From IMG/VR virus record IMGVR_UViG_3300045988_026856, positions 1 to 44,632 of that record: 44,632 nt of DNA; one strand, written 5' to 3'. Both the position numbers and the translations under genes were made by a program. The notes beneath the pieces are model-generated. The model saw only the letters and a program-made list of their open reading frames with translations, was not told the DNA's origin and searched no databases. Source of the stretch: a virus (lineage: Duplodnaviria; Heunggongvirae; Uroviricota; Caudoviricetes). Shown here one piece after another: positions 1 to 44,632 of this stretch (positions are counted from its first letter, which is position 1; every line of letters begins with the position of its first letter).

Positions 1-55
1 GCGTCGTACTCTTCCTTAGTCCACGACGGGTCTACGGACAAACGCTTCGATGTAT
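1..55. repeat. 55-bp sequence identical to 44578..44632 (window ends overlap; circular or terminally redundant genome)
   Basis: Direct comparison of the first and last 55 nt of the window: identical. Confidence 0.9.
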
Positions 56-149
56 CGCAGACATACTCTACGAACTGCTCCAGCGGCATTTCACGAGCTA
101 CAGGGTTTTTATCGAACGTGTTGCGCAGCGTTGCAAAAACAATATTCAT
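56..149 (-). CDS. DNA primase/helicase, 5' end (about 36 N-terminal codons) continuing across the window junction into 42504..44632
   Basis: Reading frame of the 42504..44618 ORF stays open through the junction to an ATG at 147..149 preceded by GGAG (rc of 158..161); in-frame stop further upstream at 225..227. Confidence 0.5.
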
Positions 150-274
150 TTCTTTTTCTCCGCACGTTCTAAGGCTTCCTGCATACGGCGCATTGCGCGG
201 TTCATCTTTACCGGTGCGAAGAAGTCAGCGCCGTGTTTCTGACGGCGTAGCTGTGGAACTATTAACTTCGTCAT
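146..274 (-). CDS. hypothetical small protein (42 aa, MTKLIVPQLRRQKHGADFF...)
   Basis: ATG at 274 with AAGGA RBS; stop TGA overlaps the helicase ATG (ATGA coupling). Below the 60-aa ORF-track cutoff. Confidence 0.4.
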   Translation of the reverse strand: MTKLIVPQLRRQKHGADFFAPVKMNRAMRRMQEALERAEKKK

Positions 275-343
275 TGTATAATCCTTGTGCTTACTTTGAT
301 AATTTGTGCTTTGGCCCCGACGTTCTTGCGTTGGGGTTTCTTT

Positions 344-634
344 TTACCGTTTAGCCAACCCTTCCAGCAAATTTTTATACTCTTCAAAATATTCCTCGAC
401 CAAATCATCGCCGAAATAGAAGTCGATATACTCGAGATTATCTCTTACGTTAAGCGATGCCGACATTGTGCTTAGTTGGCGTAAGCTAATTAGCTTCATT
501 TCTGTTTCTACGCAGAAAGGCCGGTAGGTATCAAGGTGGCAGGAGATGTTGAAGCATAAAGCGAACTCTCCGACCACGGAGTAGACCATATACACTTCGT
601 TTTCTGCCTTATTGTGGAAAATTACACCTTTCAT
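344..634 (-). CDS. hypothetical protein (96 aa)
   Basis: ORF track; AAGGAG RBS; start overlaps stop of upstream gene (ATGA). Confidence 0.55.
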   Translation of the reverse strand: MKGVIFHNKAENEVYMVYSVVGEFALCFNISCHLDTYRPFCVETEMKLISLRQLSTMSASLNVRDNLEYIDFYFGDDLVEEYFEEYKNLLEGLAKR

Positions 635-813
635 TTCACGTTCTCCTTAATCCATGCTTCAACTTTATTACGGTCAAATGTTCCTGGTAAACGGCGACCC
701 ATAACTTTAATACAGCAGTCAGGGAATTTGCCGCTGCGTAACCAGTTATTAATTGTCTGACGTGTCACCCCGATACGCTCGGCTACCTCATTCTGTGTCA
801 TGTAATGTTGCAT
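631..813 (-). CDS. AlpA/excisionase-like (MerR-type) HTH DNA-binding protein, 60 aa
   Basis: Start refined to internal Met (MQHYMTQNEVAERIGVTRQTINNWLRSGKFP...) with AGGAGA RBS; HTH_17/AlpA-like signature. Confidence 0.65.
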   Translation of the reverse strand: MQHYMTQNEVAERIGVTRQTINNWLRSGKFPDCCIKVMGRRLPGTFDRNKVEAWIKENVK

Positions 814-844
814 TTTTATATCTCCTGTTTGTTTAGTGAAACCG

Positions 845-873
845 AGTATAGGATAGCGGGAATGTAAAAGCAA
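845..873 (-). promoter_or_regulatory. sigma70-like promoter (TTGCTT-N17-TATACT) for the leftward operon
   Basis: -35/-10 hexamers on minus strand with 17-nt spacer, about 30 nt upstream of the AlpA-like gene. Confidence 0.35.
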
Positions 874-910
874 CCAATCCCTGCAATATTTAATCTTTAC
901 AAAAAAGTTA

Positions 911-940
911 TTGAAAGTTCTTGACATGTGTTTGTATAAT
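911..940 (+). promoter_or_regulatory. sigma70-like promoter (TTGAAA-N18-TATAAT)
   Basis: Near-consensus hexamers; about 350 bp upstream of the first early ORF. Confidence 0.45.
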
Positions 941-967
941 GGTTTTGGGACTTGTATATATTACGGA

Positions 968-999
968 GTTGACGAACCCTCCCCGAGGGATTCGTCAAC
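968..999 (+). promoter_or_regulatory. long imperfect inverted repeat (GTTGACGAACCCTC...GAGGGATTCGTCAAC) just downstream of the 911..940 promoter
   Basis: About 14-bp stem with one bulge, read directly from sequence. Confidence 0.4.
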
Positions 1000-1139
1000 C
1001 CCTCCCAGACAGCTGAGATGCTTGCCCAACGGTTTAAGGATAAGTGTATCTAAATCTCATTTAAAGAAGTAACCAGCTGAAATATCTACTGTTTCTTAAT
1101 GTGCCGTAGATTCGCAACCGTAAAAATGTAACGATTATC

Positions 1140-1168
1140 GGGCGGGCCTTAAGGCCTGCCCTTTAGTT
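1140..1168 (+). terminator. putative intrinsic terminator (GGGCGGGCC-TTAA-GGCCTGCCC + TTTAGTT)
   Basis: 9-bp GC-rich stem (one G-U) followed by a U-rich tract, plus strand only. Confidence 0.45.
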
Positions 1169-1233
1169 ACCAAGTAATAAGAATAAAGGCACAACCCTAC
1201 CTGAAGAATCACAACGGCAACGTAACTATTCTC

Positions 1234-1262
1234 TTGCGCACCCCAACATAATAGGTTACTAT
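1234..1262 (+). promoter_or_regulatory. early promoter TTGCGC-N17-TACTAT with AATAG-N4-CTATT inverted repeat over the -10
   Basis: Near-identical copy at 21655..21683 (minus) and related copy at 2714..2742. Confidence 0.45.
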
Positions 1263-1296
1263 TCACTTATCGGAACGAAACAGAGGAGTGAGGGTT

Positions 1297-1476
1297 ATGT
1301 TTAAACGTGGTCAAATCGCACGAGATAACAACGGTTCTATTTATTCTATCCGTAGCATGGAGATTTTTAACGGGTTCTATCGTGTGCAGGATGTTGTTTC
1401 AGGTAAGGTGCTTGTACGCCATGCTTCCAATTTAAAGCTCATCGGCAACAATTTTAAATTCAAAGGGGTGGAGTGA
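1297..1476 (+). CDS. hypothetical early protein (59 aa)
   Basis: ORF track; start refined to ATG after GAGGAG RBS. Confidence 0.5.
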   Translation: MFKRGQIARDNNGSIYSIRSMEIFNGFYRVQDVVSGKVLVRHASNLKLIGNNFKFKGVE

Positions 1477-1679
1477 TGATTAAGCTAGAGATTAAATCGA
1501 AAGAGACAAAACAAACTGTAGCCAGTAAAGAATTCAACGGTAAATCTGAAATAGGTCCTTGGCTAAAACAGTACGTACATTTACAGACGGTTTACATCCT
1601 TCTGACTAGCGACAGCGGTATAACTACCGAACTAACGGCATTGGATAAAGAGGGGCGAAGTGATGGAAGAATTATTTGA
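1476..1679 (+). CDS. hypothetical early protein (67 aa)
   Basis: ORF track; GGGGTGGAG RBS; start overlaps upstream stop. Confidence 0.5.
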   Translation: MIKLEIKSKETKQTVASKEFNGKSEIGPWLKQYVHLQTVYILLTSDSGITTELTALDKEGRSDGRII

Positions 1680-1866
1680 AGAACTGAAACATCATAGACT
1701 GGAGAAAGTGCATTTCCAGGTAAACAGATACGAAGTTGTTTTATTAGACGGCCCAACTATTTCTTCCGGGGTATGCGAAGACTTGCTAAAAGTTTTACGT
1801 GCGCTACGAACGGCATCGAATCATGATGCTCGTGCCGAAGACTCTGAGGGAGGTTGCCGTGAATAA
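1663..1866 (+). CDS. hypothetical early protein (67 aa)
   Basis: ORF track; GAGGGG RBS. Confidence 0.5.
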   Translation: MEELFEELKHHRLEKVHFQVNRYEVVLLDGPTISSGVCEDLLKVLRALRTASNHDARAEDSEGGCRE

Positions 1867-1926
1867 TTACCCGTTTATTTTAATTGTCAGCGCAGTTTAT
1901 GTGGTGCACGCGTTATGGGGGTTGGT

Positions 1927-2082
1927 ATGAGAATCCGTATAACTGACCGCAGGCTTATAGATTTCGGTATCTCGGTAGGTGATGTTTTTCTGGCGTTCAG
2001 CAGCAACCATTATGGTTTTATGATTGAGTACAAAGGGTCGTTATTGTTCGTGTATCGGGATGAATGCGAGGTTCTGGTATGA
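1927..2082 (+). CDS. hypothetical small protein (51 aa)
   Basis: ATG with G-rich RBS; stop overlaps next ATG; below ORF-track cutoff. Confidence 0.3.
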   Translation: MRIRITDRRLIDFGISVGDVFLAFSSNHYGFMIEYKGSLLFVYRDECEVLV

Positions 2083-2222
2083 GAGAAGCATTCGAACGGT
2101 GGGCCGTCGTCGAGGGTCTGCCGGTAAACAAGGGTTCAAAGAAAGAGTACCTGAACGCTAAGACACGTCTCGCGTGGCGGGCGTGGAAAGCTGGTGTGCA
2201 AACTGTGATGAATAGGGGGTGA
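2079..2222 (+). CDS. hypothetical small protein (47 aa)
   Basis: ATGA overlap with upstream ORF; tight packing. Confidence 0.3.
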   Translation: MREAFERWAVVEGLPVNKGSKKEYLNAKTRLAWRAWKAGVQTVMNRG

Positions 2223-2225
2223 GAT

Positions 2226-2411
2226 ATGGGTGAGTGGATTAAGTGTAGTGAGCGGATACCGGAGCCTTATGAATACGTTCTTGTAACTGATTGTTTTGTT
2301 GGCTGTGAGGTTATGCGTGTTAATTCAGATGGCTACTGGGGGCCTGCAAAGAGTTTATATCACGGTGATATAACGCACTGGATGCCATTACCGGGGCCGC
2401 CAGAAGTGTGA
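2226..2411 (+). CDS. DUF551-like phage protein (61 aa)
   Basis: W..C..R.PE....VLV...........W.......ITHWMPLPGPP pattern typical of DUF551 (from memory). Confidence 0.6.
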   Translation: MGEWIKCSERIPEPYEYVLVTDCFVGCEVMRVNSDGYWGPAKSLYHGDITHWMPLPGPPEV

Positions 2412-2713
2412 TGTTCAATAGTTTGGGATTTTACTGAGTGACTTACGCTGCTACACAGCAGCGTATCATTTTTCTCATTTTTGTTCTATTTCACCAAACG
2501 CAACAATCGAAGCGACTATTGCAGGAGATGCAACAATGAAACTGAATGACATCGTGACCTGGACCGGTAGAAACGGAGAAAAGCGATTCGGGCTTATTGT
2601 TGAGTCAGACGGCAACAAGTACCGTGTTATGCGATGGCGTCAGTGAGCACGCCGCCCGAGGTACTACTGGATTCGTGGCGAACGATTATCTTTAAAACAC
2701 CAATAAAATTTAC

Positions 2714-2742
2714 TTGCACACTGGGATAGAATAGGCTACTAT
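2714..2742 (+). promoter_or_regulatory. promoter TTGCAC-N17-TACTAT (same family as 1234..1262)
   Basis: Hexamers plus AATAGGCTACTATT inverted repeat; about 30 nt upstream of ORF at 2773. Confidence 0.4.
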
Positions 2743-2772
2743 TCATTTACACAAACGAGAGGAGAGACAGAG

Positions 2773-2940
2773 ATGAAAGCAGTAACTAAAGATGAGTTTT
2801 TCAGCACAGTAGAAGGTCTTATGTATAACATGGTTATTAATGCGGGTACGCCAGAGTCTATCTACATAGATAGCGGTAATAATCTTGTCGCTAAAGCAAC
2901 ATGGAGTTACCCGGAAACCGTGTATGAGGTTGCGCAATGA
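2773..2940 (+). CDS. hypothetical small protein (55 aa)
   Basis: GAGAGGAGAG RBS; stop overlaps next start (ATGA). Confidence 0.4.
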   Translation: MKAVTKDEFFSTVEGLMYNMVINAGTPESIYIDSGNNLVAKATWSYPETVYEVAQ

Positions 2941-3164
2941 CCCCCGCAAAAGCACGTGCGCTGTTACGCCGCAATGGGATTCTTGATGAGGTGGACATCC
3001 TTGTAGAGAAATACGGCATACACATGATAGGTCGCCAGCCGAAAGGCGATATGCGTTGGATGGCGGGGGTCCCCGGTACGCCAGGCGTGTCATACGGCGA
3101 CACATTAACCCATGCGGTCCATACTTACATTATTGAGTCGGTACTAGGAGAAACCAATGAGTAA
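2937..3164 (+). CDS. hypothetical protein (75 aa)
   Basis: ORF track; translational coupling. Confidence 0.5.
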   Translation: MTPAKARALLRRNGILDEVDILVEKYGIHMIGRQPKGDMRWMAGVPGTPGVSYGDTLTHAVHTYIIESVLGETNE

Positions 3165-3609
3165 CAAAAACGAAGTATTCGAGTACCTGATTGGCCAGTT
3201 ACGGCAGCAGGTAAATTGCAACCAGTGTGAAGACCTGGCGCACGAGGTGCAGTCACTTAAGAATCAGTTACGTGATATGTCGGAGCTGGTGGATGAGCTA
3301 CTGGGGACAATAACGTTAATGAACGGGAAATCTAGTCGCCGTAAGGAAGATACTCAGTACAACGCCTGGAGGCCGCATTATGGTGCACGACAACCTGTGC
3401 CGGATGGGACTATGGTATTTATCCGGTATCGCAACGGGGAGGAGCCGAAACACAGTGTAGCAGCAGAAAAGCGGTCGTGGATTTGGGATGGAACATACGC
3501 AGACATAGTGGAATACAAGATTGACACACAGGAATGTGAACATGACTATCGTTTGGTTCTGTGGTGTAGCGACTTACAGCAGTGCTCTAAATGCGGGGTG
3601 ATCAAATGA
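3157..3609 (+). CDS. hypothetical protein (150 aa)
   Basis: ORF track; AGGAG RBS. Confidence 0.55.
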   Translation: MSNKNEVFEYLIGQLRQQVNCNQCEDLAHEVQSLKNQLRDMSELVDELLGTITLMNGKSSRRKEDTQYNAWRPHYGARQPVPDGTMVFIRYRNGEEPKHSVAAEKRSWIWDGTYADIVEYKIDTQECEHDYRLVLWCSDLQQCSKCGVIK

Positions 3610-3809
3610 CCAGCATATTATTTATCTGGGTACTGTCCGCGGGCCAGATGCAACTAGCGGCAGCAGAAACGTTTTATTCGATGGAGGCGTGCCAGTCCGC
3701 GGCACGCGCCGCAGAGAACGCGCACTTCCTGTTTCAGGGCGACAAGCCAAACGATTCAGAGGTACGCGCTATCTGCTCACCTAAGCGACTTGGTAAACAG
3801 GAGAAGTGA
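3606..3809 (+). CDS. hypothetical protein with N-terminal hydrophobic segment (67 aa)
   Basis: ORF track, start refined to ATG at 3606; 3' end lies in the 46-bp repeat. Confidence 0.5.
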   Translation: MTSILFIWVLSAGQMQLAAAETFYSMEACQSAARAAENAHFLFQGDKPNDSEVRAICSPKRLGKQEK

Positions 3810-3814
3810 TTATG
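3769..3814 (+). repeat. 46-bp direct repeat, copy A (CTATCTGCTCACCTAAGCGACTTGGTAAACAGGAGAAGTGATTATG)
   Basis: 44/46 identical to 4182..4227; spans a gene 3' end, the RBS and the next start codon. Confidence 0.8.
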
Positions 3815-4117
3815 AGCGCCGAAGCGATGAAGAAAAAGGTTTTGAACGCTTTGCAAGAAGCAGTGAACTGTGGTGCCATTAAAACATTCACAGAAAGGCA
3901 CGTCGGTGAAGTGACAGTTCACTGCTTTAATAGTAACAAAAACGGAATTGTGGTCATCATGCTTTTAAGGAATAGCGATGATACAGCCATCCTTTACGCT
4001 GGCGGATATGAGCTTATCGTTGATGATTTATTCATCACTTGCGCTGACGGCCTTGACCCAATGTTAACGTTCGAGCGGCGCGGCATCCGTGTTGCAACGT
4101 TTGGAGGGAAGTTATGA
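3812..4117 (+). CDS. hypothetical protein (101 aa)
   Basis: ORF track; start refined to ATG after AGGAGAAG RBS. Confidence 0.5.
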   Translation: MSAEAMKKKVLNALQEAVNCGAIKTFTERHVGEVTVHCFNSNKNGIVVIMLLRNSDDTAILYAGGYELIVDDLFITCADGLDPMLTFERRGIRVATFGGKL

Positions 4118-4209
4118 CATCAAATCTTAAAGCCCGTTTATTACCCATAAAGCCTCACGTGCTGTATAAGATGGACCAGCTCTATCTGCTCACCCAAGCG
4201 ACTTGGTAA
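4114..4209 (+). CDS. hypothetical small protein (31 aa)
   Basis: GGAGGG RBS; overlaps upstream stop; 3' end lies in repeat copy B. Confidence 0.25.
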   Translation: MTSNLKARLLPIKPHVLYKMDQLYLLTQATW

Positions 4210-4227
4210 ACAGGAGAAATGATTATG
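4182..4227 (+). repeat. 46-bp direct repeat, copy B
   Basis: See 3769..3814. Confidence 0.8.
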
Positions 4228-4407
4228 GTACAGAGATATACCTACGACCAGATATTCGGGTTTACTCCCGATGTTGAGGGCGTGTTAGTGCTTTACGAAG
4301 ATTACGCGAAACTCGAAGCTGAGTTACAGAAATACAAAGACCAGTTCCCGGATTACGTCGAGTGCGCGAACTGTGGGTCAGTTACGCATGTGGAAGGGGT
4401 GGAGTGA
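4225..4407 (+). CDS. hypothetical protein (60 aa); paralog of 4407..4601
   Basis: Shared MVQRY...DY.KLEA.L motif with the next gene. Confidence 0.45.
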   Translation: MVQRYTYDQIFGFTPDVEGVLVLYEDYAKLEAELQKYKDQFPDYVECANCGSVTHVEGVE

Positions 4408-4601
4408 TGGTGCAGAGATATGAGGTAAAAGCGTGGGGCCTGCCAGAGCCTGAGATGGCTGAGTACGCATATGGCGATTATGTAGAATACGACGCTTATC
4501 TGAAACTTGAAGCAAAGTTACGTGAATTCGCTGAACAGGTAATGTACGAACCTTGTTCGAAAGTTACAGAAGAAATGGCCCGCGAGATTCTCGGAATATG
4601 A
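4407..4601 (+). CDS. hypothetical protein (64 aa); paralog of 4225..4407
   Basis: Start refined to internal ATG with GGGGTGGAG RBS. Confidence 0.45.
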   Translation: MVQRYEVKAWGLPEPEMAEYAYGDYVEYDAYLKLEAKLREFAEQVMYEPCSKVTEEMAREILGI

Positions 4602-4891
4602 GCCTTGCAACTGACATCCTGAAACGAAGCGGCCTTGCGCCGCTGTCACCGAGAGCTAAAACACAGATATACAAGCGTCGCCGTAACGCGCTGTACCCGG
4701 AGATTCAGGCCAGACGTAAAGCGGTCCGCGCCTGTGGATTCCAGAACGGGAAGGCCGTGAATCTCGGTGAGTTTAAAACACAAGAACGCGCCGCAATCGC
4801 TAATCGACTATTTAATTACTGGAAATCGCTGGGGTACGATGATATTCCGACGAAACCCCAGAGACGACAATACATCTGGAGACACAAATAA
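4598..4891 (+). CDS. hypothetical basic protein (97 aa), possible AP2-like DNA-binding fold
   Basis: Start refined to ATG overlapping upstream stop; NGKAVNLGEFKTQERAAIA segment weakly AP2-like. Confidence 0.45.
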   Translation: MSLATDILKRSGLAPLSPRAKTQIYKRRRNALYPEIQARRKAVRACGFQNGKAVNLGEFKTQERAAIANRLFNYWKSLGYDDIPTKPQRRQYIWRHK

Positions 4892-4966
4892 ACAACTATT
4901 AGGATAATTCCTACCCGTGGTATCCTCCAGTTACTGCATACTTAATACGCACCTGGAGGATTCATC

Positions 4967-5275
4967 TTGGATAAATTTACTGAAACAGTGACAGGCTGGC
5001 TTCTCGCTGCCGCGCTAGCCGGAGGGGTCATCGGACTACGACAACATAAGTCCGTTATTTCTGGACCCATCGACGGCTTATTCTTTATTGTAACCGGCTT
5101 CGCTTGCGCCGTATTCGGTGCGCCTCTCGCTGCCCAATGGTTCGGCATTACCGGGGAGCGTGAAATCGCTGGTCTGGGTTTCATCATCGCTATTCTCTGG
5201 ATGCCTATCTATTCCCGCCTCTCCGGTATCGTCGCCGGGGAATACATCTCACGTCGAGGAGGCCCGGATGAATGA
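4967..5275 (+). CDS. holin (3 predicted TM segments, charged C-terminus)
   Basis: TTG start after GGAGGA RBS; three hydrophobic helices; directly upstream of endolysin. Confidence 0.6.
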   Translation: MDKFTETVTGWLLAAALAGGVIGLRQHKSVISGPIDGLFFIVTGFACAVFGAPLAAQWFGITGEREIAGLGFIIAILWMPIYSRLSGIVAGEYISRRGGPDE

Positions 5276-5540
5276 GTTATTCTGGTTCGGCGGTATGCTG
5301 GCAATCGGGGGTACATCGCTGTTTAATGTGTACCATCCCAGCGTTGATGACGGGTTATTCGGTCGGGTGCTCTATATCCTGACTGCTATCGTCTGCGCCG
5401 CCGGATGTATCCACCTGTTACAGGGCAGCGTGTCACCAACGCTGCCTGAGACATTAATCACATTAGTTGCGCTGCGCCAGATTCGTCAGGCGTGGCTGTC
5501 ATACGGAGGACATAAGCGTGTCTCGAAATATTTCAGATAA
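5268..5540 (+). CDS. second holin-like / antiholin-like membrane protein (2 TM, 90 aa)
   Basis: ATG after GAGGAGG RBS, overlaps holin stop; two hydrophobic helices. Confidence 0.5.
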   Translation: MNELFWFGGMLAIGGTSLFNVYHPSVDDGLFGRVLYILTAIVCAAGCIHLLQGSVSPTLPETLITLVALRQIRQAWLSYGGHKRVSKYFR

Positions 5541-6003
5541 TGGACTGCATTTCACCGCCGCGTTCGAGGGGTTCCGTGGTACTGCATATCGTGCTACGCC
5601 AAATGAGAAGTACCTTACTATTGGATATGGGCATTACGGGCCGGACATAACACCGGGTAAGACCATCACGCCGGGACAGGGCCTTCTGTTACTGAATCGC
5701 GATATGGCTAAGGCCGTAGCCGCGGTTGACGCAGCGGCGCATCATTCATTGACACAGGCGCAGTTCGACGCCGTGTGCGACCTGGTCTATAACGCAGGTG
5801 CGGGTGTTATCGCGGCTACTACCGGCACCGGTAAGGCACTGCGCTCCGGTGATACCGCGACGCTGCGCGCTAAGCTGGCGCTGTTCATCAACCAGAACGG
5901 CAAACCATTACTCGGCTTGCGCCGCCGTACTGCGGGTCGTCTGGCGCTGTTCGACGGCAAACCGTGGCAAGAGGCTGAGGCTATCGGGAGGGCGGTTAAA
6001 TGA
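5518..6003 (+). CDS. endolysin, lysozyme-like (GH24-type)
   Basis: FEGFRGTAY...TIGYGH motif resembling phage lysozymes; probable GTG start after GGAGGA. Confidence 0.7.
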   Translation: MSRNISDNGLHFTAAFEGFRGTAYRATPNEKYLTIGYGHYGPDITPGKTITPGQGLLLLNRDMAKAVAAVDAAAHHSLTQAQFDAVCDLVYNAGAGVIAATTGTGKALRSGDTATLRAKLALFINQNGKPLLGLRRRTAGRLALFDGKPWQEAEAIGRAVK

Positions 6004-6092
6004 CAGAGATTGACTTCATTCTGTTGTCTATCGGAGTTGGTGCGGTAGTTGGCGCTTTCTGGGGTGCTATTGATGCGTTTCGCAAAGGTTGA
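6000..6092 (+). CDS. small hydrophobic peptide (30 aa)
   Basis: ATG overlapping endolysin stop; single TM-like segment. Confidence 0.3.
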   Translation: MTEIDFILLSIGVGAVVGAFWGAIDAFRKG

Positions 6093-6156
6093 CACCTGAG
6101 ACTAATCCGACGATACTTAAATCACCTCCTGTTCCATCCCTCTGCTCTCCAGTTTT

Positions 6157-6188
6157 ATCCCGGCCCTGACCCAGCCGGGATTTTTTTA
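6157..6188 (+). terminator. intrinsic terminator (ATCCCGGC-loop-GCCGGGAT + T7)
   Basis: Perfect 8-bp stem followed by TTTTTTT. Confidence 0.65.
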
Positions 6189-6209
6189 TCTATTTTCTGT
6201 AATGACTAG

Positions 6210-6238
6210 TTGACTATTACCTTAGACCCTATTATATT
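6210..6238 (+). promoter_or_regulatory. sigma70-like promoter TTGACT-N17-TATATT
   Basis: Hexamers with 17-nt spacer just after the terminator. Confidence 0.45.
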
Positions 6239-6271
6239 TACTCCATCGACAACGAGAACGGAGTAGAGAAG

Positions 6272-6397
6272 ATGAAATGCTTTGTTATTACAATTAACCC
6301 CTACGCCAAATATGGACCATTTAAAGACCAGATATCGGCTATTAAATACGGAAACTCTCTTAAGACGCGTTATAAAATAGTGTGGAAGGACTACTAA
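6272..6397 (+). CDS. hypothetical small protein (41 aa)
   Basis: GGAG RBS; coupled to next ORF. Confidence 0.3.
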   Translation: MKCFVITINPYAKYGPFKDQISAIKYGNSLKTRYKIVWKDY

Positions 6398-6546
6398 TGA
6401 AAATCACAGATATCGAGGCATTCAAAGACGCACAACTGATGGCCCGCATCGCCGTTAGTAAACTGAGCAACAGCATTCCAGCGTCCGCGTTCTGGTTCGC
6501 TGCGATGCAGACACTGAAAGCAGCTTATGCCGGAGAGAAGAAATGA
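6397..6546 (+). CDS. hypothetical small protein (49 aa)
   Basis: TAATG overlap; coupled chain. Confidence 0.3.
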   Translation: MKITDIEAFKDAQLMARIAVSKLSNSIPASAFWFAAMQTLKAAYAGEKK

Positions 6547-6701
6547 GCGAACAAGGTCAAGTAAGCCAACCGTTACGAGTAGGCCGTAAAGTCAGTCACA
6601 CCCCGTTCCCGACACGCGAGGAGCTGATGAAACGTAACAGTTTCCCGGGGCCGGACAAGAACAAGTATCTCAATCGCATGTGGGGAGAGCGTAAAGAATG
6701 A
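6543..6701 (+). CDS. hypothetical small protein (52 aa)
   Basis: ATGA overlaps on both sides. Confidence 0.3.
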   Translation: MSEQGQVSQPLRVGRKVSHTPFPTREELMKRNSFPGPDKNKYLNRMWGERKE

Positions 6702-6934
6702 CTGACCGTGAATACGAAAAGATGATGGTAGAGGCCGTTAACGGCGGCGTAGACGTAAGCCACGTGATGCACGTCCTGAATACTAAAATCGCAGTAGCGG
6801 AGCAAATGGTAGAGTCGCTTTACGAGACTCGCCGTGAACTGATTAACCGCTTCAACCTGAACAAGGGGTGCGCTATTTCTGACGATTTCGATGGGGATTA
6901 CCGAAATGGAGATTTTTATGAGGGGGCCGAATAA
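6698..6934 (+). CDS. hypothetical protein (78 aa)
   Basis: ORF track. Confidence 0.5.
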   Translation: MTDREYEKMMVEAVNGGVDVSHVMHVLNTKIAVAEQMVESLYETRRELINRFNLNKGCAISDDFDGDYRNGDFYEGAE

Positions 6935-7173
6935 TGCCTAAAATCACAATCGCATCGCTCGAGCGCCGTATTATGGTGCTTGAGTCAGAGAAACAGACGC
7001 TAGGCGGGCAACTGTCAATTAACGGTGAGTTTCAACTGGAGGCATTTAAGTTGTTGCTTGATAAGTTGAAAGAGGGTGAAAAGCCTTGTGCGCATGACTA
7101 CTACTTACATGTGGTTGGCGGGTTACATCGAGCCACGTGCATTAAATGTGGTGAAGCGTATGGAGTCGCCTAA
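6934..7173 (+). CDS. hypothetical protein (79 aa) with C..H...C..C motif
   Basis: ORF track. Confidence 0.5.
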   Translation: MPKITIASLERRIMVLESEKQTLGGQLSINGEFQLEAFKLLLDKLKEGEKPCAHDYYLHVVGGLHRATCIKCGEAYGVA

Positions 7174-7342
7174 GCCAGTAGTAATTGATGGCGTCCTGTG
7201 GAAACCCTACTCGGTTAACCACATCGACGCCGACGGGAAGAAGTTTAGCTTCTACATTTTTGCAATTAGCCGTGAGCACGCCGCTTGTGTGGTCGATGAT
7301 ATACGAGAAACGGCGTGGCTTGGCGATGAGGTAGTGGGGTGA
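7160..7342 (+). CDS. hypothetical protein (60 aa)
   Basis: Internal ATG of ORF 7076..7342. Confidence 0.4.
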   Translation: MESPKPVVIDGVLWKPYSVNHIDADGKKFSFYIFAISREHAACVVDDIRETAWLGDEVVG

Positions 7343-7344
7343 TT

Positions 7345-7515
7345 ATGTTCAGTGACATCAACGCGGCAATCGAAGAAGCAATATGGCGGCGCTATAACGG
7401 CGAGCAACAGCGGCACTTTTGCCTCGTGCAACGCGGTAACATGATTGCCGTAGTGCAGGACCGGGATAACAAATATCCGAATGCGATGTGGACAACGAGG
7501 AATTTCTTAGGATGA
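7345..7515 (+). CDS. hypothetical protein (56 aa)
   Basis: ATG after GGGGTGA; stop overlaps next start. Confidence 0.35.
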   Translation: MFSDINAAIEEAIWRRYNGEQQRHFCLVQRGNMIAVVQDRDNKYPNAMWTTRNFLG

Positions 7516-7754
7516 TTACCAGCATCCCAAACCTGATTAAAGAATTCGGCACGATGGCCGAGACATGCCGACAAACCGGCATCAACGAAATGACTATTGC
7601 CAAGTACAGCAAAGACGTGAACTGCGAGCGCCACGTAATTTATAACAACCGTCTTATGACGCACGTTAAAACAAGCCCGGTGTTATTCACGCGCCGGGGT
7701 ATCACTAAAACTGAGCAACGTATTGCCAGAGGGGAGAACGAATGCGGCTACTAA
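7512..7754 (+). CDS. small HTH-like protein (80 aa), possible transcriptional regulator upstream of the terminase
   Basis: ORF track, start refined to ATG; IKEFGTMAETCRQTGINEMTIAKYS HTH-like segment. Confidence 0.45.
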   Translation: MITSIPNLIKEFGTMAETCRQTGINEMTIAKYSKDVNCERHVIYNNRLMTHVKTSPVLFTRRGITKTEQRIARGENECGY

Positions 7755-7847
7755 TCATCCCTAACGTCTGGGCTATCGCTGTAGCTAACAACCATTACGG
7801 CGGCGATGGTAAAAGAGCACCACGCAACGGCTTATATAACTGATACC

Positions 7848-7870
7848 AGCCCTCTACGGAGGGCTTTTCT
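7848..7870 (+). terminator. putative intrinsic terminator (AGCCCTC-TACG-GAGGGCT + TTT)
   Basis: 7-bp stem, short U tract. Confidence 0.45.
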
Positions 7871-7964
7871 GTACATCCCGCCCAATCCCCTTATATAATC
7901 CATTTAGACGCGTAGGGCGCGTCTAATGCGATCTGATGGTCAGACGCATATGCAAGGGGATTCT

Positions 7965-8510
7965 ATGAAGCTGAAACTCAAGCAGCCATCGCCAGAGGTG
8001 GTGCAAGCTGCACATGAAGAAGCTGTTAGCGCAAACCGTCGCCGTAAACGACCGCGCGGTAAACAGAGCCTTTATCAATCATCCCGTAATTCCGCCGCGT
8101 TGTGGGACCCGGACTATTGCGACGAATTGATTCGTTTCTTCGACCGCACGTCGTGGGAGCTTGTGCCTACCCCCAAAGGCGACGAACGCCCGCTGATTCA
8201 GGACAAACCGCCGTCACTGGCCCGCTTTGCCTTACGCATCGGCGTCACTATCCCGATTATTAAGCTGTGGCTGCGCGAGATTCCCGCATTCGCAGAAGCA
8301 TGGGAGACAGCGCAGGCATTGGAAGAGGCATACTTCACTGAGACAGGGGCCGCAGGTATCTCTGCTACGTTTGCCGCTGCGAAACTTGGCCTTGGCAAAG
8401 AGAAACCAGTTGAATCCGCCGAAGAAACGGCACCGACTGAGATTATTTTCAGTGTTGCGGAGCCTGTAGGTAAAATTGTAACAACGAACATGGGTGAGGT
8501 AGAGGAATGA
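7965..8510 (+). CDS. putative terminase small subunit
   Basis: Immediately upstream of and overlapping the terminase large subunit; basic N-terminus; AAGGGG RBS. Confidence 0.5.
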   Translation: MKLKLKQPSPEVVQAAHEEAVSANRRRKRPRGKQSLYQSSRNSAALWDPDYCDELIRFFDRTSWELVPTPKGDERPLIQDKPPSLARFALRIGVTIPIIKLWLREIPAFAEAWETAQALEEAYFTETGAAGISATFAAAKLGLGKEKPVESAEETAPTEIIFSVAEPVGKIVTTNMGEVEE

Positions 8511-9757
8511 GTATTCAGCTATCCGCGCCGCAGGCACTGTTCCTGAATTGTGACAACAAATACAAGGCCTACGTAGGCGGCTTCGGTAGTGGCAAGACGT
8601 TTGTCGGCTGCCTTGACCTGCTTACGTTTATGCTCAAGCACCCCGGCACGCGCCTGGGCTACTTCGGCCCGACCTATCCCGCCATCCGTGACATCTTCTA
8701 CCCAACATTCGAGGAAGCGGCTAACCTGCTCGGCCTTGATGTGCTGGTTAAATCCGGAGACAAAGAGGTTGTGGTTACTCGCGGTAAGACGGTGCTCGGA
8801 ACGGTTATCTGCCGATCTATGGATAACCCCGGCTCGATTGTGGGTTTCAAAATCGCCGCAGCATGCGTGGATGAGCTCGATGTATTGAGCCGAGAAAAAG
8901 CTGAACTGGCATGGAACAAAATCGTCGCCCGTATGCGTCTGGTTATCCCTGGTGTAACCAACCACATCTCCGTCACCACGACGCCGGAAGGGTTCAAGTT
9001 CGTCTACGCCAAGTTCAAAGAGAACCCGACACCGAGTTACTCAATGGTGCAGGCTTCCACCCACGAGAACGCGCGATTCCTGCCGCCTGACTACATTAGC
9101 TCGCTGACCGAGACTTACCCAGCGCAACTGATTAACGCGTACCTGAATGGGGAGTTCGTTAACCTGACATCCGGCAGCGTCTACTACGCCTACGACCGAC
9201 GTAAGCATCGCAGCAAAGAGACAATCCAACCGGGCGACACGCTGTACATCGGGCAGGACTTCAACGTTACGAAGAACGCCAGCGCCGTGTATGTGCAACG
9301 TAAAGACGGCTGGCACGCGGTAGCAGAACTGAAGGGCCTGTTCGATACGCCAGATACCGTGCGTGTGATTACCGAGAAGTGGAAGTCGCAAGGCCACCGC
9401 ATCGTCGTTTACCCGGACGCCAGCGGCAAGAACCGCAAAACCAACTCGGCGTCAATCTCCGATATCGCCTTACTACAGCAGGCCGGTTTTGATGTTCGCG
9501 CTAAATCCGCCAACCCACCGGTTAAAGACCGTGTTTTAGCCGTGAATACCGCGCTGGAAAAAGGTAAGCTGTGGGTTAACGACCACTTATGCCCTGAGAT
9601 AGCGAAGACGCTGGAGCAGCAGGCATATGATGATAACGGAGAGCCTGCTAAAGACGGCGTCATTGACCATATGGCGGATGCTCTCGGCTATCCTGTAGTT
9701 TATGAGATGCCGGTGGTTAAACCAGTAATCAACATCCCGGTGACTTTCGCACTTTAA
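8507..9757 (+). CDS. terminase large subunit
   Basis: Walker A-like GGFGSGKT near the N-terminus, size and position typical. Confidence 0.85.
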   Translation: MSIQLSAPQALFLNCDNKYKAYVGGFGSGKTFVGCLDLLTFMLKHPGTRLGYFGPTYPAIRDIFYPTFEEAANLLGLDVLVKSGDKEVVVTRGKTVLGTVICRSMDNPGSIVGFKIAAACVDELDVLSREKAELAWNKIVARMRLVIPGVTNHISVTTTPEGFKFVYAKFKENPTPSYSMVQASTHENARFLPPDYISSLTETYPAQLINAYLNGEFVNLTSGSVYYAYDRRKHRSKETIQPGDTLYIGQDFNVTKNASAVYVQRKDGWHAVAELKGLFDTPDTVRVITEKWKSQGHRIVVYPDASGKNRKTNSASISDIALLQQAGFDVRAKSANPPVKDRVLAVNTALEKGKLWVNDHLCPEIAKTLEQQAYDDNGEPAKDGVIDHMADALGYPVVYEMPVVKPVINIPVTFAL

Positions 9758-9769
9758 GAGGATTATTCA

Positions 9770-11251
9770 ATGTTAACTATGAACGGTCAGAATCAGGGTG
9801 TTAAGACAAAACACCGGGAATGGCTGCATCACTTCAATAAATGGCAGAAGGTGCGCCACGCGCTGGAAGGCGACCTCATCCGTTACCTGCGCAATGTCGG
9901 GAAGAACGAGCCTGACCTGACCTATGCGGCACAGCGCCAGGAAGAATACGAGAACGGCGCTATCTGTTACAACTTCACTAAACGTACCCTGGCGGGGATG
10001 GTCGGCAGTGTCATGCGCAAAGACCCTGAACAGATTATCCCGCCTGAGCTTGAGTATCTGTTACGTAACGCCGACGGTTCCGGTGTCGGTCTGTGGCAGC
10101 ACGCGCAGGATACGCTGATGGAGATTGACTCGGTGGGGCGTGGCGGGTTGCTGGTGGACGCCCCAGAGACAGCCGCGGCGACGGCAGCCGAACAGAACGC
10201 TGGATTATTAAATCCGGTCATCGCATTCTATACCGCAGAGAACATCATCAACTGGCGACTGACTCGCGTCGGTTCAGTGAACCGCGTAACGATGGTCGTG
10301 CTGCGTGAGGTATGGGAATACTCTGAACCGGGAGCAGAGTTCGAAACAAAGTTCGGTGAGCAGTACCGTGTTCTCGATTTGATTGACGGGCGCTACCGCC
10401 AGCGCATTTACCGCTTCGATTCCGAAGGTGGCGCTCAGGGTGACGTAATCGAAATCTTCCCGGAACTCGGTGAACAGTTACGCGGCAAAATCCCGTTCAC
10501 GTTCATCGGGGCAAGCAACAACGACGCGACCATAGATGACGCGCCTTTGCTGCCGTTAGCCGAGCTTAATATCGGGCATTTCCGTAACAGCGCGGACAAT
10601 GAGGAATCCAGCTTCGTTGTAGGGCAGCCTACTCTGTTCATTGCACCTGGTGAGAACATGAGCATGGAGCAGTGGAAGGAAGCCAACCCTCACGGCGTGC
10701 ACATGGGGTCACGTTCAGGTCATAACATTGGTTACGGTGGCAATGCATTTCTTGTTCAGGCAGGAGAGAACAACCTCGCCAAACAGAATATGCTGGATAA
10801 AGAGAATCAGGCCATTCAGATTGGCGCGCAGCTTATCACCCCGACGCAGCAAATCACCGCCGAATCCGCCCGCCTGCAACGTGGCGCTGATACGTCTGTT
10901 ATGGCGACGATTGCACGGAACGTAAGCATGGCGTATACCGATGCGTTGCGCTGGGTAGCTGCGATGCTTGGGCTACGTGAAGGCACAGAGATTGAGTTCA
11001 AACTTAACATGGAATTCTTCCTGCAGCCGATGACAGCGCAGGACCGCGCACAGTGGATGGCGGATATTAACGCAGGCCTGTTACCGGCGACCGCTTACTA
11101 CGCCGCGTTGCGTAAGGCCGGTGTAACCGACTGGACAGACGAGGATATTCAGAACGCTATTGAGGACGCACCGCTGCCGTTGGGTGCGGTTGCTCAGGTA
11201 GCAGGAGAAATTCCGCAGTCCGCGCAGCAACAAGACGCCATTCAGCAGTAA
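9770..11251 (+). CDS. portal protein
   Basis: 493 aa, directly after the terminase. Confidence 0.7.
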   Translation: MLTMNGQNQGVKTKHREWLHHFNKWQKVRHALEGDLIRYLRNVGKNEPDLTYAAQRQEEYENGAICYNFTKRTLAGMVGSVMRKDPEQIIPPELEYLLRNADGSGVGLWQHAQDTLMEIDSVGRGGLLVDAPETAAATAAEQNAGLLNPVIAFYTAENIINWRLTRVGSVNRVTMVVLREVWEYSEPGAEFETKFGEQYRVLDLIDGRYRQRIYRFDSEGGAQGDVIEIFPELGEQLRGKIPFTFIGASNNDATIDDAPLLPLAELNIGHFRNSADNEESSFVVGQPTLFIAPGENMSMEQWKEANPHGVHMGSRSGHNIGYGGNAFLVQAGENNLAKQNMLDKENQAIQIGAQLITPTQQITAESARLQRGADTSVMATIARNVSMAYTDALRWVAAMLGLREGTEIEFKLNMEFFLQPMTAQDRAQWMADINAGLLPATAYYAALRKAGVTDWTDEDIQNAIEDAPLPLGAVAQVAGEIPQSAQQQDAIQQ

Positions 11252-11261
11252 GTTCATCTAT

Positions 11262-11283
11262 AGCCCCGAAAGGGGCTTTCTTA
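11262..11283 (+). terminator. hairpin AGCCCC-GAAA-GGGGCT + TTCTTAT (possible attenuator)
   Basis: GC stem with weak U tract. Confidence 0.3.
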
Positions 11284-11287
11284 TAGT

Positions 11288-12364
11288 ATGCTATTAACTT
11301 TAGCGCCACAGGGTTTATCTATGAGCTTACTTACATCTCTAATCAGCCATCAGATATGGCTGCAACGCGCCGCATCCGGTGAAGTGAAAGACCTCGCACC
11401 GTTCATCAAGGAAATGCGTGACGAAATCAAACGGCAGGTGCTGTTATTTGGTGACGACGGGCGAAGCACCGCGCGACTGAATAAATTGTTACGCGACCTC
11501 GAAGACGCACTGGCGGGTATTACGGGTGACTGGCAAACAAAGCTGACAGAAGACCTTAAGGAACTGGCGGCGTATGAGGCGGAGTGGAACGTAAAGACAC
11601 TGACCGCCAACGTAAACGCGGAATTTGTCACACCTACTGCCGAACAGGTGTGGTCCGCTGCCGAGTTTCAACCCTTATCATTAAGCGACAAGCCTGTTGA
11701 TTTCACTAAGCTGATGTCGGGATGGGGTGAAACCGAAGTAGCACGTCTCGTAACCGGCGTTAAGATGGGCTTTGTACAAGGCCAGACAACACGGCAGATT
11801 GTTAAGAATGTCGTAGGCGCTGGTGGGCTGACGGACATCTCTGAGCGTAACTCGGCTACCGTAATTCGCACCGCGCTGTCTCACGTATCCAACGAAGCGC
11901 GTAACGAGACGTACCGCCAGAACGACGACATCATCGAGAAGTACGAGTGGGTGTCGACGCTGGACAGCCGTACCAGCACGATTTGCAGAGCCAGAGACGG
12001 AATGACGTGGGAAATTGGTAAAGGGCCAATGCCCCCCGCCCATCCGAATTGCCGGTCGTGCACGGCTCCGGTAATCAGTTCAGAGTTCGACTTCCTGGAT
12101 AAAGGCGCAAAACGCGCGGCTAAGGGCGCAGATGGCGGTACTCAGGTAAGCGCGGACACCACCTATTACGAGTTCCTGAAACAACAACCGGCGTGGTTTC
12201 AGGATGAAGCGCTTGGTCCTGTTCGCGGTAAGATTTTCCGTAACAGCGGTATATCGCCGGAAGAGTTTCGCGTAATATCTGTAGATGGTTTCGGGAATCC
12301 GCTTACGCTTAAGCAGATGGCGGAACTCGATAAACGTGTTGCTGATTATCTGAAAGGGGAATAA
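11288..12364 (+). CDS. minor head protein, Mu F-like (head morphogenesis)
   Basis: EWVSTLDSRTSTICRARDGM motif typical of the Phage_Mu_F domain; alternative start at 11321. Confidence 0.75.
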   Translation: MLLTLAPQGLSMSLLTSLISHQIWLQRAASGEVKDLAPFIKEMRDEIKRQVLLFGDDGRSTARLNKLLRDLEDALAGITGDWQTKLTEDLKELAAYEAEWNVKTLTANVNAEFVTPTAEQVWSAAEFQPLSLSDKPVDFTKLMSGWGETEVARLVTGVKMGFVQGQTTRQIVKNVVGAGGLTDISERNSATVIRTALSHVSNEARNETYRQNDDIIEKYEWVSTLDSRTSTICRARDGMTWEIGKGPMPPAHPNCRSCTAPVISSEFDFLDKGAKRAAKGADGGTQVSADTTYYEFLKQQPAWFQDEALGPVRGKIFRNSGISPEEFRVISVDGFGNPLTLKQMAELDKRVADYLKGE

Positions 12365-12825
12365 TGATGGGCTTTTTCAAAGTAACTGATGTACCGTCAC
12401 GCCGCGTAGTCCAGTACGCCCGCGTGTCTGGCTCCGGTGAGAACGTGGTATTTATTGAAGATGAAAGTGTACTCGGTATACCGGTAGATGATATGCCGTT
12501 TGCTGATAAAACCGGTATTGCACTACCTGCGGCGGGCATGCTTTATGAAATTCCGTATCTGGCGGACGCGGGAGACGTGTATTTCTCTGTGCAACCGAAA
12601 GACACCGAACTGGCGGATGGCAGTGCAACTATCACCGTCGAAGTTAAGGCCGGTAAAGCACCATACGCGCTGACCTGGTACAAAGACGGGAAGGAAGTAG
12701 TAAACGCACCCGAAGAGGCTTTGTCTCTGATGGTTAATGCGGTAGGTGAATACTTCGTTAAAGTCACCGATGCCGGTGGAGTGGAGGCTGTGAGTAAAGC
12801 GGCGAAGGTCACTAAGCCAGAATGA
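12364..12825 (+). CDS. Ig-like domain protein (153 aa)
   Basis: C-terminal SATITVEVKAGKAPYALTWYKDGKEV...GEYFVKVTDAGG Ig-like pattern. Confidence 0.55.
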   Translation: MMGFFKVTDVPSRRVVQYARVSGSGENVVFIEDESVLGIPVDDMPFADKTGIALPAAGMLYEIPYLADAGDVYFSVQPKDTELADGSATITVEVKAGKAPYALTWYKDGKEVVNAPEEALSLMVNAVGEYFVKVTDAGGVEAVSKAAKVTKPE

Positions 12826-12829
12826 TAAG

Positions 12830-12851
12830 AGGCCCCGAAAGGGGCTTTTTT
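12830..12851 (+). terminator. intrinsic terminator (GGCCCC-GAAA-GGGGCT + T6)
   Basis: GC stem then TTTTTT. Confidence 0.65.
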
Positions 12852-13168
12852 AATGTCTGTTATTATTCCAGTTATTCCGCTCAATTGTAAATGTTGGAAT
12901 AAACTATTCGAATAGTTGACTTTTCACTAAAAATATGATAAGCTCCACCTGAGCTTGTGAAGTATGAACAAGCGACCGCGGCGCGGGCAGGTAACGGAGC
13001 GGGACGTAAGTCCTGAGTGTAGTTACGCTGACGCGTTCGGAAGGGCCATATTCTATTGCTTGTGTAAAAAGTAACTGGTTTACTGAGATTACGCCGTTTC
13101 TATGTTTAAATGATAAGGACTAGCGCCCCGCTTTAAGGCGGGGCTTTACTTATCAAGAAAGGGGAAAC

Positions 13169-13555
13169 ATGAATCTTAAAGCAACTGTCGTAGCGGGGGC
13201 ATGTTTCATCGTCCTGGCTTACGCACATGGCATCTACCAGTACCACAGCGGCTGGAACGAAGGCCGGGCGAATCTCATTTCGCAGCAACAGCAGAAAGCA
13301 CAGGCTGAGTTAGTGAAGAAAACACAACGGCAGCAGCAGGACGAATCAAAGGCCGCAGCCGCTGACAACGAAGGCAAGACGAAATCAGAGGTGATTACCC
13401 GTGAAGTCGTTAAGTACATTAAAACGCCTGGTCGCAGCGTGTGCACTTTTGACACTGAGCGCGTGCAACTCAAGTCCCGCGCCGTCACCAACGCCAATTC
13501 CATCCCCGGATACGACAATGATGCAGCCGCCGTGCAAACTGGCCGCGCCAAGTAG
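13169..13555 (+). CDS. i-spanin (Rz-like): N-terminal TM, Q/K/E-rich periplasmic domain
   Basis: MNLKATVVAGACFIVLAYAHGIY TM segment followed by charged coiled-coil-like region; o-spanin overlaps its 3' part. Confidence 0.7.
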   Translation: MNLKATVVAGACFIVLAYAHGIYQYHSGWNEGRANLISQQQQKAQAELVKKTQRQQQDESKAAAADNEGKTKSEVITREVVKYIKTPGRSVCTFDTERVQLKSRAVTNANSIPGYDNDAAAVQTGRAK

Positions 13556-13664
13556 CGATGCCGACGAGGATTTGGCTATCGACGTCCAGAACGCCGAATG
13601 TGTACGGCAACTGAGGCTGAAAGTGTTCATGTTGCAGGATTACGTGAGGAATATTCTGGAATAG
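13401..13664 (+). CDS. o-spanin (Rz1-like lipoprotein), overlapping Rz in the +1 frame
   Basis: Signal peptide with lipobox LTLSAC, then proline-rich mature region; GTG start after GAGGTG. Confidence 0.65.
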   Translation: MKSLSTLKRLVAACALLTLSACNSSPAPSPTPIPSPDTTMMQPPCKLAAPSSDADEDLAIDVQNAECVRQLRLKVFMLQDYVRNILE

Positions 13665-13746
13665 TTGCCTTGCATGTTGGAATAATTTATTCTTGACATG
13701 TAAATCCGGGCGGCCCGGGTTCCAACGTCCAGGGGACATACTGACT

Positions 13747-14448
13747 ATGAATCGTTTTTTACGTTATCCGTTCCAGGAAGAAGCTGGGGCAGAAGATAAA
13801 GCCGGTGGTGGAGACGCGCCGAAAATGTTCACCGCTGAAGAAGTTCAGGCGCTGATTGAGAAAGAAGTCGCCGGGCTTAAGGCCAATCAGGAAGCGTTGC
13901 TGGCGGAGAAGAAAGAAGCCGCCCGTAAAGCAAAAGAGGCCGAAGAAGAACGTCAGCGCGCACACCAGGAGGCGTTAAAAGCCGCTGGTAAGATGGACGA
14001 GTTCGAAAAGACGATTCGTAGCCAGTATGACCCGGTGTTAGCCGAGAAAGATGGTCGCATCTCCAAAATGGCAGAGCGCATCCTCGGTAGCGAACGTAAA
14101 GCGGTGCTAGGCTCTTTCGCGGGTGACTTTATTACCCCGGAAGCAGTGGACATTCTTGCACCGTTCGTTAAGACTGAGTTCGAAGGCGATGACGTGGTTA
14201 CTAAGTTTGTCGGCGCAGATGGTAACGTAATCACGACTGACCCGGAACAGTTCCGTAAATATCTGCGTGAACACAAAGCGTTTTCGCATTTGATTAAAGC
14301 GAATGCAGCTTCCGGCGGCGGGGCTTCCGGTAGCAAAGGCGGCGGGGCCGCACAAGCGTTTAAAGACATGAGTGAAGCGGAGCGTTTAGCTCTGTACAAA
14401 TCGAACCCTGCCGAATTTGAACGGCAACTTAAAGCCCTGAGGAAATAA
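13747..14448 (+). CDS. scaffolding protein
   Basis: A/E/K-rich coiled-coil-like protein immediately upstream of the capsid gene; start refined to internal ATG. Confidence 0.55.
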   Translation: MNRFLRYPFQEEAGAEDKAGGGDAPKMFTAEEVQALIEKEVAGLKANQEALLAEKKEAARKAKEAEEERQRAHQEALKAAGKMDEFEKTIRSQYDPVLAEKDGRISKMAERILGSERKAVLGSFAGDFITPEAVDILAPFVKTEFEGDDVVTKFVGADGNVITTDPEQFRKYLREHKAFSHLIKANAASGGGASGSKGGGAAQAFKDMSEAERLALYKSNPAEFERQLKALRK

Positions 14449-14450
14449 TA

Positions 14451-15500
14451 ATGGCAATTACCACTATCGGTGACATCGTAACTGGCAACGTACCCGTCCT
14501 TCTGTCTTACATGACCGAGGACCCGGTAGAGAAAACTGCGTTCTTCCAGTCTGGTATTCTGACCCCGACTCCATACGCTGCCGAGATTGCCCGCGGCCCG
14601 TCCAACGTCGCTAATATTCCTTTCTGGAAAGCGATTGATACTTCTATCGAGCCTAACTACTCGAACGACGTATACCAGGACATCGCCACCCCGCGTAACG
14701 TGCAGACCGGCGAGATGATGGCGCGCGTTGCATACCTGAACGAAGGCTTTGGGCAGGCTGACCTGACTGTTGAACTGACCAGCCAGAACCCGCTGCAATC
14801 CGTAGCGTCGCGTCTGGACAACTTCTGGCAGCGCCAGGCGCAACGCCGTCTTATTGCTACCGCGCTCGGTTTGTACAACGACAACGTAGCCGCTACCGAC
14901 GCGTACCACGAGCAGAACGACATGGTAATCGACGTGTCCTCTACTCTGGGCTTCGATGCAGGTGCGTTCATCGACGCTACCCAGACTATGGGCGATGCGC
15001 TGATGGGCAACGGCGGTGAAGTGCTGGGTGCTATCGCGATGCACAGCTTCGTTTATGCGCAGGCCCGTAAGCAGCAGCTTATTGACTTCATCAAAGACGC
15101 CGACAACGACACACTGTTCGCCACCTACCAGGGTTACCGCGTGATTGTTGACGACAGCATGACCGTAGTCGGCACCGGCTCTAGCCGTAAGTTCATCTCC
15201 ATTATCTTCGGTAACGGCGCTATCGGTTACGGTGAAGGTTCTCCGTCCAACCCGTTGGAATACGAGCGCGAAGCGTCTCGCGGCAACGGCGGTGGGGTAG
15301 AAACCCTGTGGACCCGTAAGACCTGGTTGCTGCACCCACTGGGCTACAGCTTTACCAGCGCAGTAATCACCGGTAACGGCACCGAAACCGTCGCACGTTC
15401 TGCTTCCTGGCAGGACCTGGCGAACGCTTCCAACTGGAACCGTGTGGTTGACCGTAAGCATGTACCGATTGCCTTCCTGGTAACTGGTGTCGGTGCTTAA
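14451..15500 (+). CDS. major capsid protein
   Basis: 349 aa, position after scaffold, followed by a strong terminator. Confidence 0.65.
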   Translation: MAITTIGDIVTGNVPVLLSYMTEDPVEKTAFFQSGILTPTPYAAEIARGPSNVANIPFWKAIDTSIEPNYSNDVYQDIATPRNVQTGEMMARVAYLNEGFGQADLTVELTSQNPLQSVASRLDNFWQRQAQRRLIATALGLYNDNVAATDAYHEQNDMVIDVSSTLGFDAGAFIDATQTMGDALMGNGGEVLGAIAMHSFVYAQARKQQLIDFIKDADNDTLFATYQGYRVIVDDSMTVVGTGSSRKFISIIFGNGAIGYGEGSPSNPLEYEREASRGNGGGVETLWTRKTWLLHPLGYSFTSAVITGNGTETVARSASWQDLANASNWNRVVDRKHVPIAFLVTGVGA

Positions 15501-15516
15501 GGTTAAGATATAATCG

Positions 15517-15541
15517 AGAGGGACTTCGGTCCCTCTTTTCA
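15517..15541 (+). terminator. intrinsic terminator (AGAGGGAC-TTCG-GTCCCTCT + TTTC)
   Basis: 8-bp stem directly after the capsid stop. Confidence 0.55.
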
Positions 15542-15559
15542 TTTACTAAGAGGTAAATT

Positions 15560-15859
15560 ATGGCCAAGACCGGAAAAGGCTTGCCGCGCAGCCTTCAGAA
15601 TGTCGATTTCGGCGACTTTGATATCCCTGTCGCACCTGCTACTACCAGCGTAGTTGGTGGGGTTAAAAAGTCAGCTACTGTGGATGCACCTGCGGCCGTT
15701 ACCGCAGCCGCAAGGGAGCAGTCCGCTGCTGAACCGACTAAAGCCGAGTTCGACGCGCTTGTAGCGGAGTACAACAAACTCCTAACCGATGTTACCGCGC
15801 TGCGCACTACCGTAGCGAACCTGTTAACCGCGCTTAAAAACGCAGGAACTGTAAGCTAA
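15560..15859 (+). CDS. hypothetical structural protein (99 aa)
   Basis: ORF track; AAGAGG RBS. Confidence 0.5.
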   Translation: MAKTGKGLPRSLQNVDFGDFDIPVAPATTSVVGGVKKSATVDAPAAVTAAAREQSAAEPTKAEFDALVAEYNKLLTDVTALRTTVANLLTALKNAGTVS

Positions 15860-15871
15860 AGGAGATTAAAA

Positions 15872-16219
15872 ATGGTTGATGTAATTAAACGTCGTATTAC
15901 CGGTGTTTCTGATGAAGACTCTGACGGTCAGGTTGAAATCGACATGGCAAACATCTCTCCAGCGTCTTTTTCTATCGCACCGAGCGCCACCACAGCAGTT
16001 ACAGCCGGGTAGACTATGACACTGACCGTAGTTGTTACTGGTGGTCTGGAGCCGTATTCCTACCAGTGGTACAAGAACAACAACGCTATCGCCGGGGCAA
16101 ACGCGGCTTCCTATGCGAAGGCGTCCACCACTACCGCCGATTCAGGTACGTATAAAGTGGTTGTTCACGATGTGTATGGTAATATTATCTCCAGCAGCAC
16201 TGTCGCAACTGTGTCTTAA
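15872..16219 (+). CDS. Ig-like domain protein interrupted by an in-frame TAG at 16010..16012
   Basis: ATG 15872 with AGGAG RBS; TAG-ACT-ATG in frame; the Ig-like pattern (SIAPSATTAVTAG / TMTLTVVVTGGLEPYSYQWYK...SGTYKVVVHD) spans the stop. Confidence 0.5.
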
Positions 16220-16255
16220 TACAACGGCCCTTCGGGGCCGTAATAAGGAAAGGTC

Positions 16256-16435
16256 ATGGCAGATAATTATGTAATCCGCGAAAAGTACACACACGTTGAC
16301 GTTGTTGATGGCCAGGTGATGCCTGTTCGCGGTGTGGTAGAAGCGGATGAACTGGTTGCAACGCAACCGGACAACGAAGAAGCGCGCAACAACGGCGGTG
16401 GTACTAAGCGTCGTCGCCGTAAGTCAGAGGAATAA
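16256..16435 (+). CDS. hypothetical basic protein (59 aa)
   Basis: ATG after AGGAAAGG RBS; below ORF-track cutoff. Confidence 0.35.
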   Translation: MADNYVIREKYTHVDVVDGQVMPVRGVVEADELVATQPDNEEARNNGGGTKRRRRKSEE

Positions 16436-16438
16436 TTT

Positions 16439-16951
16439 ATGCCGCTAATCGTGGAAACTGGGGCAATCGTCCCGAATGCCGACAGTTACATTAGTCTGGC
16501 TGACGCCCGCGCGCTAGCGGCTAATTATGGCCTTGAGCTGCCAGAAGACGATACCGCTGCGGAAGTAGCCCTGCGCAACGGCGCTACTTATGTCGGGCTT
16601 GCAGAACCGCAGATGTGCGGTAGACGTGTATCCGCTGAACAGTCGCTGGCGTACCCGCGTACAGGAACAACACTAAACGGCTTCACCGTAGCTGATAATG
16701 TTATTCCGTCGCAGTTAATCCGTGCGCAAGTAATCGCCGCGGTTACATATGGCGCAGGCACTGATGTTCGGGCTAACTCCGATGGACGTTCCGTGCAGAC
16801 TGAGCGTGTAGAGGGTGCGGTAACAGTGACCTACTTCAACAACGGCAGCAGTGGTGCTACGACCGCGATTACCGCTGCGGACGACGCCTTACGCCCGTTA
16901 CTGTGCGGTGGTCTTAACAATGGCTTCTCGTTTAATGTGTACCGGGGTTAA
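16439..16951 (+). CDS. putative head-tail connector/adaptor protein
   Basis: YISLADARALAANYGL...AEVALRNGATYV resembles gp6-like connector N-termini; position. Confidence 0.45.
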   Translation: MPLIVETGAIVPNADSYISLADARALAANYGLELPEDDTAAEVALRNGATYVGLAEPQMCGRRVSAEQSLAYPRTGTTLNGFTVADNVIPSQLIRAQVIAAVTYGAGTDVRANSDGRSVQTERVEGAVTVTYFNNGSSGATTAITAADDALRPLLCGGLNNGFSFNVYRG

Positions 16952-16953
16952 AA

Positions 16954-17568
16954 ATGGCGAAGACTAAATCTGAGATATTCACCCTTATAGGGCAGGAGTT
17001 ACCCGACAACACGACGGGGCTTATCACTCCGGCCAAGCTGCGCGGTGTTCTTACGCAGATGGCTGACTCACCTATTTACGCCACTCCTGGCGTTAAAGAG
17101 GTTGAAGTTCTCCGTGCCGCGTATACCGTAACACAAGCGCCTACCGCGGTAGATACGGCATTGCAGTTAACTTTCGGTCCCGCGCAGGGTAGCGCATCTG
17201 ACCCGGTAATGATTAATGCAGCGGGTCTGGTTACGTTCAACACTGCGGGCAACTACGCCGTTCGCATCAAGTTACAGGCGGGGCGCACTGGAGCGAGCGG
17301 GACGTCCGTCCTGTTATCGCGCATTCTTCTTAACGGCGCACAGTACGGCTCGCCAGCAGCTACTAAACTGGTAAGTGCTGATACTACAATCCCGATTGAA
17401 TCTCGCGTCGTTATTAACACAACCGCAGGCCAGACGTTTGCCGTTCAGATTATGCGGGATAGTGCCGGGACCAACTTCGGCGGCGTATATCCGCAAGTTG
17501 CTACCGTAACCGCATGGGGTACAGCACCATCCGCATTACTGGTTATTTCGAGACTGGAGGCCGCCTGA
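16954..17568 (+). CDS. hypothetical structural protein (204 aa)
   Basis: ORF track; position in neck region. Confidence 0.5.
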   Translation: MAKTKSEIFTLIGQELPDNTTGLITPAKLRGVLTQMADSPIYATPGVKEVEVLRAAYTVTQAPTAVDTALQLTFGPAQGSASDPVMINAAGLVTFNTAGNYAVRIKLQAGRTGASGTSVLLSRILLNGAQYGSPAATKLVSADTTIPIESRVVINTTAGQTFAVQIMRDSAGTNFGGVYPQVATVTAWGTAPSALLVISRLEAA

Positions 17569-17662
17569 TGAATAAGTTCACATGTGGTGTAGTTTTTGGT
17601 TTTCTTACCGCGGTAGTCTTGCACAGTTACGGTGTTCTTTTGACGCTGCAAGAGGTGCTAAA

Positions 17663-18022
17663 ATGAGCACCGCTTTCAGTAAACGTATGCAAGGCGTCGG
17701 TACACGCCTGCTAACCAAATTCGGTAGCACGGTATCTCTTGTTCGCGCTGGCTCGAAAGTGTGGGATGAAGTTCTCGGTGAGTATGTCCGGTCCGCGGAT
17801 GAAGTGCTGCCGTTGAAAGCTGTTCCGGTTCCGGTAAACGCAAGCCTGGTAAACGGTACGACGATTCAGGCGGGCGACATGATTGTTAAAGCCGATTGCA
17901 GCGTCGTTCCGAAGATGGAAGACAAGGTACAATTCGGCGGCGAGCAATGGTCTGTCGTAGGTATCGAGAAGAAGATGGTTAACGATGATGTCGTGGCGTA
18001 TTTTATTCAGGTGAGAAAATGA
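17663..18022 (+). CDS. hypothetical neck protein (119 aa)
   Basis: Start refined to ATG after AAGAGGTG. Confidence 0.5.
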   Translation: MSTAFSKRMQGVGTRLLTKFGSTVSLVRAGSKVWDEVLGEYVRSADEVLPLKAVPVPVNASLVNGTTIQAGDMIVKADCSVVPKMEDKVQFGGEQWSVVGIEKKMVNDDVVAYFIQVRK

Positions 18023-18414
18023 GTTTCGCGCTTGATGTCTCTAAGTTCGTGGAAAAGGCGAAGAAGAATCCTGAGAAGGTGATGCGTCAGGTGTCTATTA
18101 AGCTGTTTTCCGCTATCATAAAGGCGAGTCCGGTAGATACAGGCCGCTTTCGTATGAACTGGATGGCATCTGGCGGTACTCCTGCTTCCGGGGTTACAGA
18201 TGCTACGGATAAATCAGGAAACACGGCAACCGGAAACGCTACGAGTTTCATACTGAAAGCCGCCGACTGGCGCGAGTTCACGCTGACAAATAACCTGCCG
18301 TATGCACAACGGCTGGAGTATGGCTGGTCACAACAGGCTCCCGCCGGGATGGTCAGGACTAACGTGTCTCGCTTCCAGCAACTAATTAACGAAGAAGCCA
18401 ACAAGGTGAAATGA
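18019..18414 (+). CDS. HK97 gp10-like tail-component (neck) protein
   Basis: SPVDTGRFRMNW motif. Confidence 0.65.
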   Translation: MSFALDVSKFVEKAKKNPEKVMRQVSIKLFSAIIKASPVDTGRFRMNWMASGGTPASGVTDATDKSGNTATGNATSFILKAADWREFTLTNNLPYAQRLEYGWSQQAPAGMVRTNVSRFQQLINEEANKVK

Positions 18415-18827
18415 TGGGCTACTTTGAGGACTTAACAAAAGCGTTCGACGTGCCGCTGGTAGCCTTCGGAACCGCCAACGGCATCAAGGTTGCGCTTGAA
18501 AACATCGACGCGCCGACGTCAACTGATACGCCGTATCTGGCAAGTTACATGTTACTTGCGGATACAGAACAGGCGGATTTGTTCTTCACAGAACAACGCT
18601 CAGGTGTTTATCAGGTCGACATTAACTACGCATCGGTGAAAGGTAGCGCGCCAATCAATAAAATGGCAGACTTACTTAACACAGCGTTTAAAGCAGGTAA
18701 GTCATTTTCACGTAACGACATCTGCGCCGAGGTTCAATCGGTTAGCCTGGGGCCGCTGATTGTAGAAAACGGATGGGCCAAAAGACCATTGTCAATTAAC
18801 TTTATTGCATTCACCAAGAGGCTGTGA
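18411..18827 (+). CDS. putative tail terminator / tail completion protein
   Basis: Size and position between neck and major tail gene. Confidence 0.45.
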   Translation: MMGYFEDLTKAFDVPLVAFGTANGIKVALENIDAPTSTDTPYLASYMLLADTEQADLFFTEQRSGVYQVDINYASVKGSAPINKMADLLNTAFKAGKSFSRNDICAEVQSVSLGPLIVENGWAKRPLSINFIAFTKRL

Positions 18828-19996
18828 ATATGGCTACAACTCCTTTTAAGGGCGCGAATACCGCGCAATTCTATGTGGCGGAAACTACCCCGGGCGTAAC
18901 ACCTACTAACCCGGTCTGGTCGCCGTTGCGTAACACGGGCGGTGTTCCGGCTGTAACCCGCGATGCGCTGACTTCCAACGAACTCGACGGCAGCCGTGAA
19001 ACTACATCCATTCGCACCGGTAACAAGCAGGTTAGCGGGGAGTATGCCATCGAACTTAGCTCACGTAGCCAGGATGACTTCCTTGCGGGGGCGATGACTT
19101 CTACGTGGCAAGCTGGGGTAGAGATTACGGGCGCCGAAATTACGGTCGCCCCCGCGGGTAAAACATTCACCCGCGCTGCCGGTAGCTTCATTACTGACGG
19201 TGTAGAAGTTGGTGACCTGATCGCGTTCACCGACTTAACCGGCGACAACGCAAAACCGTTTATCGTGACCGCGGTTTCTGCTCTTGTAGTAACAGGCGCG
19301 GGCATTCAGCACACGCTGACAGCAGAGACAGTAACCACTGACGCAAAAACTGGCGACAAACTGGAAACCGGTAACGCATGTAAGACGTTCTCCATCCTGA
19401 CGTGGTTCAAAGGCCAGTGCGGCAACCCTGACGCATACATGCTGACCAAAGGTGTGGAAATCTCCGGTTTCACCATTGAACAGGCCGTAAACGCGATGGT
19501 GACAGGCAGCTTCCCGTTCATCGGCCTGAGTCAGGAGATTCTTTCCAGGCCGCCGGCAGGTTCCGACTTCTCTCAGGTCACATTCACTGACGAGCCGTTC
19601 TCATCCGTAGATGTGTCTGTGTTCGACGGTTCTACGCCGTTGCGTTGCGATACTCTGACCATCACCAACGACAACGGTGCTTCCGCGCAGTTTGAACTTG
19701 GCAACAGTAGCGTCGCGTTCGTGGAACGCGGCCGCGCAGCTAACACATTCTCCATCTCCGGCAAGCTGTATGACATGGCGATGATTCAGAAGTTTATCAA
19801 CGAGCAGCAGGTAGAGATTAACTCTATTCTGGCGGGGGTAAACGGGGCTATGTCTTTCAGTTTGAAACGTGCAGAGCTTACGGCGGTTACACCTGAGATT
19901 GGTGGGCCTGAGTCAATCACTCAGTCCATTGAAGGCCAGGCTACCGGCAATCAGTACCAGTCGTCTATCGTAATTCAACGTATCACCTACGCATAA
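18824..19996 (+). CDS. major tail protein
   Basis: 390 aa, upstream of chaperone/tape-measure genes, followed by terminator. Confidence 0.6.
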   Translation: MNMATTPFKGANTAQFYVAETTPGVTPTNPVWSPLRNTGGVPAVTRDALTSNELDGSRETTSIRTGNKQVSGEYAIELSSRSQDDFLAGAMTSTWQAGVEITGAEITVAPAGKTFTRAAGSFITDGVEVGDLIAFTDLTGDNAKPFIVTAVSALVVTGAGIQHTLTAETVTTDAKTGDKLETGNACKTFSILTWFKGQCGNPDAYMLTKGVEISGFTIEQAVNAMVTGSFPFIGLSQEILSRPPAGSDFSQVTFTDEPFSSVDVSVFDGSTPLRCDTLTITNDNGASAQFELGNSSVAFVERGRAANTFSISGKLYDMAMIQKFINEQQVEINSILAGVNGAMSFSLKRAELTAVTPEIGGPESITQSIEGQATGNQYQSSIVIQRITYA

Positions 19997-20024
19997 AACT
20001 AAGGCCCCTTTCGGGGCCTTTTTC
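19997..20024. terminator. bidirectional terminator (AAGGCCCC-TTTC-GGGGCCTT, A-rich before, T-rich after)
   Basis: Perfect 8-bp stem between convergent genes. Confidence 0.65.
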
Positions 20025-20255
20025 TTACTCATCAATATTACTTCGGTACTCCCGTAACTTCTCCAGACTTTCAATTGCTTCCGCTAAGTCTGTTCCGGTG
20101 TCCTTGTGCCCGCGAAGGCCCATACACAATAGCTTCTTCAATGCGTGTTGTAACGCCGGGTCGCGGATATCGAAGGCACGTAGCACATCATAAACGTCTA
20201 CTGTCATAGTGCTGCCGTGGGTGTTTGTCATTGTGCGGTTGTATTTTGAAGTCAT
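20025..20255 (-). CDS. small hypothetical protein (76 aa), possibly DUF3310-like
   Basis: VDVYDVLRAF...HALKKLLCMGLRGHKD...DLAEAI pattern (tentative, from memory); ATGA-coupled to upstream gene. Confidence 0.5.
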   Translation of the reverse strand: MTSKYNRTMTNTHGSTMTVDVYDVLRAFDIRDPALQHALKKLLCMGLRGHKDTGTDLAEAIESLEKLREYRSNIDE

Positions 20256-21382
20256 CCCAGCATCTCCGGTGAAATAGTTAAACGTGCGACCTCGCCATAT
20301 TCGGCGCTATAAGTAATTACGTTTGCACTACGGCCTGACATCCATCCGCCGCGAGAGGCGTAGGCGTCTTTAGCCGCCAGGGTGCGGTGCTGCTCAACAA
20401 TCATGTTACGGCTTTCCACAATCTTCTGGTGGTGCAGGTGGCCTACGTGGGCGTAGCTGTAAACACTCTCGCCGAACGCTTTGCGGAACTTGGCAATCAT
20501 AACCGGCTCGATAGCGTCGAATCGTGCTTTATGCCCGTGGTGAAAGAACAACGTCGTTTTTCCGTGTTGCACCATCTTGTAAACATCCGGCGACGTATCG
20601 ACAATCACTCGGCTGTCGTTTGAGTATAAAACCGTGAACATTTCAGCCAGCCATACGGAGCCGACGGGGTCGTGGTTACCTTGAACGATTAAAAGTTTGA
20701 CTGTGTGATGCTTAACGAGAGCCATATCAACGACACGGCGCACCATACGAATCATGTAGCGAACTAGTTTCTGATAGCGAGTATCGGCGTCTAACACATG
20801 ACGCGACTCGGGGGTAACGGCATCAAGACTATCGAAGTGCGCGAAGTCTCCAAGCAGGTTAATAACTCCTGTTCCTGCATCTGGTGCTTTCTGAAACGCC
20901 GCGTCGAACCATCGAGAGAACAGGTCCTCTGCAATCTTCATGTCCCAGTCGTCTCCGCTCTCGTCGGCCCATGCAAGCATACCGAGATGGAAATCAGACA
21001 CAGTGTAAAGATTGAGTAATTTATCGTCGCGTTTGGTGCGAACAGCTTTAACAGGTGCAACGGGGGTAATCTCTGACTTCATGCCTTCAATTACAGCTTT
21101 CATCAACTCGACCTGACGTTCAGCATCGGTGTCAGTCTTAACCCATTGCAACTTAGTGTTGCCGAACTCGTCCACAAGTGACGATGTGCCTTTAATCTTG
21201 TAGCCATCCGGCACAAGGTGGCTAACGTCGCGCCCGTGTCCTATGCCTTTCTTTGCCAGCTTCGCTTTACGGATGCGAATAACGCGGTCTGAGATGCCGT
21301 ATTTACGGGCGATGTCTACATTCTTCATCCCGGCGTTCAATTCTTCCCGTAACTGTTCGTCGGTTATTTTCTTATGAGCCAT
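20252..21382 (-). CDS. N-terminal HTH fused to SbcD/Mre11-like metallophosphoesterase
   Basis: HTH (NVDIARKYGISDRVIRIRKAK); phosphoesterase motifs SDFHLG, GDFAHFD, GNHD, HHGH, GHLHH in canonical order; GAGGAAG RBS. Confidence 0.75.
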   Translation of the reverse strand: MAHKKITDEQLREELNAGMKNVDIARKYGISDRVIRIRKAKLAKKGIGHGRDVSHLVPDGYKIKGTSSLVDEFGNTKLQWVKTDTDAERQVELMKAVIEGMKSEITPVAPVKAVRTKRDDKLLNLYTVSDFHLGMLAWADESGDDWDMKIAEDLFSRWFDAAFQKAPDAGTGVINLLGDFAHFDSLDAVTPESRHVLDADTRYQKLVRYMIRMVRRVVDMALVKHHTVKLLIVQGNHDPVGSVWLAEMFTVLYSNDSRVIVDTSPDVYKMVQHGKTTLFFHHGHKARFDAIEPVMIAKFRKAFGESVYSYAHVGHLHHQKIVESRNMIVEQHRTLAAKDAYASRGGWMSGRSANVITYSAEYGEVARLTISPEMLG

Positions 21383-21421
21383 GCTTTACTTCCTCGTGTT
21401 TAGGATTTGTCCTATACTAGC

Positions 21422-21613
21422 TCACTTCTCTTTGACATTCGAGTTGCACGCCCAGATTAAAATAAATACCCACGGCAGCAGAACCCAACCGAGAAACAGA
21501 TTAGCCATGAATATCGCTAATTTAGCTTTATGGTTGCGCATATGCGCCACGAGAAATGGGATAAAATAAACTAAAACGATAATGATTAAGAAGAACATAG
21601 TAATACCTGTCAT
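21422..21613 (-). CDS. small 2-TM membrane protein resembling superinfection-immunity (Imm-like) family
   Basis: FIPFLVAHMRNHKAKLAIFMANLFLGWVLLPWVFILIWA pattern; AGGAG RBS. Confidence 0.55.
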   Translation of the reverse strand: MTGITMFFLIIIVLVYFIPFLVAHMRNHKAKLAIFMANLFLGWVLLPWVFILIWACNSNVKEK

Positions 21614-21654
21614 GGGGTAGCTCCTGTTTGAGTTAACATTGTTGGTGTAAGTGA

Positions 21655-21683
21655 ATAGTATCCTATTATGTTGGGGTGTGCAA
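21655..21683 (-). promoter_or_regulatory. promoter TTGCAC-N17-TACTAT driving the minus-strand insert; near-identical to 1234..1262
   Basis: About 35-bp element shared with the early promoter at 1234..1262. Confidence 0.45.
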
Positions 21684-21790
21684 GTAATGTGTTAGAATTA
21701 TTTTGCGCCTAGTGTCGCACACGAAAAGCGGGTGGTTCCCGTCTGGCGCATTAACCTTAACCAGTAACCTCTTAACCAAAGGATTAAAGA

Positions 21791-22207
21791 ATGAAACTTT
21801 CTGATTTTTATTACGAAGCTGAGGCAGAAAAAGGCGCCCGTATGCCAATACCACTGAAAGACGGCACCGATTCAGGGGAGTGGCTGAACGTTGTTTCACC
21901 GGAGGCAGACGTTGCTGTTAAAGCTATGAGGGCGTTTACACTTGCGTACCGCGCGGCATTAGGTAAATTGAAACCGCTTCGTGATAAATGCGAGGAACTG
22001 AAAGATTTCTCGGAATACAATATTAAGATGGAAGACGCCGCGACGGACCTTAACCGCCAGTTAGCACTTGAACTGGTTAACGGTTGGAGTCTCGACGATG
22101 AATTTAATAAAGAGAACCTGAACACTCTTTTCTCACAATATAAACGCCTCGCTGAACACGTTGTTGTTTTCCACAACGAACAGCTTCACCAATTGCAGGA
22201 AAAGTAG
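21791..22207 (+). CDS. tail assembly chaperone
   Basis: 138 aa directly upstream of the tape measure gene. Confidence 0.55.
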   Translation: MKLSDFYYEAEAEKGARMPIPLKDGTDSGEWLNVVSPEADVAVKAMRAFTLAYRAALGKLKPLRDKCEELKDFSEYNIKMEDAATDLNRQLALELVNGWSLDDEFNKENLNTLFSQYKRLAEHVVVFHNEQLHQLQEK

Positions 22208-22212
22208 ACGCG

Positions 22213-22572
22213 TTGCTCCAGTTTGCCCGTTGGAACTTCATAACCCGCCACAAACGGCGGGAGTTTGACAGCATTGCCGACGGACATAAAGCCGCGCTAA
22301 TTGCTATGGGGGTTATGCAAGACGCGCCGGAAGCAACGCAGGATACCGGGCCAGAATGCCCCCCTGAGCTATTAACCACCTTCGAGAAGTACCGGGAAAT
22401 CAAATTTACCCGCCGAGTGGATGACGACGGCATCAAGATGTACCCGCGCGAACAGTTAAGATGGTCGGATTTAGTGGCATACAGCACCGTTTCGGGCCAG
22501 AATATAGACATGTTTGAATCTGACATCATCATGAGCTTAGACGCTATTTTCGAGGGCAGAAACGATGGCTGA
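22213..22572 (+). CDS. possible -1 frameshift extension of the tail assembly chaperone
   Basis: Frame open from about 22156, overlaps the chaperone 3' end in the -1 frame, no clear RBS; slippery site not identified. Confidence 0.35.
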   Translation: MLQFARWNFITRHKRREFDSIADGHKAALIAMGVMQDAPEATQDTGPECPPELLTTFEKYREIKFTRRVDDDGIKMYPREQLRWSDLVAYSTVSGQNIDMFESDIIMSLDAIFEGRNDG

Positions 22573-24904
22573 TGTAGCTAGTTTAGTTGTAAAAGTATCA
22601 GAGCAAGGCGCGAAAGCTACCTCAGACCGTCTTGATAACCTTTCCAAGTCCGCAAAGGTAGCCGGGGCCGCGGTAGCGGGCCTCGCTTCCATCGTCGCTG
22701 CTACCGCGTACAAGGCCGCACAGGAACTGGTAGACTCCCAACGGCAACTGGATAAGATGTCCGCCAGCCTGAAAACACTAACCGGAAGCACGCAGGGGGC
22801 AAGACAGGCATTAAGCATCCTGCAAGACTTCGCGCGCGACACTCCGTATGGTCTTGAACAGGCAGTAGAGGGATTCCGTAAACTTGTGGCGCTTGGTCTT
22901 ACACCATCAGAAGAAGCGTTGCGCTCCTATGGCAACACTGCCGCTGCTATGGGTAAAGACCTAAATCAGATGATTGAGGCCGTTGCGGACGCCAGTACGT
23001 TTGAATTTGAGCGCCTTAAAGAATTCGGCATCAAGGCTAAGCAGAACAAAGACGATGTTGAATTTACATTCCAGGGCACTACTACGGTGGTTAAGAAGAG
23101 CGCTGCCGATATCGAGCAATACCTGCTCAACATTGGTAACGTAAACTTCGCTGGGGCTATGGCGGACCAGGCTAACACACTTAACGGGGCCATAGCCAGT
23201 GCCAGCGACTCATGGTCGCAGTTAAAAATGACACTGGCTACCAGTCTTTATGTTGGTGCGCTCGCCGAACCTATCCGATACATCGATGATTTAATCCAGG
23301 AACTTAACGCACAGGTTGCATCCGGTGAACTTGCCGCAGAGATGCGTATGTGGGGTGACATCGCGTCGGAAGTAGGAAGCGCGATAGAGATGTCGTTCGA
23401 CGCGGCATTTGGTTTTGTAGGTGACGCGATAAATGGACTGAATGAACTTTGGGATTTTAGCAGTAAAAGTATCACCGACAGCGGCGAACAAACGGCGACA
23501 ACCATCGCGGAATCAGCAGCCGATGCGCTCGATTTCATCGCGGAAGAATTTACCGCGATGGAGCGCTTCTTTGAAGATATGGTTAAAGGGGCGCAGGACG
23601 CTGGCCGGTTGGTGAAAGCAGCCTTCACACCAGGGGAATCTGTAGACGTAGCAAAAAACATTAACTTCCAGCTAGGGATGGCACTGGATACTCAGCGCGA
23701 TGTTGCGGACCTGACCCGTAAAAGTTTCCGCGAACAGGTGGAGGCTCAGCAAAATATCGTCGCGCTTAAACGCGCGGCATATGACATCGACAAAGAAGCC
23801 GCTAAGGAAGAAGGGCTTAGTAAATTTAAGGTAACTGGTACTGGTGGCGGGTCCGAAGATGATAATGCTGGTGCAAAAGCCGCCAAGAAAGCTGCGGACG
23901 CGTTCGAGCGCCAGAAGAAAGCGGCGGAAGACTTCTACTATCAGTCAATCCATCTTAATGATGACGTATTTCAGAAAATAGAAGCTAACCAGGAAGAGCA
24001 ACTATCTAAGTTGCAGGATTTCTATAGCAATAAGCTTCTTAGCGACCAGCAATACGAAAACGCCAAGACGCAGATTATGCTCTCTGCCGAACAGGCCCGC
24101 CAGGAAGAACTGGATAAGAAAAGGAAGGAGGCCCAGGAGAAGCAACAGAAAGGTGATGATTTCATGGCTCAGATTATGGGCCAGAACGCCACCGAGCTTG
24201 AGCTTCTGGATATTCAGGAACAGCAGAAACTGGCGGTAGCTGATAAGTACCGTGAGCAGGGTCTGATTAGCGAGAAGCAGTATCAGGCTGCGCTTAACGC
24301 CATCAACGAGCAGTACGCCACAAAGCGTGCCGGCGCAACGGCAACTGCCTTTGGTAACATGGCTTCAAACATCGGGTCTGCGTTGGGCGAGGCTTCTGGT
24401 GCGTACAAGGCATTCGCTATCGTACAGGCCACTATAGCCACGTACACCGCCGCCATTGAAGCGTATAAGTCAACGGCGGCTATCCCGGTTGTTGGACCAT
24501 TCCTTGCACCAGTAGCTGCTGCCGCTGCCGTTGGGGCGGGTATGGCTCAGGTTTCCGCTATCAGGTCAGCACGTGAACAGGGCGGTCAGTTATCAGCGGG
24601 ACAGGCTTCCACCATCGCCGAGCGCGGAAAACCAGAAGTTATCATGCCTGCGGGTGCATCGCGTGTGCGCACCGCGCAGCAGATGAAAGAAATTATGGGG
24701 CAAAACGGCGGCAGTACCGGACCAGCCAATATCAGCATTATAAATAACACCAGTGCACAAATTGGCAACACCAGCGTTGAACAGGACGAAGAAGGCCGCC
24801 TACGTATCATCATCGAAGAACAGGTAGCCGCCTCTTTGCAGAATAGCAACAGCAAAATATCGAAAGCGAGGAAGGCTACAAGAAACGCACCGGGCTTTAA
24901 GTAG
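22565..24904 (+). CDS. tail tape measure protein
   Basis: 779 aa, coiled-coil-rich, position after chaperones. Confidence 0.8.
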   Translation: MADVASLVVKVSEQGAKATSDRLDNLSKSAKVAGAAVAGLASIVAATAYKAAQELVDSQRQLDKMSASLKTLTGSTQGARQALSILQDFARDTPYGLEQAVEGFRKLVALGLTPSEEALRSYGNTAAAMGKDLNQMIEAVADASTFEFERLKEFGIKAKQNKDDVEFTFQGTTTVVKKSAADIEQYLLNIGNVNFAGAMADQANTLNGAIASASDSWSQLKMTLATSLYVGALAEPIRYIDDLIQELNAQVASGELAAEMRMWGDIASEVGSAIEMSFDAAFGFVGDAINGLNELWDFSSKSITDSGEQTATTIAESAADALDFIAEEFTAMERFFEDMVKGAQDAGRLVKAAFTPGESVDVAKNINFQLGMALDTQRDVADLTRKSFREQVEAQQNIVALKRAAYDIDKEAAKEEGLSKFKVTGTGGGSEDDNAGAKAAKKAADAFERQKKAAEDFYYQSIHLNDDVFQKIEANQEEQLSKLQDFYSNKLLSDQQYENAKTQIMLSAEQARQEELDKKRKEAQEKQQKGDDFMAQIMGQNATELELLDIQEQQKLAVADKYREQGLISEKQYQAALNAINEQYATKRAGATATAFGNMASNIGSALGEASGAYKAFAIVQATIATYTAAIEAYKSTAAIPVVGPFLAPVAAAAAVGAGMAQVSAIRSAREQGGQLSAGQASTIAERGKPEVIMPAGASRVRTAQQMKEIMGQNGGSTGPANISIINNTSAQIGNTSVEQDEEGRLRIIIEEQVAASLQNSNSKISKARKATRNAPGFK

Positions 24905-24940
24905 TAACAAAAAAAATAAGGCCCGAAAGGGCCTTATTTA
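24905..24940. terminator. bidirectional terminator (A8-TAAGGCCC-GAAA-GGGCCTTA-TTT)
   Basis: Stem-loop flanked by A-run and T-run between convergent genes. Confidence 0.65.
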
Positions 24941-25893
24941 TGCGGAACTTTAGGCTTCACTCCGTCCCTACAAAGGGCCAAAATCTCTGGAATTATCTTA
25001 GGGTCTGAGGTTAGCATCCACTCCGTGGATCCGTCGAAGCTGCCATAGCCCCACTCATTCGACGCTATTTTGTAAGTGTTATGGAAATACACTTCTAGCA
25101 TTCGTATTTTTGCGCCGTTATCGTCGCGATGAATGCCAAGCACTTCGAAACCAAAGGGGGTAGCGTTACGCAGGTGACGTATCCGCTGTTTAGGCCTGTT
25201 TGATAACCCTATCTTCACGAATCGGCCGCATTCACTAAGTAACGCATAGAGGAACCCAGTTTTATTAGGGTCGTACCCGCTAGAGGCACATCCAGGACAT
25301 CCTTGATTCTGATGAATGATATCTGCTATTCGCTGGCTAAACTCACCATGGATATCGCAAAGCCGCACCGCTTTGCTATACTGATTCTTATACCCTCCTT
25401 CGAAGCGCAAGAACTTCCACTTATCACTCACGGCGTAAATCTGCGAGATGCGTTCCTCCTCTGAGTATGAAGGTCTTCCCGCGCAACTAGGACACCCATG
25501 TTCCTTACTAATTGCGTTAGCTATCAAAGTGTCGAACTCCCCGTGTTCGGGACAGAGCCTACGTACCTTAGAATAGGCGTTTCGATAGCCGTTAGGAAAT
25601 CCTACAAAACTGTATTGCGGGGCTACCTTAGCTAGTTCCTCTACTACATTGCTCTCAGGTTTTCGCTGTTTGCTTGATGAAGATTCTTTTCCACACCTAG
25701 GGCACCCAATACCTTTTTTAATACTAGCGGCCGTTGCCGAGAAAGCCCCATGTTCGCGGCAAAATAGGGTTATCTTACTAAACGCACCTGTATACCCCGC
25801 ACCATCGTCCAACAACTCGTATTTACCGCCGTGGTTGGCTAAATCAGCTAATATCCTCTCGCGGCGCTCAGGCCATAGTATTTTCCGGCACAT
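24934..25893 (-). CDS. three zinc-ribbon repeats fused to a C-terminal GIY-YIG-like (T5orf172-type) domain
   Basis: Three repeats of YSK..LC..HGEF...(7-9)...GCP.C; C-terminal GFLYAL...VKIGLSNRPKQRIRHL...GSTEWM; start refined to ATG at 25893 with GAGGT RBS. Confidence 0.7.
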   Translation of the reverse strand: MCRKILWPERRERILADLANHGGKYELLDDGAGYTGAFSKITLFCREHGAFSATAASIKKGIGCPRCGKESSSSKQRKPESNVVEELAKVAPQYSFVGFPNGYRNAYSKVRRLCPEHGEFDTLIANAISKEHGCPSCAGRPSYSEEERISQIYAVSDKWKFLRFEGGYKNQYSKAVRLCDIHGEFSQRIADIIHQNQGCPGCASSGYDPNKTGFLYALLSECGRFVKIGLSNRPKQRIRHLRNATPFGFEVLGIHRDDNGAKIRMLEVYFHNTYKIASNEWGYGSFDGSTEWMLTSDPKIIPEILALCRDGVKPKVPHK

Positions 25894-25923
25894 AATCAAC
25901 CTCAATAAAGAGTATTAACTAGT

Positions 25924-25952
25924 ATACTATTCAACCATGGGGCCCGGGTCAA
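25924..25952 (-). promoter_or_regulatory. sigma70-like promoter TTGACC-N17-TAGTAT for the 24934..25893 gene
   Basis: Hexamers on minus strand about 30 nt upstream of the start. Confidence 0.4.
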
Positions 25953-26038
25953 CATAAACGTCGTGATGTTACGCCCCCTCCATGGTAGCATTGGCTTAAA
26001 GTTATTGCGATGGTATCCAATCTACCGGGGTTTAAATA

Positions 26039-27436
26039 ATGAGCGACTTATACTTTCCACGTAGCCTTAAGCCGGTGGTATCAAAAGGCTACTCAATGAC
26101 CAGACGTAACAACGTCTGGAGTGTAGATTTAGCCGGTGGCGGGGTGCGTCAGGGCCGTGACACATATTACGACGTGTTCCCTGTTAGCGTAACCCTCATT
26201 ACATCCGCAATGGGGCGACAGGCGTTTCTGTCGTTCCTCGAAAAAGTAGACGGCGGTGCGTCAAGTTTCTGGATGGCGCACGACTTCGGCATGGGTATTG
26301 AGGACTACCAGGTAACCATCACGTCAACCATCGCGGAATCCACCGAAGACGGCATTAACTGGACGATTACCTTCACGGCAACCGCCGAGAAATCGCCGTT
26401 CCAGGACCTTGAGAACCAGTGCCTGATTAACAATCTGCCAGATTTGTACGGTTGTTACGGGGATTGTCTGGGTAGTTTCCTGAAAATATACGCGAACTAC
26501 GAAACTACGTTCCCGCGCATCTGGAGCAATGAAGGGCCTGCCGGGTATCCACCGATTAACCTTCTGGCGTCGACTCTTGATAGCCGCATTGTTTACGATG
26601 GGCCACAGGTTTACTACATCAACCGAAATGGCAATCTTGTGCAGTCCGCCGCCAATGAATGGCCTCTTACGTTCATTGATGGTGTTGCGGTCGGGCGTGT
26701 GCCGCCAGAATCCACATCCAGCAATATCCTGATTAAATCGTCGAAATTATCTGACGCATCGTGGGTTAAAACTAGAGCAACAGTGTCGGACGCAGTTGAC
26801 GGATTTCTAAACGGCGGTACGTTCTCACTAGTCCCGACCCAGACAAACGACAGCCATCTCGTATATCAATCGGTGTCTTCCGCTTTTGCGGAGGGTGATG
26901 TATACACTCTCAGTTACGTTGCTAAGGCATATGGTTATAATTATGCGAGACTTCGCGCCGCTGATGATGCTGGGTTTATCGCGGATTGTGTTGCTAACTT
27001 ATCGACAGGGGTTATTTACGCGGGCGCCCCCGGCAGCGATATAGCAGAGCTTGGCGATGGTTGGTATCGATTTACAGAAACGGTAGCTATACGCCAGGGC
27101 GGCGCATCTTCTCTGCTTTTAGCGTCATGGGTGTACAACAACTCCGCCGTTGGTTCATTTGTCGGTGACGGGGTTAGTGGGATATTAGTGTGCGCGATGC
27201 AAATAGAAAAATCACCTTTTGCCACGTCGCCAATAGTAACCGAATCGTCACCGGTAACCCGAACGACGGCATCAGCAAAAGTAACCATGAATGGCGCGAC
27301 AAGCATTGACATTACCTACTCCGACGGCTCCGTGATAAACGTTCCGTCTGTAGATGATTACGCGGCTATCCCTCAAGCGGATTCGGCGTGGGGTAGTAAA
27401 TACATCACTCGTATTGATTTTAATGTGGACGGTTAA
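26039..27436 (+). CDS. minor tail protein, gpM-like N-terminal domain with long C-terminal extension
   Basis: N-terminal about 110 aa resemble lambda gpM (YYDVFPVSVTL...FLSFLEKVDGGASSFWM). Confidence 0.5.
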   Translation: MSDLYFPRSLKPVVSKGYSMTRRNNVWSVDLAGGGVRQGRDTYYDVFPVSVTLITSAMGRQAFLSFLEKVDGGASSFWMAHDFGMGIEDYQVTITSTIAESTEDGINWTITFTATAEKSPFQDLENQCLINNLPDLYGCYGDCLGSFLKIYANYETTFPRIWSNEGPAGYPPINLLASTLDSRIVYDGPQVYYINRNGNLVQSAANEWPLTFIDGVAVGRVPPESTSSNILIKSSKLSDASWVKTRATVSDAVDGFLNGGTFSLVPTQTNDSHLVYQSVSSAFAEGDVYTLSYVAKAYGYNYARLRAADDAGFIADCVANLSTGVIYAGAPGSDIAELGDGWYRFTETVAIRQGGASSLLLASWVYNNSAVGSFVGDGVSGILVCAMQIEKSPFATSPIVTESSPVTRTTASAKVTMNGATSIDITYSDGSVINVPSVDDYAAIPQADSAWGSKYITRIDFNVDG

Positions 27437-27439
27437 TTT

Positions 27440-27955
27440 ATGAGCCAGGAATCTGTAGAAGCCGCCTATCGCCGTAAGCTGGCCTCAAACCCCGACGGCG
27501 AGATGGACTACATCACGTTGCAAATCAGCCACCCGTTGCTGTCAAAGACGTACTATCTTGTGCGCGGGCTACAGGAACTTACGGCAACACTGGAGACAGG
27601 CGAAACAATAACATTCGAGCCAACCCCGATGGAGGCGTCGGGAGCGGCTAACAACAGTGATATGGACCAGACTACGACGTTTACTTTACCGGATATCCTC
27701 AATCAACTGGATGATGAGATGGATAAAATCCCGATGAGCAATACTGAGTTGCCTAAGTTCGTCTTCCGTCGTTATGTCAGCACCGACCTGTCTTACCCGG
27801 CTGACGGCCCTGTCGTGTACGAGTTACAGGCCATCAACCAGGAGAAGGGCGAGTTCTCCGCGGATGTCGGTACACCTATGCTGAACCAACGAAGCACTGG
27901 TATACTGATGACACCTAAAGAGATACCGTTATTACGCGGCCTGTTGACAACATGA
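27440..27955 (+). CDS. minor tail protein (171 aa)
   Basis: Position between gpM-like and gpK-like genes. Confidence 0.45.
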   Translation: MSQESVEAAYRRKLASNPDGEMDYITLQISHPLLSKTYYLVRGLQELTATLETGETITFEPTPMEASGAANNSDMDQTTTFTLPDILNQLDDEMDKIPMSNTELPKFVFRRYVSTDLSYPADGPVVYELQAINQEKGEFSADVGTPMLNQRSTGILMTPKEIPLLRGLLTT

Positions 27956-28317
27956 ATATTAACGACTACACGGGCATACCTTACGACTTTCGCAAGCGCA
28001 ATTGCTGGCATCATGTGCGAATTGTGCGGGCGGATGCCGGGTTAGAAACCCCGGCGTTCGACGTCACAAGCCCAACGGCAATTAATGAAGCGTTCGACGA
28101 AGGACATCGCAACACGAAGGGGCTTACGAAAATAGATAAGCCTGAAAACTTCTGTGCGGTGCTTATGGGGTATCGCCGTGGTGGTCGTATCGTGTGGCAC
28201 GCAGGAGTTTACTTCGACGGGATGGTTAGCCATTGCGAGCTTGCTTCTCGTCAGGTACGGCTTGACAGGCTGGCGGACCTCAGAGACACGTACACGGAGA
28301 TTGAATTTTGGCGATAA
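27952..28317 (+). CDS. NlpC/P60-family tail assembly protein (gpK-like)
   Basis: NCWHHVRIV ... HAGVYFDGMVSHCE Cys/His arrangement. Confidence 0.6.
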   Translation: MNINDYTGIPYDFRKRNCWHHVRIVRADAGLETPAFDVTSPTAINEAFDEGHRNTKGLTKIDKPENFCAVLMGYRRGGRIVWHAGVYFDGMVSHCELASRQVRLDRLADLRDTYTEIEFWR

Positions 28318-30863
28318 TCCTGCACTACACGCGAAACGCTGATGGCGCTTTCGACCGTACAAAACACGTCGGGATGCCGATGGAGTTTGTCGTTAACCGT
28401 ATCCCGGACGGCGTGCCGGTGCGCGTCTACCTCGGCGAAATTGGTGATGATACCGACGTAACTGACGACTTCGACGCACTCAAAGACGAAGACGCCGTGT
28501 ACCACATTATAGAGGGTGCTGGTAGCGGGGCGCTTGGTGCCGTTAGTAAGGTGTTTGGTTTTATCCTTAAGCCAATCGCTAAGTTGTTTGGTCTGAACAT
28601 GTCCGCAAACGCCAACTATACGGCGACTAACAACCAGACAACATCACCAAATAACAGCCTCGCAGACCGCTCAAACAAACCACGCCCTTACGAGCGCTCC
28701 TATGACATCTGCGGGACCGTGCAGACGATCCCTAATGACCTGATGCAGACGTATAAGGCGTTCAACTCCACTGGTGCTTTGCTGGAATATTCGTACTATG
28801 ACGCAGGGCGCGGACATCTGCATATTGAGGCTGATGGCGTCACAGAGGGCGACACCCTGATAAGCGACATCACAGGTTCCTCTGTTGCCATATATGCACC
28901 GTATACGTCACCGAACAACACCACATCGCCGCAACTACAAATCGGCGACGTCATTGACCAGAAACTCTATGCGACATACTCCAACGACGACGTTGACGGT
29001 ATTGTACTGAAAGCACCAAACGACATCGGGGCCAACCCAAGCTCCGGTGGAACCGCCAAACGTATTTCGACCACCGGCTACCTATATGACCCGTCGGGTG
29101 ATTCTGCTTTTTCTGAGTTTCTTAGTGTTGGTGATGTCGCAGTGTTGAGCAATTTCGACGTTAAGGACGTCACTAACCTAAACGGCTCGTTTGAAGTTTT
29201 ATACGTCGACGACTTTGAGGTTCGGTTGTACGTCGGGGATATAGGTAACTGGGGCAATCTTAATAACGGAGAGACTTACGCACTTACAGAGCGTTCTGAC
29301 ACGTTTATCGCCCCGAGCAACACCTATGACGTATCTCTTACGGACTGGTATTACATGGTGCGCGGAGAGGTTGACCGGGTGCTTGCTAACGTTGCCGGGC
29401 AGAACGGCCTCTACAAATACGACGGGGGCTATAACCGCACCAGTGTAACGGTGGAACTCCAGTACCAGATGATTGACTCCCAACGCAACCCTTTGAGCGA
29501 CATTTACACGGTACAGGCTACAATTACAGGCAACAGTACGGATTACGTCGGTACGTCTATCTACGGGCAGTTGCCGACCGCGTCTCGTTTCCGCGCCCGC
29601 ATGCGCCGTATAACTAATTTCGACAAGGACTACGACGGTACAGTAAGCGACGAGATAACGTTCATCAACCTGTACGGTCAGTCACTGGACACTACCCCGC
29701 ACTACGGCAACCGAACTACAGTACATTGCACCCGTAAACAGACACCACGCGCCGCCAGTATCGATAACCCTGAACTGCGCATGATTGCTACAGAGATGTG
29801 CTACAAATACCTCGGCAATGGGGTATTCGATACAGTAATGTCGCCAAACACTCAGGCCGTGCAGTCGCTAATCAGACTGGCTCGCGACCCGGCGGTGGGC
29901 AATCTGGAACTGACAACGGCAAACATGGATAAGTTGCTTGCCGTGCAGGAAGAAATTGAGTCCTATTTTGGCAGTGAATTAGCCGGACAATTCTGCTACA
30001 CGTTCGACGACTACGATACCACGATGCAGGACATAGTTCAGACCATAGCGGAAGCCGTATTCTGTACTGCGTACCGCAAAGGTGCAGATATTATGCTGCG
30101 ATTCGACCGTCCGGTTGCGGGGCCTGAAATGGTGTTCACCCACCGCAGTAAGACGACCGGTACGGAGAAATGGACACGCACGTTCAATGATTCGACAACC
30201 TACGATAGCTTGTCGTTCTCGTACATCGACCCGGATACTAACGTACAGGAAACGATTTATATCCCGGAAGAACTCGGCGCAAACACCGAGGAATACGAAT
30301 CGAAGGGCGTACGTAACTATCAGCAGGCGTATTGGCTGGCGTGGCGGCGCTACCAACGCAATGCGTTAAGTAAAGTTGTCGTAGAGTTCGAAGCTACCGA
30401 AGAAGGCGCTCTAGCTACTCCCGGCGGCGTAATCAGCGTGGTTAAAGGCTCCCGCATCGCGCCGCAGGATGGTTATGTTGTCGCCGTTAATGGGCTTGCG
30501 CTTACGCTGTCGCAGCCGGTTACGTTTACTCCAGGGGATGACCACTCCATCATTCTTAAGAAGCGAGACGGTTCGGTGCAGAGTATCTCTGTTATCAAAG
30601 GAAGCCATGACCGCGAGGTGATTATGCTCTCTGCGCCGGAGGAAGCCATCTACACAGGGAATAGTGCGCTAAAAACTGAGTTTTCATTCGGCAACGAAGC
30701 AAGGCATAATGCTCAGAAGATAGTTGTTTCTTCAATCGACCCCGGCGACGACCGCACGGTCAAGATTACTGGCTACAACTATGACGACGGATTCTATAAA
30801 TACGACGGCGTCGCGCCATACGGCAGCGGTTTCTCCGACGGATTCAGCAATGGTTTTAATTAA
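28308..30863 (+). CDS. tail tip / host-specificity protein (gpJ-like), 851 aa
   Basis: Large protein after M/L/K-like genes. Confidence 0.5.
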   Translation: MAIILHYTRNADGAFDRTKHVGMPMEFVVNRIPDGVPVRVYLGEIGDDTDVTDDFDALKDEDAVYHIIEGAGSGALGAVSKVFGFILKPIAKLFGLNMSANANYTATNNQTTSPNNSLADRSNKPRPYERSYDICGTVQTIPNDLMQTYKAFNSTGALLEYSYYDAGRGHLHIEADGVTEGDTLISDITGSSVAIYAPYTSPNNTTSPQLQIGDVIDQKLYATYSNDDVDGIVLKAPNDIGANPSSGGTAKRISTTGYLYDPSGDSAFSEFLSVGDVAVLSNFDVKDVTNLNGSFEVLYVDDFEVRLYVGDIGNWGNLNNGETYALTERSDTFIAPSNTYDVSLTDWYYMVRGEVDRVLANVAGQNGLYKYDGGYNRTSVTVELQYQMIDSQRNPLSDIYTVQATITGNSTDYVGTSIYGQLPTASRFRARMRRITNFDKDYDGTVSDEITFINLYGQSLDTTPHYGNRTTVHCTRKQTPRAASIDNPELRMIATEMCYKYLGNGVFDTVMSPNTQAVQSLIRLARDPAVGNLELTTANMDKLLAVQEEIESYFGSELAGQFCYTFDDYDTTMQDIVQTIAEAVFCTAYRKGADIMLRFDRPVAGPEMVFTHRSKTTGTEKWTRTFNDSTTYDSLSFSYIDPDTNVQETIYIPEELGANTEEYESKGVRNYQQAYWLAWRRYQRNALSKVVVEFEATEEGALATPGGVISVVKGSRIAPQDGYVVAVNGLALTLSQPVTFTPGDDHSIILKKRDGSVQSISVIKGSHDREVIMLSAPEEAIYTGNSALKTEFSFGNEARHNAQKIVVSSIDPGDDRTVKITGYNYDDGFYKYDGVAPYGSGFSDGFSNGFN

Positions 30864-30875
30864 CGAGGACTCTAT

Positions 30876-33113
30876 ATGTCAAGCGGATGCGGTGACGTTT
30901 TAAGCCTGGCGGATTTACAAACCGCCAAGAAACACCAGATTTTCGAAGCTGAGGTTATCACCGGTAAATCCGGCGGTGTTGCTACGGGTGCTGATATCGA
31001 TTACGCGACAAATCAGGTTACTGGGCAGACACAGAAGACGTTACCCGCCGTGTTGCGTGATGCTGGTTTTTCTCCTGTATCGTGGGATTTCTCCTCTGGC
31101 GGCACGCTAACCGTTAACGACCGGGACAAAGTTGTCTATGACCCTGTAAGTAAAGCATGGTACTCGTACGGGGGCGCACTGCCAGTTACGGTTCCTGCTG
31201 GTTTTAGCCCAGTCGGAAACGCGGATTGGGCGCCGCAGACAGACCCTGACTTAAGGGCGGAGTTATCCATCATTGAAAACATAGCTGAGCTTATGTCTAA
31301 AACGCCAAACCCAGAACTCACGTACACCGTGAAAGGCTATGCCCCCGGTACCACTTTCGGCGGGGGCATTTTCTACTGGGACGCCACCCTCCCTAAGTCA
31401 CAACACAACGGCATCACTGTATTTAGTCCAACGGTGCCATGGGACGGGACCTACACCACTCTCGCGACCTTCTTAGCTGGCACAGGGGAAACCACCCCAT
31501 CCGGCAGCGGATGCTGGGTCCGTATGCAGAACAGCCGCGACATGCTCGTTTCTTGGGGCGGCGTTGACATCACAGGGACGAACGTTGCGGACGCCGCTGT
31601 AACCGCTGTTATTAAGTATGCTAATACGGTCAAGCGTTCTGTTAGATTTGACTCTGGTGCAAATATTAAATGGGGCTTCTCTACCCTTGTCCAGCACTTT
31701 GACAAGTTTAATCTTAATGTGCAATGTTCTGTTGTTCTGGAGAATATCAGCGGGATTAAGGTTTACGCGGAGAATGACGTTGAGTTCAACACTGACCACC
31801 CTACTTATGCGGAGCGTGTTGTCTTTCGCCTTAAAAACTGTAGCGAAGTGGAATTCTCTGGATTCAACTTCAACTCCAATTTCGCCGACTATTCGACGAC
31901 GACATCGGACACTACGTACAAGCCCCAAGAATGGTGGCAGGGCTTCACAGCCGAAGGTTGTTCTAATCTAGAAATCACTAAGCATCACGTTAATGCGTGC
32001 CAAGTATTTGTAAGGGCTGATTGTACAAACTTAGCAGCAAACCTTCATAACATAGATATTCATGTTACAGATAACATGTTTAAGTATGTAACGAATTACT
32101 GCGTTATTTCCAGAAACATAAATCTGGTTGAATTCAGCCGCAACAAGGTTTCATTTAATGGGCGTAACTGGCACACATTCGGAGAGGCGTTCGCCCCTAC
32201 GACAGGCTCCCTTAATATAATTGCCAAAGATAACATTTTTACTAACCAAATTGCGCAGCAGTCGTGTATTACGCTAACTCTGGGCGCTTTATCTGTAACT
32301 ATTCAGGGTAACTATTGCCGCCGGCAGTATGGTATTTTTGTTGAACTCGGTAGTTCAAGCAATGTGTTAATTTCTGGTAATACATCGATAAGTACCGGTG
32401 AGCGCGCTGATACAACACACATTCTTTTGACTGGGGCGGTAGATGGCAATCCGGCAGGTGGGCTTTCAAACGTAAACATTACCGCAAACTATTTTCAAGG
32501 CGGTGGTTTTGCCATTCAAGAATACAATACCGGAAACGCATTGCGCACTGGGTTCAGTATAACTAATAATCATATGATTGACTGCAAATTACCAGCCATC
32601 ACTAACCAATCTTACATTGGTGTTGTAGTTCGCGGTAACTATATGGAAGCACCCACTAACTTTCCTGATTTAGCTATCGCAGGACAGAGGCCTGTTATAG
32701 ACGGTAACATGTTTGTTGGTGTTAGGGTGCGTGCAAGAGATTTAGGGTATAGCGTAATAGCTCCTAAGGTAACCAACAATGTATGGAGAGCAAACTCCCT
32801 GGGGGAATCATATCCAGCACTTATCGACTATACCGAATTCACCGCATTAGTGGCGGATGGCAACGACTCAACAGCAGCGGCGTACACGGACTTCATTGTC
32901 CACCCTTCAAATTGTAATAATGTAGGGTTCCGCAAGGTAGGACCAACTGAAGGGTTTACTGTCAGTCCTACCGCAAGATTCGCGGCAAAACTAACTGATG
33001 CCAGGGTAGGTGATTTCGTGGCTAATGCGTCTCCTACCGCATCTGGTGCTTATGCGTGGGTATGCGTTAACCAATCAACAAAAGCGTTCAGTTCTATCGC
33101 ATTGAGCGCATAA
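30876..33113 (+). CDS. tailspike / tail fibre with right-handed beta-helix (probable depolymerase)
   Basis: 745 aa; repetitive N/G/T-rich beta-helix-like segments; last gene of the tail module. Confidence 0.6.
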   Translation: MSSGCGDVLSLADLQTAKKHQIFEAEVITGKSGGVATGADIDYATNQVTGQTQKTLPAVLRDAGFSPVSWDFSSGGTLTVNDRDKVVYDPVSKAWYSYGGALPVTVPAGFSPVGNADWAPQTDPDLRAELSIIENIAELMSKTPNPELTYTVKGYAPGTTFGGGIFYWDATLPKSQHNGITVFSPTVPWDGTYTTLATFLAGTGETTPSGSGCWVRMQNSRDMLVSWGGVDITGTNVADAAVTAVIKYANTVKRSVRFDSGANIKWGFSTLVQHFDKFNLNVQCSVVLENISGIKVYAENDVEFNTDHPTYAERVVFRLKNCSEVEFSGFNFNSNFADYSTTTSDTTYKPQEWWQGFTAEGCSNLEITKHHVNACQVFVRADCTNLAANLHNIDIHVTDNMFKYVTNYCVISRNINLVEFSRNKVSFNGRNWHTFGEAFAPTTGSLNIIAKDNIFTNQIAQQSCITLTLGALSVTIQGNYCRRQYGIFVELGSSSNVLISGNTSISTGERADTTHILLTGAVDGNPAGGLSNVNITANYFQGGGFAIQEYNTGNALRTGFSITNNHMIDCKLPAITNQSYIGVVVRGNYMEAPTNFPDLAIAGQRPVIDGNMFVGVRVRARDLGYSVIAPKVTNNVWRANSLGESYPALIDYTEFTALVADGNDSTAAAYTDFIVHPSNCNNVGFRKVGPTEGFTVSPTARFAAKLTDARVGDFVANASPTASGAYAWVCVNQSTKAFSSIALSA

Positions 33114-33141
33114 AACTAAGGCCCCAAACGGGGCCTTTTCT
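33114..33141. terminator. bidirectional terminator (AAGGCCCC-AAAC-GGGGCCTT + TTCTC)
   Basis: 8-bp stem between convergent modules. Confidence 0.65.
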
Positions 33142-33142
33142 C

Positions 33143-33279
33143 TACTCTTCTGATAACTTCTCCAGTACAAACGCCAGTTGCGCATTAGCAGCGTCTCTCT
33201 GCTGCCGTAGTCGTAGAACCTCTTCCTCGAGTTCCTTGATACGTTTTTGCAATGCTGGAATTGGGGCTATGATGTTCAT
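33143..33279 (-). CDS. small coiled-coil protein (45 aa)
   Basis: ATG overlapping upstream stop (ATGA); below ORF-track cutoff. Confidence 0.3.
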
Positions 33280-33461
33280 TTATTACCTTCGCTTTTCTTA
33301 AAACTGCGCTTTATATCCGGCAGCGTGTAGCATCGCGACTTTTCGTATTTACCGTCCGCGCTTACCAAAACAAAGCTGTTGCCGTCTTTTGATATGTACT
33401 CGATGGTGAAAGTATTGAATGAATGTACACTGTATATTTCATCGCCAACATTAAGTTTCAT
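33276..33461 (-). CDS. hypothetical protein (61 aa)
   Basis: ORF track; coupled to helicase gene. Confidence 0.45.
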   Translation of the reverse strand: MKLNVGDEIYSVHSFNTFTIEYISKDGNSFVLVSADGKYEKSRCYTLPDIKRSFKKSEGNK

Positions 33462-34882
33462 TTCTTACCTCGTCTCTTCATGTAATTAAGCAATTCTTCC
33501 TGGACCGATTTCTTCTCGTCAGTACGCGCGGCAACAACCTCGTCCAGCGTGTCTTTAGCAACGATGTGGTAAAGGAATACCGGGCGCTCGTGTCCCGCCT
33601 GTTTCTGGCGTACCGGGCCTATACGCTCAACGACCTGCAAATAGTGCTCAAGGTTCCAGCCTTGTGAAATAAACGCCAGATGATGCCCACCGTCCTGTAA
33701 ATTGAGGCCGTGGCCCGCTGACGCCGGATGTACGCATAAGATTTCGATTTCACCGCGGTTCCACGCTTCCATCTGCTTATTGCCCTTAGCACCTTTTGCA
33801 AACGCCTGGGCTTGAGGGAATCGCTTAAGGATACGTTCCAGTTCGTGCTTGAACTGATAGGCGACCAGTAGCGGTGCGCCCTGTAACTCCTCGACAATGG
33901 ACTCAAGCGCATCCAGTTTCGTATCGTGCACTTTCTCCCAGTCTTTGGTTGCTTCTCCGTCCGGCCCCGACACATACACGGCACCAGATGCAATCTGCAA
34001 ACACTTCGACGTCTTCGCCGCTGCGTTAGCTGCTTCAACTTCTCCGCTCTCCAGTTCTGCAAATAGCTTCTCCTCCATATCTATGTACGCCTGACGCGCT
34101 TTCTTCGGCAGGTCGATTTCAACCGGTACGATAATCGGCGCTTCACAACCGAACCACTCAGCGGCGTCAATCGTGAGACTAATGTCCTTCATCTTCTGGT
34201 GAATCTCAGTATCCGCGCCCGGGCGGGCGTGATACTCTCGTGCCATAGCGGACTTACCCTTCTGTACCGAATTAAACCAGCGGTCGGTGAACGCGGTGTA
34301 TGAAGAACCCAGGCGCTCGCCAGCGTCGATAAACCAGTTCTGGCCCCACAGGTCTTTGAGGCCATTTGGTGATGGCGTACCGGTAAGGTTGATGAAACGC
34401 TTAACCTTACCGAATGCCACTTTACTAAGCGCCTTTGCCCGCTTGCTGCCACCTGAACGGCTACGGAAAGATTTCAGTTTCGTGCTTTCATCGGCAACAA
34501 TAACCGTAAAAGGCCAGTCGTCTTTGCCGTAGTAGTCAATCAGCCACTCGATAACTTCGTAGTTAGTGCACACCACGTTAGCATCTGACTCCAGCGCCGC
34601 GATGCGGCGCTTCTCTGAACCGGTCGCATCTACGACACGCAGACACGGGAAACCCCACTTAGTTTGTTCTGAGGGCCATGTGCCGGACGCAACACGTAAA
34701 GGGGCCAGAATTAACACTCTGTCGCCGTCGTTAAGCTGACCATTACGGAACAGCCTGTTCAACGCCCACAGTACGCTGCCAGTCTTCCCGGCGCCCATGC
34801 TTGCCCAAATATTACAGCGAGGGTGCTGCAACATGAACGAAGTCATGAGCTTTTGGTACTCGCGCCTTTGGAACCTACTCAT
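33458..34882 (-). CDS. SF2 (SNF2/DEAD-like) helicase
   Basis: Walker A GAGKTG and DEST box (VIVADESTKLK). Confidence 0.8.
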   Translation of the reverse strand: MSRFQRREYQKLMTSFMLQHPRCNIWASMGAGKTGSVLWALNRLFRNGQLNDGDRVLILAPLRVASGTWPSEQTKWGFPCLRVVDATGSEKRRIAALESDANVVCTNYEVIEWLIDYYGKDDWPFTVIVADESTKLKSFRSRSGGSKRAKALSKVAFGKVKRFINLTGTPSPNGLKDLWGQNWFIDAGERLGSSYTAFTDRWFNSVQKGKSAMAREYHARPGADTEIHQKMKDISLTIDAAEWFGCEAPIIVPVEIDLPKKARQAYIDMEEKLFAELESGEVEAANAAAKTSKCLQIASGAVYVSGPDGEATKDWEKVHDTKLDALESIVEELQGAPLLVAYQFKHELERILKRFPQAQAFAKGAKGNKQMEAWNRGEIEILCVHPASAGHGLNLQDGGHHLAFISQGWNLEHYLQVVERIGPVRQKQAGHERPVFLYHIVAKDTLDEVVAARTDEKKSVQEELLNYMKRRGKK

Positions 34883-35669
34883 TTACCGCCCCCATGAATG
34901 CCTTTATAAATTCAGCGGCTACTTGCGGGACGATGGCATTGCCGTAACCGCGCAATCGTCCCACTCTGGCGGGTACCCCATTAGCCAGCGGGAATGTGCT
35001 GGGTTCAACTGGCCTGAATTTCCCATCCCGGCATCCGAGCCAGTCAGCATCTGACCAGAACCCGTTAGGCGGATTGGCTGTGCCAGAGATGCCTCTGTTT
35101 GCAGATTGTGGCCCCCGTTCCTGCCCTGATGGCCTGCTCCCGCCGAGTTGTTCGCACACGGTGTTGGCCAGTTGCTGCGCTCCGAAGAACAATCGATTCC
35201 TTTTGTGCGGTGCGCCGACGCTACAAGCTGGGAGTACGGCAAACCCGACGGCGTAGTCTTCTCTTTCCAGGTGAGTTTGTAAATCGCACATCCACGATTT
35301 TGCAATTGCTGCCGCAACCTGCTCCCCAAAGATAACTGGAGGGCGGCACTCGCTGATGAGGTCGAGGAACACAGGTGCGAGGTGTCTCTGGTCGAACTGT
35401 CCGAGTTGCTTTCCTGCCGTGCTAAACGGTTGGCAAGGCGGGCTTCCCGTCCAGAGAGGCGCATCTTCCGGAACTCCAGCAAGTCTGAGCGCGAGAGGCC
35501 AGCCGCCGATACCAGCGAAAAAATGACACTGGGTGAACCCGTCAAGGTCTTCTGGTCTAACTTCGGTAATGCTTCTTTCATCTACAACTCCAAAAGGTAT
35601 GTGACCCTGTTTTATTAATTCACGCAGCCACGCGGCTGCGCCTTTATCCCATTCGTTGTAATAGTTCAT
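34875..35669 (-). CDS. DNA (cytosine-5)-methyltransferase, orphan
   Basis: Motif I FAGIGG, motif IV PCQPFS, HKRNR, C-terminal GNAIVPQV; no restriction partner nearby. Confidence 0.8.
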
Positions 35670-35857
35670 TTTGCCACCAGAACTAACTCTTTACGCCCGA
35701 ACGCTGTAACATTGCCTGTTACATCTTCGATGACCAGTTTACCGTTCGACTCGACGAACACCGTATCAACGGCAACAGGACGACGGGTCTTAACGCTGAA
35801 AATCATGTCGCCCGGTACGATGTCACGTGCTGGCTTGCGGTCATATTCGTGTTTCAT
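35666..35857 (-). CDS. hypothetical protein (63 aa)
   Basis: ORF track; ATGA-coupled. Confidence 0.45.
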   Translation of the reverse strand: MKHEYDRKPARDIVPGDMIFSVKTRRPVAVDTVFVESNGKLVIEDVTGNVTAFGRKELVLVAK

Positions 35858-35887
35858 TTCTCAATTCCTTATATTGTTGGTGTGTGA

Positions 35888-36175
35888 TTAACTATAATAG
35901 CTCGCTATTAGGTCGTCAACCTGTTTAAACGAACCAACGACAAAAACATTTGCACCACGTTTGCTCATCCGCTCGTGCTCTCGTAGCTGATGCGGGTCTG
36001 GCTTCGTGTTTTCGTCTTTCTTAACCTCGACAAACCAGACTATGCCGCCTGGGAGAATTACCAGCAGGTCAGGAGCGCCCGCTCTATTTTCGTAGGAAAG
36101 TTTACGAACGAGGCCGCCAATGGCCTCGAATTGCTCTTTTGCGTATTTCTGCACACGCCCCTCAGGCGTACTCAT
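35888..36175 (-). CDS. VRR-NUC domain nuclease
   Basis: GAPDLLVILPGGIVWFVEVKK...Q motif. Confidence 0.7.
   Translation of the reverse strand: MSTPEGRVQKYAKEQFEAIGGLVRKLSYENRAGAPDLLVILPGGIVWFVEVKKDENTKPDPHQLREHERMSKRGANVFVVGSFKQVDDLIASYYS
35891..35919 (-). promoter_or_regulatory. promoter TTGACG-N17-TATAGT with AATAG-N4-CTATT in spacer
   Basis: Same family as 39845..39873 and 42178..42206. Confidence 0.45.
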
Positions 36176-36256
36176 CTACGCACCCCTCACGTTTCGTATG
36201 CTCAATCCCGCAGCGCGGACAGATTCGGCAGTCTTCTTCGTAGAACCAGTAAATTT

Positions 36257-36388
36257 TCATTCCGGCACCCACAGATAAATTGCGATGAACATACCCAATA
36301 CGGCTACCATCATGCCGTATTGCCCCTCGTGACAGTAGACACCGGCGGCGAATCCCGCCAGTACCGCGATACTTAGTTTACTTAGCAT
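36257..36388 (-). CDS. small membrane protein (43 aa)
   Basis: ATG after GGAGG RBS; hydrophobic. Confidence 0.35.
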   Translation of the reverse strand: MLSKLSIAVLAGFAAGVYCHEGQYGMMVAVLGMFIAIYLWVPE

Positions 36389-36389
36389 T

Positions 36390-36905
36390 CTAACCTCCGT
36401 GATTCTCATGAAAGCCGTAGCGAACAATCGCAGATTTCCGTGCACAAGCCGCGTCAAATATATTGTCATGATGCCCCAGGAATATAAGTTTACCACCAAC
36501 AAATATACATGCTTTCCATTTAGCCGCTCGTGCGTTCCAGTGCACACCTGTGATACCTGACTTGTTATCTTTTCTCCGAGATGCGTTTCTGTTGTTATCA
36601 GTACGGGATACTTTACGAAGGTTGCATGCACGATTATCATCCAGGATGTGATTTATATGGTCTACTTCATCGTCAGGCCCTAAACGGTCATTGTTATGCA
36701 TCTCCCACGCGATGCGATTAGCCCTGTAACTAACCCCTCTGACGACGATACAGATGTAGCCCCTCTTACTTGGGCTACCGGCTTCGTCTCCGGCGTTTAT
36801 ACTGTGCCTCGGGGAATACTTCCATCGTATCTTCCCCGTGTCAGGTTCGTAGTAGAAATGGTCATGCCAATTAATTAAATCTCTCATAAACCACCCCATC
36901 ATCAT
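36390..36905 (-). CDS. HNH homing endonuclease with AP2-like DNA-binding domain
   Basis: VDHINHILDDNRACNLRKVSRTDNN HNH motif; GITGVHWNARAAKWKA...GKLIFLG AP2-like. Confidence 0.8.
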   Translation of the reverse strand: MMMGWFMRDLINWHDHFYYEPDTGKIRWKYSPRHSINAGDEAGSPSKRGYICIVVRGVSYRANRIAWEMHNNDRLGPDDEVDHINHILDDNRACNLRKVSRTDNNRNASRRKDNKSGITGVHWNARAAKWKACIFVGGKLIFLGHHDNIFDAACARKSAIVRYGFHENHGG

Positions 36906-39103
36906 TTAGCATATCTGTACATTTCGCTACCTTCCGCTACAAGAGGGAACCCCTCCGCCCACTCTGGCAACGCACACATTAATTTTTCCAGTTCAGGCAC
37001 CGTGTAATCCGGCGTATCTGGAGTTTCACATACCAGTTCATCGTGTACCGAAAGCACGATGGGATACCCGCCACCCTCAACATTAATCATCGCATATGCG
37101 AGTAAATCACGGCACAGCGCCTGAACAATGTTTTCGCAGGCTTTGCCGCCGTGGGTGTACAGGGTAGTCCATTGGCGGGTTAACTGGTTTTCACCCTGAT
37201 ACTTGATTCGCACATTCGTGTTTACCCGTCCGTCTTCGTCTGTTTCTTTTGTCACGCTAACGCCGATTCCTGGATACGAGAGGATACGGCCCGACGGCAA
37301 CTCCATACACAACCACCAACCGGGAACCTTCCTACCGGATGAATCGGTTTCTACTGTTCTCCAGATTCGGATAGCGCGCTCGCCATTCTTGCGCAGATGC
37401 GCCCCCGCCCAAAATTCACGACCCGGATTTCTTACAGCGGCTAAAATACCGTCTTTGAGGTCGCGCCAGAACGCTACTGTTTCCGGGTGTGACTCGCGCC
37501 ACATACGCTTGATTGCGTCGCAGGTGCGCCACACTTTCTTGTCCAGAATATACGATGGTCGGTCATCCTTCTCACCTGGATGCGGGGGGCGCTTGGCTTC
37601 CTGGATGCGCGCCCATTCATATCCTCTCGCGGTGGCTGACCAGATGTGGTCCGGGAATGTACCGTCCATTGTTTTAGCCATCTCAATAAGGTCGAGGCCT
37701 AAGTTTTTGGCGAACGTAACGAATGCTCCGACGCCTCCCTCGTAGCCGAGGCCCAGTTCGCATGCTTTGCCTATCTGTCTGATTTCCTTAAAGTTTTTCT
37801 TAATATCGTCGGGGTCCATGCCAAACATCTTACCTGCAGTTACGCAATAAATATCCAACCCGGCGCGGAAAGTATCAAGCGCGGTTTCTTCGCCTGCCAA
37901 CCACGCAAGCCCACGACCCTCAACGTTAGAGTAATCGGCAACAACAAACTTATGCCCCACTTCCGGTATGATGCAGCTACGTACCGTCGATGCCGTTAGC
38001 TTGGCTACATCAAAACGGCGGTGTGCCCGGCCTTTAAGTAACGCTGAAATGCCTTTATCCAGTTCATCATCGTGATAGTACCCGCGCGCCAGGTTCTGTG
38101 GTTGGAAGCCTTTACCCGCCCACCGCAAAGTGCGTTTTGCCCCACCGTACTGTAAACAACCCCGGCGGCGGTCGTCCGATGAGCGGCCCAACAGCAGTGG
38201 GTTATATTTCGTTGACGCGGTGGATGCGGCCCCGAGGCGCATTTCGATAATCGTGCGAGCATCGTCCGGTAAATCATCGTCCGCCAGCAGGTCGTTAAGC
38301 GTAGACTTCTGCGCGTTGTGGATGCGGTGCGCAGGGGCCAGTTCACGAAGAATCGGCAGAAAGTCCTTACCAGTAAGCGAGCCGCCGTATTTGCGTTGGG
38401 CTTCCTCCTGTAACTGCGCTTTGTGTTTCTCCACGGCTTCAATAGCGGCTTCCGCCAGTGCAACGTCAACCTTAAACCCGCGGTCGTTGATTAACTGGTC
38501 CAGTTCCAGTACACGGTCTTCGAACTCAGAGTTACCCCAACGCGGCAGCTTATGGAAGACTTCACGCATCGCAGTGATGTCGCTCACGGCGTACTTGATG
38601 AACCGCGCCCACTCGTCCGGGTGTGTTTCTGCGGTGTAGCGGCGGATTTTGTAATTCTTCGGTGTCGGTTTAGAGAAACGCTGAATCAGCGCCTTGCCGC
38701 GTTTATCTTTTGCATTGTCAGCAGACACGCCAAGCACTTCACACAGCGCATCAAGCGAACCCGGCAGCGCGTGACGAAACGCCCAAATCATCGTATCAAT
38801 GGTGTTGCTTACGGGAATATCAAAGCCCCAGCAGTGTTTCATGATGGGCCTATCGAACATTGAGCCGTTGTGCCACACCATCTTAATACGACTGTTTGGC
38901 TTAACCAGCCGGCGCAAGGCGCGGTGCAAATCGCCCGGCATGTCACTGCCGTCGGTGCAGTCCCATGCCTGCACAGGCTCGTCGTCAAAAGCATAGGTAC
39001 AGATAAGCACTTCGGTAGTTGGGTGTTCGGCGTAAGCGTAGGAGCCGACTTTCTTCAAATCGGCTTCGGAGAATGTTTCAAAGTCTAAGAACAGGTAACT
39101 CAT
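36902..39103 (-). CDS. family A DNA polymerase with 3'-5' exonuclease domain
   Basis: N-terminal FLDFETFS exonuclease motif; DYSNVEGR motif A-like. Confidence 0.85.
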   Translation of the reverse strand: MSYLFLDFETFSEADLKKVGSYAYAEHPTTEVLICTYAFDDEPVQAWDCTDGSDMPGDLHRALRRLVKPNSRIKMVWHNGSMFDRPIMKHCWGFDIPVSNTIDTMIWAFRHALPGSLDALCEVLGVSADNAKDKRGKALIQRFSKPTPKNYKIRRYTAETHPDEWARFIKYAVSDITAMREVFHKLPRWGNSEFEDRVLELDQLINDRGFKVDVALAEAAIEAVEKHKAQLQEEAQRKYGGSLTGKDFLPILRELAPAHRIHNAQKSTLNDLLADDDLPDDARTIIEMRLGAASTASTKYNPLLLGRSSDDRRRGCLQYGGAKRTLRWAGKGFQPQNLARGYYHDDELDKGISALLKGRAHRRFDVAKLTASTVRSCIIPEVGHKFVVADYSNVEGRGLAWLAGEETALDTFRAGLDIYCVTAGKMFGMDPDDIKKNFKEIRQIGKACELGLGYEGGVGAFVTFAKNLGLDLIEMAKTMDGTFPDHIWSATARGYEWARIQEAKRPPHPGEKDDRPSYILDKKVWRTCDAIKRMWRESHPETVAFWRDLKDGILAAVRNPGREFWAGAHLRKNGERAIRIWRTVETDSSGRKVPGWWLCMELPSGRILSYPGIGVSVTKETDEDGRVNTNVRIKYQGENQLTRQWTTLYTHGGKACENIVQALCRDLLAYAMINVEGGGYPIVLSVHDELVCETPDTPDYTVPELEKLMCALPEWAEGFPLVAEGSEMYRYAK

Positions 39104-39162
39104 TATTTTCGACCCTTAGTAAAAAGGCCCAATGAAGGGCCTTAGTTAAATTGATTCAGATA

Positions 39163-39789
39163 TTAGCGACGGCGACGTTCGCGGCGTGGTGCTTCATCTT
39201 CTTCGTCATCCTCAAGGTCATTGACGCTTGCAGCGACTTTAGAACCACCGAACGCTTTACCTTCGCCTACGTATTTAATCGCCAGCAGGTTAACCCCGAG
39301 AACTTTATATTTCTGGCTGAACCAGATTTCGACGCTTACGTTAGCGACGCAGCCGCTGTAAACTTGTTCACCTTCAATCTGTTCGCCGTCTACATTGAAG
39401 TCCTGCTCTACCTGAGTCTCACCTTTTTTAGAGGTAACAATCAGCGGCTGTTTCTGTGCCTTCGCTTTGAAGTAGAAGCCCTCCGGGAAGTCTTCAAACG
39501 GATTGTCACGCTCAGCAATGTCTTTAATCGCACATTTATCCATGTGCTTACCTTCGCCGTAGTTAGACTTCATCCACTTCTCAGCGGCGGCTGCACCTAA
39601 CGCTTCTTCAACTACAGCGTAAACGGTGTCGTAGAGCGCGTCGATTTGCGCGTGGTCGGACGGCAGGATAATAGTCGCGCTGTACTGACCTTTAGTGATT
39701 GAACCATCATCATTTTCACGGTCTTTTTCGCGTTCGAATACGTTAACCCAAGCAGTGTTTACTTTACGCAGATTTAATTTCAGCCCCAT
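39163..39789 (-). CDS. DUF2815-like protein (putative ssDNA-binding)
   Basis: Position between Pol A and DUF2800-like nuclease; GAGGAA RBS. Confidence 0.55.
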   Translation of the reverse strand: MGLKLNLRKVNTAWVNVFEREKDRENDDGSITKGQYSATIILPSDHAQIDALYDTVYAVVEEALGAAAAEKWMKSNYGEGKHMDKCAIKDIAERDNPFEDFPEGFYFKAKAQKQPLIVTSKKGETQVEQDFNVDGEQIEGEQVYSGCVANVSVEIWFSQKYKVLGVNLLAIKYVGEGKAFGGSKVAASVNDLEDDEEDEAPRRERRRR

Positions 39790-39844
39790 TTCTCGATTCC
39801 TCAGTTTTCAGTTTACTCCGGGAGCTGCCCGGCCAGTGATTAGA

Positions 39845-39873
39845 ACTATAATAGCTAACTATTCAGGTGTCAA
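39845..39873 (-). promoter_or_regulatory. promoter TTGACA-N17-TATAGT with AATAG-N4-CTATT
   Basis: Consensus -35, 17-nt spacer. Confidence 0.45.
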
Positions 39874-39877
39874 CACT

Positions 39878-41140
39878 TTATTCCAAATCTTCTTCACTAA
39901 CCTGATTCCACTCAGGCCGTTTGTCGTCTGCCGTTGTGATGCATGGGGCACCTGGCTTACGTGTGATGAAGTCTTTCAGTTCTTCTTCCGGTATCACTTT
40001 AACAGCTTCGGTTGGCGTCATGAGCACTTCTTTAGTCAGCTTGTCGCCGTAGAGTTCTGTTACTTTCTCCGCGTCTTTCCACGCACGATTGCCCATCTTA
40101 CCTTCAACCAGCTTGTACCCAGGAACTTTCTTACCGGAATGCAACGCGGCAGCCATAGCTTTCTCAACCTTATCGATGTGCTGGCGCAACAGCGGCAGCT
40201 TCTCATACTCAGCTACGAGTTGCTCCGGCGTAAGTTCCAGTGCAAAGTCGTCTTCCAGTTCTTCCGCCAGTACAGAATTAACCGTCTTTGTGCGCGCTGC
40301 GCACTGTTCAGAGAACCGGCACCACTGACAACCATCTACGGACGGCTTGAAGTCAGACGCTTTCAGGTTCTTCTTGCCGCGGTAATACGCATCAAGGGCC
40401 AACAGTGCACGTTTCTGTGCGAACTTAGCGAACAGTTCCAAACCTTCAACCGAGATGTCCCACTCCGACGCACCCCCGGCATACGGCTGGAAGATTACCA
40501 GGCGCACGACTGTGATGTTATACCGTCTCTTGAGCCGGCGATAAACACCGAGAGCGTAAAGCATAAGCTGCTTGTTTTCTTTCGCTTCTACACGATGCCG
40601 TCCTGTTTTCAGGTCGCCAATGATTAGCATATGCTCATCGGTGTTAGCCAGTTCCTGAACGGCAACAAGGTCGGCGGTTCCGAACGTCTCAACGCCTTCG
40701 TAACCAGGATGCAACACCTCAGTAAGATTTACCCGCATCTCGAGCTTGGCATAAGTCGCTACGTCTATAATCGCTTTGCAGTAGTCGGTGTACTTGCGCA
40801 CCTGCTCAATCATGTCCGCCGTGATTAGTACAGCGCCTTTCATCGGACTAATTAGCGCCTTAATCTGGCCTTTACCCTCGTCCAGCACGTAAGCGCCGAC
40901 TTCACGCTCTAGCGGCAGTGCATTGCCGCGGATATAGGCGTTGAGATGTACCTCAGCTATGGTGTGCATAGCCGTGCCTAATACCGCGGCTTTACCGGAC
41001 GTGTTGGGGATATCTTTCTCACAGGCCAGTGATGCGGCGCAGCTTAGCCACTTTTTAGCCCCGGACGGCGATAGTAAAGCGTGTACGTCGTTATTGCCAC
41101 CGCGTTCTTTTAGTTTCATGCTCTTAAACTCCCACCCCAT
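39878..41140 (-). CDS. PD-(D/E)xK / Cas4-like nuclease (DUF2800-like) with C-terminal Cys cluster
   Basis: LLSPSGAKKWLSCAASL start region; CQWCRFSEQC; likely true start at 41119 (GGAG RBS). Confidence 0.65.
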   Translation of the reverse strand: MGWEFKSMKLKERGGNNDVHALLSPSGAKKWLSCAASLACEKDIPNTSGKAAVLGTAMHTIAEVHLNAYIRGNALPLEREVGAYVLDEGKGQIKALISPMKGAVLITADMIEQVRKYTDYCKAIIDVATYAKLEMRVNLTEVLHPGYEGVETFGTADLVAVQELANTDEHMLIIGDLKTGRHRVEAKENKQLMLYALGVYRRLKRRYNITVVRLVIFQPYAGGASEWDISVEGLELFAKFAQKRALLALDAYYRGKKNLKASDFKPSVDGCQWCRFSEQCAARTKTVNSVLAEELEDDFALELTPEQLVAEYEKLPLLRQHIDKVEKAMAAALHSGKKVPGYKLVEGKMGNRAWKDAEKVTELYGDKLTKEVLMTPTEAVKVIPEEELKDFITRKPGAPCITTADDKRPEWNQVSEEDLE

Positions 41141-41314
41141 TTAACTTTACGCGTTTTGCGTTTATATGCGCACGTGTCGCCGCTACGGTTGAATATAATC
41201 AGCCAAGTCGAGTTGCTTACTCGAAAAGGCTGGTGGCGTTTAATAAAGAGAAGTCGCGCTTTACGGTTCGTCATTCTGTAAACTCCTAAATCCACGCGAA
41301 ATCAGAATACATAA

Positions 41315-41593
41315 TTACAAACATGCTCTGTTCTCCCACTGGTCAATTAAATGTCTGGTCTGGTGCTGGCAATGCATGGCCCATCCATACATCGACTCGA
41401 AGACATAAAAGTCAGGCTTGGCAAAAGTCGTGCGCTTAATCTGCGACACATGACGGCCTATATCTTTAGCCCGCGGTACTTTGCCTAAGTACGCCATCTC
41501 TTCCATCTGGTGCGCACCTGACGGCGCACGCAACAGCCACAACGCCTCTGTGTTATCCCGCCTGTCAACGGCGCGGTAGAGTTGGTAAATCAT
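41315..41593 (-). CDS. hypothetical protein (92 aa)
   Basis: ORF track; GAGGG RBS. Confidence 0.5.
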   Translation of the reverse strand: MIYQLYRAVDRRDNTEALWLLRAPSGAHQMEEMAYLGKVPRAKDIGRHVSQIKRTTFAKPDFYVFESMYGWAMHCQHQTRHLIDQWENRACL

Positions 41594-41636
41594 AATTACG
41601 ACCCTCAGTTAAAGCGGCCCGAAGGCCGCGAGATAA

Positions 41637-42146
41637 TTATTCTTCTTCGAAATACTTGTTCTTGATTGCTGTCAGGCGTTCCAGGTACTCGGCCAGGTCT
41701 TCGTCTTTAATCGCGGCAATCTTCATCTTCTTACCTGTGAACTCTTCCAGCAGTTCATCAGAATCGTCGCACGCGGCATCGCTCGGACCTTCGTTAATTG
41801 CATCGTCGATAGCCTGAATCTGGTCACGAAGAGACTGGTAATCGACCTCTTCTTTCTCTTCTTCTGGTTCTGGCGTCGACTCCTCTACTTTAGCTTTACG
41901 CTGCTTACGTTTTGGCTTCTCTTCTTCTGCCGGTTTAGTGTCGACGATGTCTTCACCTTCTACCGGGATTTCTTTCCCGATACCAGTGCCTGGGTCGACT
42001 TCAAGTACCTCCCCCGTAACCGATACGTCTACAAGCATTTCACCTACATGCTCAGTTGGGGCCACAGGACGTTTTGCACTGTTCGCAGCAATCAGTTCAT
42101 GTGCAACTACGAAACGTTCCAGTAATACTAAGAATTTCTCTAACAT
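41637..42146 (-). CDS. highly acidic protein (169 aa), first gene of the leftward operon
   Basis: D/E-rich C-terminal half; immediately downstream of tandem promoters. Confidence 0.55.
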   Translation of the reverse strand: MLEKFLVLLERFVVAHELIAANSAKRPVAPTEHVGEMLVDVSVTGEVLEVDPGTGIGKEIPVEGEDIVDTKPAEEEKPKRKQRKAKVEESTPEPEEEKEEVDYQSLRDQIQAIDDAINEGPSDAACDDSDELLEEFTGKKMKIAAIKDEDLAEYLERLTAIKNKYFEEE

Positions 42147-42177
42147 TTGTTTCTCTCCTCTCGTTTGGTATGGGCTA

Positions 42178-42206
42178 ACTATAATAGTGAACTATTCACA
42201 TGTCAA
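42178..42206 (-). promoter_or_regulatory. promoter TTGACA-N17-TATAGT with AATAGTTCACTATT palindrome
   Basis: Consensus -35, 17-nt spacer. Confidence 0.5.
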
Positions 42207-42221
42207 TGGGCTTTTCTAAAA

Positions 42222-42250
42222 TAATTAATATGGTACTATTCACATATCAA
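42222..42250 (-). promoter_or_regulatory. second tandem copy (TTGATA-N17-TAATTA); promoter or operator
   Basis: 16-bp direct repeat of ACTATTCACAT(G/A)TCAA 44 bp from the first copy. Confidence 0.3.
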
Positions 42251-42270
42251 CTGACTAAGGAGTAACTGAC

Positions 42271-42486
42271 ATGCAACCATCTGAATTAGGCATCCGTGTA
42301 GAACAACGCCGTAAAGAACTCGGCATCTCCCAGCGCCGTCTGGCGGTGCTGACCGGGGTTTCCCAGGGCGCAATTAACCAGCTGGCACTTGGGGTAACCC
42401 AGGACGTCCGCCCGGCAACGCTGTTTAAACTGGCGGAAGTGCTGGAGGTAGACGCCAAGTGGCTGGCGCTAGGTGAAGGGGCTTAA
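42271..42486 (+). CDS. XRE-family (Cro/CI-type) HTH regulator
   Basis: LGISQRRLAVLTGVSQGAINQL HTH; AGGAG RBS. Confidence 0.7.
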   Translation: MQPSELGIRVEQRRKELGISQRRLAVLTGVSQGAINQLALGVTQDVRPATLFKLAEVLEVDAKWLALGEGA

Positions 42487-42500
42487 TGCCCCTTTCTTTT
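42478..42500 (+). terminator. intrinsic terminator (GGGGC-TTAAT-GCCCC + TTTCTTTTT)
   Basis: Stem overlapping the XRE stop codon. Confidence 0.45.
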
Positions 42501-42503
42501 TAC

Positions 42504-44632
42504 CTACTCCAAATCCTCTTCTGTCACTATCAGCATCTCATTCGGTTCGTATAGTGTCTTCGGCCTTAATCTATCCCCTATTCTTTCGGGTATACGATAT
42601 GTTCTCGGTACTACTTCGCCGTTAGCATCGCAACCAAGCATTAGTTCTCCATCTTTCAACATTTTATCAAGATGGGTGTTAGTCACAGAGAAGTCACCGG
42701 AACGAGCCACTATCTGCTGCTGAGTAAAACCACGACCTGTATCATCTGACTGTTGCAGGTCTTCCAGTGCCGAAAGTATTGACTCCTTCCTTACCTCATC
42801 CCTGCCGCGTTTAACTTCTTCCTTTACTTTTTGTTTACCTTCGTTAGTTAGCCCTTCTTCCCGCTCTTTCTCCTCGTCAGTTTTGAACGGTTCGAAACCC
42901 CACGGCATCAGCACAAGCGCTTTGTGCGGCTCCGGCAGGTCGAGGTTTACGATTGTGCCATATTCCTCTGTGTTACCCAGGAACTCAACCGCACGGTACT
43001 CTTTCGGCGGCGGGGCTTCACGGAACTGTACAGACTCCAGCACCATGCCAACCGTCTTCTGTTGAGGCCCGTGCTTAAATTTAGAGTGGTATACGTTTAT
43101 CTGACGGTCGGTCGCGCGTTCGATTGTCAGTTCCACGTCGACCCCCGCATACAGAGCGCCACTACCACGGGCTTTCTTTCCGCCCTTCGGCGTATGGTGA
43201 ACAACGCCTACCGCGGCTTTAGTCGCGTCGCGTACTTCTTTCAGGATAGCGATAACTTTGCCCATACCGATTGCCGTTGATGAACTGTTCTCGTCGAACT
43301 TATCAATCGTCAGGGCCAGGGTCTGGTTAAGGGTGTCGAACGCAACCATGCCGATAGGTTCATCGCCCGCAGTTTCGCGCATTAACTTAATCAGGCTTTT
43401 CAGTTTGCCGACTTCACCCATATCAATGACATGTACATAATCTTTACCTTCCACGCCGTATTTAGCCGCGAGTGCATCAATACGGGTGCGCGTAGCAGCA
43501 CCACCTTCGCCATCAATATAGAAATGGTGGCAACGCTGTGTATCAGCCCCTGCGAACCGGTATCCCGCCGCGCTAAGGTACATCATCCCCAGCGTATAGA
43601 ACGATTTGTACGTGCCAGATTCCCCGACAATATCCCATATACAATCCGACGGCATGTACCCTTCAACGACGAAATCAGCCTTTACCGGTTCCGGTAACTC
43701 GTCCTCCTCTGAGTCCTCGTCGTCTTCCAGGTCGTACAGGCTGCAAGTTACAGGATCCTCGTTCTCTGCGCGGTGTAGTTCTTCAATCTCTTCATCCGGT
43801 AAATCAGGCAAAGCAGCACGAATGCTGTTAATGCTAATAGGTTGCTTGTCTACGTTAAGCTCGTCCGGAAGGCCGCACATACGCAGGGCCAAATGTTGTC
43901 GGCGGTTAAGCTCGGTGCAGGCACCGTTGTTCGTATGCTGGCATACAAAGCGCACTTCTTTGCCGTCGAGCATGATGCTGGTGGAGCCTTTGCCGGTGTG
44001 CAGATGCTCATTAGGGCATGGCACTTCATACCCTCGACCGGAAGATAAAGCGTCAAGGCCCAGCTCGGCTTCGCAGAAATGCGCTATATCTGCGTTAAGC
44101 CCGTGCTCATCGGCGGCAAGTGTCTTAGCTTCGCGTTTACGCAGCCCCATCTCTTCTGCTTTCTTGATGTACCGCTCCGCACGTATAACACGCCCTTCTG
44201 TAACAGTTATCTTCGACTCTTTATGTGGCAGGTAGATAAGGCGGTTGCCATCTTCTGTGCAGTGGTCACGCAAGGCCTCGTCTATTTCCAACTCTGCACA
44301 AATAGCACGTTGCACCATCCACGCATCGTTAGAGTTAAACGGCGTGCGAGCCGGAACCAGAACGCGGAATGCGTAATCACCGTTTTTACACGCGTGCTGA
44401 TGCGACGCCGTTGTATGCAGAATATTGAAGAACGGTGCGTTCTTGAATTTGCGTATCAGGTCGCGGTACTGAGTACGGTTGAGATGGTCAAAGTCGAACT
44501 TAACCACACTGTCTTCCAGGATAGCGTTCTTACGGCGACCACCAACAGGCGCAATTGCTTTCTGCTTAATCTTGGCCGCGTCGTACTCTTCCTTAGTCCA
44601 CGACGGGTCTACGGACAAACGCTTCGATGTAT
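42504..44632 (-). CDS. DNA primase/helicase (N-terminal primase-like region with zinc-binding motif plus RecA/DnaB-like ATPase); 5' end continues at 56..149
   Basis: Walker A GESGTYKS, Walker B-like MVAFDTL; C..H...C..H motif; ORF open through the window junction. Confidence 0.75.
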   Translation of the reverse strand, partial: TSKRLSVDPSWTKEEYDAAKIKQKAIAPVGGRRKNAILEDSVVKFDFDHLNRTQYRDLIRKFKNAPFFNILHTTASHQHACKNGDYAFRVLVPARTPFNSNDAWMVQRAICAELEIDEALRDHCTEDGNRLIYLPHKESKITVTEGRVIRAERYIKKAEEMGLRKREAKTLAADEHGLNADIAHFCEAELGLDALSSGRGYEVPCPNEHLHTGKGSTSIMLDGKEVRFVCQHTNNGACTELNRRQHLALRMCGLPDELNVDKQPISINSIRAALPDLPDEEIEELHRAENEDPVTCSLYDLEDDEDSEEDELPEPVKADFVVEGYMPSDCIWDIVGESGTYKSFYTLGMMYLSAAGYRFAGADTQRCHHFYIDGEGGAATRTRIDALAAKYGVEGKDYVHVIDMGEVGKLKSLIKLMRETAGDEPIGMVAFDTLNQTLALTIDKFDENSSSTAIGMGKVIAILKEVRDATKAAVGVVHHTPKGGKKARGSGALYAGVDVELTIERATDRQINVYHSKFKHGPQQKTVGMVLESVQFREAPPPKEYRAVEFLGNTEEYGTIVNLDLPEPHKALVLMPWGFEPFKTDEEKEREEGLTNEGKQKVKEEVKRGRDEVRKESILSALEDLQQSDDTGRGFTQQQIVARSGDFSVTNTHLDKMLKDGELMLGCDANGEVVPRTYRIPERIGDRLRPKTLYEPNEMLIVTEEDLE
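44578..44632. repeat. 55-bp terminal copy identical to 1..55
   Basis: Direct comparison. Confidence 0.9.

What the first reader, a model, noticed from the sequence alone, without database searches (positions are those of the whole stretch)
911..1168. Promoter-hairpin-terminator unit with no ORF: candidate small RNA or attenuated leader
A near-consensus promoter (TTGAAA-N18-TATAAT, 911..940) is followed by a long imperfect hairpin (968..999), about 140 nt with no credible ORF, and an intrinsic terminator (1140..1168). The next promoter (1234..1262) and first early gene follow. This predicts a roughly 220-nt noncoding transcript in the divergent control region between the two early operons, or a leader needing antitermination.
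Basis: seen in the sequence. Interest (0 to 1): 0.5.

Follow-up and report, generated by a model that had tools for sequence, protein, structure and literature searches.

The report
Non-coding structured leader of phage early operon
Between the two divergent early operons of this Kagunavirus (a virulent E. coli phage), a strong host-type promoter most likely drives a roughly 220-nt folded RNA that encodes no protein and ends at a terminator-like hairpin; related phages keep the same layout while swapping the sequence modules, but its function is untested.

Summary
The window is a Kagunavirus genome (Guernseyvirinae).

- **Promoter P1:** TTGAAA-N18-TATAAT at 911-940 is one of only three matches of at least 11/12 to the sigma-70 consensus in 44.6 kb.
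- **Hairpins:** 968-999 and 1140-1161 are the two most stable local folds on the + strand.
- **Coding:** no conserved ORF lies between them.
- **Next promoter:** P2 (1234-1262) and the first rightward gene (1297) follow.

Comparison with about 90 related loci changes the picture. The region is a mosaic of five interchangeable 5' modules and three 3' modules. Every 5' type has a rightward promoter at the same place. Types B-E have a long hairpin that keeps its shape through compensatory and G·U changes; the window's type A hairpin is invariant. This points to a + strand RNA.

Only the window's 3' module (T1) looks like a good intrinsic terminator; T3 does not and T2 is doubtful. T1 is also conserved well beyond its hairpin, at 88-90% identity to Salmonella phages against 70-82% for most aligned flanking segments.

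- **Best reading:** a structured, untranslated early leader with a lineage-specific attenuator, which yields a 215-222-nt RNA.
- **Not excluded:** a trans-acting sRNA, or a transcription-primed replication origin.
- **No evidence for:** N/nut-type or Q-type antitermination.

No transcript has been demonstrated. Interest is moderate.

The parts
845..873 (-). Leftward promoter PL of the HTH regulator gene (631-813, minus strand): -35 TTGCTT (873-868), 17-nt spacer, -10 TATACT (850-845). It lies back-to-back with P1.
   Evidence: Read directly from the sequence. The equivalent TTGATT-N17-TATACT is present in SE2- and TPH05A-type relatives. It scores 8/12 by my count, below the 9/12 threshold of the scan.
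911..940 (+). Promoter P1: TTGAAA-N18-TATAAT. The predicted start is near G947.
   Evidence: 11/12. (one of three sites of at least 11/12 in the genome; 0.37 expected); a promoter at the same relative position in all five leader types. Invariant hexamers in six A-type phages.
965..1001 (+). 5' hairpin of the leader (core 968-999, 14 bp plus a 2-bp extension), starting at about +19 to +22.
   Evidence: It is invariant in A-type relatives, so it shows no covariation itself. Position-equivalent hairpins in types B, C, D and E covary.
1002..1098 (+). Linker without an ORF, 62-70% A+T between 1040 and 1119. It carries short TATCT motifs that recur in the other leader types.
1077..1209 (+). T1 module: a non-coding block shared with Salmonella Jerseyviruses and some other Kagunaviruses.
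   Evidence: 388 phage records. (88-90% identity against 70-82% for most aligned flanking segments). (the flanks of the hairpin are invariant in 19 distinct sequences).
1140..1168 (+). Terminator-like element: stem-loop 1140-1161 plus tail TTTAGTT. GTAAC (1128-1132) and GTTAC (1166-1170) can extend the stem.
   Evidence: C-G to U-A in 3 sequences, and the window's own A-to-G change keeps a G·U pair. A terminator was predicted at this place in the fBC-Eco01 record.
1210..1227 (+). Junction block CACAACGGCAACGTAACT, common to all leader types. It is complementary to 1099-1107, so a long-range helix enclosing T1 is possible.
   Evidence: One search shows only wobble-preserving one-sided changes, which is weak support. 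The block is absent upstream of the two other P2-type promoters.
1234..1262 (+). Promoter P2 (TTGCGC-N17-TACTAT), overlapping the palindrome AATAGGTTACTATT (1250-1263).
   Evidence: three rightward copies and three leftward promoters carry the palindrome. Called a 'phage promoter' motif in PMC9825357.
1297..1476 (+). First rightward early gene (59 aa, PHROG 12538, unknown function).

Best explanation
P1 is an early promoter for host sigma-70 RNA polymerase and has no copy of the palindromic operator. It transcribes a structured RNA that encodes no protein and forms the leader of the early-right operon.

The RNA begins with a long stable hairpin. I infer that this hairpin protects the 5' end or acts as a processing or pause site. 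In this phage the RNA then runs into the T1 stem-loop with its UUUAGUU tail. I predict that most polymerases stop there and release a 215-222-nt RNA bracketed by two hairpins. The remainder read through the conserved junction into the operator-bearing promoter P2 and the early genes.

The unit therefore works as an attenuated leader, or insulator, placed in tandem with P2.

**Shown here**
- The sequence features.
- Their conservation of position across all five module types.
- Covariation and + strand G·U bias in the hairpins of the other module types.
- The absence of coding potential.

**Inferred**
- That transcription occurs.
- The efficiency of termination at T1.
- The role of the hairpin.
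For: - **Promoter quality and rarity:**
- **Promoter conserved in position** in types A-E despite unrelated sequence.
- **Leader length:** 238-306 nt to the junction block in all types.
- **Coding potential:** no conserved ORF in the window or the T1 block, and the ORFs annotated in relatives are inconsistent. Types B-E were not scanned for ORFs.
- **Structure kept while sequence changes:**
  - Types B and C: 16 distinct sequences fold into the same three-tier hairpin. Pair types are AU/GU/GC and GC/UA/AU, and the inner stem is replaced wholesale.
  - Type D: 22 consensus pairs, 4 of them with changes on both sides.
  - Type E: the outer stem reads GGTAC/GTACT in one variant and GGTGAC/GTCAC in the other.
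- **Strand:** wobble pairs are G·U on the + strand. I count 29 such cells against 2 C·A cells in type D. This fits an RNA made from P1 rather than a duplex-DNA site.
- **T1 as a terminator:** its metrics equal those of the other terminator-like sites in this genome, and one stem pair shows a compensatory change.
- **Local stability:** the two hairpins are the two most stable local folds on the + strand.
- **P2:** it carries an operator-like palindrome that P1 lacks.
- **Expression timing:** the adjacent HTH gene is early in the RNA-seq study of a phage with the same leader.
Against: - No transcript, start site or 3' end has been observed.
- The U-tract is short and interrupted (UUUAGUU).
- GTAAC/GTTAC pairing could sequester the U-tract.
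- T3, and probably T2, lack a terminator, so attenuation cannot be the general function of the unit.
- The T1 flanks are invariant on both sides of the hairpin. Neither a simple terminator nor a mere spacer explains this.
- The window's own type A hairpin shows no variation, so its structural role rests on analogy.
- It is unclear why a leader is needed at all when P2 sits just upstream of the genes.
Confidence: 0.5

Rival explanations
1. Stand-alone trans-acting small RNA. The P1-to-T1 transcript of about 220 nt is the functional product. It acts on host or phage RNAs or proteins through the invariant single-stranded T1 sequences.
For: - A promoter-to-terminator unit without an ORF.
- The sequence just upstream of the T1 hairpin is invariant across Salmonella and E. 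coli phages, as expected for a seed or a protein-binding site.
- T1 is more conserved than most neighbouring genes.
- General knowledge, not tested here: the short lambda 6S RNA is made from pR' and stops at tR'. Its Stx-phage counterpart, StxS, is reported to act as an sRNA.
Against: - Relatives with T3 or T2 modules lack a clear 3' end.
- The invariant sequence continues past the terminator, where a terminated RNA would not contain it.
- A three-U tail is poor for Hfq-type sRNAs (general knowledge).
- The only candidate target I tested, the translation-start region of the HTH mRNA, is no better than shuffles: -17.0 against -15.9 ± 2.7 kcal/mol. It is also not conserved in type D phages that have the same target sequence.
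- No Rfam family matches.
Confidence: 0.2
2. Transcription-activated or transcription-primed replication origin. A strong promoter fires into an A+T-rich stretch beside the replication genes, as at the primary origin of T7.
For: - A fully annotated relative encodes a T7-like set of replication proteins: Gp2.5-like SSB, DNA polymerase, exonuclease and helicase-primase.
- The unit has a strong promoter and no ORF.
- The stretch 1040-1119 is 62-70% A+T.
- The cumulative GC skew has its minimum at this locus.
- The conservation of the T1 block would fit a protein-binding DNA site.
Against: - The GC-skew switch coincides with the switch in gene orientation, so it is not independent evidence.
- I found no iterons. 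The clustering of GTAAC is weak, and the motif is over-represented genome-wide.
- Covariation with + strand G·U pairs points to RNA structure rather than duplex-DNA sites.
- Modules are swapped freely while the replication-side HTH protein stays identical.
Confidence: 0.12
3. Leader that needs dedicated antitermination of the N/nut, Q/qut or put-RNA type. The 5' hairpin would load a factor, or itself modify RNA polymerase, so that it reads through T1 and later terminators towards the lysis and structural genes on the same strand.
For: - The whole rightward arm, from early genes through lysis to structural genes, lies on one strand with terminator-like sites along it.
- A promoter-proximal hairpin is present in every type.
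- A -10-like TATATT sits at about +11 to +16 (read from the sequence). This resembles the sigma-dependent pause elements that Q proteins use (general knowledge).
Against: - The leader has no boxA.
- No antiterminator is annotated in Bas70.
- The early small proteins I scanned have no Pfam hit.
- The hairpin type is not coupled to the adjacent HTH protein. An identical protein occurs with A+T1, D+T2 and D+T3 leaders.
- P2 and its copies provide independent promoters downstream of the terminator-like sites.
Confidence: 0.1
4. No dedicated function. The promoter-like and terminator-like sequences are chance features of a recombination-prone spacer.
For: - Shuffled genomes reach similar hairpin energies.
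- The region is highly mosaic.
Against: - A promoter is kept at the same position in all five types.
- Three or four module families show compensatory changes.
- T1 is more conserved than most neighbouring genes.
- The best promoter and the two most stable folds lie within about 260 nt of each other.
Confidence: 0.05

Closest known systems
Lambda pR'-6S RNA-tR' unit, and its Stx-phage counterpart StxS
   Same: A strong constitutive promoter, about 200 nt without an ORF, and an intrinsic terminator, located upstream of genes on the same strand. A short terminated RNA is the default product.
   Different: - No Q gene or qut site was identified.
- A second promoter (P2) lies between the terminator and the genes.
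- The unit sits at the early divergent control region, not ahead of the late genes.
- The terminator is missing in many relatives.
T7/T3 early control region: tandem host-type promoters A1-A3 and a long leader with the RNase III site R0.3
   Same: Tandem promoters for host RNA polymerase ahead of the first early gene of a virulent phage. A long untranslated leader contains an irregular long hairpin. The replisome gene set is T7-like.
   Different: - RNase III cleavage is untested here.
- The window's hairpin is only 14-16 bp.
- A terminator-like element separates the two promoters.
- P2 carries an operator-like palindrome.
Lambdoid nut sites and HK022 put RNAs (promoter-proximal RNA elements that modify RNA polymerase)
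   Same: Stem-loops close to the promoter in the leaders of early operons. The sequence modules differ between related phages.
   Different: - No boxA.
- No partner protein was identified.
- The hairpin type is not coupled to the neighbouring regulator.
- No covariance model for put was available to test.
T7 primary replication origin (promoters phi1.1A and phi1.1B plus an A+T-rich region)
   Same: A promoter without an ORF, followed by an A+T-rich stretch, next to genes for a T7-like replisome.
   Different: - The promoter is for host RNA polymerase.
- The evidence for structure points to RNA.
- There are no origin-mapping data.

Membership tests
Sigma-70 promoter (P1) | -35 and -10 hexamers close to TTGACA and TATAAT, 16-18 bp apart | tested here: met
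   TTGAAA-N18-TATAAT, 11/12. One of three such sites in 44.6 kb against 0.37 expected.
Sigma-70 promoter (P1) | Conserved position in related genomes, in an intergenic region and in the right orientation | tested here: met
   TTGACA-N17-TAAGNT (types B and C), TTGACT-N17-TAAGCT (D) and TTGACA-N16-TAAAAT (E) at the same relative place.
Sigma-70 promoter (P1) | Transcription start observed in vivo or in vitro | not testable with these tools
Intrinsic (Rho-independent) terminator | G+C-rich stem-loop | tested here: met
   9 bp, 8 of them G-C, loop of 4, -18.9 kcal/mol. C-G to U-A compensation in 3 of 19 sequences.
Intrinsic (Rho-independent) terminator | Uninterrupted U-tract directly after the stem | tested here: inconclusive
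   The tail is TTTAGTTACC, with only three consecutive T. Its tail score of -3.91 equals those of the other terminator-like sites in this genome and is in the top 1% of positions. GTAAC/GTTAC pairing may sequester the tract.
Intrinsic (Rho-independent) terminator | The feature is kept in orthologous units | tested here: not met
   The T2 core (tail score -1.88) and T3 (-1.95) have no U-tract. Only an extended 58-nt T2 hairpin has a TTTAAG tail, scoring -3.53.
Known RNA families (Rfam 15) | Match to a covariance model | tested here: not met
   No match within the 947-1168 transcript at E up to 10. The only match inside the control region, ctRNA_p42d at 1205-1237, scores 16.3 bits against a gathering score of 50. 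No tRNA or tmRNA.
Lambda-type N/nut antitermination site | boxA (CGCTCTTA) upstream of a short boxB hairpin, plus an N-like protein | tested here: not met
   No boxA with up to one mismatch between 947 and 1296. No N-like protein is annotated or detected.
Q/qut late-gene antitermination unit | A Q-family protein and a promoter-proximal sigma-dependent pause | tested here: inconclusive
   No Q is annotated in Bas70, but not every ORF was scanned against Pfam. A -10-like TATATT lies at about +11 to +16 (read from the sequence); pausing is untested.
Hfq-dependent sRNA | Terminator followed by a long U tail, and a conserved single-stranded seed | tested here: inconclusive
   The U tail has only three U. 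An invariant single-stranded stretch lies upstream of the hairpin. No target was identified.
Transcription-primed origin (T7 type) | A promoter plus an adjacent A+T-rich unwinding region, with replication initiating there | tested here: inconclusive
   A promoter and a stretch of 62-70% A+T are present. The GC-skew minimum is confounded with gene orientation. Initiation cannot be tested here.

The most novel reading that the evidence does not exclude
Guernseyvirinae may carry a cassette system of early non-coding RNAs. At least five 5' hairpin modules and three 3' modules recombine freely while keeping their shape. The RNA would act in trans, for example as a decoy or sensor in phage-host conflict (RNases or defence systems). 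Alternatively it could act as the primer or opener of a T7-like origin. In either case it would be more than a passive leader.
Probability: 0.15. Interest if true: 0.7.

Novelty: new member of a known kind. Interest (0 to 1): 0.4.

Why it matters
Guernseyvirinae (Kagunavirus, Jerseyvirus) are common phages that are often proposed for therapy. The exact HTH protein encoded next to this unit occurs in 1177 blocks of the public assembly collection. Their early regulation is essentially unstudied.

The analysis has three practical consequences:
- It defines a conserved, non-coding, structured early transcription unit.
- It shows that gene callers place spurious ORFs on that unit in several deposited genomes.
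- It gives a concrete, cheap test, because a published RNA-seq time course exists for a phage with the same leader.

If the RNA proved to act in trans or to prime replication, it would be a new handle on host takeover or replication in this group.

Tried and rejected
1. **Antisense pairing of the leader with the HTH mRNA start region.** The direct repeat 818-833 / 1082-1097 matches at 14 of 16 positions. However, the duplex energy is within the range of shuffles, and the match is absent from type D phages that share the same target. Rejected.
2. **Iterons or operator repeats based on GTAAC/GTTAC.** Five copies lie between 1069 and 1259. The motif is over-represented genome-wide (147 against 87 expected), and another region ties for density. 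Not pursued.
3. **Genome end or pac site.** Two Jerseyvirus records start inside the T1 block. PhageTerm found no termini in fBC-Eco01, and the headful-packaging salmophage isolates analysed in that study had random, circularly permuted ends. The record starts are arbitrary.
4. **Specific pairing between hairpin type and the HTH regulator.** Rejected. Contigs that encode the identical 60-aa protein carry A+T1, D+T2 or D+T3 leaders.
5. **Hidden small ORFs.** Candidate ORFs of 10-11 codons on the + strand lack ribosome-binding sites and change frame between homologues. The annotated minus-strand ORFs are inconsistent between records.
6. **Host or plasmid origin of the sequence.** No match in complete E. 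coli genomes. The single plasmid hit is a 44-kb record whose size suggests a mis-filed Kagunavirus genome.
7. **Long-range helix 1099-1107 / 1214-1223 enclosing T1.** It appears in several minimum-energy folds. Only one-sided, wobble-preserving changes support it, and some T3 sequences break it. Kept as a hypothesis only.
8. **An alternative anti-terminator pairing conserved across leader types.** I found none on inspection.

Full report
**Identity of the window**

The window is a complete or near-complete genome of a Kagunavirus (subfamily Guernseyvirinae). It is 94-96% identical over this region to E. coli phages such as Bas70, 590B, fBC-Eco01 and K1B4.

The finding lies in the 483-bp gap between two genes. 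On the minus strand is a 60-aa HTH_17-type regulator gene (631-813). It heads the replication-gene arm. On the + strand is the first small rightward early gene (ATG at 1297).

**Observation check**

- P1 is TTGAAA-N18-TATAAT at 911-940, 11/12 to consensus.
- A 14-bp hairpin with one bulge lies at 968-999.
- About 140 nt follow with no credible ORF.
- A 9-bp G+C-rich stem-loop lies at 1140-1161, followed by TTTAGTT.
- TTGCGC-N17-TACTAT lies at 1234-1262.

Is this more than chance? Only three sites in the 44.6-kb genome reach 11/12 to the sigma-70 consensus, against 0.37 expected, and all three are intergenic. The two hairpins rank first and joint second of 11,148 40-nt windows on the + strand. 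Shuffled genomes produce equally stable hairpins somewhere, so energy alone is not significant. What is improbable is that the best promoter and the two most stable folds share one ORF-free interval of about 260 nt.

The tail score of the terminator candidate (-3.91) equals those of the two other terminator-like sites nearby. A promoter and a terminator had already been predicted at these positions in the GenBank record of fBC-Eco01 (PMC9825357). No interpretation was attached to them.

**What relatives show**

I used the 18-mer CACAACGGCAACGTAACT (1210-1227) as an anchor, plus a second T1-specific pattern. Together with database records this gave about 90 related loci. The region is strikingly mosaic.

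Downstream of the promoter there are five unrelated 5' modules:
- **A:** the window's type.
- **B:** SE2-like.
- **C:** TPH05A-like.
- **D:** Golestan-like.
- **E:** K1H-like.

There are three unrelated 3' modules:
- **T1:** the window's type.
- **T2:** GGGGTGGGC-loop-GCCCACCC.
- **T3:** (CTCA)n followed by GGTGCCTTCGGCACC.

The observed combinations are A+T1, B+T1, C+T1, C+T2, D+T2, D+T3, E+T2 and E+T3. The two ends therefore recombine independently. All combinations rejoin at the same junction block and at P2.

Three things are constant:

1. *A rightward sigma-70-type promoter at the same relative position.* The leader is 238-306 nt from the predicted start to the junction block.
2. *No evidence of coding.* No credible ORF lies in the window's leader, and the short ORFs across the T1 block change frame between homologues. 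Types B-E were not scanned for ORFs.
3. *A long stable hairpin in the first part of the leader.*
   - Types B and C: 16 distinct sequences fold into the same three-tier hairpin. One pair is A-U, G·U or G-C. Another is G-C, U-A or A-U. The inner stem is replaced wholesale: GCTTAACCC/GGGTTAAGC, GTTTAACCC/GGGTTAAAC, CCGCTT/AAGCGG or CCGCC/GGCGG.
   - Type D: 22 consensus pairs, four of them with changes on both sides.
   - Type E: both the outer and the inner stems covary.

The wobble pairs are G·U on the + strand. I count 29 G·U cells against 2 C·A cells in type D. This is the signature of a structure in the + sense RNA, not of a duplex-DNA site or a minus-strand transcript.

The window's type A hairpin is invariant among its roughly 95%-identical relatives. 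Its structural role therefore rests on positional analogy.

**The 3' module**

T1 looks like a real, if imperfect, intrinsic terminator. In the alignment of 19 distinct T1 sequences, counted, one stem pair has changed from C-G to U-A in three sequences. The window's own A-to-G change keeps a G·U pair.

Two observations argue that 'terminator' is not the whole story.

First, T3 has no U-tract. The T2 core has none either, and only an extended 58-nt T2 hairpin is followed by TTTAAG. In many close relatives, P1 transcripts should therefore run on into P2 and the early genes.

Second, the sequences flanking the T1 hairpin on both sides (about 1101-1139 and 1162-1194) are invariant across E. coli and Salmonella phages. 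Variation is confined to the loop and to a spacer at 1195-1209. The block is 88-90% identical to Jerseyviruses. Most aligned flanking segments are 70-82% identical, for example the HTH gene at 76.6% and the helicase-primase gene at about 70%; a few short segments reach 85-97%. This extra conservation is unexplained.

The junction block is complementary to 1099-1107 and could close a long-range helix around T1. Support is limited to wobble-preserving one-sided changes.

**P2 and the wider circuit**

P2 is weak by consensus, 7/12 by my count. It is one of three near-identical rightward elements of the form cTTGCACACcccaacATAATAGGnTACTATTCA, at 1234, 2714 and 21683 (minus strand).

The embedded palindrome AATAG-N4-CTATT also sits in the spacer of three strong leftward promoters, TTGAC(A/G)-N17-TATAGT (two with TTGACA, one with TTGACG), near 35900, 39850 and 42190. 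A 71-aa XRE-type HTH gene (42271-42486) is flanked by two of these sites.

P1 and the HTH-gene promoter PL (873-845) lack the palindrome. P1 is therefore probably outside that regulatory circuit.

**Mechanism**

The most economical reading is a structured, untranslated early leader transcribed by host RNA polymerase from P1. In T1-bearing phages such as this one, it also carries an attenuator that should release a 215-222-nt RNA bounded by two hairpins.

The transcription itself, the efficiency of termination and the role of the 5' hairpin are all inferences. For the hairpin I consider 5'-end protection, RNase III processing as in the early leader of T7, or pausing.

I put 0.5 on this reading. 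The rivals are:
- **A trans-acting sRNA (0.2).** It would explain the invariant sequence upstream of the hairpin but not the sequence downstream of it. The one target I tested failed.
- **A transcription-primed origin next to the T7-like replisome genes (0.12).** The GC-skew minimum is confounded with gene orientation, and the covariation points to RNA.
- **A leader needing dedicated antitermination (0.1).** There is no boxA and no identifiable factor, and the hairpin type is uncoupled from the neighbouring regulator.
- **No function (0.05).**

**Comparison with known systems**

No Rfam family, tRNA or tmRNA matches. There is no homologue in E. coli chromosomes or in genuine plasmids.

In function, the unit resembles the lambda pR'-6S-tR' unit and the T7 early leader. 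It does not meet the defining features of nut sites, and the evidence for a Q/qut unit is inconclusive.

Literature searches found only sequence-based promoter and terminator predictions and a gene-level RNA-seq study. I found no description of this leader.

**Verdict**

The finding is a real, conserved, non-coding early transcription unit, and an uncharacterised member of a familiar kind. The modular, shape-preserving variation and the over-conserved T1 block make it moderately interesting. A published RNA-seq data set for phage K1B4, which carries the same leader, could settle the central prediction quickly.

Noticed in passing
window 1250-1263, 2730-2743, 21654-21667, 35896-35909, 39850-39863, 42183-42196 (a degenerate copy at 42225-42242): The palindrome AATAG-N4-CTATT is embedded in six or seven promoter-like sites (0.02 expected by chance). 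Three are rightward TTGCAC-N17-TACTAT elements with about 35 nt of near-identity. Three are strong leftward TTGAC(A/G)-N17-TATAGT promoters. It is probably the operator of a phage regulator. The fBC-Eco01 paper listed the motif as a 'phage RNA polymerase promoter', but no RNA polymerase gene is annotated in the related phage Bas70.
   Followed up: partly
window 42271-42486 (+): A 71-aa XRE/Cro-type HTH gene (Pfam HTH_31, HTH_19, HTH_3 in identical homologues) lies alone on the + strand inside the leftward replication arm. Palindrome sites flank it on its upstream side. It is a candidate for the protein that binds the palindrome, and may regulate itself.
   Followed up: no
window 845-873 (-): The leftward promoter of the HTH gene (TTGCTT-N17-TATACT) lies back-to-back with P1. 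The two -35 elements are 37 bp apart. The equivalent TTGATT-N17-TATACT is present in the SE2- and TPH05A-type relatives read.
   Followed up: partly
window 897-998 (-) and 1135-1266 (-); L002 1798-1899 and 2049-2165; L057 507-659; L058 317-418 and 506-685: Deposited relatives (Bas70, 590B, ORH_001) annotate minus-strand 'hypothetical proteins' across the promoter, hairpin and terminator. Their lengths differ between records, and homologues carry frame-breaking indels. They look like gene-caller artefacts.
   Followed up: yes
L013, L019, L020, L023, L029, L033, L037 (T3 modules): A CTCA microsatellite lies just upstream of the T3 hairpin. Its copy number varies, from 3 copies in most loci to 6 in L013.
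   Followed up: no
window 818-833 and 1082-1097: A 16-nt direct repeat (14/16) would let the leader RNA pair with the Shine-Dalgarno region of the HTH mRNA. It is not better than shuffles and is not conserved in type D phages that have the same target.
   Followed up: yes
window 932-940 and 952-962: TTGTATA of the P1 -10 region is repeated 20 bp downstream. This gives a -10-like TATATT at about +11 to +16, a possible sigma-70-dependent promoter-proximal pause element.
   Followed up: no
window 313-338: A terminator-like hairpin with a good T-tract on the + strand lies between the 96-aa and 42-aa leftward genes. It is annotated on both strands in fBC-Eco01.
   Followed up: no
NC_073202.1 (celemicas) position 1; MT074481.1 (sidste) position 1: Two Jerseyvirus records begin inside the T1 block, equivalent to window positions of about 1116-1121. 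PhageTerm results for a related Kagunavirus and for headful-packaging salmophage isolates show no fixed termini, so these starts are arbitrary.
   Followed up: yes
CP088689.1 (PLSDB 'plasmid', 44,086 bp, E. coli from blood): This is the only plasmid-collection hit to the region (32 nt, 96.9%).
   Followed up: no
window 631-813 (-): The exact 60-aa HTH protein occurs in 1177 blocks of the public assembly collection, so this phage group is very common in sequenced samples.
   Followed up: partly

Follow-up and report, generated by a model that had tools for sequence, protein, structure and literature searches.

Which protein, if any, acts on the inverted repeat AATAG-N4-CTATT that recurs at promoters throughout this phage genome? 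The window (44.6 kb, 91% coding) comprises the complete genome of a Kagunavirus (Guernseyvirinae) that shares ~90% identity with Escherichia phage XY1. The initial annotation had claimed a genome-wide promoter family carrying the repeat, and a motif search of the whole genome bears this out. Six exact matches were found (starting at 1250, 2730, 21654, 35896, 39850 and 42183) versus 0.02 expected, a number reached in 0 of 100 shuffles, and 13 matches with at most one mismatch versus 1.15 expected. In unbiased scans the motif ranks top by frequency among 5-mer inverted repeats and dyads, and the promoter blocks carrying the palindrome are also the top repeat families in a repeat search of the genome. 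Its core is a 14-bp 5-4-5 inverted repeat, which extends to 18 bp with its flanks (TGAATAGT-N3-CTATTAT). Although so much of the genome is coding, six of the seven strong sites are fully intergenic. All seven overlap a predicted promoter, represented either by hexamers with 17-nt spacers or by an extended -10.

The sites are listed in Table 1. Hexamers and 17-nt spacers were found as annotated before at A (TTGCGC/TACTAT), B (TTGCAC/TACTAT), D (TTGACG/TATAGT) as well as E and F (both TTGACA/TATAGT). Site C had been placed in the TTGACR/TATAGT group but actually reads TTGCAC-N17-TACTAT and hence belongs with the two plus-strand sites. The palindrome, described as overlapping or abutting the -10, does cover it in A, B, C and G, whereas in D, E and F it sits in the spacer and shares a single base with the -10. 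The supposed tandem copy at 42222-42250 indeed contains a repeat, albeit an imperfect one (AATAT...CTATT), but makes a poor promoter on the minus strand (only TTGATA-18-AATTAT). The plus strand gives the more convincing reading, with an extended -10 (TGGTACTAT, 42231-42239) located 32 nt ahead of the start codon of an XRE gene. This extended -10 is kept in all three genera compared (Kaguna-, Jersey- and Cornellvirus), and we propose that operator G belongs to a self-repressed promoter of the XRE gene. The asymmetric 18-bp extended motif opposes the direction of transcription in A, B, C and G but follows it in D, E and F, at differing offsets. Both the two orientations and the variable offsets fit a separate binding protein rather than a recognition element of the polymerase.

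Table 1. Promoters, putative operators and predicted operons in the window.
Feature	Position	Strand	Description
Promoter/operator A	1234..1263	+	-35 TTGCGC 1234-1239; -10 TACTAT 1257-1262; repeat core 1250-1263 over -10
Operon A, predicted	~1297 to 2411	+	small early ORFs
Promoter/operator B	2714..2743	+	-35 TTGCAC 2714-2719; -10 TACTAT 2737-2742; repeat core 2730-2743
Operon B, predicted	from 2773 onward	+	small ORFs, then lysis genes
Candidate weak operator	6205..6218	+	ACTAGTTGACTATT, one mismatch; over -35 of promoter-like TTGACT-17-TATATT at 6210-6238
Promoter/operator C	21654..21683	-	-35 TTGCAC 21683-21678; -10 TACTAT 21660-21655; repeat core 21654-21667
Operon C, predicted		-	superinfection-immunity gene 21613-21422; metallophosphatase/nuclease cluster down to 20025
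Promoter-like site on C repeat	21633-21661	+	TTAACA-17-TAGTAT; overlaps the same repeat; directed at tail genes
Candidate weak operator	25918..25931	-	AATAGTATACTAGT (minus strand), one mismatch; over -10 of TTGACC-17-TAGTAT, 25952-25924; upstream of homing-endonuclease-like gene 25905-24934
Promoter/operator D	35891..35919	-	-35 TTGACG 35919-35914; -10 TATAGT 35896-35891; repeat core 35896-35909 in spacer
Operon D, predicted	35857-33276	-	small ORF, C5 methylase, SNF2/DEAD helicase
Promoter/operator E	39845..39873	-	-35 TTGACA 39873-39868; -10 TATAGT 39850-39845; repeat core 39850-39863 in spacer
Operon E, predicted		-	ssDNA-binding protein gene 39789-39163 and DNA polymerase gene
Promoter/operator F	42178..42206	-	-35 TTGACA 42206-42201; -10 TATAGT 42183-42178; repeat core 42183-42196 in spacer
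Operon F, predicted	42146-39878	-	ORFs of no assigned function and DUF2800 nuclease; divergent from XRE gene
Operator G	42227..42240	+	one-mismatch repeat AATATGGTACTATT over extended -10
XRE/HTH_3 gene	42271..42486	+	71 aa, 434-Cro-like; proposed repressor of the repeats

Conservation was counted over 27-33 distinct Kagunavirus orthologs. Of the 70 half-site columns 66 show no variation (minor-allele fraction 0.003), as compared with 11 of the 28 columns in the four-base centre (0.076) and 161 of the 280 in the 20-bp flanks (0.053). At operator A, for which orthologs from 32 relatives are available, the half-sites do not vary at all.

The XRE protein carries an HTH_3 domain (PF01381, E 2.3e-12, 47 bits at a cut-off of 23). 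The proteins of solved structure closest to it are 434 Cro, which has 71 aa as well (phmmer E 8e-6), the N-terminal domain of 434 cI and P22 C2, the latter being detectable by both sequence and fold. The AF2 model is a five-helix bundle (pLDDT 85), for which Foldseek returns 2cro/3cro with TM 0.77-0.79 in addition to P22 C2 and SinR. Operators F and G, with their centres 44 bp apart, lie within a 124-bp region upstream of the XRE gene, a layout conserved in three genera. The gene is flanked by a primase-helicase gene and ORFs of no assigned function. XRE relatives of unrelated phages have 5-N4-5 repeats of their own beside their genes. No second HTH_3 protein was detected among the ~30 ORFs scanned, which include part of the small ORFs.

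The comparison across genera links the operator to the XRE lineage. In Jerseyvirus SE2 seven sites with at most one mismatch (1.2 expected) occupy corresponding positions. In Cornellvirus, by contrast, AATAG-N4-CTATT is absent even at one mismatch, and five exact copies of ATTAG-N4-GTAWT, an imperfect palindrome, are found at the corresponding promoters; the XRE protein has diverged there to 41% identity. Over all fetched loci the ratio of AATAG-N4-CTATT to ATTAG-N4-GTAWT is 200/0 in Kaguna- and Jerseyvirus and 0/13 in Cornellvirus. This co-variation of operator and XRE represents one evolutionary switch (Cornellvirus versus the rest), and at the level of residues it is not clean. The recognition helices read SQGAINQL in Kagunavirus, SQSLITHL in Jerseyvirus and TQSAISHL in Cornellvirus, such that the Jerseyvirus helix is nearer to that of Cornellvirus, yet its operator is the one of Kagunavirus.

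Based on this analysis the seven elements are probably host sigma-70 promoters, each overlaid with a 14-bp operator for which an XRE dimer is the most likely binder. The suggestion that the palindrome serves a dimeric repressor thus gains indirect support from half-site conservation, from the variety of orientation and position, from the 434 geometry and from the 434-Cro-like sequence and predicted fold of the adjacent gene product. Upon infection, host RNA polymerase would fire all of these promoters, the extended -10 promoter of XRE included. Accumulating XRE would then fill the operators and exclude polymerase, either by covering the -10 (A, B, C and G) or by filling the spacer between -35 and -10 (D, E and F). 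As a consequence the early small-ORF, recombination and replication operons would be turned down, and XRE would presumably repress its own promoter last, via the weaker one-mismatch operator G. Weak operator-like sites are also seen at promoters facing late genes (21633-21661 on the plus strand, 6205 and 25918), of which the one at 6205 has a counterpart in XY1 and SE2; a simple role in early shut-off may hence be incomplete. No operator was found on the operon of the AlpA-like protein and the primase nor on the strong promoter at 911-940.

The initial annotation had named either XRE or the AlpA-like protein as candidate binders. XRE is favoured, since its gene adjoins two operators in all three genera and since the operator differs in Cornellvirus, where XRE has diverged. 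That the operator is bound by another protein, be it the AlpA-like HTH_17 protein (minus strand, 631-815), some other small protein of the phage or a regulator of the host, appears unlikely. The AlpA-like protein does possess a helix-turn-helix and occurs in conserved form (64-86%) in both Kaguna- and Jerseyvirus, but a homolog is absent from the whole genome of Cornellvirus Shemara, where the related operator family persists, and its gene has no operator nearby. Moreover, 14-bp palindromes of the 5-4-5 type are known for Cro proteins of the 434 type but not for HTH_17/excisionase-type proteins. A host factor is hard to reconcile with Jersey- and Cornellviruses both infecting Salmonella with different motifs, while Kagunavirus (E. 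coli) and Jerseyvirus (Salmonella) share one. Most of the small ORFs lack a functional assignment, and one of the many such ORFs conserved in the subfamily could be the binder instead; the imperfect co-variation of the XRE recognition helix points in the same direction.

It is quite improbable that the shared sequence merely reflects duplicated promoter-leader cassettes in which the inverted repeat is an incidental A/T-rich, -10-like sequence bound by no protein. The near-identity of the elements at 1234 and 21683 noted at the outset amounts to 95% over 37 nt (A versus C); B and C are 81% identical over 47 nt, and a 24-nt leader is common to B and F. Identities of this length suggest copying of whole cassettes, and the -10 hexamers do resemble CTAT/TATAG-like words. 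However, the left arm AATAG is invariant even though it lies in the spacer, where sigma-70 promoters carry no sequence constraint. The arms are fixed while the central four bases vary, both among sites and among relatives, and the motif is inverted from one promoter class to the other. It is furthermore kept at corresponding sites across genera despite otherwise diverged intergenic DNA, with both arms changed in Cornellvirus.

The motif itself has been reported in two other Kagunaviruses. PHIRE recovered seven copies in the close relative fBC-Eco01 (consensus tgAATAGTa-ccTATTat-T; PMC9825357), labelled there as promoters of a phage-encoded RNA polymerase, and predicted seven 'phage promoters' in vB_EcoS-Golestan (PMC7203180); neither paper ties the motif to the XRE gene or remarks on the palindrome. 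A phage polymerase as reader is effectively refuted, as the window holds no RNA polymerase gene (every ORF of at least 350 aa is assigned otherwise), the annotations of XY1, SE2 and Shemara list none either, and instead of a single orientation at a fixed position the motif takes both orientations and two offsets relative to good sigma-70 hexamers. In genomes lacking such a polymerase the published label is wrong and is corrected here.

Control of the promoters by XRE would yield a concrete map of regulation, open to testing, in which one regulator acts through seven operators and two promoter architectures. The E. coli and Salmonella phages concerned form a large group with wide therapeutic use. 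The change from AATAG-N4-CTATT in Kaguna- and Jerseyvirus to ATTAG-N4-GTAWT in Cornellvirus would moreover offer a natural specificity pair for the joint change of a 434-type repressor and its operator. Guernseyvirinae, which find use in therapy, are taken to be strictly lytic. The annotations of the relatives XY1, SE2 and Shemara include no integrase, and a search of 5,426 complete E. coli genomes yielded no prophage copy. We regard it as rather doubtful that these phages silence their whole genome by the Cro-like repressor and persist as an unintegrated episome or in a carrier state. Operators are found on essentially every major early/middle promoter and weak ones near late operons. A complete Kagunavirus genome has been deposited as a 'plasmid', pC16EC0033-2, from a clinical E. 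coli isolate. Such a state, if real, would explain this entry as well as the reported turbid plaques and the reported immune 'lysogens' of Jerseyvirus SGP-C, and would bear on strict lysis as a safety assumption for these phages.

Among known systems phage 434 comes closest. Its Cro protein matches XRE in length, HTH_3 domain and five-helix fold, with 36-40% identity in structural alignments. The 434 OR/OL operators are likewise 14-bp 5-4-5 inverted repeats in which the outer bases are conserved and the centre varies, and the operators predicted here would, as in 434, overlap promoters, one of them that of the regulator itself. Unlike in 434, neither a partner cI repressor nor a bistable switch was found here. 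Two operators on back-to-back promoters lie beside the regulator rather than three adjacent ones, and no fewer than five others are spread across the 44.6-kb genome, the phage being considered strictly lytic. The half-site AATAG also differs from ACAA(G/T) of 434, as does the recognition helix.

As proposed here for XRE, P22 C2/Cro and lambda Cro are small HTH proteins that lower early promoters via overlying palindromic operators. P22 and lambda are temperate and have two operator clusters (OL and OR), whereas the window has at least seven separate promoters and no lysogeny module. Controller C proteins of restriction-modification systems (C.AhdI, C.BclI; C-boxes) likewise consist of a single HTH_3 domain and come close to XRE in size and fold (TM 0.77-0.80). 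They regulate themselves by binding to paired palindromes ahead of their own gene, an arrangement resembling that proposed for XRE. They differ in serving one restriction-modification cassette instead of seven target operons, and no sign of a C-type activator function is seen here. A restriction endonuclease partner was not identified, and the only methylase (34875-35669) is a gene of operon D, 6.6 kb from XRE. Many genome-wide sites for a single phage repressor are also a feature of the 'stoperators' of mycobacteriophage L5 gp71. Stoperators are asymmetric 13-bp sites that lie within transcription units in one orientation and block elongation; the sites described here are palindromic and located on promoters. 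Taken together, the proposed circuit is a conserved but conventional form of phage control.

The genome-wide search for AATAG-N4-CTATT proposed with the initial annotation recovered six exact copies in the window, where 0.02 are expected, and 13 copies with ≤1 mismatch versus 1.15 expected. Six exact copies were reached in no shuffled sequence. Two scans that did not presuppose the pattern, one of every 5-mer inverted repeat (gaps 0-8) and one of every 5-mer dyad, both rank AATAG-N4-CTATT first, above the terminator hairpins. Moreover, a repeat search of the window returned the promoter blocks as the two largest direct-repeat families and the two longest inverted pairs. The elements at 1234 and 21655 are near-identical as described (1233-1269 vs 21648-21684, 37 nt, 95%). 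Taken together the earlier observation is confirmed, with two corrections.

Alignment of the seven sites (A-G, see table) gives an asymmetric 18-bp motif, TGAATAGT-N3-CTATTAT, with the palindrome in its core and two promoter architectures around it. The first, seen at D, E and F, has the motif co-directional with transcription and occupying the spacer of TTGAC(A/G)-N17-TATAGT promoters, which are the top sigma-70 matches on the minus strand (10-11/12 positions). The second, at A, B, C and G, has it opposed to transcription and lying over the -10 (TACTAT). For a polymerase recognition element a single orientation and a single offset would be expected, while the site of a separate protein need not have them. 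The hexamers and 17-nt spacers stand at the coordinates first assigned to them, except that the minus-strand element 21655-21683, previously listed with the TATAGT promoters, reads TTGCAC-N17-TACTAT and groups with the plus-strand pair. Of the seven strong sites only D reaches into a gene, overlapping the last codons of the one upstream; the other six are wholly intergenic.

Site G had been regarded as a tandem leftward copy at 42222-42250. As a leftward promoter this does not hold, the repeat being imperfect (AATAT...CTATT) and the minus-strand -10 poor (TTGATA-18-AATTAT). On the plus strand G exhibits an extended -10, TGGTACTAT, 32 nt 5' of the start codon of the XRE gene, and the equivalent position 5' of the XRE ortholog carries TGTACTAT in Jerseyviruses and TGTATACT or TGTATATT in Cornellviruses. 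We thus read G as the predicted promoter of the XRE gene itself with a weaker candidate operator and not as a second leftward promoter. F and G are 84% identical over 25 nt; judged by sequence, G is clearly a tandem duplicate of F by origin. Similarity beyond the operator is found elsewhere as well: B and F share a leader (2752-2775 vs 42144-42167, 24 nt, 88%) that reads CAAACGAGAGGAGAGA... and continues to the ATG, and ACACCAACAAT is common to C and D (21641-21650 vs 35872-35882). Such sharing suggests that promoter-leader-RBS cassettes were copied or that the 5' UTR holds a conserved element.

Candidate operators, promoter-like sites and gene blocks of the window, and repeats near remoter XRE relatives
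Feature	Position	Strand	Remark
Site A	1234	+	exact palindrome at 1250
Site B	2714	+	exact palindrome at 2730
Site C	21654-21683	-	exact palindrome at 21654
Site D	35891-35919	-	exact palindrome at 35896
Site E	39845-39873	-	exact palindrome at 39850
Site F	42178-42206	-	exact palindrome at 42183
Site G	42227-42240	+	imperfect palindrome
One-mismatch site	6205		over -35 of promoter-like element
One-mismatch site	25918-25931		over -10 of promoter-like element of gene 24934-25905 (-)
Promoter-like site TTAACA-17-TAGTAT	21633-21661	+	-10 inside operator C
XRE gene	42271-42486	+	HTH_3 domain
AlpA-like gene	631-815	-	HTH_17 domain
Small early ORFs, lysis, packaging, head, tail genes		+	
Nuclease cluster	21613-20025	-	
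Replication genes	42146-33276	-	
Primase-helicase operon			spans both window ends
TAAAG-N4-CTTTA, locus L052	1878-1937		two upstream copies (-99, -53) 46 bp apart, two more 2 kb away
TGTAG-N4-CTACA, locus L065	9878-10322		beside XRE-relative gene

To evaluate conservation, XY1 (Kagunavirus), SE2 (Jerseyvirus) and Shemara (Cornellvirus) were examined together with 73 IMG/VR loci that encode an XRE relative. Within this set AATAG-N4-CTATT ranks first among the inverted repeats of every locus from a Kaguna- or Jerseyvirus. Because of indels at F and G, 27-33 distinct Kagunavirus orthologs per site were aligned using MAFFT. Half-site columns are invariant in 66/70 cases (mean minor-allele fraction 0.003), compared to 11/28 for the central four bases (0.076) and 161/280 for the 20-bp flanks (0.053). 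At 434-type operators the protein touches the outer bases but not the centre; fixed half-sites with a variable centre are the pattern expected for such an operator. SE2 has seven sites at ≤1 mismatch (1.2 expected) whose positions match A/B, C, D, E, F and the 6205 site. The candidate regulon is therefore older than the Kagunavirus/Jerseyvirus split. In Shemara AATAG-N4-CTATT was not found, even at one mismatch. The corresponding promoters, including those of the ssDNA-binding protein gene and of XRE as well as the promoter divergent from XRE, carry five exact ATTAG-N4-GTAWT along with near-matches. Over all loci, Kaguna- and Jerseyviruses have 200 copies of the former motif and 0 of the latter, Cornellviruses 0 and 13, so that the partition by phage lineage is complete.

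The XRE protein comprises 71 aa. Its nearest solved relatives are 434 Cro (likewise 71 aa), the 434 repressor DNA-binding domain and P22 C2. The AF2 model (pLDDT 85, five helices) compares to 434 Cro with a TM of 0.77-0.79 and additionally matches restriction-modification controller proteins and SinR. In all three genera the gene is flanked by two candidate operators. Shemara XRE is 41% identical, with TQSAISHL as recognition helix versus SQGAINQL in the window, and operator and XRE seemingly co-vary in one evolutionary switch. The Jerseyvirus helix SQSLITHL is nearer to Cornellvirus than to Kagunavirus, yet the Kagunavirus operator core is kept. Remoter XRE relatives, found in unrelated phages, are likewise encoded beside 5-N4-5 repeats of their own; those in L052 and L065 could serve to compare specificity across this repressor clade.

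The repressor-operator interpretation is therefore supported, with XRE favoured as putative binder over the AlpA-like protein, which had been named alongside it. The latter is present in Kaguna- and Jerseyvirus, but a homolog is lacking from the Shemara genome, and the AlpA-like gene has no operator nearby. Binding of the palindrome by a host factor is likewise disfavoured, because Jersey- and Cornellviruses share Salmonella as host and differ in motif, which hence tracks phage lineage and not host. The same motif is already found in the literature as a sequence, where it was read, for phage fBC-Eco01 (PMC9825357), as promoters of a phage-encoded RNA polymerase; seven PHIRE promoters are likewise listed in the Golestan paper (PMC7203180). 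This attribution is untenable since no RNA polymerase is encoded: every window ORF of at least 350 aa is otherwise assigned, and none is annotated as such in three relatives (XY1, SE2, Shemara). Besides, the motif occurs in two orientations. An RNA hairpin was rejected because its arms would comprise just 5 bp of A/T-rich sequence and because at three sites (D, E, F) the repeat precedes the predicted transcription start. Within the literature library searched, no paper was found to connect the motif with the XRE gene or to remark on the palindrome.

The window represents a complete phage genome of 44,632 bp. Positions 1-55 and 44578-44632 are identical (100%); this is the overlap of a circularly closed assembly, so that the genome actually measures 44,577 bp. 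Escherichia phages vB_Eco_ORH_001, EC3-1 and vB_EcoS_XY1 of the genus Kagunavirus, subfamily Guernseyvirinae, show ~90% identity over most of the window. Gene order is as in this group, the coding fraction is 91% and no Rfam matches were found within the window. A 49-nt direct repeat (3766-3814/4179-4227, 94% identical) ends in RBS and ATG of successive small genes (3806, 4219). Operon D contains a C-5 cytosine DNA methylase (34875-35669, minus strand) with no restriction partner recognised, presumably an orphan enzyme that counters restriction and is controlled by the operator. On the plus strand the best sigma-70 match (TTGAAA-18-TATAAT, 911-940, 11/12) has no operator; it is followed by no convincing ORF, a long perfect hairpin (~969-1000) and a terminator (1140-1161). 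Region 947-1170 has a folding z of -4.45 and no Rfam match. A phage small RNA may be located here, between the AlpA-like gene and promoter A (911-1165, plus strand).

The plus-strand promoter-like site at operator C points towards the operon for the tail-assembly chaperone and the tape measure (from 21791). One candidate operator may control an early and a late promoter that diverge from each other. Gene 24934-25905 encodes 323 aa with CapR/zinc-ribbon and T5orf172/MUG113 (GIY-YIG-like) domains and is a homing-endonuclease-like insert between tape-measure and distal tail genes; XY1 has a different gene at this position. Before the spanin genes, at 12902-12924, an intergenic everted perfect palindrome, AACTATTCGAATAGTT (half-sites ordered CTATT-N2-AATAG), runs directly into a one-mismatch operator, AATAGTTGACTTTT, resulting in three half-sites in a row.

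No Kagunavirus prophages were found in 5,426 complete E. coli genomes. A complete circular Kagunavirus genome of 44,086 bp was deposited as plasmid pC16EC0033-2 (CP088689.1) from an E. coli strain isolated clinically from blood. This genome shares ~90% identity with the window and carries 8 exact operators and one G-like. The record reflects either phage carriage in culture or contamination. The only reading that would raise the significance, an unlikely one, is that the candidate regulon allows a repressed carrier state in phages assumed strictly lytic. The Jerseyvirus SGP-C was called temperate or episomal, and its XRE and HTH_17 proteins were speculated to be 'Cro' and 'cI', respectively, on weak evidence (PMC8790156). 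In K1B4 RNA-seq an HTH gene (gene 008) is among four 'early' genes (PMC12645636).

Based on this analysis, host RNA polymerase would fire A-G at infection. Accumulating XRE would occupy the perfect-core operators and stand in the way of polymerase, either at the -10 or within the spacer. Transcription would thereby be turned down from A and B (early small-ORF operons), from C (nucleases and superinfection immunity) and from D-F (the three replication operons). XRE synthesis would be self-limited via the weaker operator G. This picture may be incomplete with regard to the one-mismatch sites 6205 and 25918 and to operator C, which overlaps the plus-strand site towards the tail operon. In phage 434 the operators are inverted repeats of 14 bp arranged 5-4-5, and the palindrome of the window has the same length and layout. 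The scheme would amount to Cro-like negative control without a cI partner. With XRE as putative binder, the system is a new, well-defined case of the Cro/cI-type repressor-operator and not a new mechanism.

What the first reader, a model, noticed from the sequence alone, without database searches (positions are those of the whole stretch)
3769..4227. 46-bp near-perfect direct repeat spanning two gene junctions in the early region
Copies at 3769..3814 and 4182..4227 are 44/46 identical and each covers a gene 3' end (in different reading frames), the RBS and the next ATG. It may be a module-boundary sequence promoting recombination and gene shuffling, or a conserved translational operator. Recombination between the copies would delete the genes at 3812..4209.
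Basis: seen in the sequence. Interest (0 to 1): 0.4.

Follow-up and report, generated by a model that had tools for sequence, protein, structure and literature searches.

The report
Duplicated gene junction flanking a captured gene
The 46-49 bp repeat is a gene junction of a Kagunavirus-type coliphage that was doubled when a small gene from an unrelated Wifcevirus-type phage was spliced in, and its second copy has since let that gene be recombined in front of different neighbours; this is a clean example of known phage mosaicism, not a new kind of element.

Summary
The repeat is real: 3766-3814 vs 4179-4227, 46/49 identical, none expected by chance. The unit is the last ~15 codons of a conserved 67-aa gene ("A"), plus a Shine-Dalgarno sequence and the next ATG. 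It occurs once per genome in about 320 Guernseyvirinae phage records, at the left edge of a hypervariable gene slot. It is doubled only in genomes carrying a foreign insert. That insert is ~90% identical to Wifcevirus myophage DNA: a complete 101-aa gene X plus the first 23 codons of the next gene.

Both joints are resolved. The left joint is at TATG of the stop/start overlap. The right joint is at an 8-nt microhomology, GTA[A/C]GCGC. They are offset by 45-53 nt on the recipient map, which produces the duplication. It leaves gene A intact and gives both X and the downstream gene a ribosome-binding site.

About 40 metagenome contigs share these joints, so this was one old event. X is under purifying selection, the truncated stub decays, and copy 2 stays almost invariant. 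The cassette now precedes at least four different downstream modules, and the copy-2 allele matches the incoming module, so crossovers occur inside the unit.

No operator-like RNA structure, promoter, terminator or transposase was found. Verdict: an ordinary mechanism, unusually well documented.

The parts
3606..3809 (+). Gene A, 67 aa (phrog_3766, unknown function). It is the conserved left anchor of the variable slot, and its last ~15 codons form the repeat unit.
   Evidence: 86-100% aa identity in 39 IMG/VR relatives. Third codon positions vary, so the protein is under purifying selection.
3766..3814 (+). Repeat copy 1: tail of gene A, AGGAG (3800-3804), stop TGA (3807-3809) and ATG (3812-3814), which now starts gene X.
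   Evidence: The same sequence is single-copy in 322 phage records.
3762..3769 (+). GTACGCGC: the recipient side of the microhomology used for the right-hand joint, and the left limit of the duplicated segment.
   Evidence: L145/L146 read ...GGCAAGCGC|TATCTGC; WFH reads ...AGTAAGCGC|ACCTGG. The same ACGCGC hexamer is the breakpoint of an internal gene A deletion in L102.
3811..3814 (+). Left joint: TATG, shared by the Kagunavirus junction (GTGATTATG) and the Wifcevirus gene start (GTGAGCTATG).
   Evidence: Identical in all X-bearing variants.
3812..4117 (+). Gene X, 101 aa, acquired from a Wifcevirus-type phage (homologue of WFH_00091). Function unknown; under purifying selection.
   Evidence: about 90% nt identity to WFH/WFC; 11 clusters, the others on ~68 kb contigs; pN/pS 0.16-0.54; pLDDT 77, no characterised structural relative. 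GC 0.443 vs 0.49-0.50 in the flanks.
4114..4209 (+). 31-aa chimeric stub ORF: the first 23 codons of the Wifcevirus gene Y (WFH_00092 homologue) running out of frame into copy 2 and stopping at TAA 4207-4209. It is a decaying by-product of the insertion.
   Evidence: 16/69 differences window vs L145; pN/pS 0.4 to above 1.
4175..4182 (+). Right joint: the eroded microhomology (ACCAGCTC in the window; GCAAGCGC in L145/L146; GTAAGCGC in Wifcevirus).
   Evidence: series L145 -> L149 -> L148 -> window.
4179..4227 (+). Repeat copy 2: duplicated gene A tail (non-coding here except for the end of the stub), AGGAG (4213-4217) and the ATG of the next gene. It acts as a homology arm for recombination with other Guernseyvirinae.
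   Evidence: 0-2 differences per 36 nt among lineages whose X differs at pS 0.18-0.32. Its allele and spacer co-vary with the downstream module.
4225..4407 (+). Slot gene B1, 60 aa (phrog_29624, 'MVQRY...' family). It follows gene A directly in empty-site genomes.
4407..4601 (+). Slot gene B2, 64 aa, a paralogue of B1 that begins with the same ATGGTNCAGAGATAT.
   Evidence: (family D4).
4598..4891 (+). Conserved 97-aa gene (phrog_9632): the right anchor of the variable slot.
   Evidence: the slot between gene A and this gene is -1 to 514 bp in 47 relatives and 788 bp here.

Best explanation
The repeat is a duplicated gene junction left by the capture of a foreign gene.

Origin. An ancestor of this Kagunavirus-type phage had gene A followed directly by a slot gene, with the ribosome-binding site of the slot gene lying inside the last codons of A. 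During a mixed infection, about 365 bp from a Wifcevirus-type myophage (gene X plus the first 23 codons of the next gene) was joined in by two non-homologous, microhomology-guided joints. One joint was at TATG of the start codon. The other was at GTA[A/C]GCGC, 45-53 nt further upstream on the recipient map. Because the second joint lies to the left of the first, that stretch is present on both sides of the insert.

Present function. The duplication is what makes the recombinant viable. Gene A keeps its own end and stop codon. X is placed at the recipient's Shine-Dalgarno sequence with 7-nt spacing. The downstream gene keeps its native initiation region. The chain of stop/start-coupled small genes is preserved, apart from a 15-nt gap after the stub's stop codon.

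Afterlife. Gene A with copy 1 on the left, and copy 2 on the right, match the single junction of every other Guernseyvirinae genome. Ordinary homologous recombination has therefore repeatedly exchanged what lies beside the cassette. Recombination between the two copies in one genome would delete X precisely.

Shown: the foreign origin, both joints, a single ancestral event, strict linkage of the doubled state to X, purifying selection on X, decay of the stub, conservation of copy 2, and several downstream modules with matching unit alleles. Inferred: the co-infection setting, the enzymology, the translational roles, and that copy 2 is kept uniform by recombination as opposed to selection.
For: The unit is single-copy in about 320 phage records, 32 IMG/VR loci and 31 metagenome loci. 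Among all fetched loci it is doubled only where X is present: 10 of 10 two-copy loci carry X against 80 of 80 single-copy loci, and the later X-bearing loci all show a second copy, though L143's copy 1 is cut to about 17 nt.

The interior matches only 66-72 kb Wifcevirus-type records, about 90% identical over window 3821-4172. The synteny of X and its neighbour gene Y is conserved there, and Y is truncated in the window, which gives the direction of transfer. The Wifcevirus loci examined show no trace of the unit next to X.

The left joint is TATG. The right joint is resolved by the less eroded relatives L145/L146: AAGCGC|TATCTGC. All five X protein variants, on about 40 contigs, share both joints.

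X has pN/pS 0.16-0.54. The stub differs at 16/69 sites between the window and L145, while copy 2 differs at 0/36 although pS in X is 0.22, giving 0.777^36 of about 1e-4.

Four distinct modules follow copy 2 (60-aa B1 with a 75-aa relative, plus 61-, 81- and 88-aa genes). Each also sits directly behind gene A in X-less genomes, with the same unit allele and spacer.

The window's gene A body differs from its X-bearing siblings at 6-10 sites in 3599-3755 and at none from 3756 to 4385. The insert's GC is 0.443 against 0.49-0.50 in the flanks. Kagunavirus and Wifcevirus phages both depend on O-antigen and were isolated on the same engineered E. coli host (PMC11990801). The phage encodes a PD-(D/E)XK/DUF2800 nuclease and an Enc34-type ssDNA-binding protein.
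Against: No sampled Wifcevirus is the actual donor: the best match is about 90% identical, and pS is 0.3-0.5 against WFH. The microhomologies are therefore read from relatives and not from the true parents.

The Kagunavirus-borne X variants are themselves deeply diverged, and the X and stub phylogenies disagree. The history therefore includes later exchanges that I cannot order.

The test of variable columns in copy 2 against the stub is only modest: 2-4 of 36 vs 17 of 69, Fisher p 0.017-0.13. Conservation of copy 2 could reflect selection on translation initiation instead of recombinational homogenisation.

Only one exchange event, not several, ends at the left edge of copy 1. No deletion product or circle was observed. 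All X-bearing genomes are metagenome assemblies and none is a cultured isolate.
Confidence: 0.8

Rival explanations
1. The unit is a dedicated boundary or linker sequence, and X entered by homologous recombination. In this view the cassette was already flanked by two units in some unsampled donor and was swapped in like any other slot module, so the repeat reflects a recombination signal and not an insertion scar.
For: The unit sits exactly at the edge of a hypervariable slot. It survives other rearrangements (L027/L087 fusion; L102 deletion). Crossovers do map inside it. Its codons 60-66 show slightly raised synonymous conservation, 0.95-1.00 against a gene-wide 0.86.
Against: Copy 2 abuts a truncated Wifcevirus gene at a microhomology, which is an illegitimate joint. 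The Wifcevirus loci lack the unit. None of the other slot modules is flanked by two units: 122 X-less loci are all single-copy. So normal module exchange here uses gene A and the 97-aa gene as arms, not paired units.
Confidence: 0.1
2. The unit is a translational operator or regulatory RNA element, and it is present twice because both X and the downstream gene need the same post-transcriptional control.
For: Each copy carries AGGAG 7 nt before an ATG. A 5-bp hairpin CCAAG/CTTGG can form. Copy 2 is conserved although it is not coding for gene A there.
Against: Folding energies are indistinguishable from shuffles, with z from +0.7 to -0.8. The stem does not vary, so there is no covariation evidence. 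The initiation-region part occurs nowhere else in the 44.6 kb window. The spacer before the ATG varies freely among relatives (GTGATT, ATAAC, ATAATT, ATGATT). Conservation of copy 1 is explained by gene A coding plus the Shine-Dalgarno sequence.
Confidence: 0.05
3. The repeat is a target-site duplication made by a mobile element (transposon, homing-endonuclease cassette or site-specific integration), or else an assembly artefact.
For: An insert bracketed by direct repeats superficially resembles a target-site duplication. HNH endonuclease genes are common in this phage group.
Against: The duplication is 45-53 nt, far longer than transposase target-site duplications. There are no terminal inverted repeats. 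No transposase, integrase or endonuclease domain was found in X or the stub. The insert ends inside a gene of the donor. The structure recurs in at least 23 contigs from independent samples and assemblers.
Confidence: 0.02

Closest known systems
Mycobacteriophage Island3 genes 67/68 versus Brujita (Pope et al. 2011, PMC3029335; read)
   Same: One extra small gene is bracketed by a direct repeat of about 50-60 bp made of the 3' end of the upstream gene. A close relative has a single recombinant copy. [quoted passage not shown]
   Different: There the partner genome and the direction (insertion or deletion) were unknown, and the repeat was in frame in both genes. Here the donor genus is identified, both joints are resolved to microhomologies, copy 2 is out of frame, and the later spread to several neighbouring modules is documented.
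Short conserved boundary (linker) sequences of lambdoid phages, and the illegitimate-recombination model of mosaicism (as summarised in PMC3029335 and PMC2327257)
   Same: A short sequence at a gene boundary is conserved between otherwise different modules and serves as a crossover site. Novel joints form at gene boundaries by non-homologous events and are filtered by selection.
   Different: This is a virulent siphophage group, not temperate lambdoids. The 'boundary' is simply the tail of a conserved gene plus a ribosome-binding site. Both mechanisms are visible at one locus.
PeSL cassettes of T4-type phages (Arbiol et al. 2010, PMC2839356)
   Same: Repeated short sequences flank non-essential ORFan genes in a hyperplastic region, and recombination between them shuffles or deletes genes. 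A circle-excision route is conceivable here too.
   Different: PeSLs are strong sigma-70 promoters plus terminator stem-loops present in many copies. This unit has neither and occurs once per genome, or twice only with X.
Morons of lambdoid and other phages (from general knowledge of Juhala/Hendrix et al. 2000; not read here)
   Same: An extra gene of foreign composition is inserted between two genes that are adjacent in relatives.
   Different: Morons carry their own promoter and terminator. X has none and is plugged into the recipient's translationally coupled operon using a duplicated host ribosome-binding site.

Membership tests
Conserved boundary sequence used for homologous module exchange | A short sequence at a gene or module boundary, conserved across genomes whose adjacent modules differ | tested here: met
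   The unit is 90-100% identical in 322 records. At least 10 different gene starts follow it. Slot length ranges from -1 to 514 bp in 47 relatives.
Conserved boundary sequence used for homologous module exchange | Recombinant joints map inside the sequence | tested here: met
   Copy 2 keeps the ancestral joint on its left (…GC[G/T]C|TATC…), while its polymorphic sites and spacer match those of X-less genomes carrying the same downstream module: L145 = L128, L143 = L042/L017, L148 = L068. This is a comparative inference, not an experimental result.
Conserved boundary sequence used for homologous module exchange | Conservation beyond what coding and translation signals explain (a dedicated signal) | tested here: inconclusive
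   Third-position conservation is 0.93 in the tail against 0.86 elsewhere in gene A. Copy 2 differs at 0-2 of 36 sites despite pS 0.18-0.32 in X, but recombinational homogenisation explains this equally well.
Illegitimate (microhomology-mediated) gene acquisition | Donor and recipient share no extended homology at the joints, only a few bases | tested here: met
   The left joint shares TATG. The right joint shares GTA[A/C]GCGC. The flanks are otherwise unrelated.
Moron | Own promoter and terminator flanking the inserted gene | tested here: not met
   No promoter-like or terminator-like site lies between 3766 and 4227.
Moron | An extra gene between genes that are adjacent in relatives, with deviant base composition | tested here: met
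   Gene A and B1 are adjacent in L097, L101, L103 and L050. GC is 0.443 in the insert against 0.49-0.50 in the flanks.
PeSL-type regulatory cassette | The repeat contains a sigma-70-like promoter and a terminator stem-loop, and is multi-copy in hyperplastic regions | tested here: not met
   Searches find no significant structure and no promoter or terminator. There are only two copies in the window.
Transposon or insertion-sequence target-site duplication | Short (about 2-14 bp) duplication, terminal inverted repeats, transposase | tested here: not met
   The duplication is 45-53 nt. There is no inverted repeat at the insert ends. No transposase domain was found.
Homing endonuclease or intron-type mobile gene | An endonuclease gene lies within the insert | tested here: not met
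   X has no Pfam or PHROG family and no fold match to nucleases. The stub is a 31-aa remnant.
Translational operator or cis-regulatory RNA | A stable, conserved secondary structure with covariation | tested here: not met
   z-scores range from +0.7 to -0.8. The stem positions do not vary among relatives, so covariation gives no support.

The most novel reading that the evidence does not exclude
By acquiring a second copy of a junction that is conserved in more than 300 Guernseyvirinae genomes, gene X may have become a self-contained, homology-driven mobile cassette. Recombination between the copies would release a 413-bp circle (X + stub + one unit). That circle could re-insert at the single unit of any related phage and regenerate the same structure. 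This would be a promoter-less analogue of T4-type PeSL mini-circles, with the unit maintained partly because it promotes such transfer.
Probability: 0.1. Interest if true: 0.6.

Novelty: new member of a known kind. Interest (0 to 1): 0.4.

Why it matters
Phage mosaicism is usually explained by two ideas that are seldom seen together: rare illegitimate joints that create new gene combinations, and homologous exchange at conserved flanks that spreads them. At this locus both steps can be read at nucleotide resolution, between two virulent coliphage genera of different morphotype (a Wifcevirus-type myophage as donor and a Kagunavirus-type siphophage as recipient). It also shows why a junction duplication is the viable outcome when genes are packed so tightly that one gene's ribosome-binding site lies inside the previous gene. 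Practically, it marks a permissive insertion site with a ready-made expression context in small phages that are being considered for synthetic-biology and therapy work. It also flags a selected 101-aa protein of unknown function that has been retained in two phage genera.

Tried and rejected
1. I scanned IMG/VR for the left joint, and JGI metagenomes and GTDB genomes for the window's right joint. All gave zero hits. The X-bearing genomes were only reachable through exact-protein look-ups.

2. I first read window 4173-4181 (GGACCAGCT) as filler DNA, or as a degenerate leftward extension of the repeat with a 2-nt indel (9 of 12 matches). I rejected this once L145/L146 showed the uneroded joint.

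3. I first read the mismatch pattern as three independent exchanges ending at the unit. Haplotype analysis shows only one.

4. RNA structure or operator: folding is not significant.

5. Promoter or terminator in the unit: none found.

6. Function of X: Pfam and PHROGs gave nothing. The AlphaFold model has pLDDT 77. There was no PDB match (best E 0.47). The BFVD matches are only to uncharacterised phage proteins.

7. The perfect 14-nt inverted repeat inside X is not conserved in more distant homologues.

8. L112, an X-less genome with the copy-2 spacer allele, was examined as a possible deletion product. It carries a different downstream gene, so it only shows that the allele is a standing polymorphism.

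9. I did not identify the four INPHARED records that have two places matching the junction query.

Full report
**1.

The repeat finder gives one strong direct-repeat family in 2500-5500: 3766-3814 and 4179-4227, 49 nt, 46/49 identical, 413 nt apart.

Copy 1 contains the in-frame end of a 67-aa gene (gene A, 3606-3809), AGGAG at 3800-3804, the stop TGA at 3807-3809 and an ATG at 3812. Copy 2 contains the end of a 31-aa ORF (4114-4209) in another frame, AGGAG at 4213-4217 and an ATG at 4225.

**2. Which genome this is, and what the unit is in relatives**

The region matches Kagunavirus/Jerseyvirus (Guernseyvirinae) phages in a patchy, mosaic way. There are 342 matching records, and none covers 80% of a 2 kb query.

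The 61-nt junction alone is present at 90-100% identity in 322 records but at only 326 places, so it is essentially single-copy. It is also single-copy in 32 IMG/VR loci and 31 metagenome loci.

Upstream of it, the end of gene A (phrog_3766, unknown function) is conserved everywhere. Downstream, at least ten different gene starts follow.

In 47 loci fetched through the gene A protein, independently of the unit, the distance from gene A to the next conserved gene (97 aa, phrog_9632) ranges from -1 to 514 bp. It is 788 bp in the window. The unit is therefore the left edge of a hypervariable slot that holds zero to two small 'MVQRY...' genes.

**3. The DNA between the copies is foreign**

Window 3815-4181 has no match in any Guernseyvirinae record. 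It matches 29 records of 66-72 kb, all Wifcevirus-type myophages (WFH, WFC, CWP003 and others), at about 90% identity over 3821-4172.

Alignment shows that the donor-type DNA runs from the ATG region at 3811 to about 4172-4182. It comprises the whole of a 101-aa gene (X, homologue of WFH_00091) and the first 23 codons of the next gene (Y, WFH_00092).

The X-Y arrangement is conserved in all eight Wifcevirus-type loci examined. Y is truncated in the window, so the transfer went from a Wifcevirus-type genome into a Kagunavirus-type genome. The insert's GC content (0.443) is nearer the WFH locus (0.467) than its flanks (0.49-0.50).

Both genera depend on O-antigen and were isolated on the same engineered E. 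coli K-12 host (PMC11990801). Co-infection is therefore plausible.

**4. The joints**

Left joint: the recipient reads GGAGAAGTGATTATG|GTACAG and the donor reads AGAGGGTGAGCTATG|AGTACAG. The window switches within the shared TATG.

Right joint: in the window the donor match seems to stop at TATAAGAT (4172), followed by nine odd bases. Less eroded relatives settle this. L145/L146 read ...AAGATTGGCAAGCGC|TATCTGCTCACC. Wifcevirus reads ...AAGATTAGTAAGCGC|ACCTGG. Gene A reads ...GAGGTACGCGC|TATCTGC.

The crossover was therefore inside an 8-nt microhomology, GTA[A/C]GCGC. The window's GGACCAGCT is simply decayed stub sequence, following the series L145, L149, L148, window.

On the recipient map the right joint (3762-3769) lies 45-53 nt to the left of the left joint (3811-3814). 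That offset is why this segment is duplicated.

**5. One old event, widely inherited**

The exact X protein is on at least 23 contigs of 42.7-44.7 kb from several ENA/Logan/JGI samples and assemblers. All have the order A, X, stub, 60-aa, 64-aa, 97-aa, and both repeat copies are identical.

Cluster look-ups revealed four more X variants on Kagunavirus-size contigs (P0012, P0013, P0014, P0024), for about 40 contigs in all. All share the same left and right joints.

No cultured isolate in the phage collection has the cassette. Among all loci fetched, the two-copy state occurs only with X. The exception in form is L143, where copy 1 has been cut to about 17 nt by a further upstream fusion.

**6. 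What has happened since the insertion**

X is under purifying selection among its Kagunavirus-borne variants (pN/pS 0.16-0.54) with substantial synonymous divergence (pS 0.18-0.32). The stub evolves loosely, with pN/pS from 0.4 to above 1.

Between the window and L145, X differs at 25/300 sites, the stub at 16/69 and copy 2 at 0/36. At pS = 0.22 the chance of 0/36 is about 1e-4. The cruder comparison of variable columns gives 2-4 of 36 against 17 of 69, p = 0.017-0.13.

Copy 2 is followed by four distinct modules: 60-aa B1 (with a 75-aa relative), a 61-aa MVQRYDVWC gene, an 81-aa MTIRTFDA gene and an 88-aa MVVRKGFYEDG gene. Each also occurs directly behind gene A in X-less genomes. In each case the polymorphic sites and spacer of copy 2 match those of the X-less genome carrying that module, while the ancestral joint on the left of copy 2 is retained. 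This places crossovers inside the 45-nt unit.

On the other side, X-bearing genomes carry at least four gene A haplotypes. The window's own allele patch (3663-3755) ends exactly where the invariant tail begins. That is one event, not several.

The three differences between the window's two copies are of two kinds. Two are standing population polymorphisms: CCT/CCC, and the GAAG/GAAA spacer allele, which is also seen in X-less L112. The third, GCGC to GCTC, is erosion of the joint.

**7. How it most likely works now**

Each copy supplies AGGAG 7 nt upstream of an ATG.

The genes are chained by stop/start overlaps (read):
- upstream 150-aa gene to A: ATGA
- A to X: TGAttATG
- X to stub: ATGA
- stub to B1: TAA, then 15 nt, then ATG
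- B1 to B2: TGATG
- B2 to the 97-aa gene: ATGA

The duplication was therefore the arrangement that left gene A intact and gave both X and B1 an initiation region. That they are actually used in this way is inferred.

There is no significant RNA structure (z from +0.7 to -0.8). There is no promoter or terminator in the unit. The initiation-region part occurs nowhere else in the window. Extra synonymous conservation in the tail of gene A is modest: 0.93 against 0.86, reaching 0.95-1.00 over the seven codons that include the Shine-Dalgarno sequence.

The phage encodes a PD-(D/E)XK/DUF2800 nuclease and an Enc34-type ssDNA-binding protein, so recombination functions are at hand. Their role here is untested.

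**8. Comparison with what is known**

- The nearest described case is mycobacteriophage Island3. Genes 67 and 68 share about 60 bp at their 3' ends around a single extra gene, and Brujita has one recombinant copy (PMC3029335).
- Conceptually the locus combines the 'short conserved boundary sequence' model and the 'illegitimate recombination plus selection' model of mosaicism (PMC3029335; PMC2327257).
- It resembles PeSL-flanked cassettes of T4-type phages in effect (PMC2839356) but fails their defining features (promoter, terminator, multi-copy).
- It resembles a moron in being a foreign extra gene, but it lacks its own transcription signals.
- Transposon, homing-endonuclease and assembly-artefact explanations fail on direct tests.

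**9. Verdict**

The origin, however, is a microhomology-mediated capture of a Wifcevirus gene, and the 'operator' idea is not supported.

The mechanism is of a known kind. The value lies in how completely it can be read: donor genus, both joints, selection on the captured gene, decay of the by-product, and reuse of the duplicated junction as a homology arm.

Interest is moderate (0.4). The most novel reading still open is a homology-driven mobile cassette or mini-circle. I give it about 10%. Every cassette examined carries the same joints, which is compatible with that reading as well as with simple flank exchange, and no circle or deletion product has been seen.

Noticed in passing
window 4225-4239 and 4407-4421; also L001-L034 junctions: The slot genes form a diversifying 'MVQRY' family. 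Very different small genes (at least 8 variants) all begin with nearly the same 14-15 nt (ATGGTNCAGAGATA). This extends the conserved junction into the first five codons and gives a second short direct repeat in the window (14/15).
   Followed up: partly
window 1233-1269 (+), 2712-2748 (+), 21648-21684 (-): A conserved ~37-nt motif, CTTGCRCAC...TAGG.TACTATTCA.TTA, reads as TTGCAC-N17-TACTAT and lies upstream of gene clusters. It is probably the phage's own promoter type. It is too weak for the consensus scan but recurs three times, and also in relatives (L027, L089). The copy at about 2712 would drive the operon that contains the repeat.
   Followed up: partly
L027/L087 (IMGVR_UViG_3300045988_002471) 10685-11032, and L143 1420-1823: In these relatives the homologue of the window's 150-aa gene (3157-3609) is fused in frame to the last 17 codons of gene A (L027), or to only the last ~17 nt of the unit (L143). 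Gene A is therefore dispensable, while the ribosome-binding part of its tail is always kept.
   Followed up: partly
L102 (ERZ28624912 scaffold_112), about 2400-2500; window equivalents 3704-3709 and 3764-3769: An internal 60-nt deletion of gene A lies between two ACGCGC hexamers. The right-hand hexamer is the same one used as microhomology in the Wifcevirus insertion, so this GCGC-rich spot is a recurrent breakpoint.
   Followed up: no
window 3858-3871 / 3914-3927: A perfect 14-nt inverted repeat with a 42-nt loop lies inside the captured gene X. It has 12 of 14 pairs in WFH-type donors (one compensatory A-T to C-G change) but only 6-9 of 14 in more distant homologues, so it is probably not a conserved structure.
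   Followed up: yes
(phage collection): Four of the 322 phage records have two places matching the junction query. I could not identify them. They might be independent duplications of the same unit around other inserts.
   Followed up: no
window 36390-36905 (-); L101, L102, L103, L139, L141: HNH endonuclease genes (HNH_3) are scattered at different positions in this phage group: next to the DNA polymerase A gene in the window, and next to the lysozyme gene or just upstream of gene A in relatives. This is a second, independent source of gene-content variation near the slot.
   Followed up: no
L139-L149, between X and the stub: Four of the five Kagunavirus-borne X variants have a 5-6 nt insertion that separates the X stop from the stub ATG (GGGAAGTGAATATTATG against GGGAAGTTATGA in the window, in P0014 and in Wifcevirus). 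The X and stub phylogenies also disagree. This suggests recombination within the cassette, or renewed exchange with Wifcevirus alleles.
   Followed up: partly
fold search of X (BFVD): The X model matches an uncharacterised 166-aa protein of Wifcevirus FEC19 (TM 0.72, 20% identity) and a 99-aa protein of Dompiswa phage TSP7_1 (TM 0.68). X may therefore belong to a wider, unannotated fold family of small phage proteins.
   Followed up: no

Follow-up and report, generated by a model that had tools for sequence, protein, structure and literature searches.

Genes A and B of a Kagunavirus-like phage are adjacent members of a modular family of small acidic proteins

The stretch of DNA analysed here, called the window in the following, comprises 44,632 nucleotides and belongs to a Kagunavirus-like (Guernseyvirinae) siphophage of E. 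coli. A megablast search with positions 3800-5000 retrieved 158 phage records with 85-95% identity, nearly all of them of Escherichia or Salmonella Kagunavirus-type. On the plus strand, from about 1288 to 4891, the window carries a series of short open reading frames, which mostly overlap and are translationally coupled. This run is followed by a lysis cassette (4967-6003) consisting of two holin-like genes and an endolysin gene, by further small open reading frames and by the terminase from 7926 onwards. In the one expression time course of a Kagunavirus that was found, just 4 of 57 genes were classed as early; the initial annotation spoke of an early region here, a designation that is tentative. 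We detected the best sigma-70-like site of the first 9 kb at 911-940 on the plus strand (11 of 12 matches), opposite a helix-turn-helix-like gene on the minus strand (631-927). A strong terminator-like hairpin (1140-1161, plus strand) lies after this site and ahead of the small-gene array. Together, these elements may be the regulatory region of the array.

The two genes studied here, A and B, are situated at the end of this first small-gene run, between the promoter-like site at 911-940 and the lysis cassette, and are followed by a conserved gene that served as an anchor:

4225..4407, plus strand: gene A, 60 amino acids plus TGA, pI 4.25, member of phrog_29624 over its full length
4407..4601, plus strand: gene B, 64 amino acids plus TGA, pI 4.41, without confident PHROG or Pfam match
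4598..4891, plus strand: downstream anchor gene, 97 amino acids, phrog_9632, conserved

The gene borders given in the initial annotation were correct. Both frames are open, and the stop codon of A overlaps the start codon of B in an ATGA. The stop codon of B and the start of the anchor gene (4598) overlap in the same way. Both genes have purine-rich ribosome-binding regions, with an AGGAG 8 nt upstream of the start in the case of A. Their products are strongly acidic, with a net charge of about -8. In GenBank records of Kagunavirus relatives the genes are annotated separately as hypothetical proteins of 183 and 195 nt. Among close homologues, variable sites are distributed over the first, second and third codon positions as 3/5/16 in A and 4/7/27 in B, and as 4/7/18 in the C-terminal part of A alone. 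This excess at the third position indicates that A and B are real coding genes under purifying selection.

Both genes can be divided into the same four parts, all of them on the plus strand:

4225..4239: A, conserved N-terminal strand MVQRY (family consensus M-V-x-R-Y at residue 1)
4240..4293: A, residues 6-23 (TYDQIFGFTPDVEGVLVL), variable; at least 30 such loop types, unrelated to each other, exist
4294..4326: A, hinge YEDYAKLEAEL, end of the N-domain and first coiled-coil heptads
4327..4404: A, module C1 at the C-terminus, QKYKDQFPDYVECANCGSVTHVEGVE; 25 columns are invariant in an alignment of 46 sequences
4407..4421: B, conserved N-terminal strand MVQRY, repeat family D2
4422..4487: B, residues 6-27 (EVKAWGLPEPEMAEYAYGDYVE), variable and dissimilar to the segment of A
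4488..4520: B, hinge YDAYLKLEAKL, coiled-coil start with Y31, L34, L38, F41 and V45 in 3-4-3-4 spacing
4521..4598: B, C-terminal module C2, REFAEQVMYEPCSKVTEEMAREILGI, predicted to pair with the hinge helix in a helical hairpin

The two starts (4225-4239 and 4407-4421) form a 15-nt direct repeat (repeat family D2) with 14 of 15 positions identical. In A, too, a 3-4-3-4 spacing of hydrophobic residues can be read from the sequence (Y27, L30, L34, Y37, F41). Module C1 is nearly invariant across the family and contains one CxxC and one His; the ribosome-binding region and the start of the next gene lie within its last codons.

In a single BLASTP comparison A and B shared 20 of 59 residues (34%, E=5e-5). 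Their local BLOSUM62 score of 56 lies about 6 standard deviations above the mean of shuffled sequences (25.5 +/- 4.9) and was reached by none of 5000 shuffles. The similarity is not confined to MVQRY: after removal of the first five residues the score was 51 (5.3 standard deviations above shuffles of 24.9 +/- 4.9) and was reached by only 2 of 5000 shuffles. It is concentrated in the hinge, where the score of YEDYAKLEAEL against YDAYLKLEAKL was reached by 9 of 20000 shuffles. The C-terminal halves are marginal in this respect (602 of 20000), and the variable N-terminal segments of 18-22 residues are dissimilar (15239 of 20000). In nucleotide sequence, the two genes are alike only in the first 15 nt (14/15 identical) and in the hinge (31/48). 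The common core thus reads MVQRY plus Y-x-[DA]-Y-x-K-L-E-A-x-L. The motif DY.KLEA.L, which had been proposed for both proteins, is present in A (DYAKLEAEL) and requires correction for B, which reads AYLKLEAKL.

Alignments of the A and B families were related by hhalign with a probability of 98.6% (E=1.3e-15), a comparison that is partly circular due to loop types common to both. Since natural chimeras also link the two families, the description of A and B as tandem paralogous small genes holds. The opposite idea, a chance resemblance of two unrelated short reading frames, could appeal to their shortness and similar composition (acidic, Tyr-rich) as well as to the variable and C-terminal segments, which are not significantly similar. 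Given the shuffle tests, the profile-profile comparison and the chimeras, its probability is practically negligible. Judged from these comparisons, A and B are paralogous and have in common a homologous N-terminal domain and the start of a predicted coiled coil. A search with the family HMM revealed no third copy in the window, so that A and B are its only members; their own E-values (4.7e-34 and 2.7e-32) are circular, as both helped to define the family.

The N-terminal domain (N-domain) can be described by the consensus M-V-x-R-Y, a variable loop of 13-26 residues and the block [DE]-G-x-[YWF]-V-x-Y-E-D-Y-A-x-L-E. For assigning membership, the family was defined as MVxRY, loop and G-x-[YWFL]-V-x-Y-x-[DA]-Y-x-x-L-E. 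Both proteins of the window show MVQRY at residue 1 and the G-...-L-E block after a loop of 13-26 residues. The block reads G19-V-L-V-L-Y-E-D-Y-A-K-L-E31 in A and G23-D-Y-V-E-Y-D-A-Y-L-K-L-E35 in B, where Ala replaces the near-invariant Asp. In a profile search against 1.84 billion representatives, 363 clusters (50% identity) were found at E<=1e-3. In most of them the match is limited to positions 1 to about 44 of the profile and lies at the extreme N-terminus of proteins which comprise 45-306 residues and have diverse C-terminal parts. Of 100 cases defined by a regular expression, 94 have the domain beginning with residue 1, and the variable stretch comprises 13-26 residues; G, V, Y, D, Y and L are each conserved in 96-98 of 98 sequences and E in 83 of 98. 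Members of the wider family are encoded in phage small-gene arrays, one of them between a primase-helicase and a lysozyme gene, and P0323 adjoins an Ead_Ea22 gene, NinX and SSB. Four metagenomic proteins (P0235, P0237, P0251, P0264) contain two complete N-domains per polypeptide, the second one after an internal Met, and look like tandem genes fused into one reading frame.

The shared blocks might alternatively be nucleotide-level signals only, serving translation initiation or as recombination linkers, with no homologous protein domain behind them. The conserved blocks do coincide with recombination breakpoints (see below), and the gene-boundary linkers are conserved as DNA. However, distant members start with MVKRY, MVDRY, MIERF or MVNRY, while the hinge residues G, V, Y, D, Y, L and E are kept at 85-100% (computed across 50%-identity representatives). 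This pattern indicates conservation at the protein level. Variation among close alleles is, moreover, mostly synonymous. We therefore regard nucleotide signals as the sole cause of the shared blocks as unlikely; as a contributing factor they are compatible with the data.

Database searches yielded 403 proteins related to A and 44 related to B. None of them has a Pfam domain or an informative name, and nearly all are encoded on contigs of 40-45 kb. Two proteins, P0095 and P0116, appear in both lists and combine a B-type N-terminal half with an A-type C-terminal half; P0141 is the reverse chimera, with A-type N-terminus and B-type C-terminus. With all sequences aligned on the hinge, a general modular layout emerges: MVQRY, the variable segment, [G]-x-[YWF]-V-x-Y-E-D-Y-A-K-L-E-A-E-L, an optional helical insert and a tail. 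Besides C1 (QKYKDQFPDYVECANCGSVTHVEGVE, in A) and C2 (REFAEQV..PCSKVTEEMAREILGI, in B) there are at least five other, unrelated tails. Clustering distinguished at least 30 loop types and at least 7 tail types, and 13 loop clusters occurred with two or more different tails; the module table is skewed to C1 and C2, because these were the queries. The loop type of B is joined to C1, C2, C3, C4 and C5 tails in other phages. The inserts between hinge and C1 comprise 7, 17, 21, 25, 28 or 32 residues. All of these lengths are 0, 3 or 4 modulo 7 and thus fit an uninterrupted amphipathic or coiled-coil helix whose length varies.

A corresponding mosaic was observed in the DNA. Aligned pairwise with related loci, the window shows abrupt switches of identity between at least 90% and about 35-45%, with breakpoints at 4240, about 4295 and 4407/4598. 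Positions 4240-4295 are replaced in L012, L006, L024, L013 and L028, while the flank 4180-4239 with linker and MVQRY and the sequence from about 4300 with hinge and C1 are conserved. Gene B is precisely absent in L035, L024 and L013. At its end C1 reads ...GTGGA[AG]GGGGTGGAGTGATG, or in a longer form ...CATGTGGA[AG]GGGGTGGAGTGATG, and is directly followed by a B-type gene or by the anchor gene. From about 4180 in the upstream direction, the window departs from every one of the loci compared. This region contains two copies of a linker:

4179..4227, plus strand: linker copy 2, running from the 3' end of the preceding gene through AGGAG to the ATG of A; 49-nt repeat family D1
3766..3814, plus strand: linker copy 1, 94% identical to 4179-4227

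The 49-nt linker consists of the 3' end of the gene we call 'MTSILF', AGGAG and ATG. It is located before the first family gene, before the anchor gene in phages without the family, or before a foreign cassette. Between the two linker copies identity to Kagunavirus relatives is lost. The enclosed cassette (3815-4178, about 364 nt) is bracketed by the linker repeats and absent from all related Kagunavirus loci. The linker repeat looks like a footprint of the insertion of this cassette at a conserved gene-boundary linker. The reading frame 3806-4117 (103 amino acids, probable real start ATG 3812) encodes a protein without PHROG or Pfam match, for which the phage collection contained no relative from a Kagunavirus. 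It is most similar to proteins of the Wifcevirus myophages WFH, WFC, ECML-117 and Bas100 (72-90% amino acid identity), pointing to a putative gene exchange between unrelated coliphage families. The frame 4114-4209 (31 amino acids) has its last 31 nt within the duplicated linker (4179-4209), in a frame unlike the original gene end. It shows no family match and may be a by-product of the insertion instead of a gene.

The copy number of the family genes was determined by anchoring on the conserved downstream gene (4598..4891) in order to avoid ascertainment bias. The following was found:

37 Kagunavirus-like loci: two family genes in 11, one in 19 (including 1 truncated gene and 1 C1/C2 fusion), none in 7
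25 more distant loci: two family genes in 1, one in 7, none in 17

In loci without family genes the 'MTSILF' gene directly abuts the anchor, so that their absence is genuine. As related phages hold 0, 1 or 2 copies at this site, the family genes are dispensable. Where two copies are present, the C1 sequence VEGVE forms the end of the first gene, the second bears C2 or one of C4-C6, and the loops of the two genes always differ. Derived forms occur at this locus as well. The single gene of L028 (3672-4004) combines C1 with an in-frame C2-like tail (junction FPDYV|KLELKL), and L027 (3682-3783) contains a remnant of 33 residues that starts inside the hinge. Recombination or deletion between tandem copies seems to have produced both of them.

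These data bear on the proposal, made in the initial annotation, that A and B arose by local duplication. In the strict sense, i.e. with B as a young diverged copy of A or vice versa, this agrees with the adjacency and co-orientation of the genes, their ATGA overlap, the 14 of 15 identical nucleotides at MVQRY and the similar hinges. However, the remainder of A and B is unalignable at both DNA and protein level. Furthermore, the same ordered pair, with B being 95-98% identical, occurs in many other phages, and both loop types and both tails are found in other combinations and as single genes. A tandem pair is present even in the distant, Jersey-like locus L054. A recent local tandem duplication is thus quite improbable. 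What stands of the proposal is a duplication, but an old one; as a recent event in this genome it fails, since A and B are mostly unalignable and the pair recurs elsewhere. It is more apt to regard A and B as two members of the family that were put together by exchange of modules.

AlphaFold predicted for A a short N-terminal hairpin and a helix at residues 24-40; with a pLDDT of 61 this model is unreliable and was left out of the fold search. The model of B shows helices at 28-47 and 52-62 with a pLDDT above 90 (90-93), and a low-confidence N-terminus. The hairpin picture of the N-domain suggested by the modelling is therefore weak. Foldseek searches of PDB and BFVD with the B model returned its own orthologue (97% identical) and otherwise only non-significant helical matches. 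When PDB sequences were searched with the family profiles, no match had an E-value below 0.1.

Scans of A, B, their neighbours and long relatives against Pfam, PHROGs and NCBIfam detected no significant functional match; they yielded PHROGs of 'unknown function', coiled-coil noise and sub-threshold matches to zinc ribbons and Lar. A matches positions 1-60 of 60 of phrog_29624, a sequence cluster of unknown function, with E=1.2e-45. B matches this cluster in its N-domain only (E=0.14) and not over the full length, and the first approximately 40 positions are also matched by other N-domain proteins. Thus, phrog_29624 captures the combination of N-domain and C1, not the wider N-domain family. For B, a weak match (E=0.0044) to phrog_37174, likewise of unknown function, was obtained with residues 22-63 on positions 27-68 of 69; P0254 matches positions 1-48 of this cluster (E=4.6e-4). 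Literature searches returned no description of A, B, the hotspot or the modular architecture. Already catalogued are the hypothetical proteins as such and the place of A in phrog_29624. New are the N-domain common to A and B and the building-block architecture.

The resemblance to Lar raises the question whether A is a reduced Lar-like zinc-ribbon protein (Rac prophage Lar/RalR, lambda Ral-type) that alleviates restriction. The 'Y-V-x-C-x-x-C-G-S-x-T' stretch of C1 resembles the second zinc knuckle of Lar, and 'YVECANCGSVT' resembles 'YRAKCNGCESRT' of E. coli RalR. The C1 region recurrently gave sub-threshold matches to PF14354 (Lar_restr_allev), with E=0.087 and 13.5 bits for A and with E=7.7e-5 and 23.3 bits for the best relative, the read-through variant P0115. 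All PF14354 scores are, however, below the gathering cut-off of 28.6 bits. A contains a single C47-x-x-C50 (plus H55), whereas RalR has two knuckles, C9-x-x-C12 and C30-x-x-C33, and hhalign related the A family to RalR with a probability of only 1.6% over 9 columns. In the profile of phrog_3592 ('Lar-like restriction alleviation protein'), the N-terminal 60-70 positions align with N-domain and hinge of several members (P0351, P0119, P0326 and P0235, E=4e-5 to 4e-4; A, 0.043), but these matches fall on the N-domain and the coil, not on the zinc ribbon. In addition, Kagunavirus isolates of the BASEL collection are reported to be highly sensitive to restriction-modification, although Bas71 and Bas72 carry C1 and a B-like gene. 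With regard to PF14354, RalR and phrog_3592 we thus speak of a resemblance of A, not of membership, and a role of A as an anti-restriction protein is most improbable.

Mosaic early or accessory arrays are known from other tailed phages, e.g. the lambdoid ea and nin regions with their Ead/Ea22-like coiled-coil proteins, and phage mosaicism has been described by the 'moron' and the boundary-sequence models. Like the genes of the lambdoid arrays, A and B are small, dispensable, co-oriented and translationally coupled. Modules are swapped at conserved junctions here, too, and the proteins have predicted coiled-coil cores. Unlike in the lambdoid arrays, the exchanged units are sub-genic (loop cassettes of about 55-70 nt, helical inserts and tails) and the proteins comprise only 60-100 residues. 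Membership in Ead/Ea22 (PF13935) was rejected, as neither A nor B matched even at E<=1; the sole link is the Ead_Ea22 gene adjoining P0323. A diversity-generating retroelement is an improbable source of the loop variation: the loop alleles are unalignable and not point-mutated, and the blocks move by recombination. Among close A alleles the loop shows 5 nonsynonymous and 2 synonymous changes compared to 3 and 11 elsewhere (p=0.056), while the result for B is not significant. The excess of amino acid changes in the loop of A is at most suggestive; the loop may simply be unconstrained and not a specificity determinant.

Taken as a whole, the data probably reflect two adjacent members of a modular acidic family that underwent an old duplication followed by module exchange and whose products are accessory coiled-coil oligomers. 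We are confident about the evolutionary and architectural part of this explanation; the functional part is tentative and open to considerable doubt. The pair would have originated from an old duplication and would later have been reassembled by homologous or short-homology recombination, both between co-infecting relatives and between tandem copies. The breakpoints of exchange lie at the conserved start, the hinge and the gene-boundary linkers, and loops, inserts and C-terminal modules assort independently. As far as can be told from the sequences, the N-domain runs directly into an amphipathic helix by which the proteins may form coiled-coil oligomers. A and B might serve as dispensable accessory factors binding a protein of the host or of a rival phage, and the variable loop and/or the C-terminal module might make this binding specific.

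A more far-reaching variant, which we consider rather unlikely, takes the N-domain as a miniature binding scaffold. It would present the loop between two invariant strands on an adjustable coiled-coil stalk, with specificity under diversifying selection and a recombination-driven repertoire directed against variable host-defence or rival-phage proteins. If this were true, a phage with a tandem pair such as A and B would possess two specificities.

For the window, the annotation is settled as two real genes of one family, a result of modest biological importance. Beyond this, an N-terminal domain without Pfam entry is now defined, which occurs in several hundred protein clusters and ranges over the small-gene arrays of Guernseyvirinae-like phages and relatives. 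In addition, the locus illustrates very cleanly, and on a small scale, how sub-genic mosaicism occurs at conserved linkers. It may be of use for studying the assembly of phage accessory genes and for picking deletion or swap targets in Kagunavirus chassis phages.

Mosaic relations to the A/B family were also observed for the gene at 3157-3609 (150 amino acids, phrog_6094). Its N-terminus is combined with tail C2 in P0162, and with a long coil and the last C1 residues in L007:3387-4001. P0236 consists of a B-type N-domain and the C-terminal zinc ribbon of the 3157-3609 gene. This 'C-x-H ... C-x-x-C-G' zinc-ribbon tail is a movable module which recurs on several small proteins, i.e. at the C-termini of 3157-3609 and 6934-7173, in P0001, P0002 and P0115 and in L033:3702-4004. 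Some phages have this tail fused to A-type genes through loss of the stop codon after VEGVE.

What the first reader, a model, noticed from the sequence alone, without database searches (positions are those of the whole stretch)
12856..13664. Spanin pair placed in the head gene cluster, about 7 kb from the holin/endolysin cassette
The lysis cassette at 4967..6092 has two holin-like genes, an endolysin and a small TM peptide but no spanins. A typical overlapping i-spanin/o-spanin pair (TM + charged periplasmic domain; lipobox LTLSAC + proline-rich region) sits at 13169..13664 between head morphogenesis and scaffold genes. It is preceded by a terminator and a 310-bp noncoding region, and followed by a palindrome-rich region, which suggests a separately regulated unit. 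Both flanks share the motifs ATGTTGGAATAA and GAATAGTTG.
Basis: partly seen in the sequence, partly recalled or inferred. Interest (0 to 1): 0.5.

Follow-up and report, generated by a model that had tools for sequence, protein, structure and literature searches.

The report
Spanin genes behind a structured leader
The two genes are a genuine, already catalogued pair of phage outer-membrane lysis proteins in their usual place for this phage family. The part not described before is the stretch in front of them, which holds a conserved promoter and a folded RNA leader.

Summary
The window is a Kagunavirus (K1G-like, Guernseyvirinae) genome. ORFs 13169-13555 and 13401-13664 are an overlapping i-spanin/o-spanin pair of the published 'Jersey' spanin family. 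The holin-holin-endolysin cassette at 4967-6000 has no spanin.

The placement between the Hoc-like and scaffold genes is not new. It is annotated in more than 200 GenBank phages, is shared with Dhillonvirus, and unlinked spanins are classic in T4.

The '310-bp noncoding region' is the interesting part:
- It contains operator-like GGAATAA/TTATTCC repeats, which recur downstream of the spanins.
- It has a conserved extended -10 sigma-70 promoter (-35 at 12916-21, -10 at 12939-44).
- It encodes a leader of about 225 nt whose first 105 nt (12945-13049) fold into two stem-loops. In 25 distinct sequences, 16 of 29 pairs show compensatory changes and 96% of cells are paired, against 29-44% in slid controls.
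- A GC hairpin (13125-44) sits just before the spanin ribosome-binding site.

The leader evolves 3-4 times more slowly than neighbouring third codon positions. It matches no Rfam family, and some records annotate it as a 36-aa ORF that is not conserved. In some relatives, but not in this window, a paralogous promoter-leader copy heads the operon that carries holin and endolysin.

Its function is unproven. My best guess is cis control of read-through or processing.

The parts
12831..12851 (+). Intrinsic terminator after the Hoc-like head decoration gene (GGCCCC-GAAA-GGGGC followed by TTTTTT)
   Evidence: Sequence. It folds at -16.0 kcal/mol. The same hairpin recurs at 11263 and 20004. Sciku annotates a terminator at the homologous site.
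12863..12918 (.). Operator-like repeat array: TTATTCC-AG-TTATTCC (12863-78), GGAATAAACTATTC (12896-12909), and the perfect 16-bp palindrome AACTATTCGAATAGTT (12902-17), which abuts the -35 hexamer
   Evidence: The array keeps the same layout in leader types A, B and C. Type E phages have a different repeat (TTGCGAG/CTCGCAA) in the same layout. Protein binding is inferred, not shown.
12916..12944 (+). Sigma-70 promoter of the extended -10 type: -35 TTGACT (12916-21), 17-nt spacer, TG (12936-37), -10 TAAGCT (12939-44)
   Evidence: The pattern T(T/A/G)GACT-N17 ending in TGn-TAnnCT is kept at the same spacing in types A, B and C and in second-locus copies, although the spacer sequence varies. The simple scan missed it because the -10 matches only 3 of 6 consensus positions. 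No transcription start site has been mapped.
12945..13049 (+). Structured 5' domain of the leader RNA. P0 hairpin: 12953-58 with 12968-73. Long three-part hairpin: P1 12976-85 with 13032-40, P2 12988-95 with 13022-30, P3 13000-05 with 13010-15, loop GUAA. A conserved single-stranded GGAAGGGCC follows (13039-47).
   Evidence: Covariance models R1 and R2 score it at 133 and 125 bits, and it is the only copy in the window. On 25 distinct sequences, 16 of 29 pairs carry compensatory changes and 96.2% of cells are paired, against 29-44% in slid controls and 0 of 500 shuffles. RNAalifold independently finds compensatory changes in 15 of 26 pairs. Single-sequence folds give the same architecture.
13050..13124 (+). 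AU-rich linker of the leader, with motifs conserved between types: CUAUUGCUU (13053-61) and GAUUACGCCGU (13087-97)
   Evidence: Nucleotide diversity is 0.02-0.06 within type A.
13125..13154 (+). GC-rich hairpin (GCCCCGCU-UUAA-GGCGGGGC, -17 kcal/mol) followed by UUUACUUAUC; possibly a leaky terminator or attenuator
   Evidence: Flagged as terminator-like and folded. The hairpin is kept with compensatory changes in type B (L036) and replaced by another GC hairpin in types C and D. The U-tract is not conserved.
13155..13168 (+). Ribosome-binding region AAGAAAGGGGAAAC in front of the i-spanin ATG
   Evidence: Sequence. It is conserved in types A and B.
13169..13555 (+). i-spanin gene (128 aa)
   Evidence: phrog_2536 'Rz-like spanin' E=3.6e-54. 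Transmembrane segment at aa 5-23. Annotated as spanin or i-spanin in K1G, Sciku and others.
13401..13664 (+). o-spanin gene (87 aa, GTG start, SD GAGGTGAT at 13388-95), overlapping the i-spanin gene in another frame
   Evidence: phrog_5672 E=3.2e-30 and phrog_1267 E=4.1e-20. Lipobox LSAC and a proline-rich segment. Member of the 'Jersey' overlapped spanin family in PMC6139136.
13647..13698 (.). Downstream repeat cluster: AGGAATATTCT (13647-57), GAATAGTTG (13659-67), ATGTTGGAATAATTTATTC (13674-92, palindrome GGAATAAtTTATTC), TTGACA (13693-98)
   Evidence: Conserved in types A and B. Nucleotide diversity of 13665-13746 is 0.019, the lowest in the region. No usable -10 follows the TTGACA.
13704..13720 (+). 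Conserved hairpin in the 5' untranslated region of the scaffold gene (AUCCGGG-CGG-CCCGGGU)
   Evidence: The stem covaries between type A (AUCCGGG/CCCGGAU) and type B (CACCGGG/CCCGGUG).

Best explanation
The region 12831-13746 is a self-contained expression unit inside the head-gene cluster of a Kagunavirus.

1. Transcripts from upstream stop at the Hoc terminator.
2. A sigma-70 extended -10 promoter (12916-44) starts a new transcript. The promoter is flanked by GGAATAA/TTATTCC repeats that most likely bind a phage-specified DNA-binding protein. A second repeat cluster lies 750-780 bp downstream.
3. The first ~225 nt of the transcript are a conserved, folded leader: a 5' hairpin P0, a long three-part hairpin P1-P3, single-stranded conserved motifs, and a GC hairpin with a weak U tract.
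4. The Jersey-family i-spanin/o-spanin pair follows. With no convincing terminator or promoter in between, the scaffold and major capsid genes probably follow on the same transcript.

The spanins fuse or disrupt the outer membrane after the unlinked holin and endolysin have acted.

I propose that the leader acts in cis on its own transcript. My most likely specific mechanism is control of how much RNA polymerase reads through the leader hairpin and later terminators, a role like an attenuator or like HK022 put.

Shown: the genes, the motifs, the conservation, the RNA structure, and the paralogous copy in relatives.
Inferred: promoter activity, protein binding to the repeats, co-transcription with the scaffold and capsid genes, and the leader's mechanism.

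I give about 0.6 to 'an autonomous unit with a functional cis-acting structured leader' and about 0.3 to the read-through mechanism specifically.
For: - Identity of the window and the spanins.
- Constraint on the leader: within 27 type A sequences nucleotide diversity is 0.038, against 0.16 (i-spanin) and 0.109 (scaffold) at third codon positions.
- The type A leader is 96-98% identical in loci whose neighbouring Hoc gene is 84-91% identical and whose i-spanin is 72-95% identical.
- Diverged homologues keep the promoter spacing, the hairpins and the ribosome-binding site but lose the 36-aa ORF.
- Structure: (16 of 29 pairs compensatory, 96% paired, slid controls 29-44%).
- Spread: the type A leader is in 181 GenBank phage records, type B in 269, and types D/C in 37. 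Almost all are unannotated.
- Paralogue: the same promoter and 5' domain stand in the divergent control region at the head of the rightward operon. In Sciku that operon runs through small genes to holin, holin and endolysin. The copy is present in Sciku, Golestan, fFiEco02, GZMU_E2010 and SHAK7858 and in about 12-16 of 46 IMG/VR contigs. The second-locus copies lack the GGAATAA repeats.
- Every leader type has a GC hairpin 170-250 nt downstream of the promoter.
- Several intrinsic terminators lie inside both long rightward operons.
Against: - No transcript, transcription start, protein-binding or termination data exist for any Guernseyvirinae phage.
- The U tract after the GC hairpin is poor and is not conserved in types B, C and D. 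The hairpin may therefore not terminate at all.
- The 5' domain is replaced by non-homologous modules in related phages and at this window's own second locus. That fits a generic role such as stability or processing as well as a specific one.
- Model R1 finds nothing in HK022, so there is no homology to put.
- No regulator for the GGAATAA repeats was identified.
- In types C and D a GAATAAATTATTCC copy lies inside coding sequence at the o-spanin start (output). Some copies may therefore be incidental.
Confidence: 0.6

Rival explanations
1. The long irregular P1-P3 hairpin (about 23 bp with internal loops) is an RNase III processing site, and P0 is a 5' stabiliser, as in T7 early and late mRNAs and the lambda N leader. 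The leader would then tune mRNA stability or translation of the spanin-scaffold-capsid message rather than transcription elongation.
For: The hairpin length and internal loops are seen. P0 begins 1-3 nt after the expected transcription start. Related phages swap in other modules that also carry long hairpins (window 968-1000, and type D), which is what a generic processing or stability signal would allow. The comparison with T7 and lambda RNase III sites comes from general knowledge, not from a test here.
Against: Unpaired nucleotides (GGAAGGGCC, CUAUUG, internal-loop residues) are as conserved as the stems. That is more than a generic RNase III site needs. No cleavage data exist.
Confidence: 0.2
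2. The promoter-to-hairpin segment (about 12950-13150) is a stand-alone, trans-acting small RNA of about 200 nt. It would be comparable to the lambdoid PR'-tR' short transcript (6S RNA, StxS), with the spanins expressed by read-through.
For: The segment has a strong promoter and ends in a GC hairpin followed by UUUACUUAUC, preceded by an AU-rich stretch. Its conservation is very high. A second copy with the same 5' domain exists in some relatives.
Against: The 3' hairpin tail is a poor terminator and is not conserved in types B, C and D. The ribosome-binding site and spanin ATG follow within 25 nt in every type. No conserved single-stranded seed with an identifiable target was found. The one long complementarity to the spanin coding region is not conserved.
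Confidence: 0.12
3. The shared flank motifs are leftovers of the insertion or duplication that brought a spanin cassette (a moron) into the head cluster. They would be recombination scars rather than protein-binding sites.
For: Direct repeats of 19 and 13 nt bracket the unit. The region is mosaic: type A leaders sit in Jersey-type backbones (L045, L056, L067). Golestan-type phages carry a ~570-bp insert between the terminator and the repeats.
Against: Dhillonvirus has the spanins in the same head-morphogenesis to scaffold position without the leader or repeats, so the placement is older than the repeats. Both clusters are among the most conserved sequence in the region (nucleotide diversity 0.02-0.03) and are palindromic. 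A different repeat in the same layout occurs in type E. The mosaic breakpoints lie at the leader/spanin junction, not at the repeats.
Confidence: 0.1
4. The region encodes the 36-aa protein annotated in some records (window 12964-13074), and its conservation reflects that protein.
For: The ORF exists and is annotated as a hypothetical protein with a ribosome-binding site in Sciku and others.
Against: There is no ATG or open frame in the homologous type B and type C sequences. It hits no PHROG or Pfam family. Substitutions pair up across helices instead of following codon periodicity. At the second locus annotators placed an ORF on the opposite strand over the same RNA domain (Sciku_053).
Confidence: 0.03

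Closest known systems
'Jersey' family of overlapped two-component spanins (Kongari et al. 2018, PMC6139136), functionally equivalent to lambda Rz/Rz1
   Same: The i-spanin has an N-terminal transmembrane segment. The o-spanin has a lipoprotein signal and a proline-rich segment, and its gene overlaps the i-spanin gene out of frame. The i-spanin protein is 88-97% identical in Kagunavirus phages. K1G, K1H and K1ind1-3 are listed as family members.
   Different: Nothing of substance; this is a family member. Function was not tested here (no complementation).
T4 pseT.3/pseT.2 (unlinked spanins) and the Dhillonvirus arrangement
   Same: The spanin genes lie far from the holin and endolysin genes (T4, as described in PMC6139136). 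Dhillonvirus phage GeorgBuechner has the spanins between the minor capsid (head morphogenesis) gene and the scaffold/capsid genes, the same synteny as here.
   Different: In Dhillonvirus the i-spanin gene abuts the preceding gene with no terminator, promoter or leader. A Klebsiella lambdoid phage has a 38% identical spanin in the classical Q-S-R-spanin cassette.
HK022 putL/putR antiterminator RNAs (PMC9378689)
   Same: Both are promoter-proximal RNA elements made of two stem-loops. Paralogous copies head two long operons that contain terminators (seen in relatives of this phage). Paired and unpaired residues are both strongly conserved.
   Different: There is no sequence or structure match: model R1 has no hit in HK022. 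The element here is 105 nt rather than about 70 nt. This window carries only one copy. Antitermination is untested. The resemblance is one of layout only.
Lambda PR' - 6S RNA - tR' late leader with Q antitermination
   Same: A promoter is followed by a ~200-nt non-coding leader that ends in a hairpin, directly upstream of lysis genes and then head genes.
   Different: No Q-like gene is annotated in curated relatives. The lambda leader is not a conserved structured RNA. The hairpin here has a weak U tract.
RNase III processing hairpins of T7 and lambda mRNAs
   Same: A long irregular hairpin with internal loops lies in a phage mRNA leader.
   Different: No cleavage evidence exists. The comparison rests on general knowledge.

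Membership tests
Two-component spanin: i-spanin | Single N-terminal transmembrane segment with a mostly charged or helical periplasmic domain | tested here: met
   Hydrophobic segment at aa 5-23 (Kyte-Doolittle 1.71); 28% charged residues after aa 25.
Two-component spanin: i-spanin | Sequence membership in a recognised spanin family | tested here: met
   phrog_2536 'Rz-like spanin' E=3.6e-54 over the full length. Pfam gives only a sub-threshold DUF2514 hit.
Two-component spanin: o-spanin | Lipoprotein signal peptide with a lipobox Cys, no Asp at +2, and a short proline-rich mature part | tested here: met
   MKSLSTLKRLVAACALLTLSAC|N...; lipobox LSAC at aa 19-22; 24% Pro after the Cys. phrog_5672 and phrog_1267. 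No dedicated signal-peptide predictor was available.
Two-component spanin | o-spanin gene embedded in, overlapping or adjacent to the i-spanin gene | tested here: met
   13401-13664 overlaps 13169-13555 in another frame. This is the 'overlapped' class of PMC6139136.
Two-component spanin | Required for outer-membrane disruption (complements lambda Rz/Rz1) | not testable with these tools
   Needs a complementation or lysis assay.
HK022 put-type antiterminator RNA | Two stem-loops transcribed close to the promoter | tested here: met
   P0 and P1-P3 start directly after the -10 hexamer and are supported by covariation. The put features come from PMC9378689.
HK022 put-type antiterminator RNA | Paralogous copies downstream of the promoters of two operons in the same genome | tested here: not met
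   This window has a single copy. Two copies occur in Sciku, Golestan, fFiEco02, GZMU_E2010 and SHAK7858, and in about 12-16 of 46 IMG/VR contigs.
HK022 put-type antiterminator RNA | Sequence or structure homology to putL/putR | tested here: not met
   Model R1 gives no hit in the HK022 genome at E<=10. Rfam has no family covering the region searched, HK022 27500-30100, which I took to hold the early control (PL/PR) region; the put sites were not located in the record, so this is indirect.
HK022 put-type antiterminator RNA | Makes RNA polymerase resistant to terminators in cis, dependent on the beta' zinc-binding domain | not testable with these tools
   Needs in vitro transcription or rpoC mutants.
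Intrinsic terminator (13125-13154) | GC-rich stem followed by a U tract | tested here: inconclusive
   The stem is strong (8 bp, 7 GC, -17 kcal/mol) and was flagged by the scan. The tail UUUACUUAUC is interrupted, and the tails in types B, C and D are poorer.
Any Rfam 15 family | Score at or above the gathering threshold | tested here: not met
   No hits in the whole window. The best hits in 12800-13800 have E>=2.5.
Sigma-70 extended -10 promoter | -35 TTGACA-like hexamer, 17±1 spacer, TGn, -10 TAnnnT | tested here: met
   TTGACT-17 nt (ending TGA)-TAAGCT, with the key positions conserved across types and loci. Activity was not tested.
RNase III processing site | Double-stranded region of roughly 20 bp or more, often with an internal loop | tested here: met
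   P1+P2+P3 add up to 23 pairs with internal loops. Cleavage cannot be tested here.

The most novel reading that the evidence does not exclude
The 105-nt two-hairpin domain is a new class of promoter-proximal regulatory RNA in virulent siphoviruses. It would act on the transcribing polymerase, either put-like and protein-independent or nut-like with a phage factor. It would be deployed at the heads of the two rightward operons, so that the physically split lysis genes (holin/endolysin and spanins) and the head genes come on together.
Probability: 0.2. Interest if true: 0.7.

Novelty: new variant of a known kind. Interest (0 to 1): 0.42.

Why it matters
The spanin pair and its position add nothing new, because both are already annotated and catalogued.

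The value lies in the control region. About 490 sequenced Escherichia and Salmonella phages, many of them therapy candidates, carry this conserved, covariation-supported leader RNA. It matches no Rfam family. It is left blank in most annotations or called a small hypothetical protein, and at the second locus it is annotated on the wrong strand.

If the leader controls read-through or processing, it would explain how a phage with a split lysis cassette coordinates spanin, scaffold and capsid expression. It would also add an RNA-based control element to a group of phages whose gene regulation is essentially unstudied. At the least it corrects annotations and provides a ready covariance model.

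Tried and rejected
- Rfam (whole window at gathering threshold, 12800-13800 at E<=10) and ARAGORN found nothing.
- The 36-aa ORF is rejected as a gene.
- A 22-nt complementarity between the leader hairpin (12990-13011) and the spanin coding region (13468-13489) looked like a possible long-range pairing. It is absent in type B, C and D phages and is treated as chance. A whole-length duplexfold run was uninformative.
- The genome-contig scan for the P1...GGAAGGG pattern returned 27 matches in unrelated, mostly high-GC bacteria or MAGs. The model does not support them (only L219 gave a weak hit, 19 bits, E=0.15). It also returned one Jersey-phage fragment contaminating a Taishania assembly.
- MAFFT alone misaligned types A and B, and mafft-qinsi is not installed. 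Structure-aware alignment was therefore done through covariance models. Such alignments lean towards the model, so I also report the slid controls and an independent RNAalifold run.
- Models R1 and R2 do not significantly detect type C, D or E leaders or this window's second-locus leader. The best type D hits fall at the right place but only at E≈0.8-8.
- An RcsB-box reading of AGGAATATTCT, recalled from memory, was checked. The degenerate consensus is not enriched (4 matches against 1.7 expected; 5 of 100 shuffles reach 4). I dropped it.
- Literature searches found no transcriptome or ncRNA study of Guernseyvirinae.
- No candidate regulator for the GGAATAA repeats was identified. The Cro-like and HTH_17 genes are only names from the annotation.
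Full report
**What the window is.** The stretch 12700-13800 matches 223 phage records, and 178 of them cover at least 80% of it. They are Escherichia Kagunavirus and Salmonella Jerseyvirus phages, and the best match is Kagunavirus 536P11 at 96.9%. The window is therefore a K1G-like Guernseyvirinae siphovirus genome. The curated relative Sciku has the same gene order: terminase, portal, head morphogenesis, Ig-like (Hoc-like) protein, terminator, i-spanin, o-spanin, scaffold, major capsid.

**Checking the observation.**
The i-spanin hits phrog_2536 'Rz-like spanin' (E=3.6e-54). The o-spanin hits phrog_5672 and phrog_1267.
- The i-spanin has one hydrophobic segment at aa 5-23. The o-spanin has a signal peptide ending in lipobox LSAC, Asn at +2, and a proline-rich segment.
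- The cassette at 4967-6000 is holin, holin and lysozyme, followed by a 30-aa hydrophobic peptide. None of these hits a spanin family.
- The Hoc-like gene is followed by a strong terminator at 12831-12851.
- The two shared motifs each occur exactly twice in 44.6 kb, once in each flank. They extend to 19-nt and 13-nt repeats. Sharing on this scale is rare in composition-matched shuffles of the flanks: 1 of 2000 for the 12-mer and 0 of 2000 for seven shared 8-mers.

**Is the placement unusual?** No.
- The pair is annotated as 'Rz-like spanin', 'putative spanin' or 'i-spanin/o-spanin' between the Hoc-like and scaffold genes in K1G, K1H, K1ind1-3, Golestan, Sciku and many others.
- The Golestan paper lists ORF7/8 as spanins apart from the holin-endolysin genes ORF66-68 (PMC7203180).
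- The spanin census of Kongari et al. places K1G, K1H, K1ind1-3 and the Jersey-like phages in one 27-member 'Jersey' family of overlapped spanins. It also presents T4 pseT.3/pseT.2 as the textbook case of spanins unlinked to holin and endolysin (PMC6139136).
- The i-spanin has relatives in 665 phage records.
- In Dhillonvirus (GeorgBuechner) the pair sits in the same place, directly after the minor capsid gene and before the scaffold/capsid genes, with no intergenic leader.
- A Klebsiella lambdoid phage has a 38% identical spanin in the classical Q-holin-lysozyme-spanin cassette.
- The synteny is therefore old and known.

**The '310-bp noncoding region' is under strong constraint.**
- As a BLAST query it is 95-99% identical in 167 of 181 matching records. 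This includes Salmonella phages whose flanking genes are much more diverged.
- In 70 IMG/VR loci anchored on the capsid gene, the leader is 96-98% identical. In the same loci the Hoc gene is 84-91% identical and the i-spanin 72-95%.
- Within 27 type A sequences, nucleotide diversity is 0.038 in the leader and 0.019 in the spanin-scaffold spacer. At third codon positions it is 0.16 (i-spanin) and 0.109 (scaffold).

**Diverged versions show what is being conserved.** I found several leader types in the same position:
- A: Kagunavirus, including this window.
- B: Jerseyvirus.
- C and D: phages with more distant spanins.
- E: phages with no Hoc gene.

All types keep these features:
- A repeat-rich region upstream.
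- A -35-like hexamer, with TGn-TAnnnT placed 17 nt downstream of it. Type D instead has TGTATAAT, with no base between TG and the -10 hexamer.
- A small hairpin followed by a long composite hairpin.
- An AU-rich stretch, with short shared motifs such as CUAUUGCUU and GCCGU.
- A GC-rich hairpin.
- A strong ribosome-binding site and the i-spanin ATG.

The 36-aa ORF annotated in Sciku (window 12964-13074) has no start codon in types B and C and hits no protein family. It is not a gene.

**RNA structure.**
- Single-sequence folds of types A, B and D give the same architecture.
- On ten type A variants, the proposed structure has 97% of cells paired against 29-38% when partners are slid, and four pairs show double changes.
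- A covariance model of the first 105 nt (R1) finds exactly one copy in the window (12945-13049, 133 bits). It also finds all type A and type B loci.
- On the resulting alignment of 20 distinct sequences, 14 of 29 pairs show compensatory changes.
- Adding second-locus copies (see below) gives 25 distinct sequences. On these, 16 of 29 pairs have compensatory changes and 96.2% of cells are paired, against 29-44% in slid controls. None of 500 shuffles reaches the observed score.
- RNAalifold run on the same alignment predicts essentially the same fold, with 15 of 26 pairs compensated.
- The alignment was fitted to the model, so these numbers lean towards the structure. The within-type changes visible in plain MAFFT alignments make the same point. 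Examples are GGGAC/GUCC to GUGC/GCAC, GUAAC/GUUAC to GGAAC/GUUCC, and C-G to U-A to A-U in P1.
- No Rfam family matches, and there is no tRNA or tmRNA.

**A paralogous copy in relatives.**
- R1 unexpectedly hit a second site in Sciku (53 bits, E=1e-8). That site is annotated there as a 35-aa minus-strand ORF, CPT_Sciku_053.
- The site lies in the divergent control region next to an HTH gene. It stands at the head of the rightward operon that runs through small genes to the protease-like gene, both holins and the endolysin.
- The second site has the same promoter, P0 and P1, then diverges.
- Full copies at this second locus occur in GZMU_E2010, SHAK7858, fFiEco02 and Golestan (55-111 bits). About 40 GenBank records carry one.
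- A pattern scan of IMG/VR found 58 matches (56 stretches) in 46 contigs, all 4.5-45 kb and mostly 40-45 kb. Every match I inspected was a type A, type B or second-locus variant, and 12 contigs have two copies.
- Spanin-locus copies have 1-3 GGAATAA-type motifs within 140 nt upstream. Second-locus copies have none.
- The GZMU_E2010 second-locus variant is identical to the unusual spanin-leader variant of locus L007. This suggests exchange between the two loci.
- This window has only the spanin-locus copy (R2 with filters off: 125 bits, next best 9.6 bits).
- The window's own second locus (about 911-1297) has a different 5' module with the same general design. It has a promoter (TTGAAA-18 nt-TATAAT), a long hairpin at 968-1000, a GC hairpin at 1141-1163 followed by UUUAGUUACC, and then a conserved 3' part.

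**The repeats.**
- Upstream of the promoter lie TTATTCC-AG-TTATTCC, then GGAATAAaCTATTC and a perfect 16-bp palindrome touching the -35 hexamer.
- Downstream of the spanins lie AGGAATATTCT, GGAATAG and GGAATAAtTTATTC.
- The layout is kept in types A, B and C, and both clusters are highly conserved.
- Type E phages carry a different repeat (CTCGCAA/TTGCGAG) in the same layout of two direct copies plus a palindrome next to the -10. This is the pattern expected of operator-regulator pairs that change specificity together.
- I therefore read the repeats as binding sites for a phage-specified protein. This is inference; no regulator was identified.
- The downstream cluster has no usable -10 after its TTGACA. 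It may act as a second operator (looping or roadblock) rather than as a promoter.

**How it probably works.**
- Shown: the genes, the motifs, the conservation, the RNA fold, and the two-locus distribution in relatives.
- Inferred: the unit is transcribed from 12916-44 under control of the repeats, and the leader acts in cis.
- The leader's position right at the promoter, its two stem-loops, the conservation of its unpaired residues, the GC hairpin that follows, the paralogous copy heading another long operon, and the several intrinsic terminators inside both operons recall HK022 putL/putR as described in PMC9378689. They also recall the lambda PR'-tR' leader.
- I therefore favour control of transcriptional read-through, at about 0.3.
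- This is only a resemblance of layout. R1 finds nothing in HK022. Rfam holds no put model to compare with. The U tract is weak and not conserved. Non-homologous modules replace the domain in related phages.
- An RNase III or stability role (about 0.2) and a stand-alone small RNA (about 0.12) remain open.

**Verdict.** The genuinely new content is a conserved, structured, unannotated promoter-leader module, which I score as of moderate interest.

Noticed in passing
window 911-1297: The divergent control region at the head of the rightward operon, which contains the holins and endolysin further downstream, has its own long leader. It comprises a promoter (TTGAAA 911-916, 18-nt spacer, TATAAT 935-940), a long hairpin at about 968-1000, and a GC hairpin at 1141-1163 followed by UUUAGUUACC. 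The 3' part is conserved: 1077-1190 in 335 phage records and about 1190-1297 shared with Sciku. The 5' part occurs in only about 21 records and resembles the promoter of type D spanin leaders (CTTGACAnnTnTTTGTATAATG). In some relatives this slot holds a paralogue of the spanin leader.
   Followed up: partly
window 13704-13720: A hairpin lies just upstream of the scaffold gene's ribosome-binding site. Its stem changes are compensatory between Kagunavirus and Jerseyvirus, and it sits in the most conserved stretch of the region (nucleotide diversity 0.019). It could be a translational operator for the scaffold gene, but this was not examined further.
   Followed up: partly
L002 (Golestan) 1722-2164; window equivalent between 12851 and 12863: Golestan, SCS44, XY2 and SZH-1 carry a ~570-bp insert with two minus-strand ORFs (114 and 33 aa) between the Hoc terminator and the repeat array. 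The window has a minus-strand promoter-like site there (12891 to 12862). The spot appears to be an insertion hot spot with a bidirectional control region.
   Followed up: no
L193 22132-22239 (Sciku CPT_Sciku_053) and L001 5621-5731 (CPT_Sciku_007): Two small 'hypothetical protein' genes in a curated GenBank record lie exactly over the two copies of the structured RNA domain, one on each strand. They are probably mis-annotations.
   Followed up: yes
window 11263-11279, 12832-12848, 20004-20019: The same terminator hairpin, GGCCCCGAAAGGGGC(T), is reused three times in the structural region: after the portal gene, after the Hoc-like gene, and as a bidirectional terminator after the tail tube gene.
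   Followed up: no
L045, L056, L067 (IMG/VR Jersey-type contigs): These are mosaic genomes. The Hoc gene and a type A leader (96% identical to the window) are joined to Jersey-type spanin and scaffold genes (72-82% identical). The breakpoint is at the leader/i-spanin junction.
   Followed up: partly
L221 (NZ_JACVEL010000048.1, 738 bp, Taishania pollutisoli assembly): This short contig in a Bacteroidota genome assembly is a fragment of a Jersey-type Salmonella phage (end of the Hoc gene, type B leader, start of the i-spanin). It is almost certainly contamination.
   Followed up: yes
window 4900-4913: An inverted repeat, TAGGA-TAAT-TCCTA, lies about 55 nt upstream of the first holin gene. It fits an RcsB-box consensus that I recalled from memory, but that consensus is not enriched in the window (4 matches against 1.7 expected).
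   Followed up: partly
window 6000-6092: A 30-aa hydrophobic peptide gene overlaps the endolysin stop codon. It gives only weak hits (phrog_23152, E=0.006) and its role in lysis is unknown.
   Followed up: no
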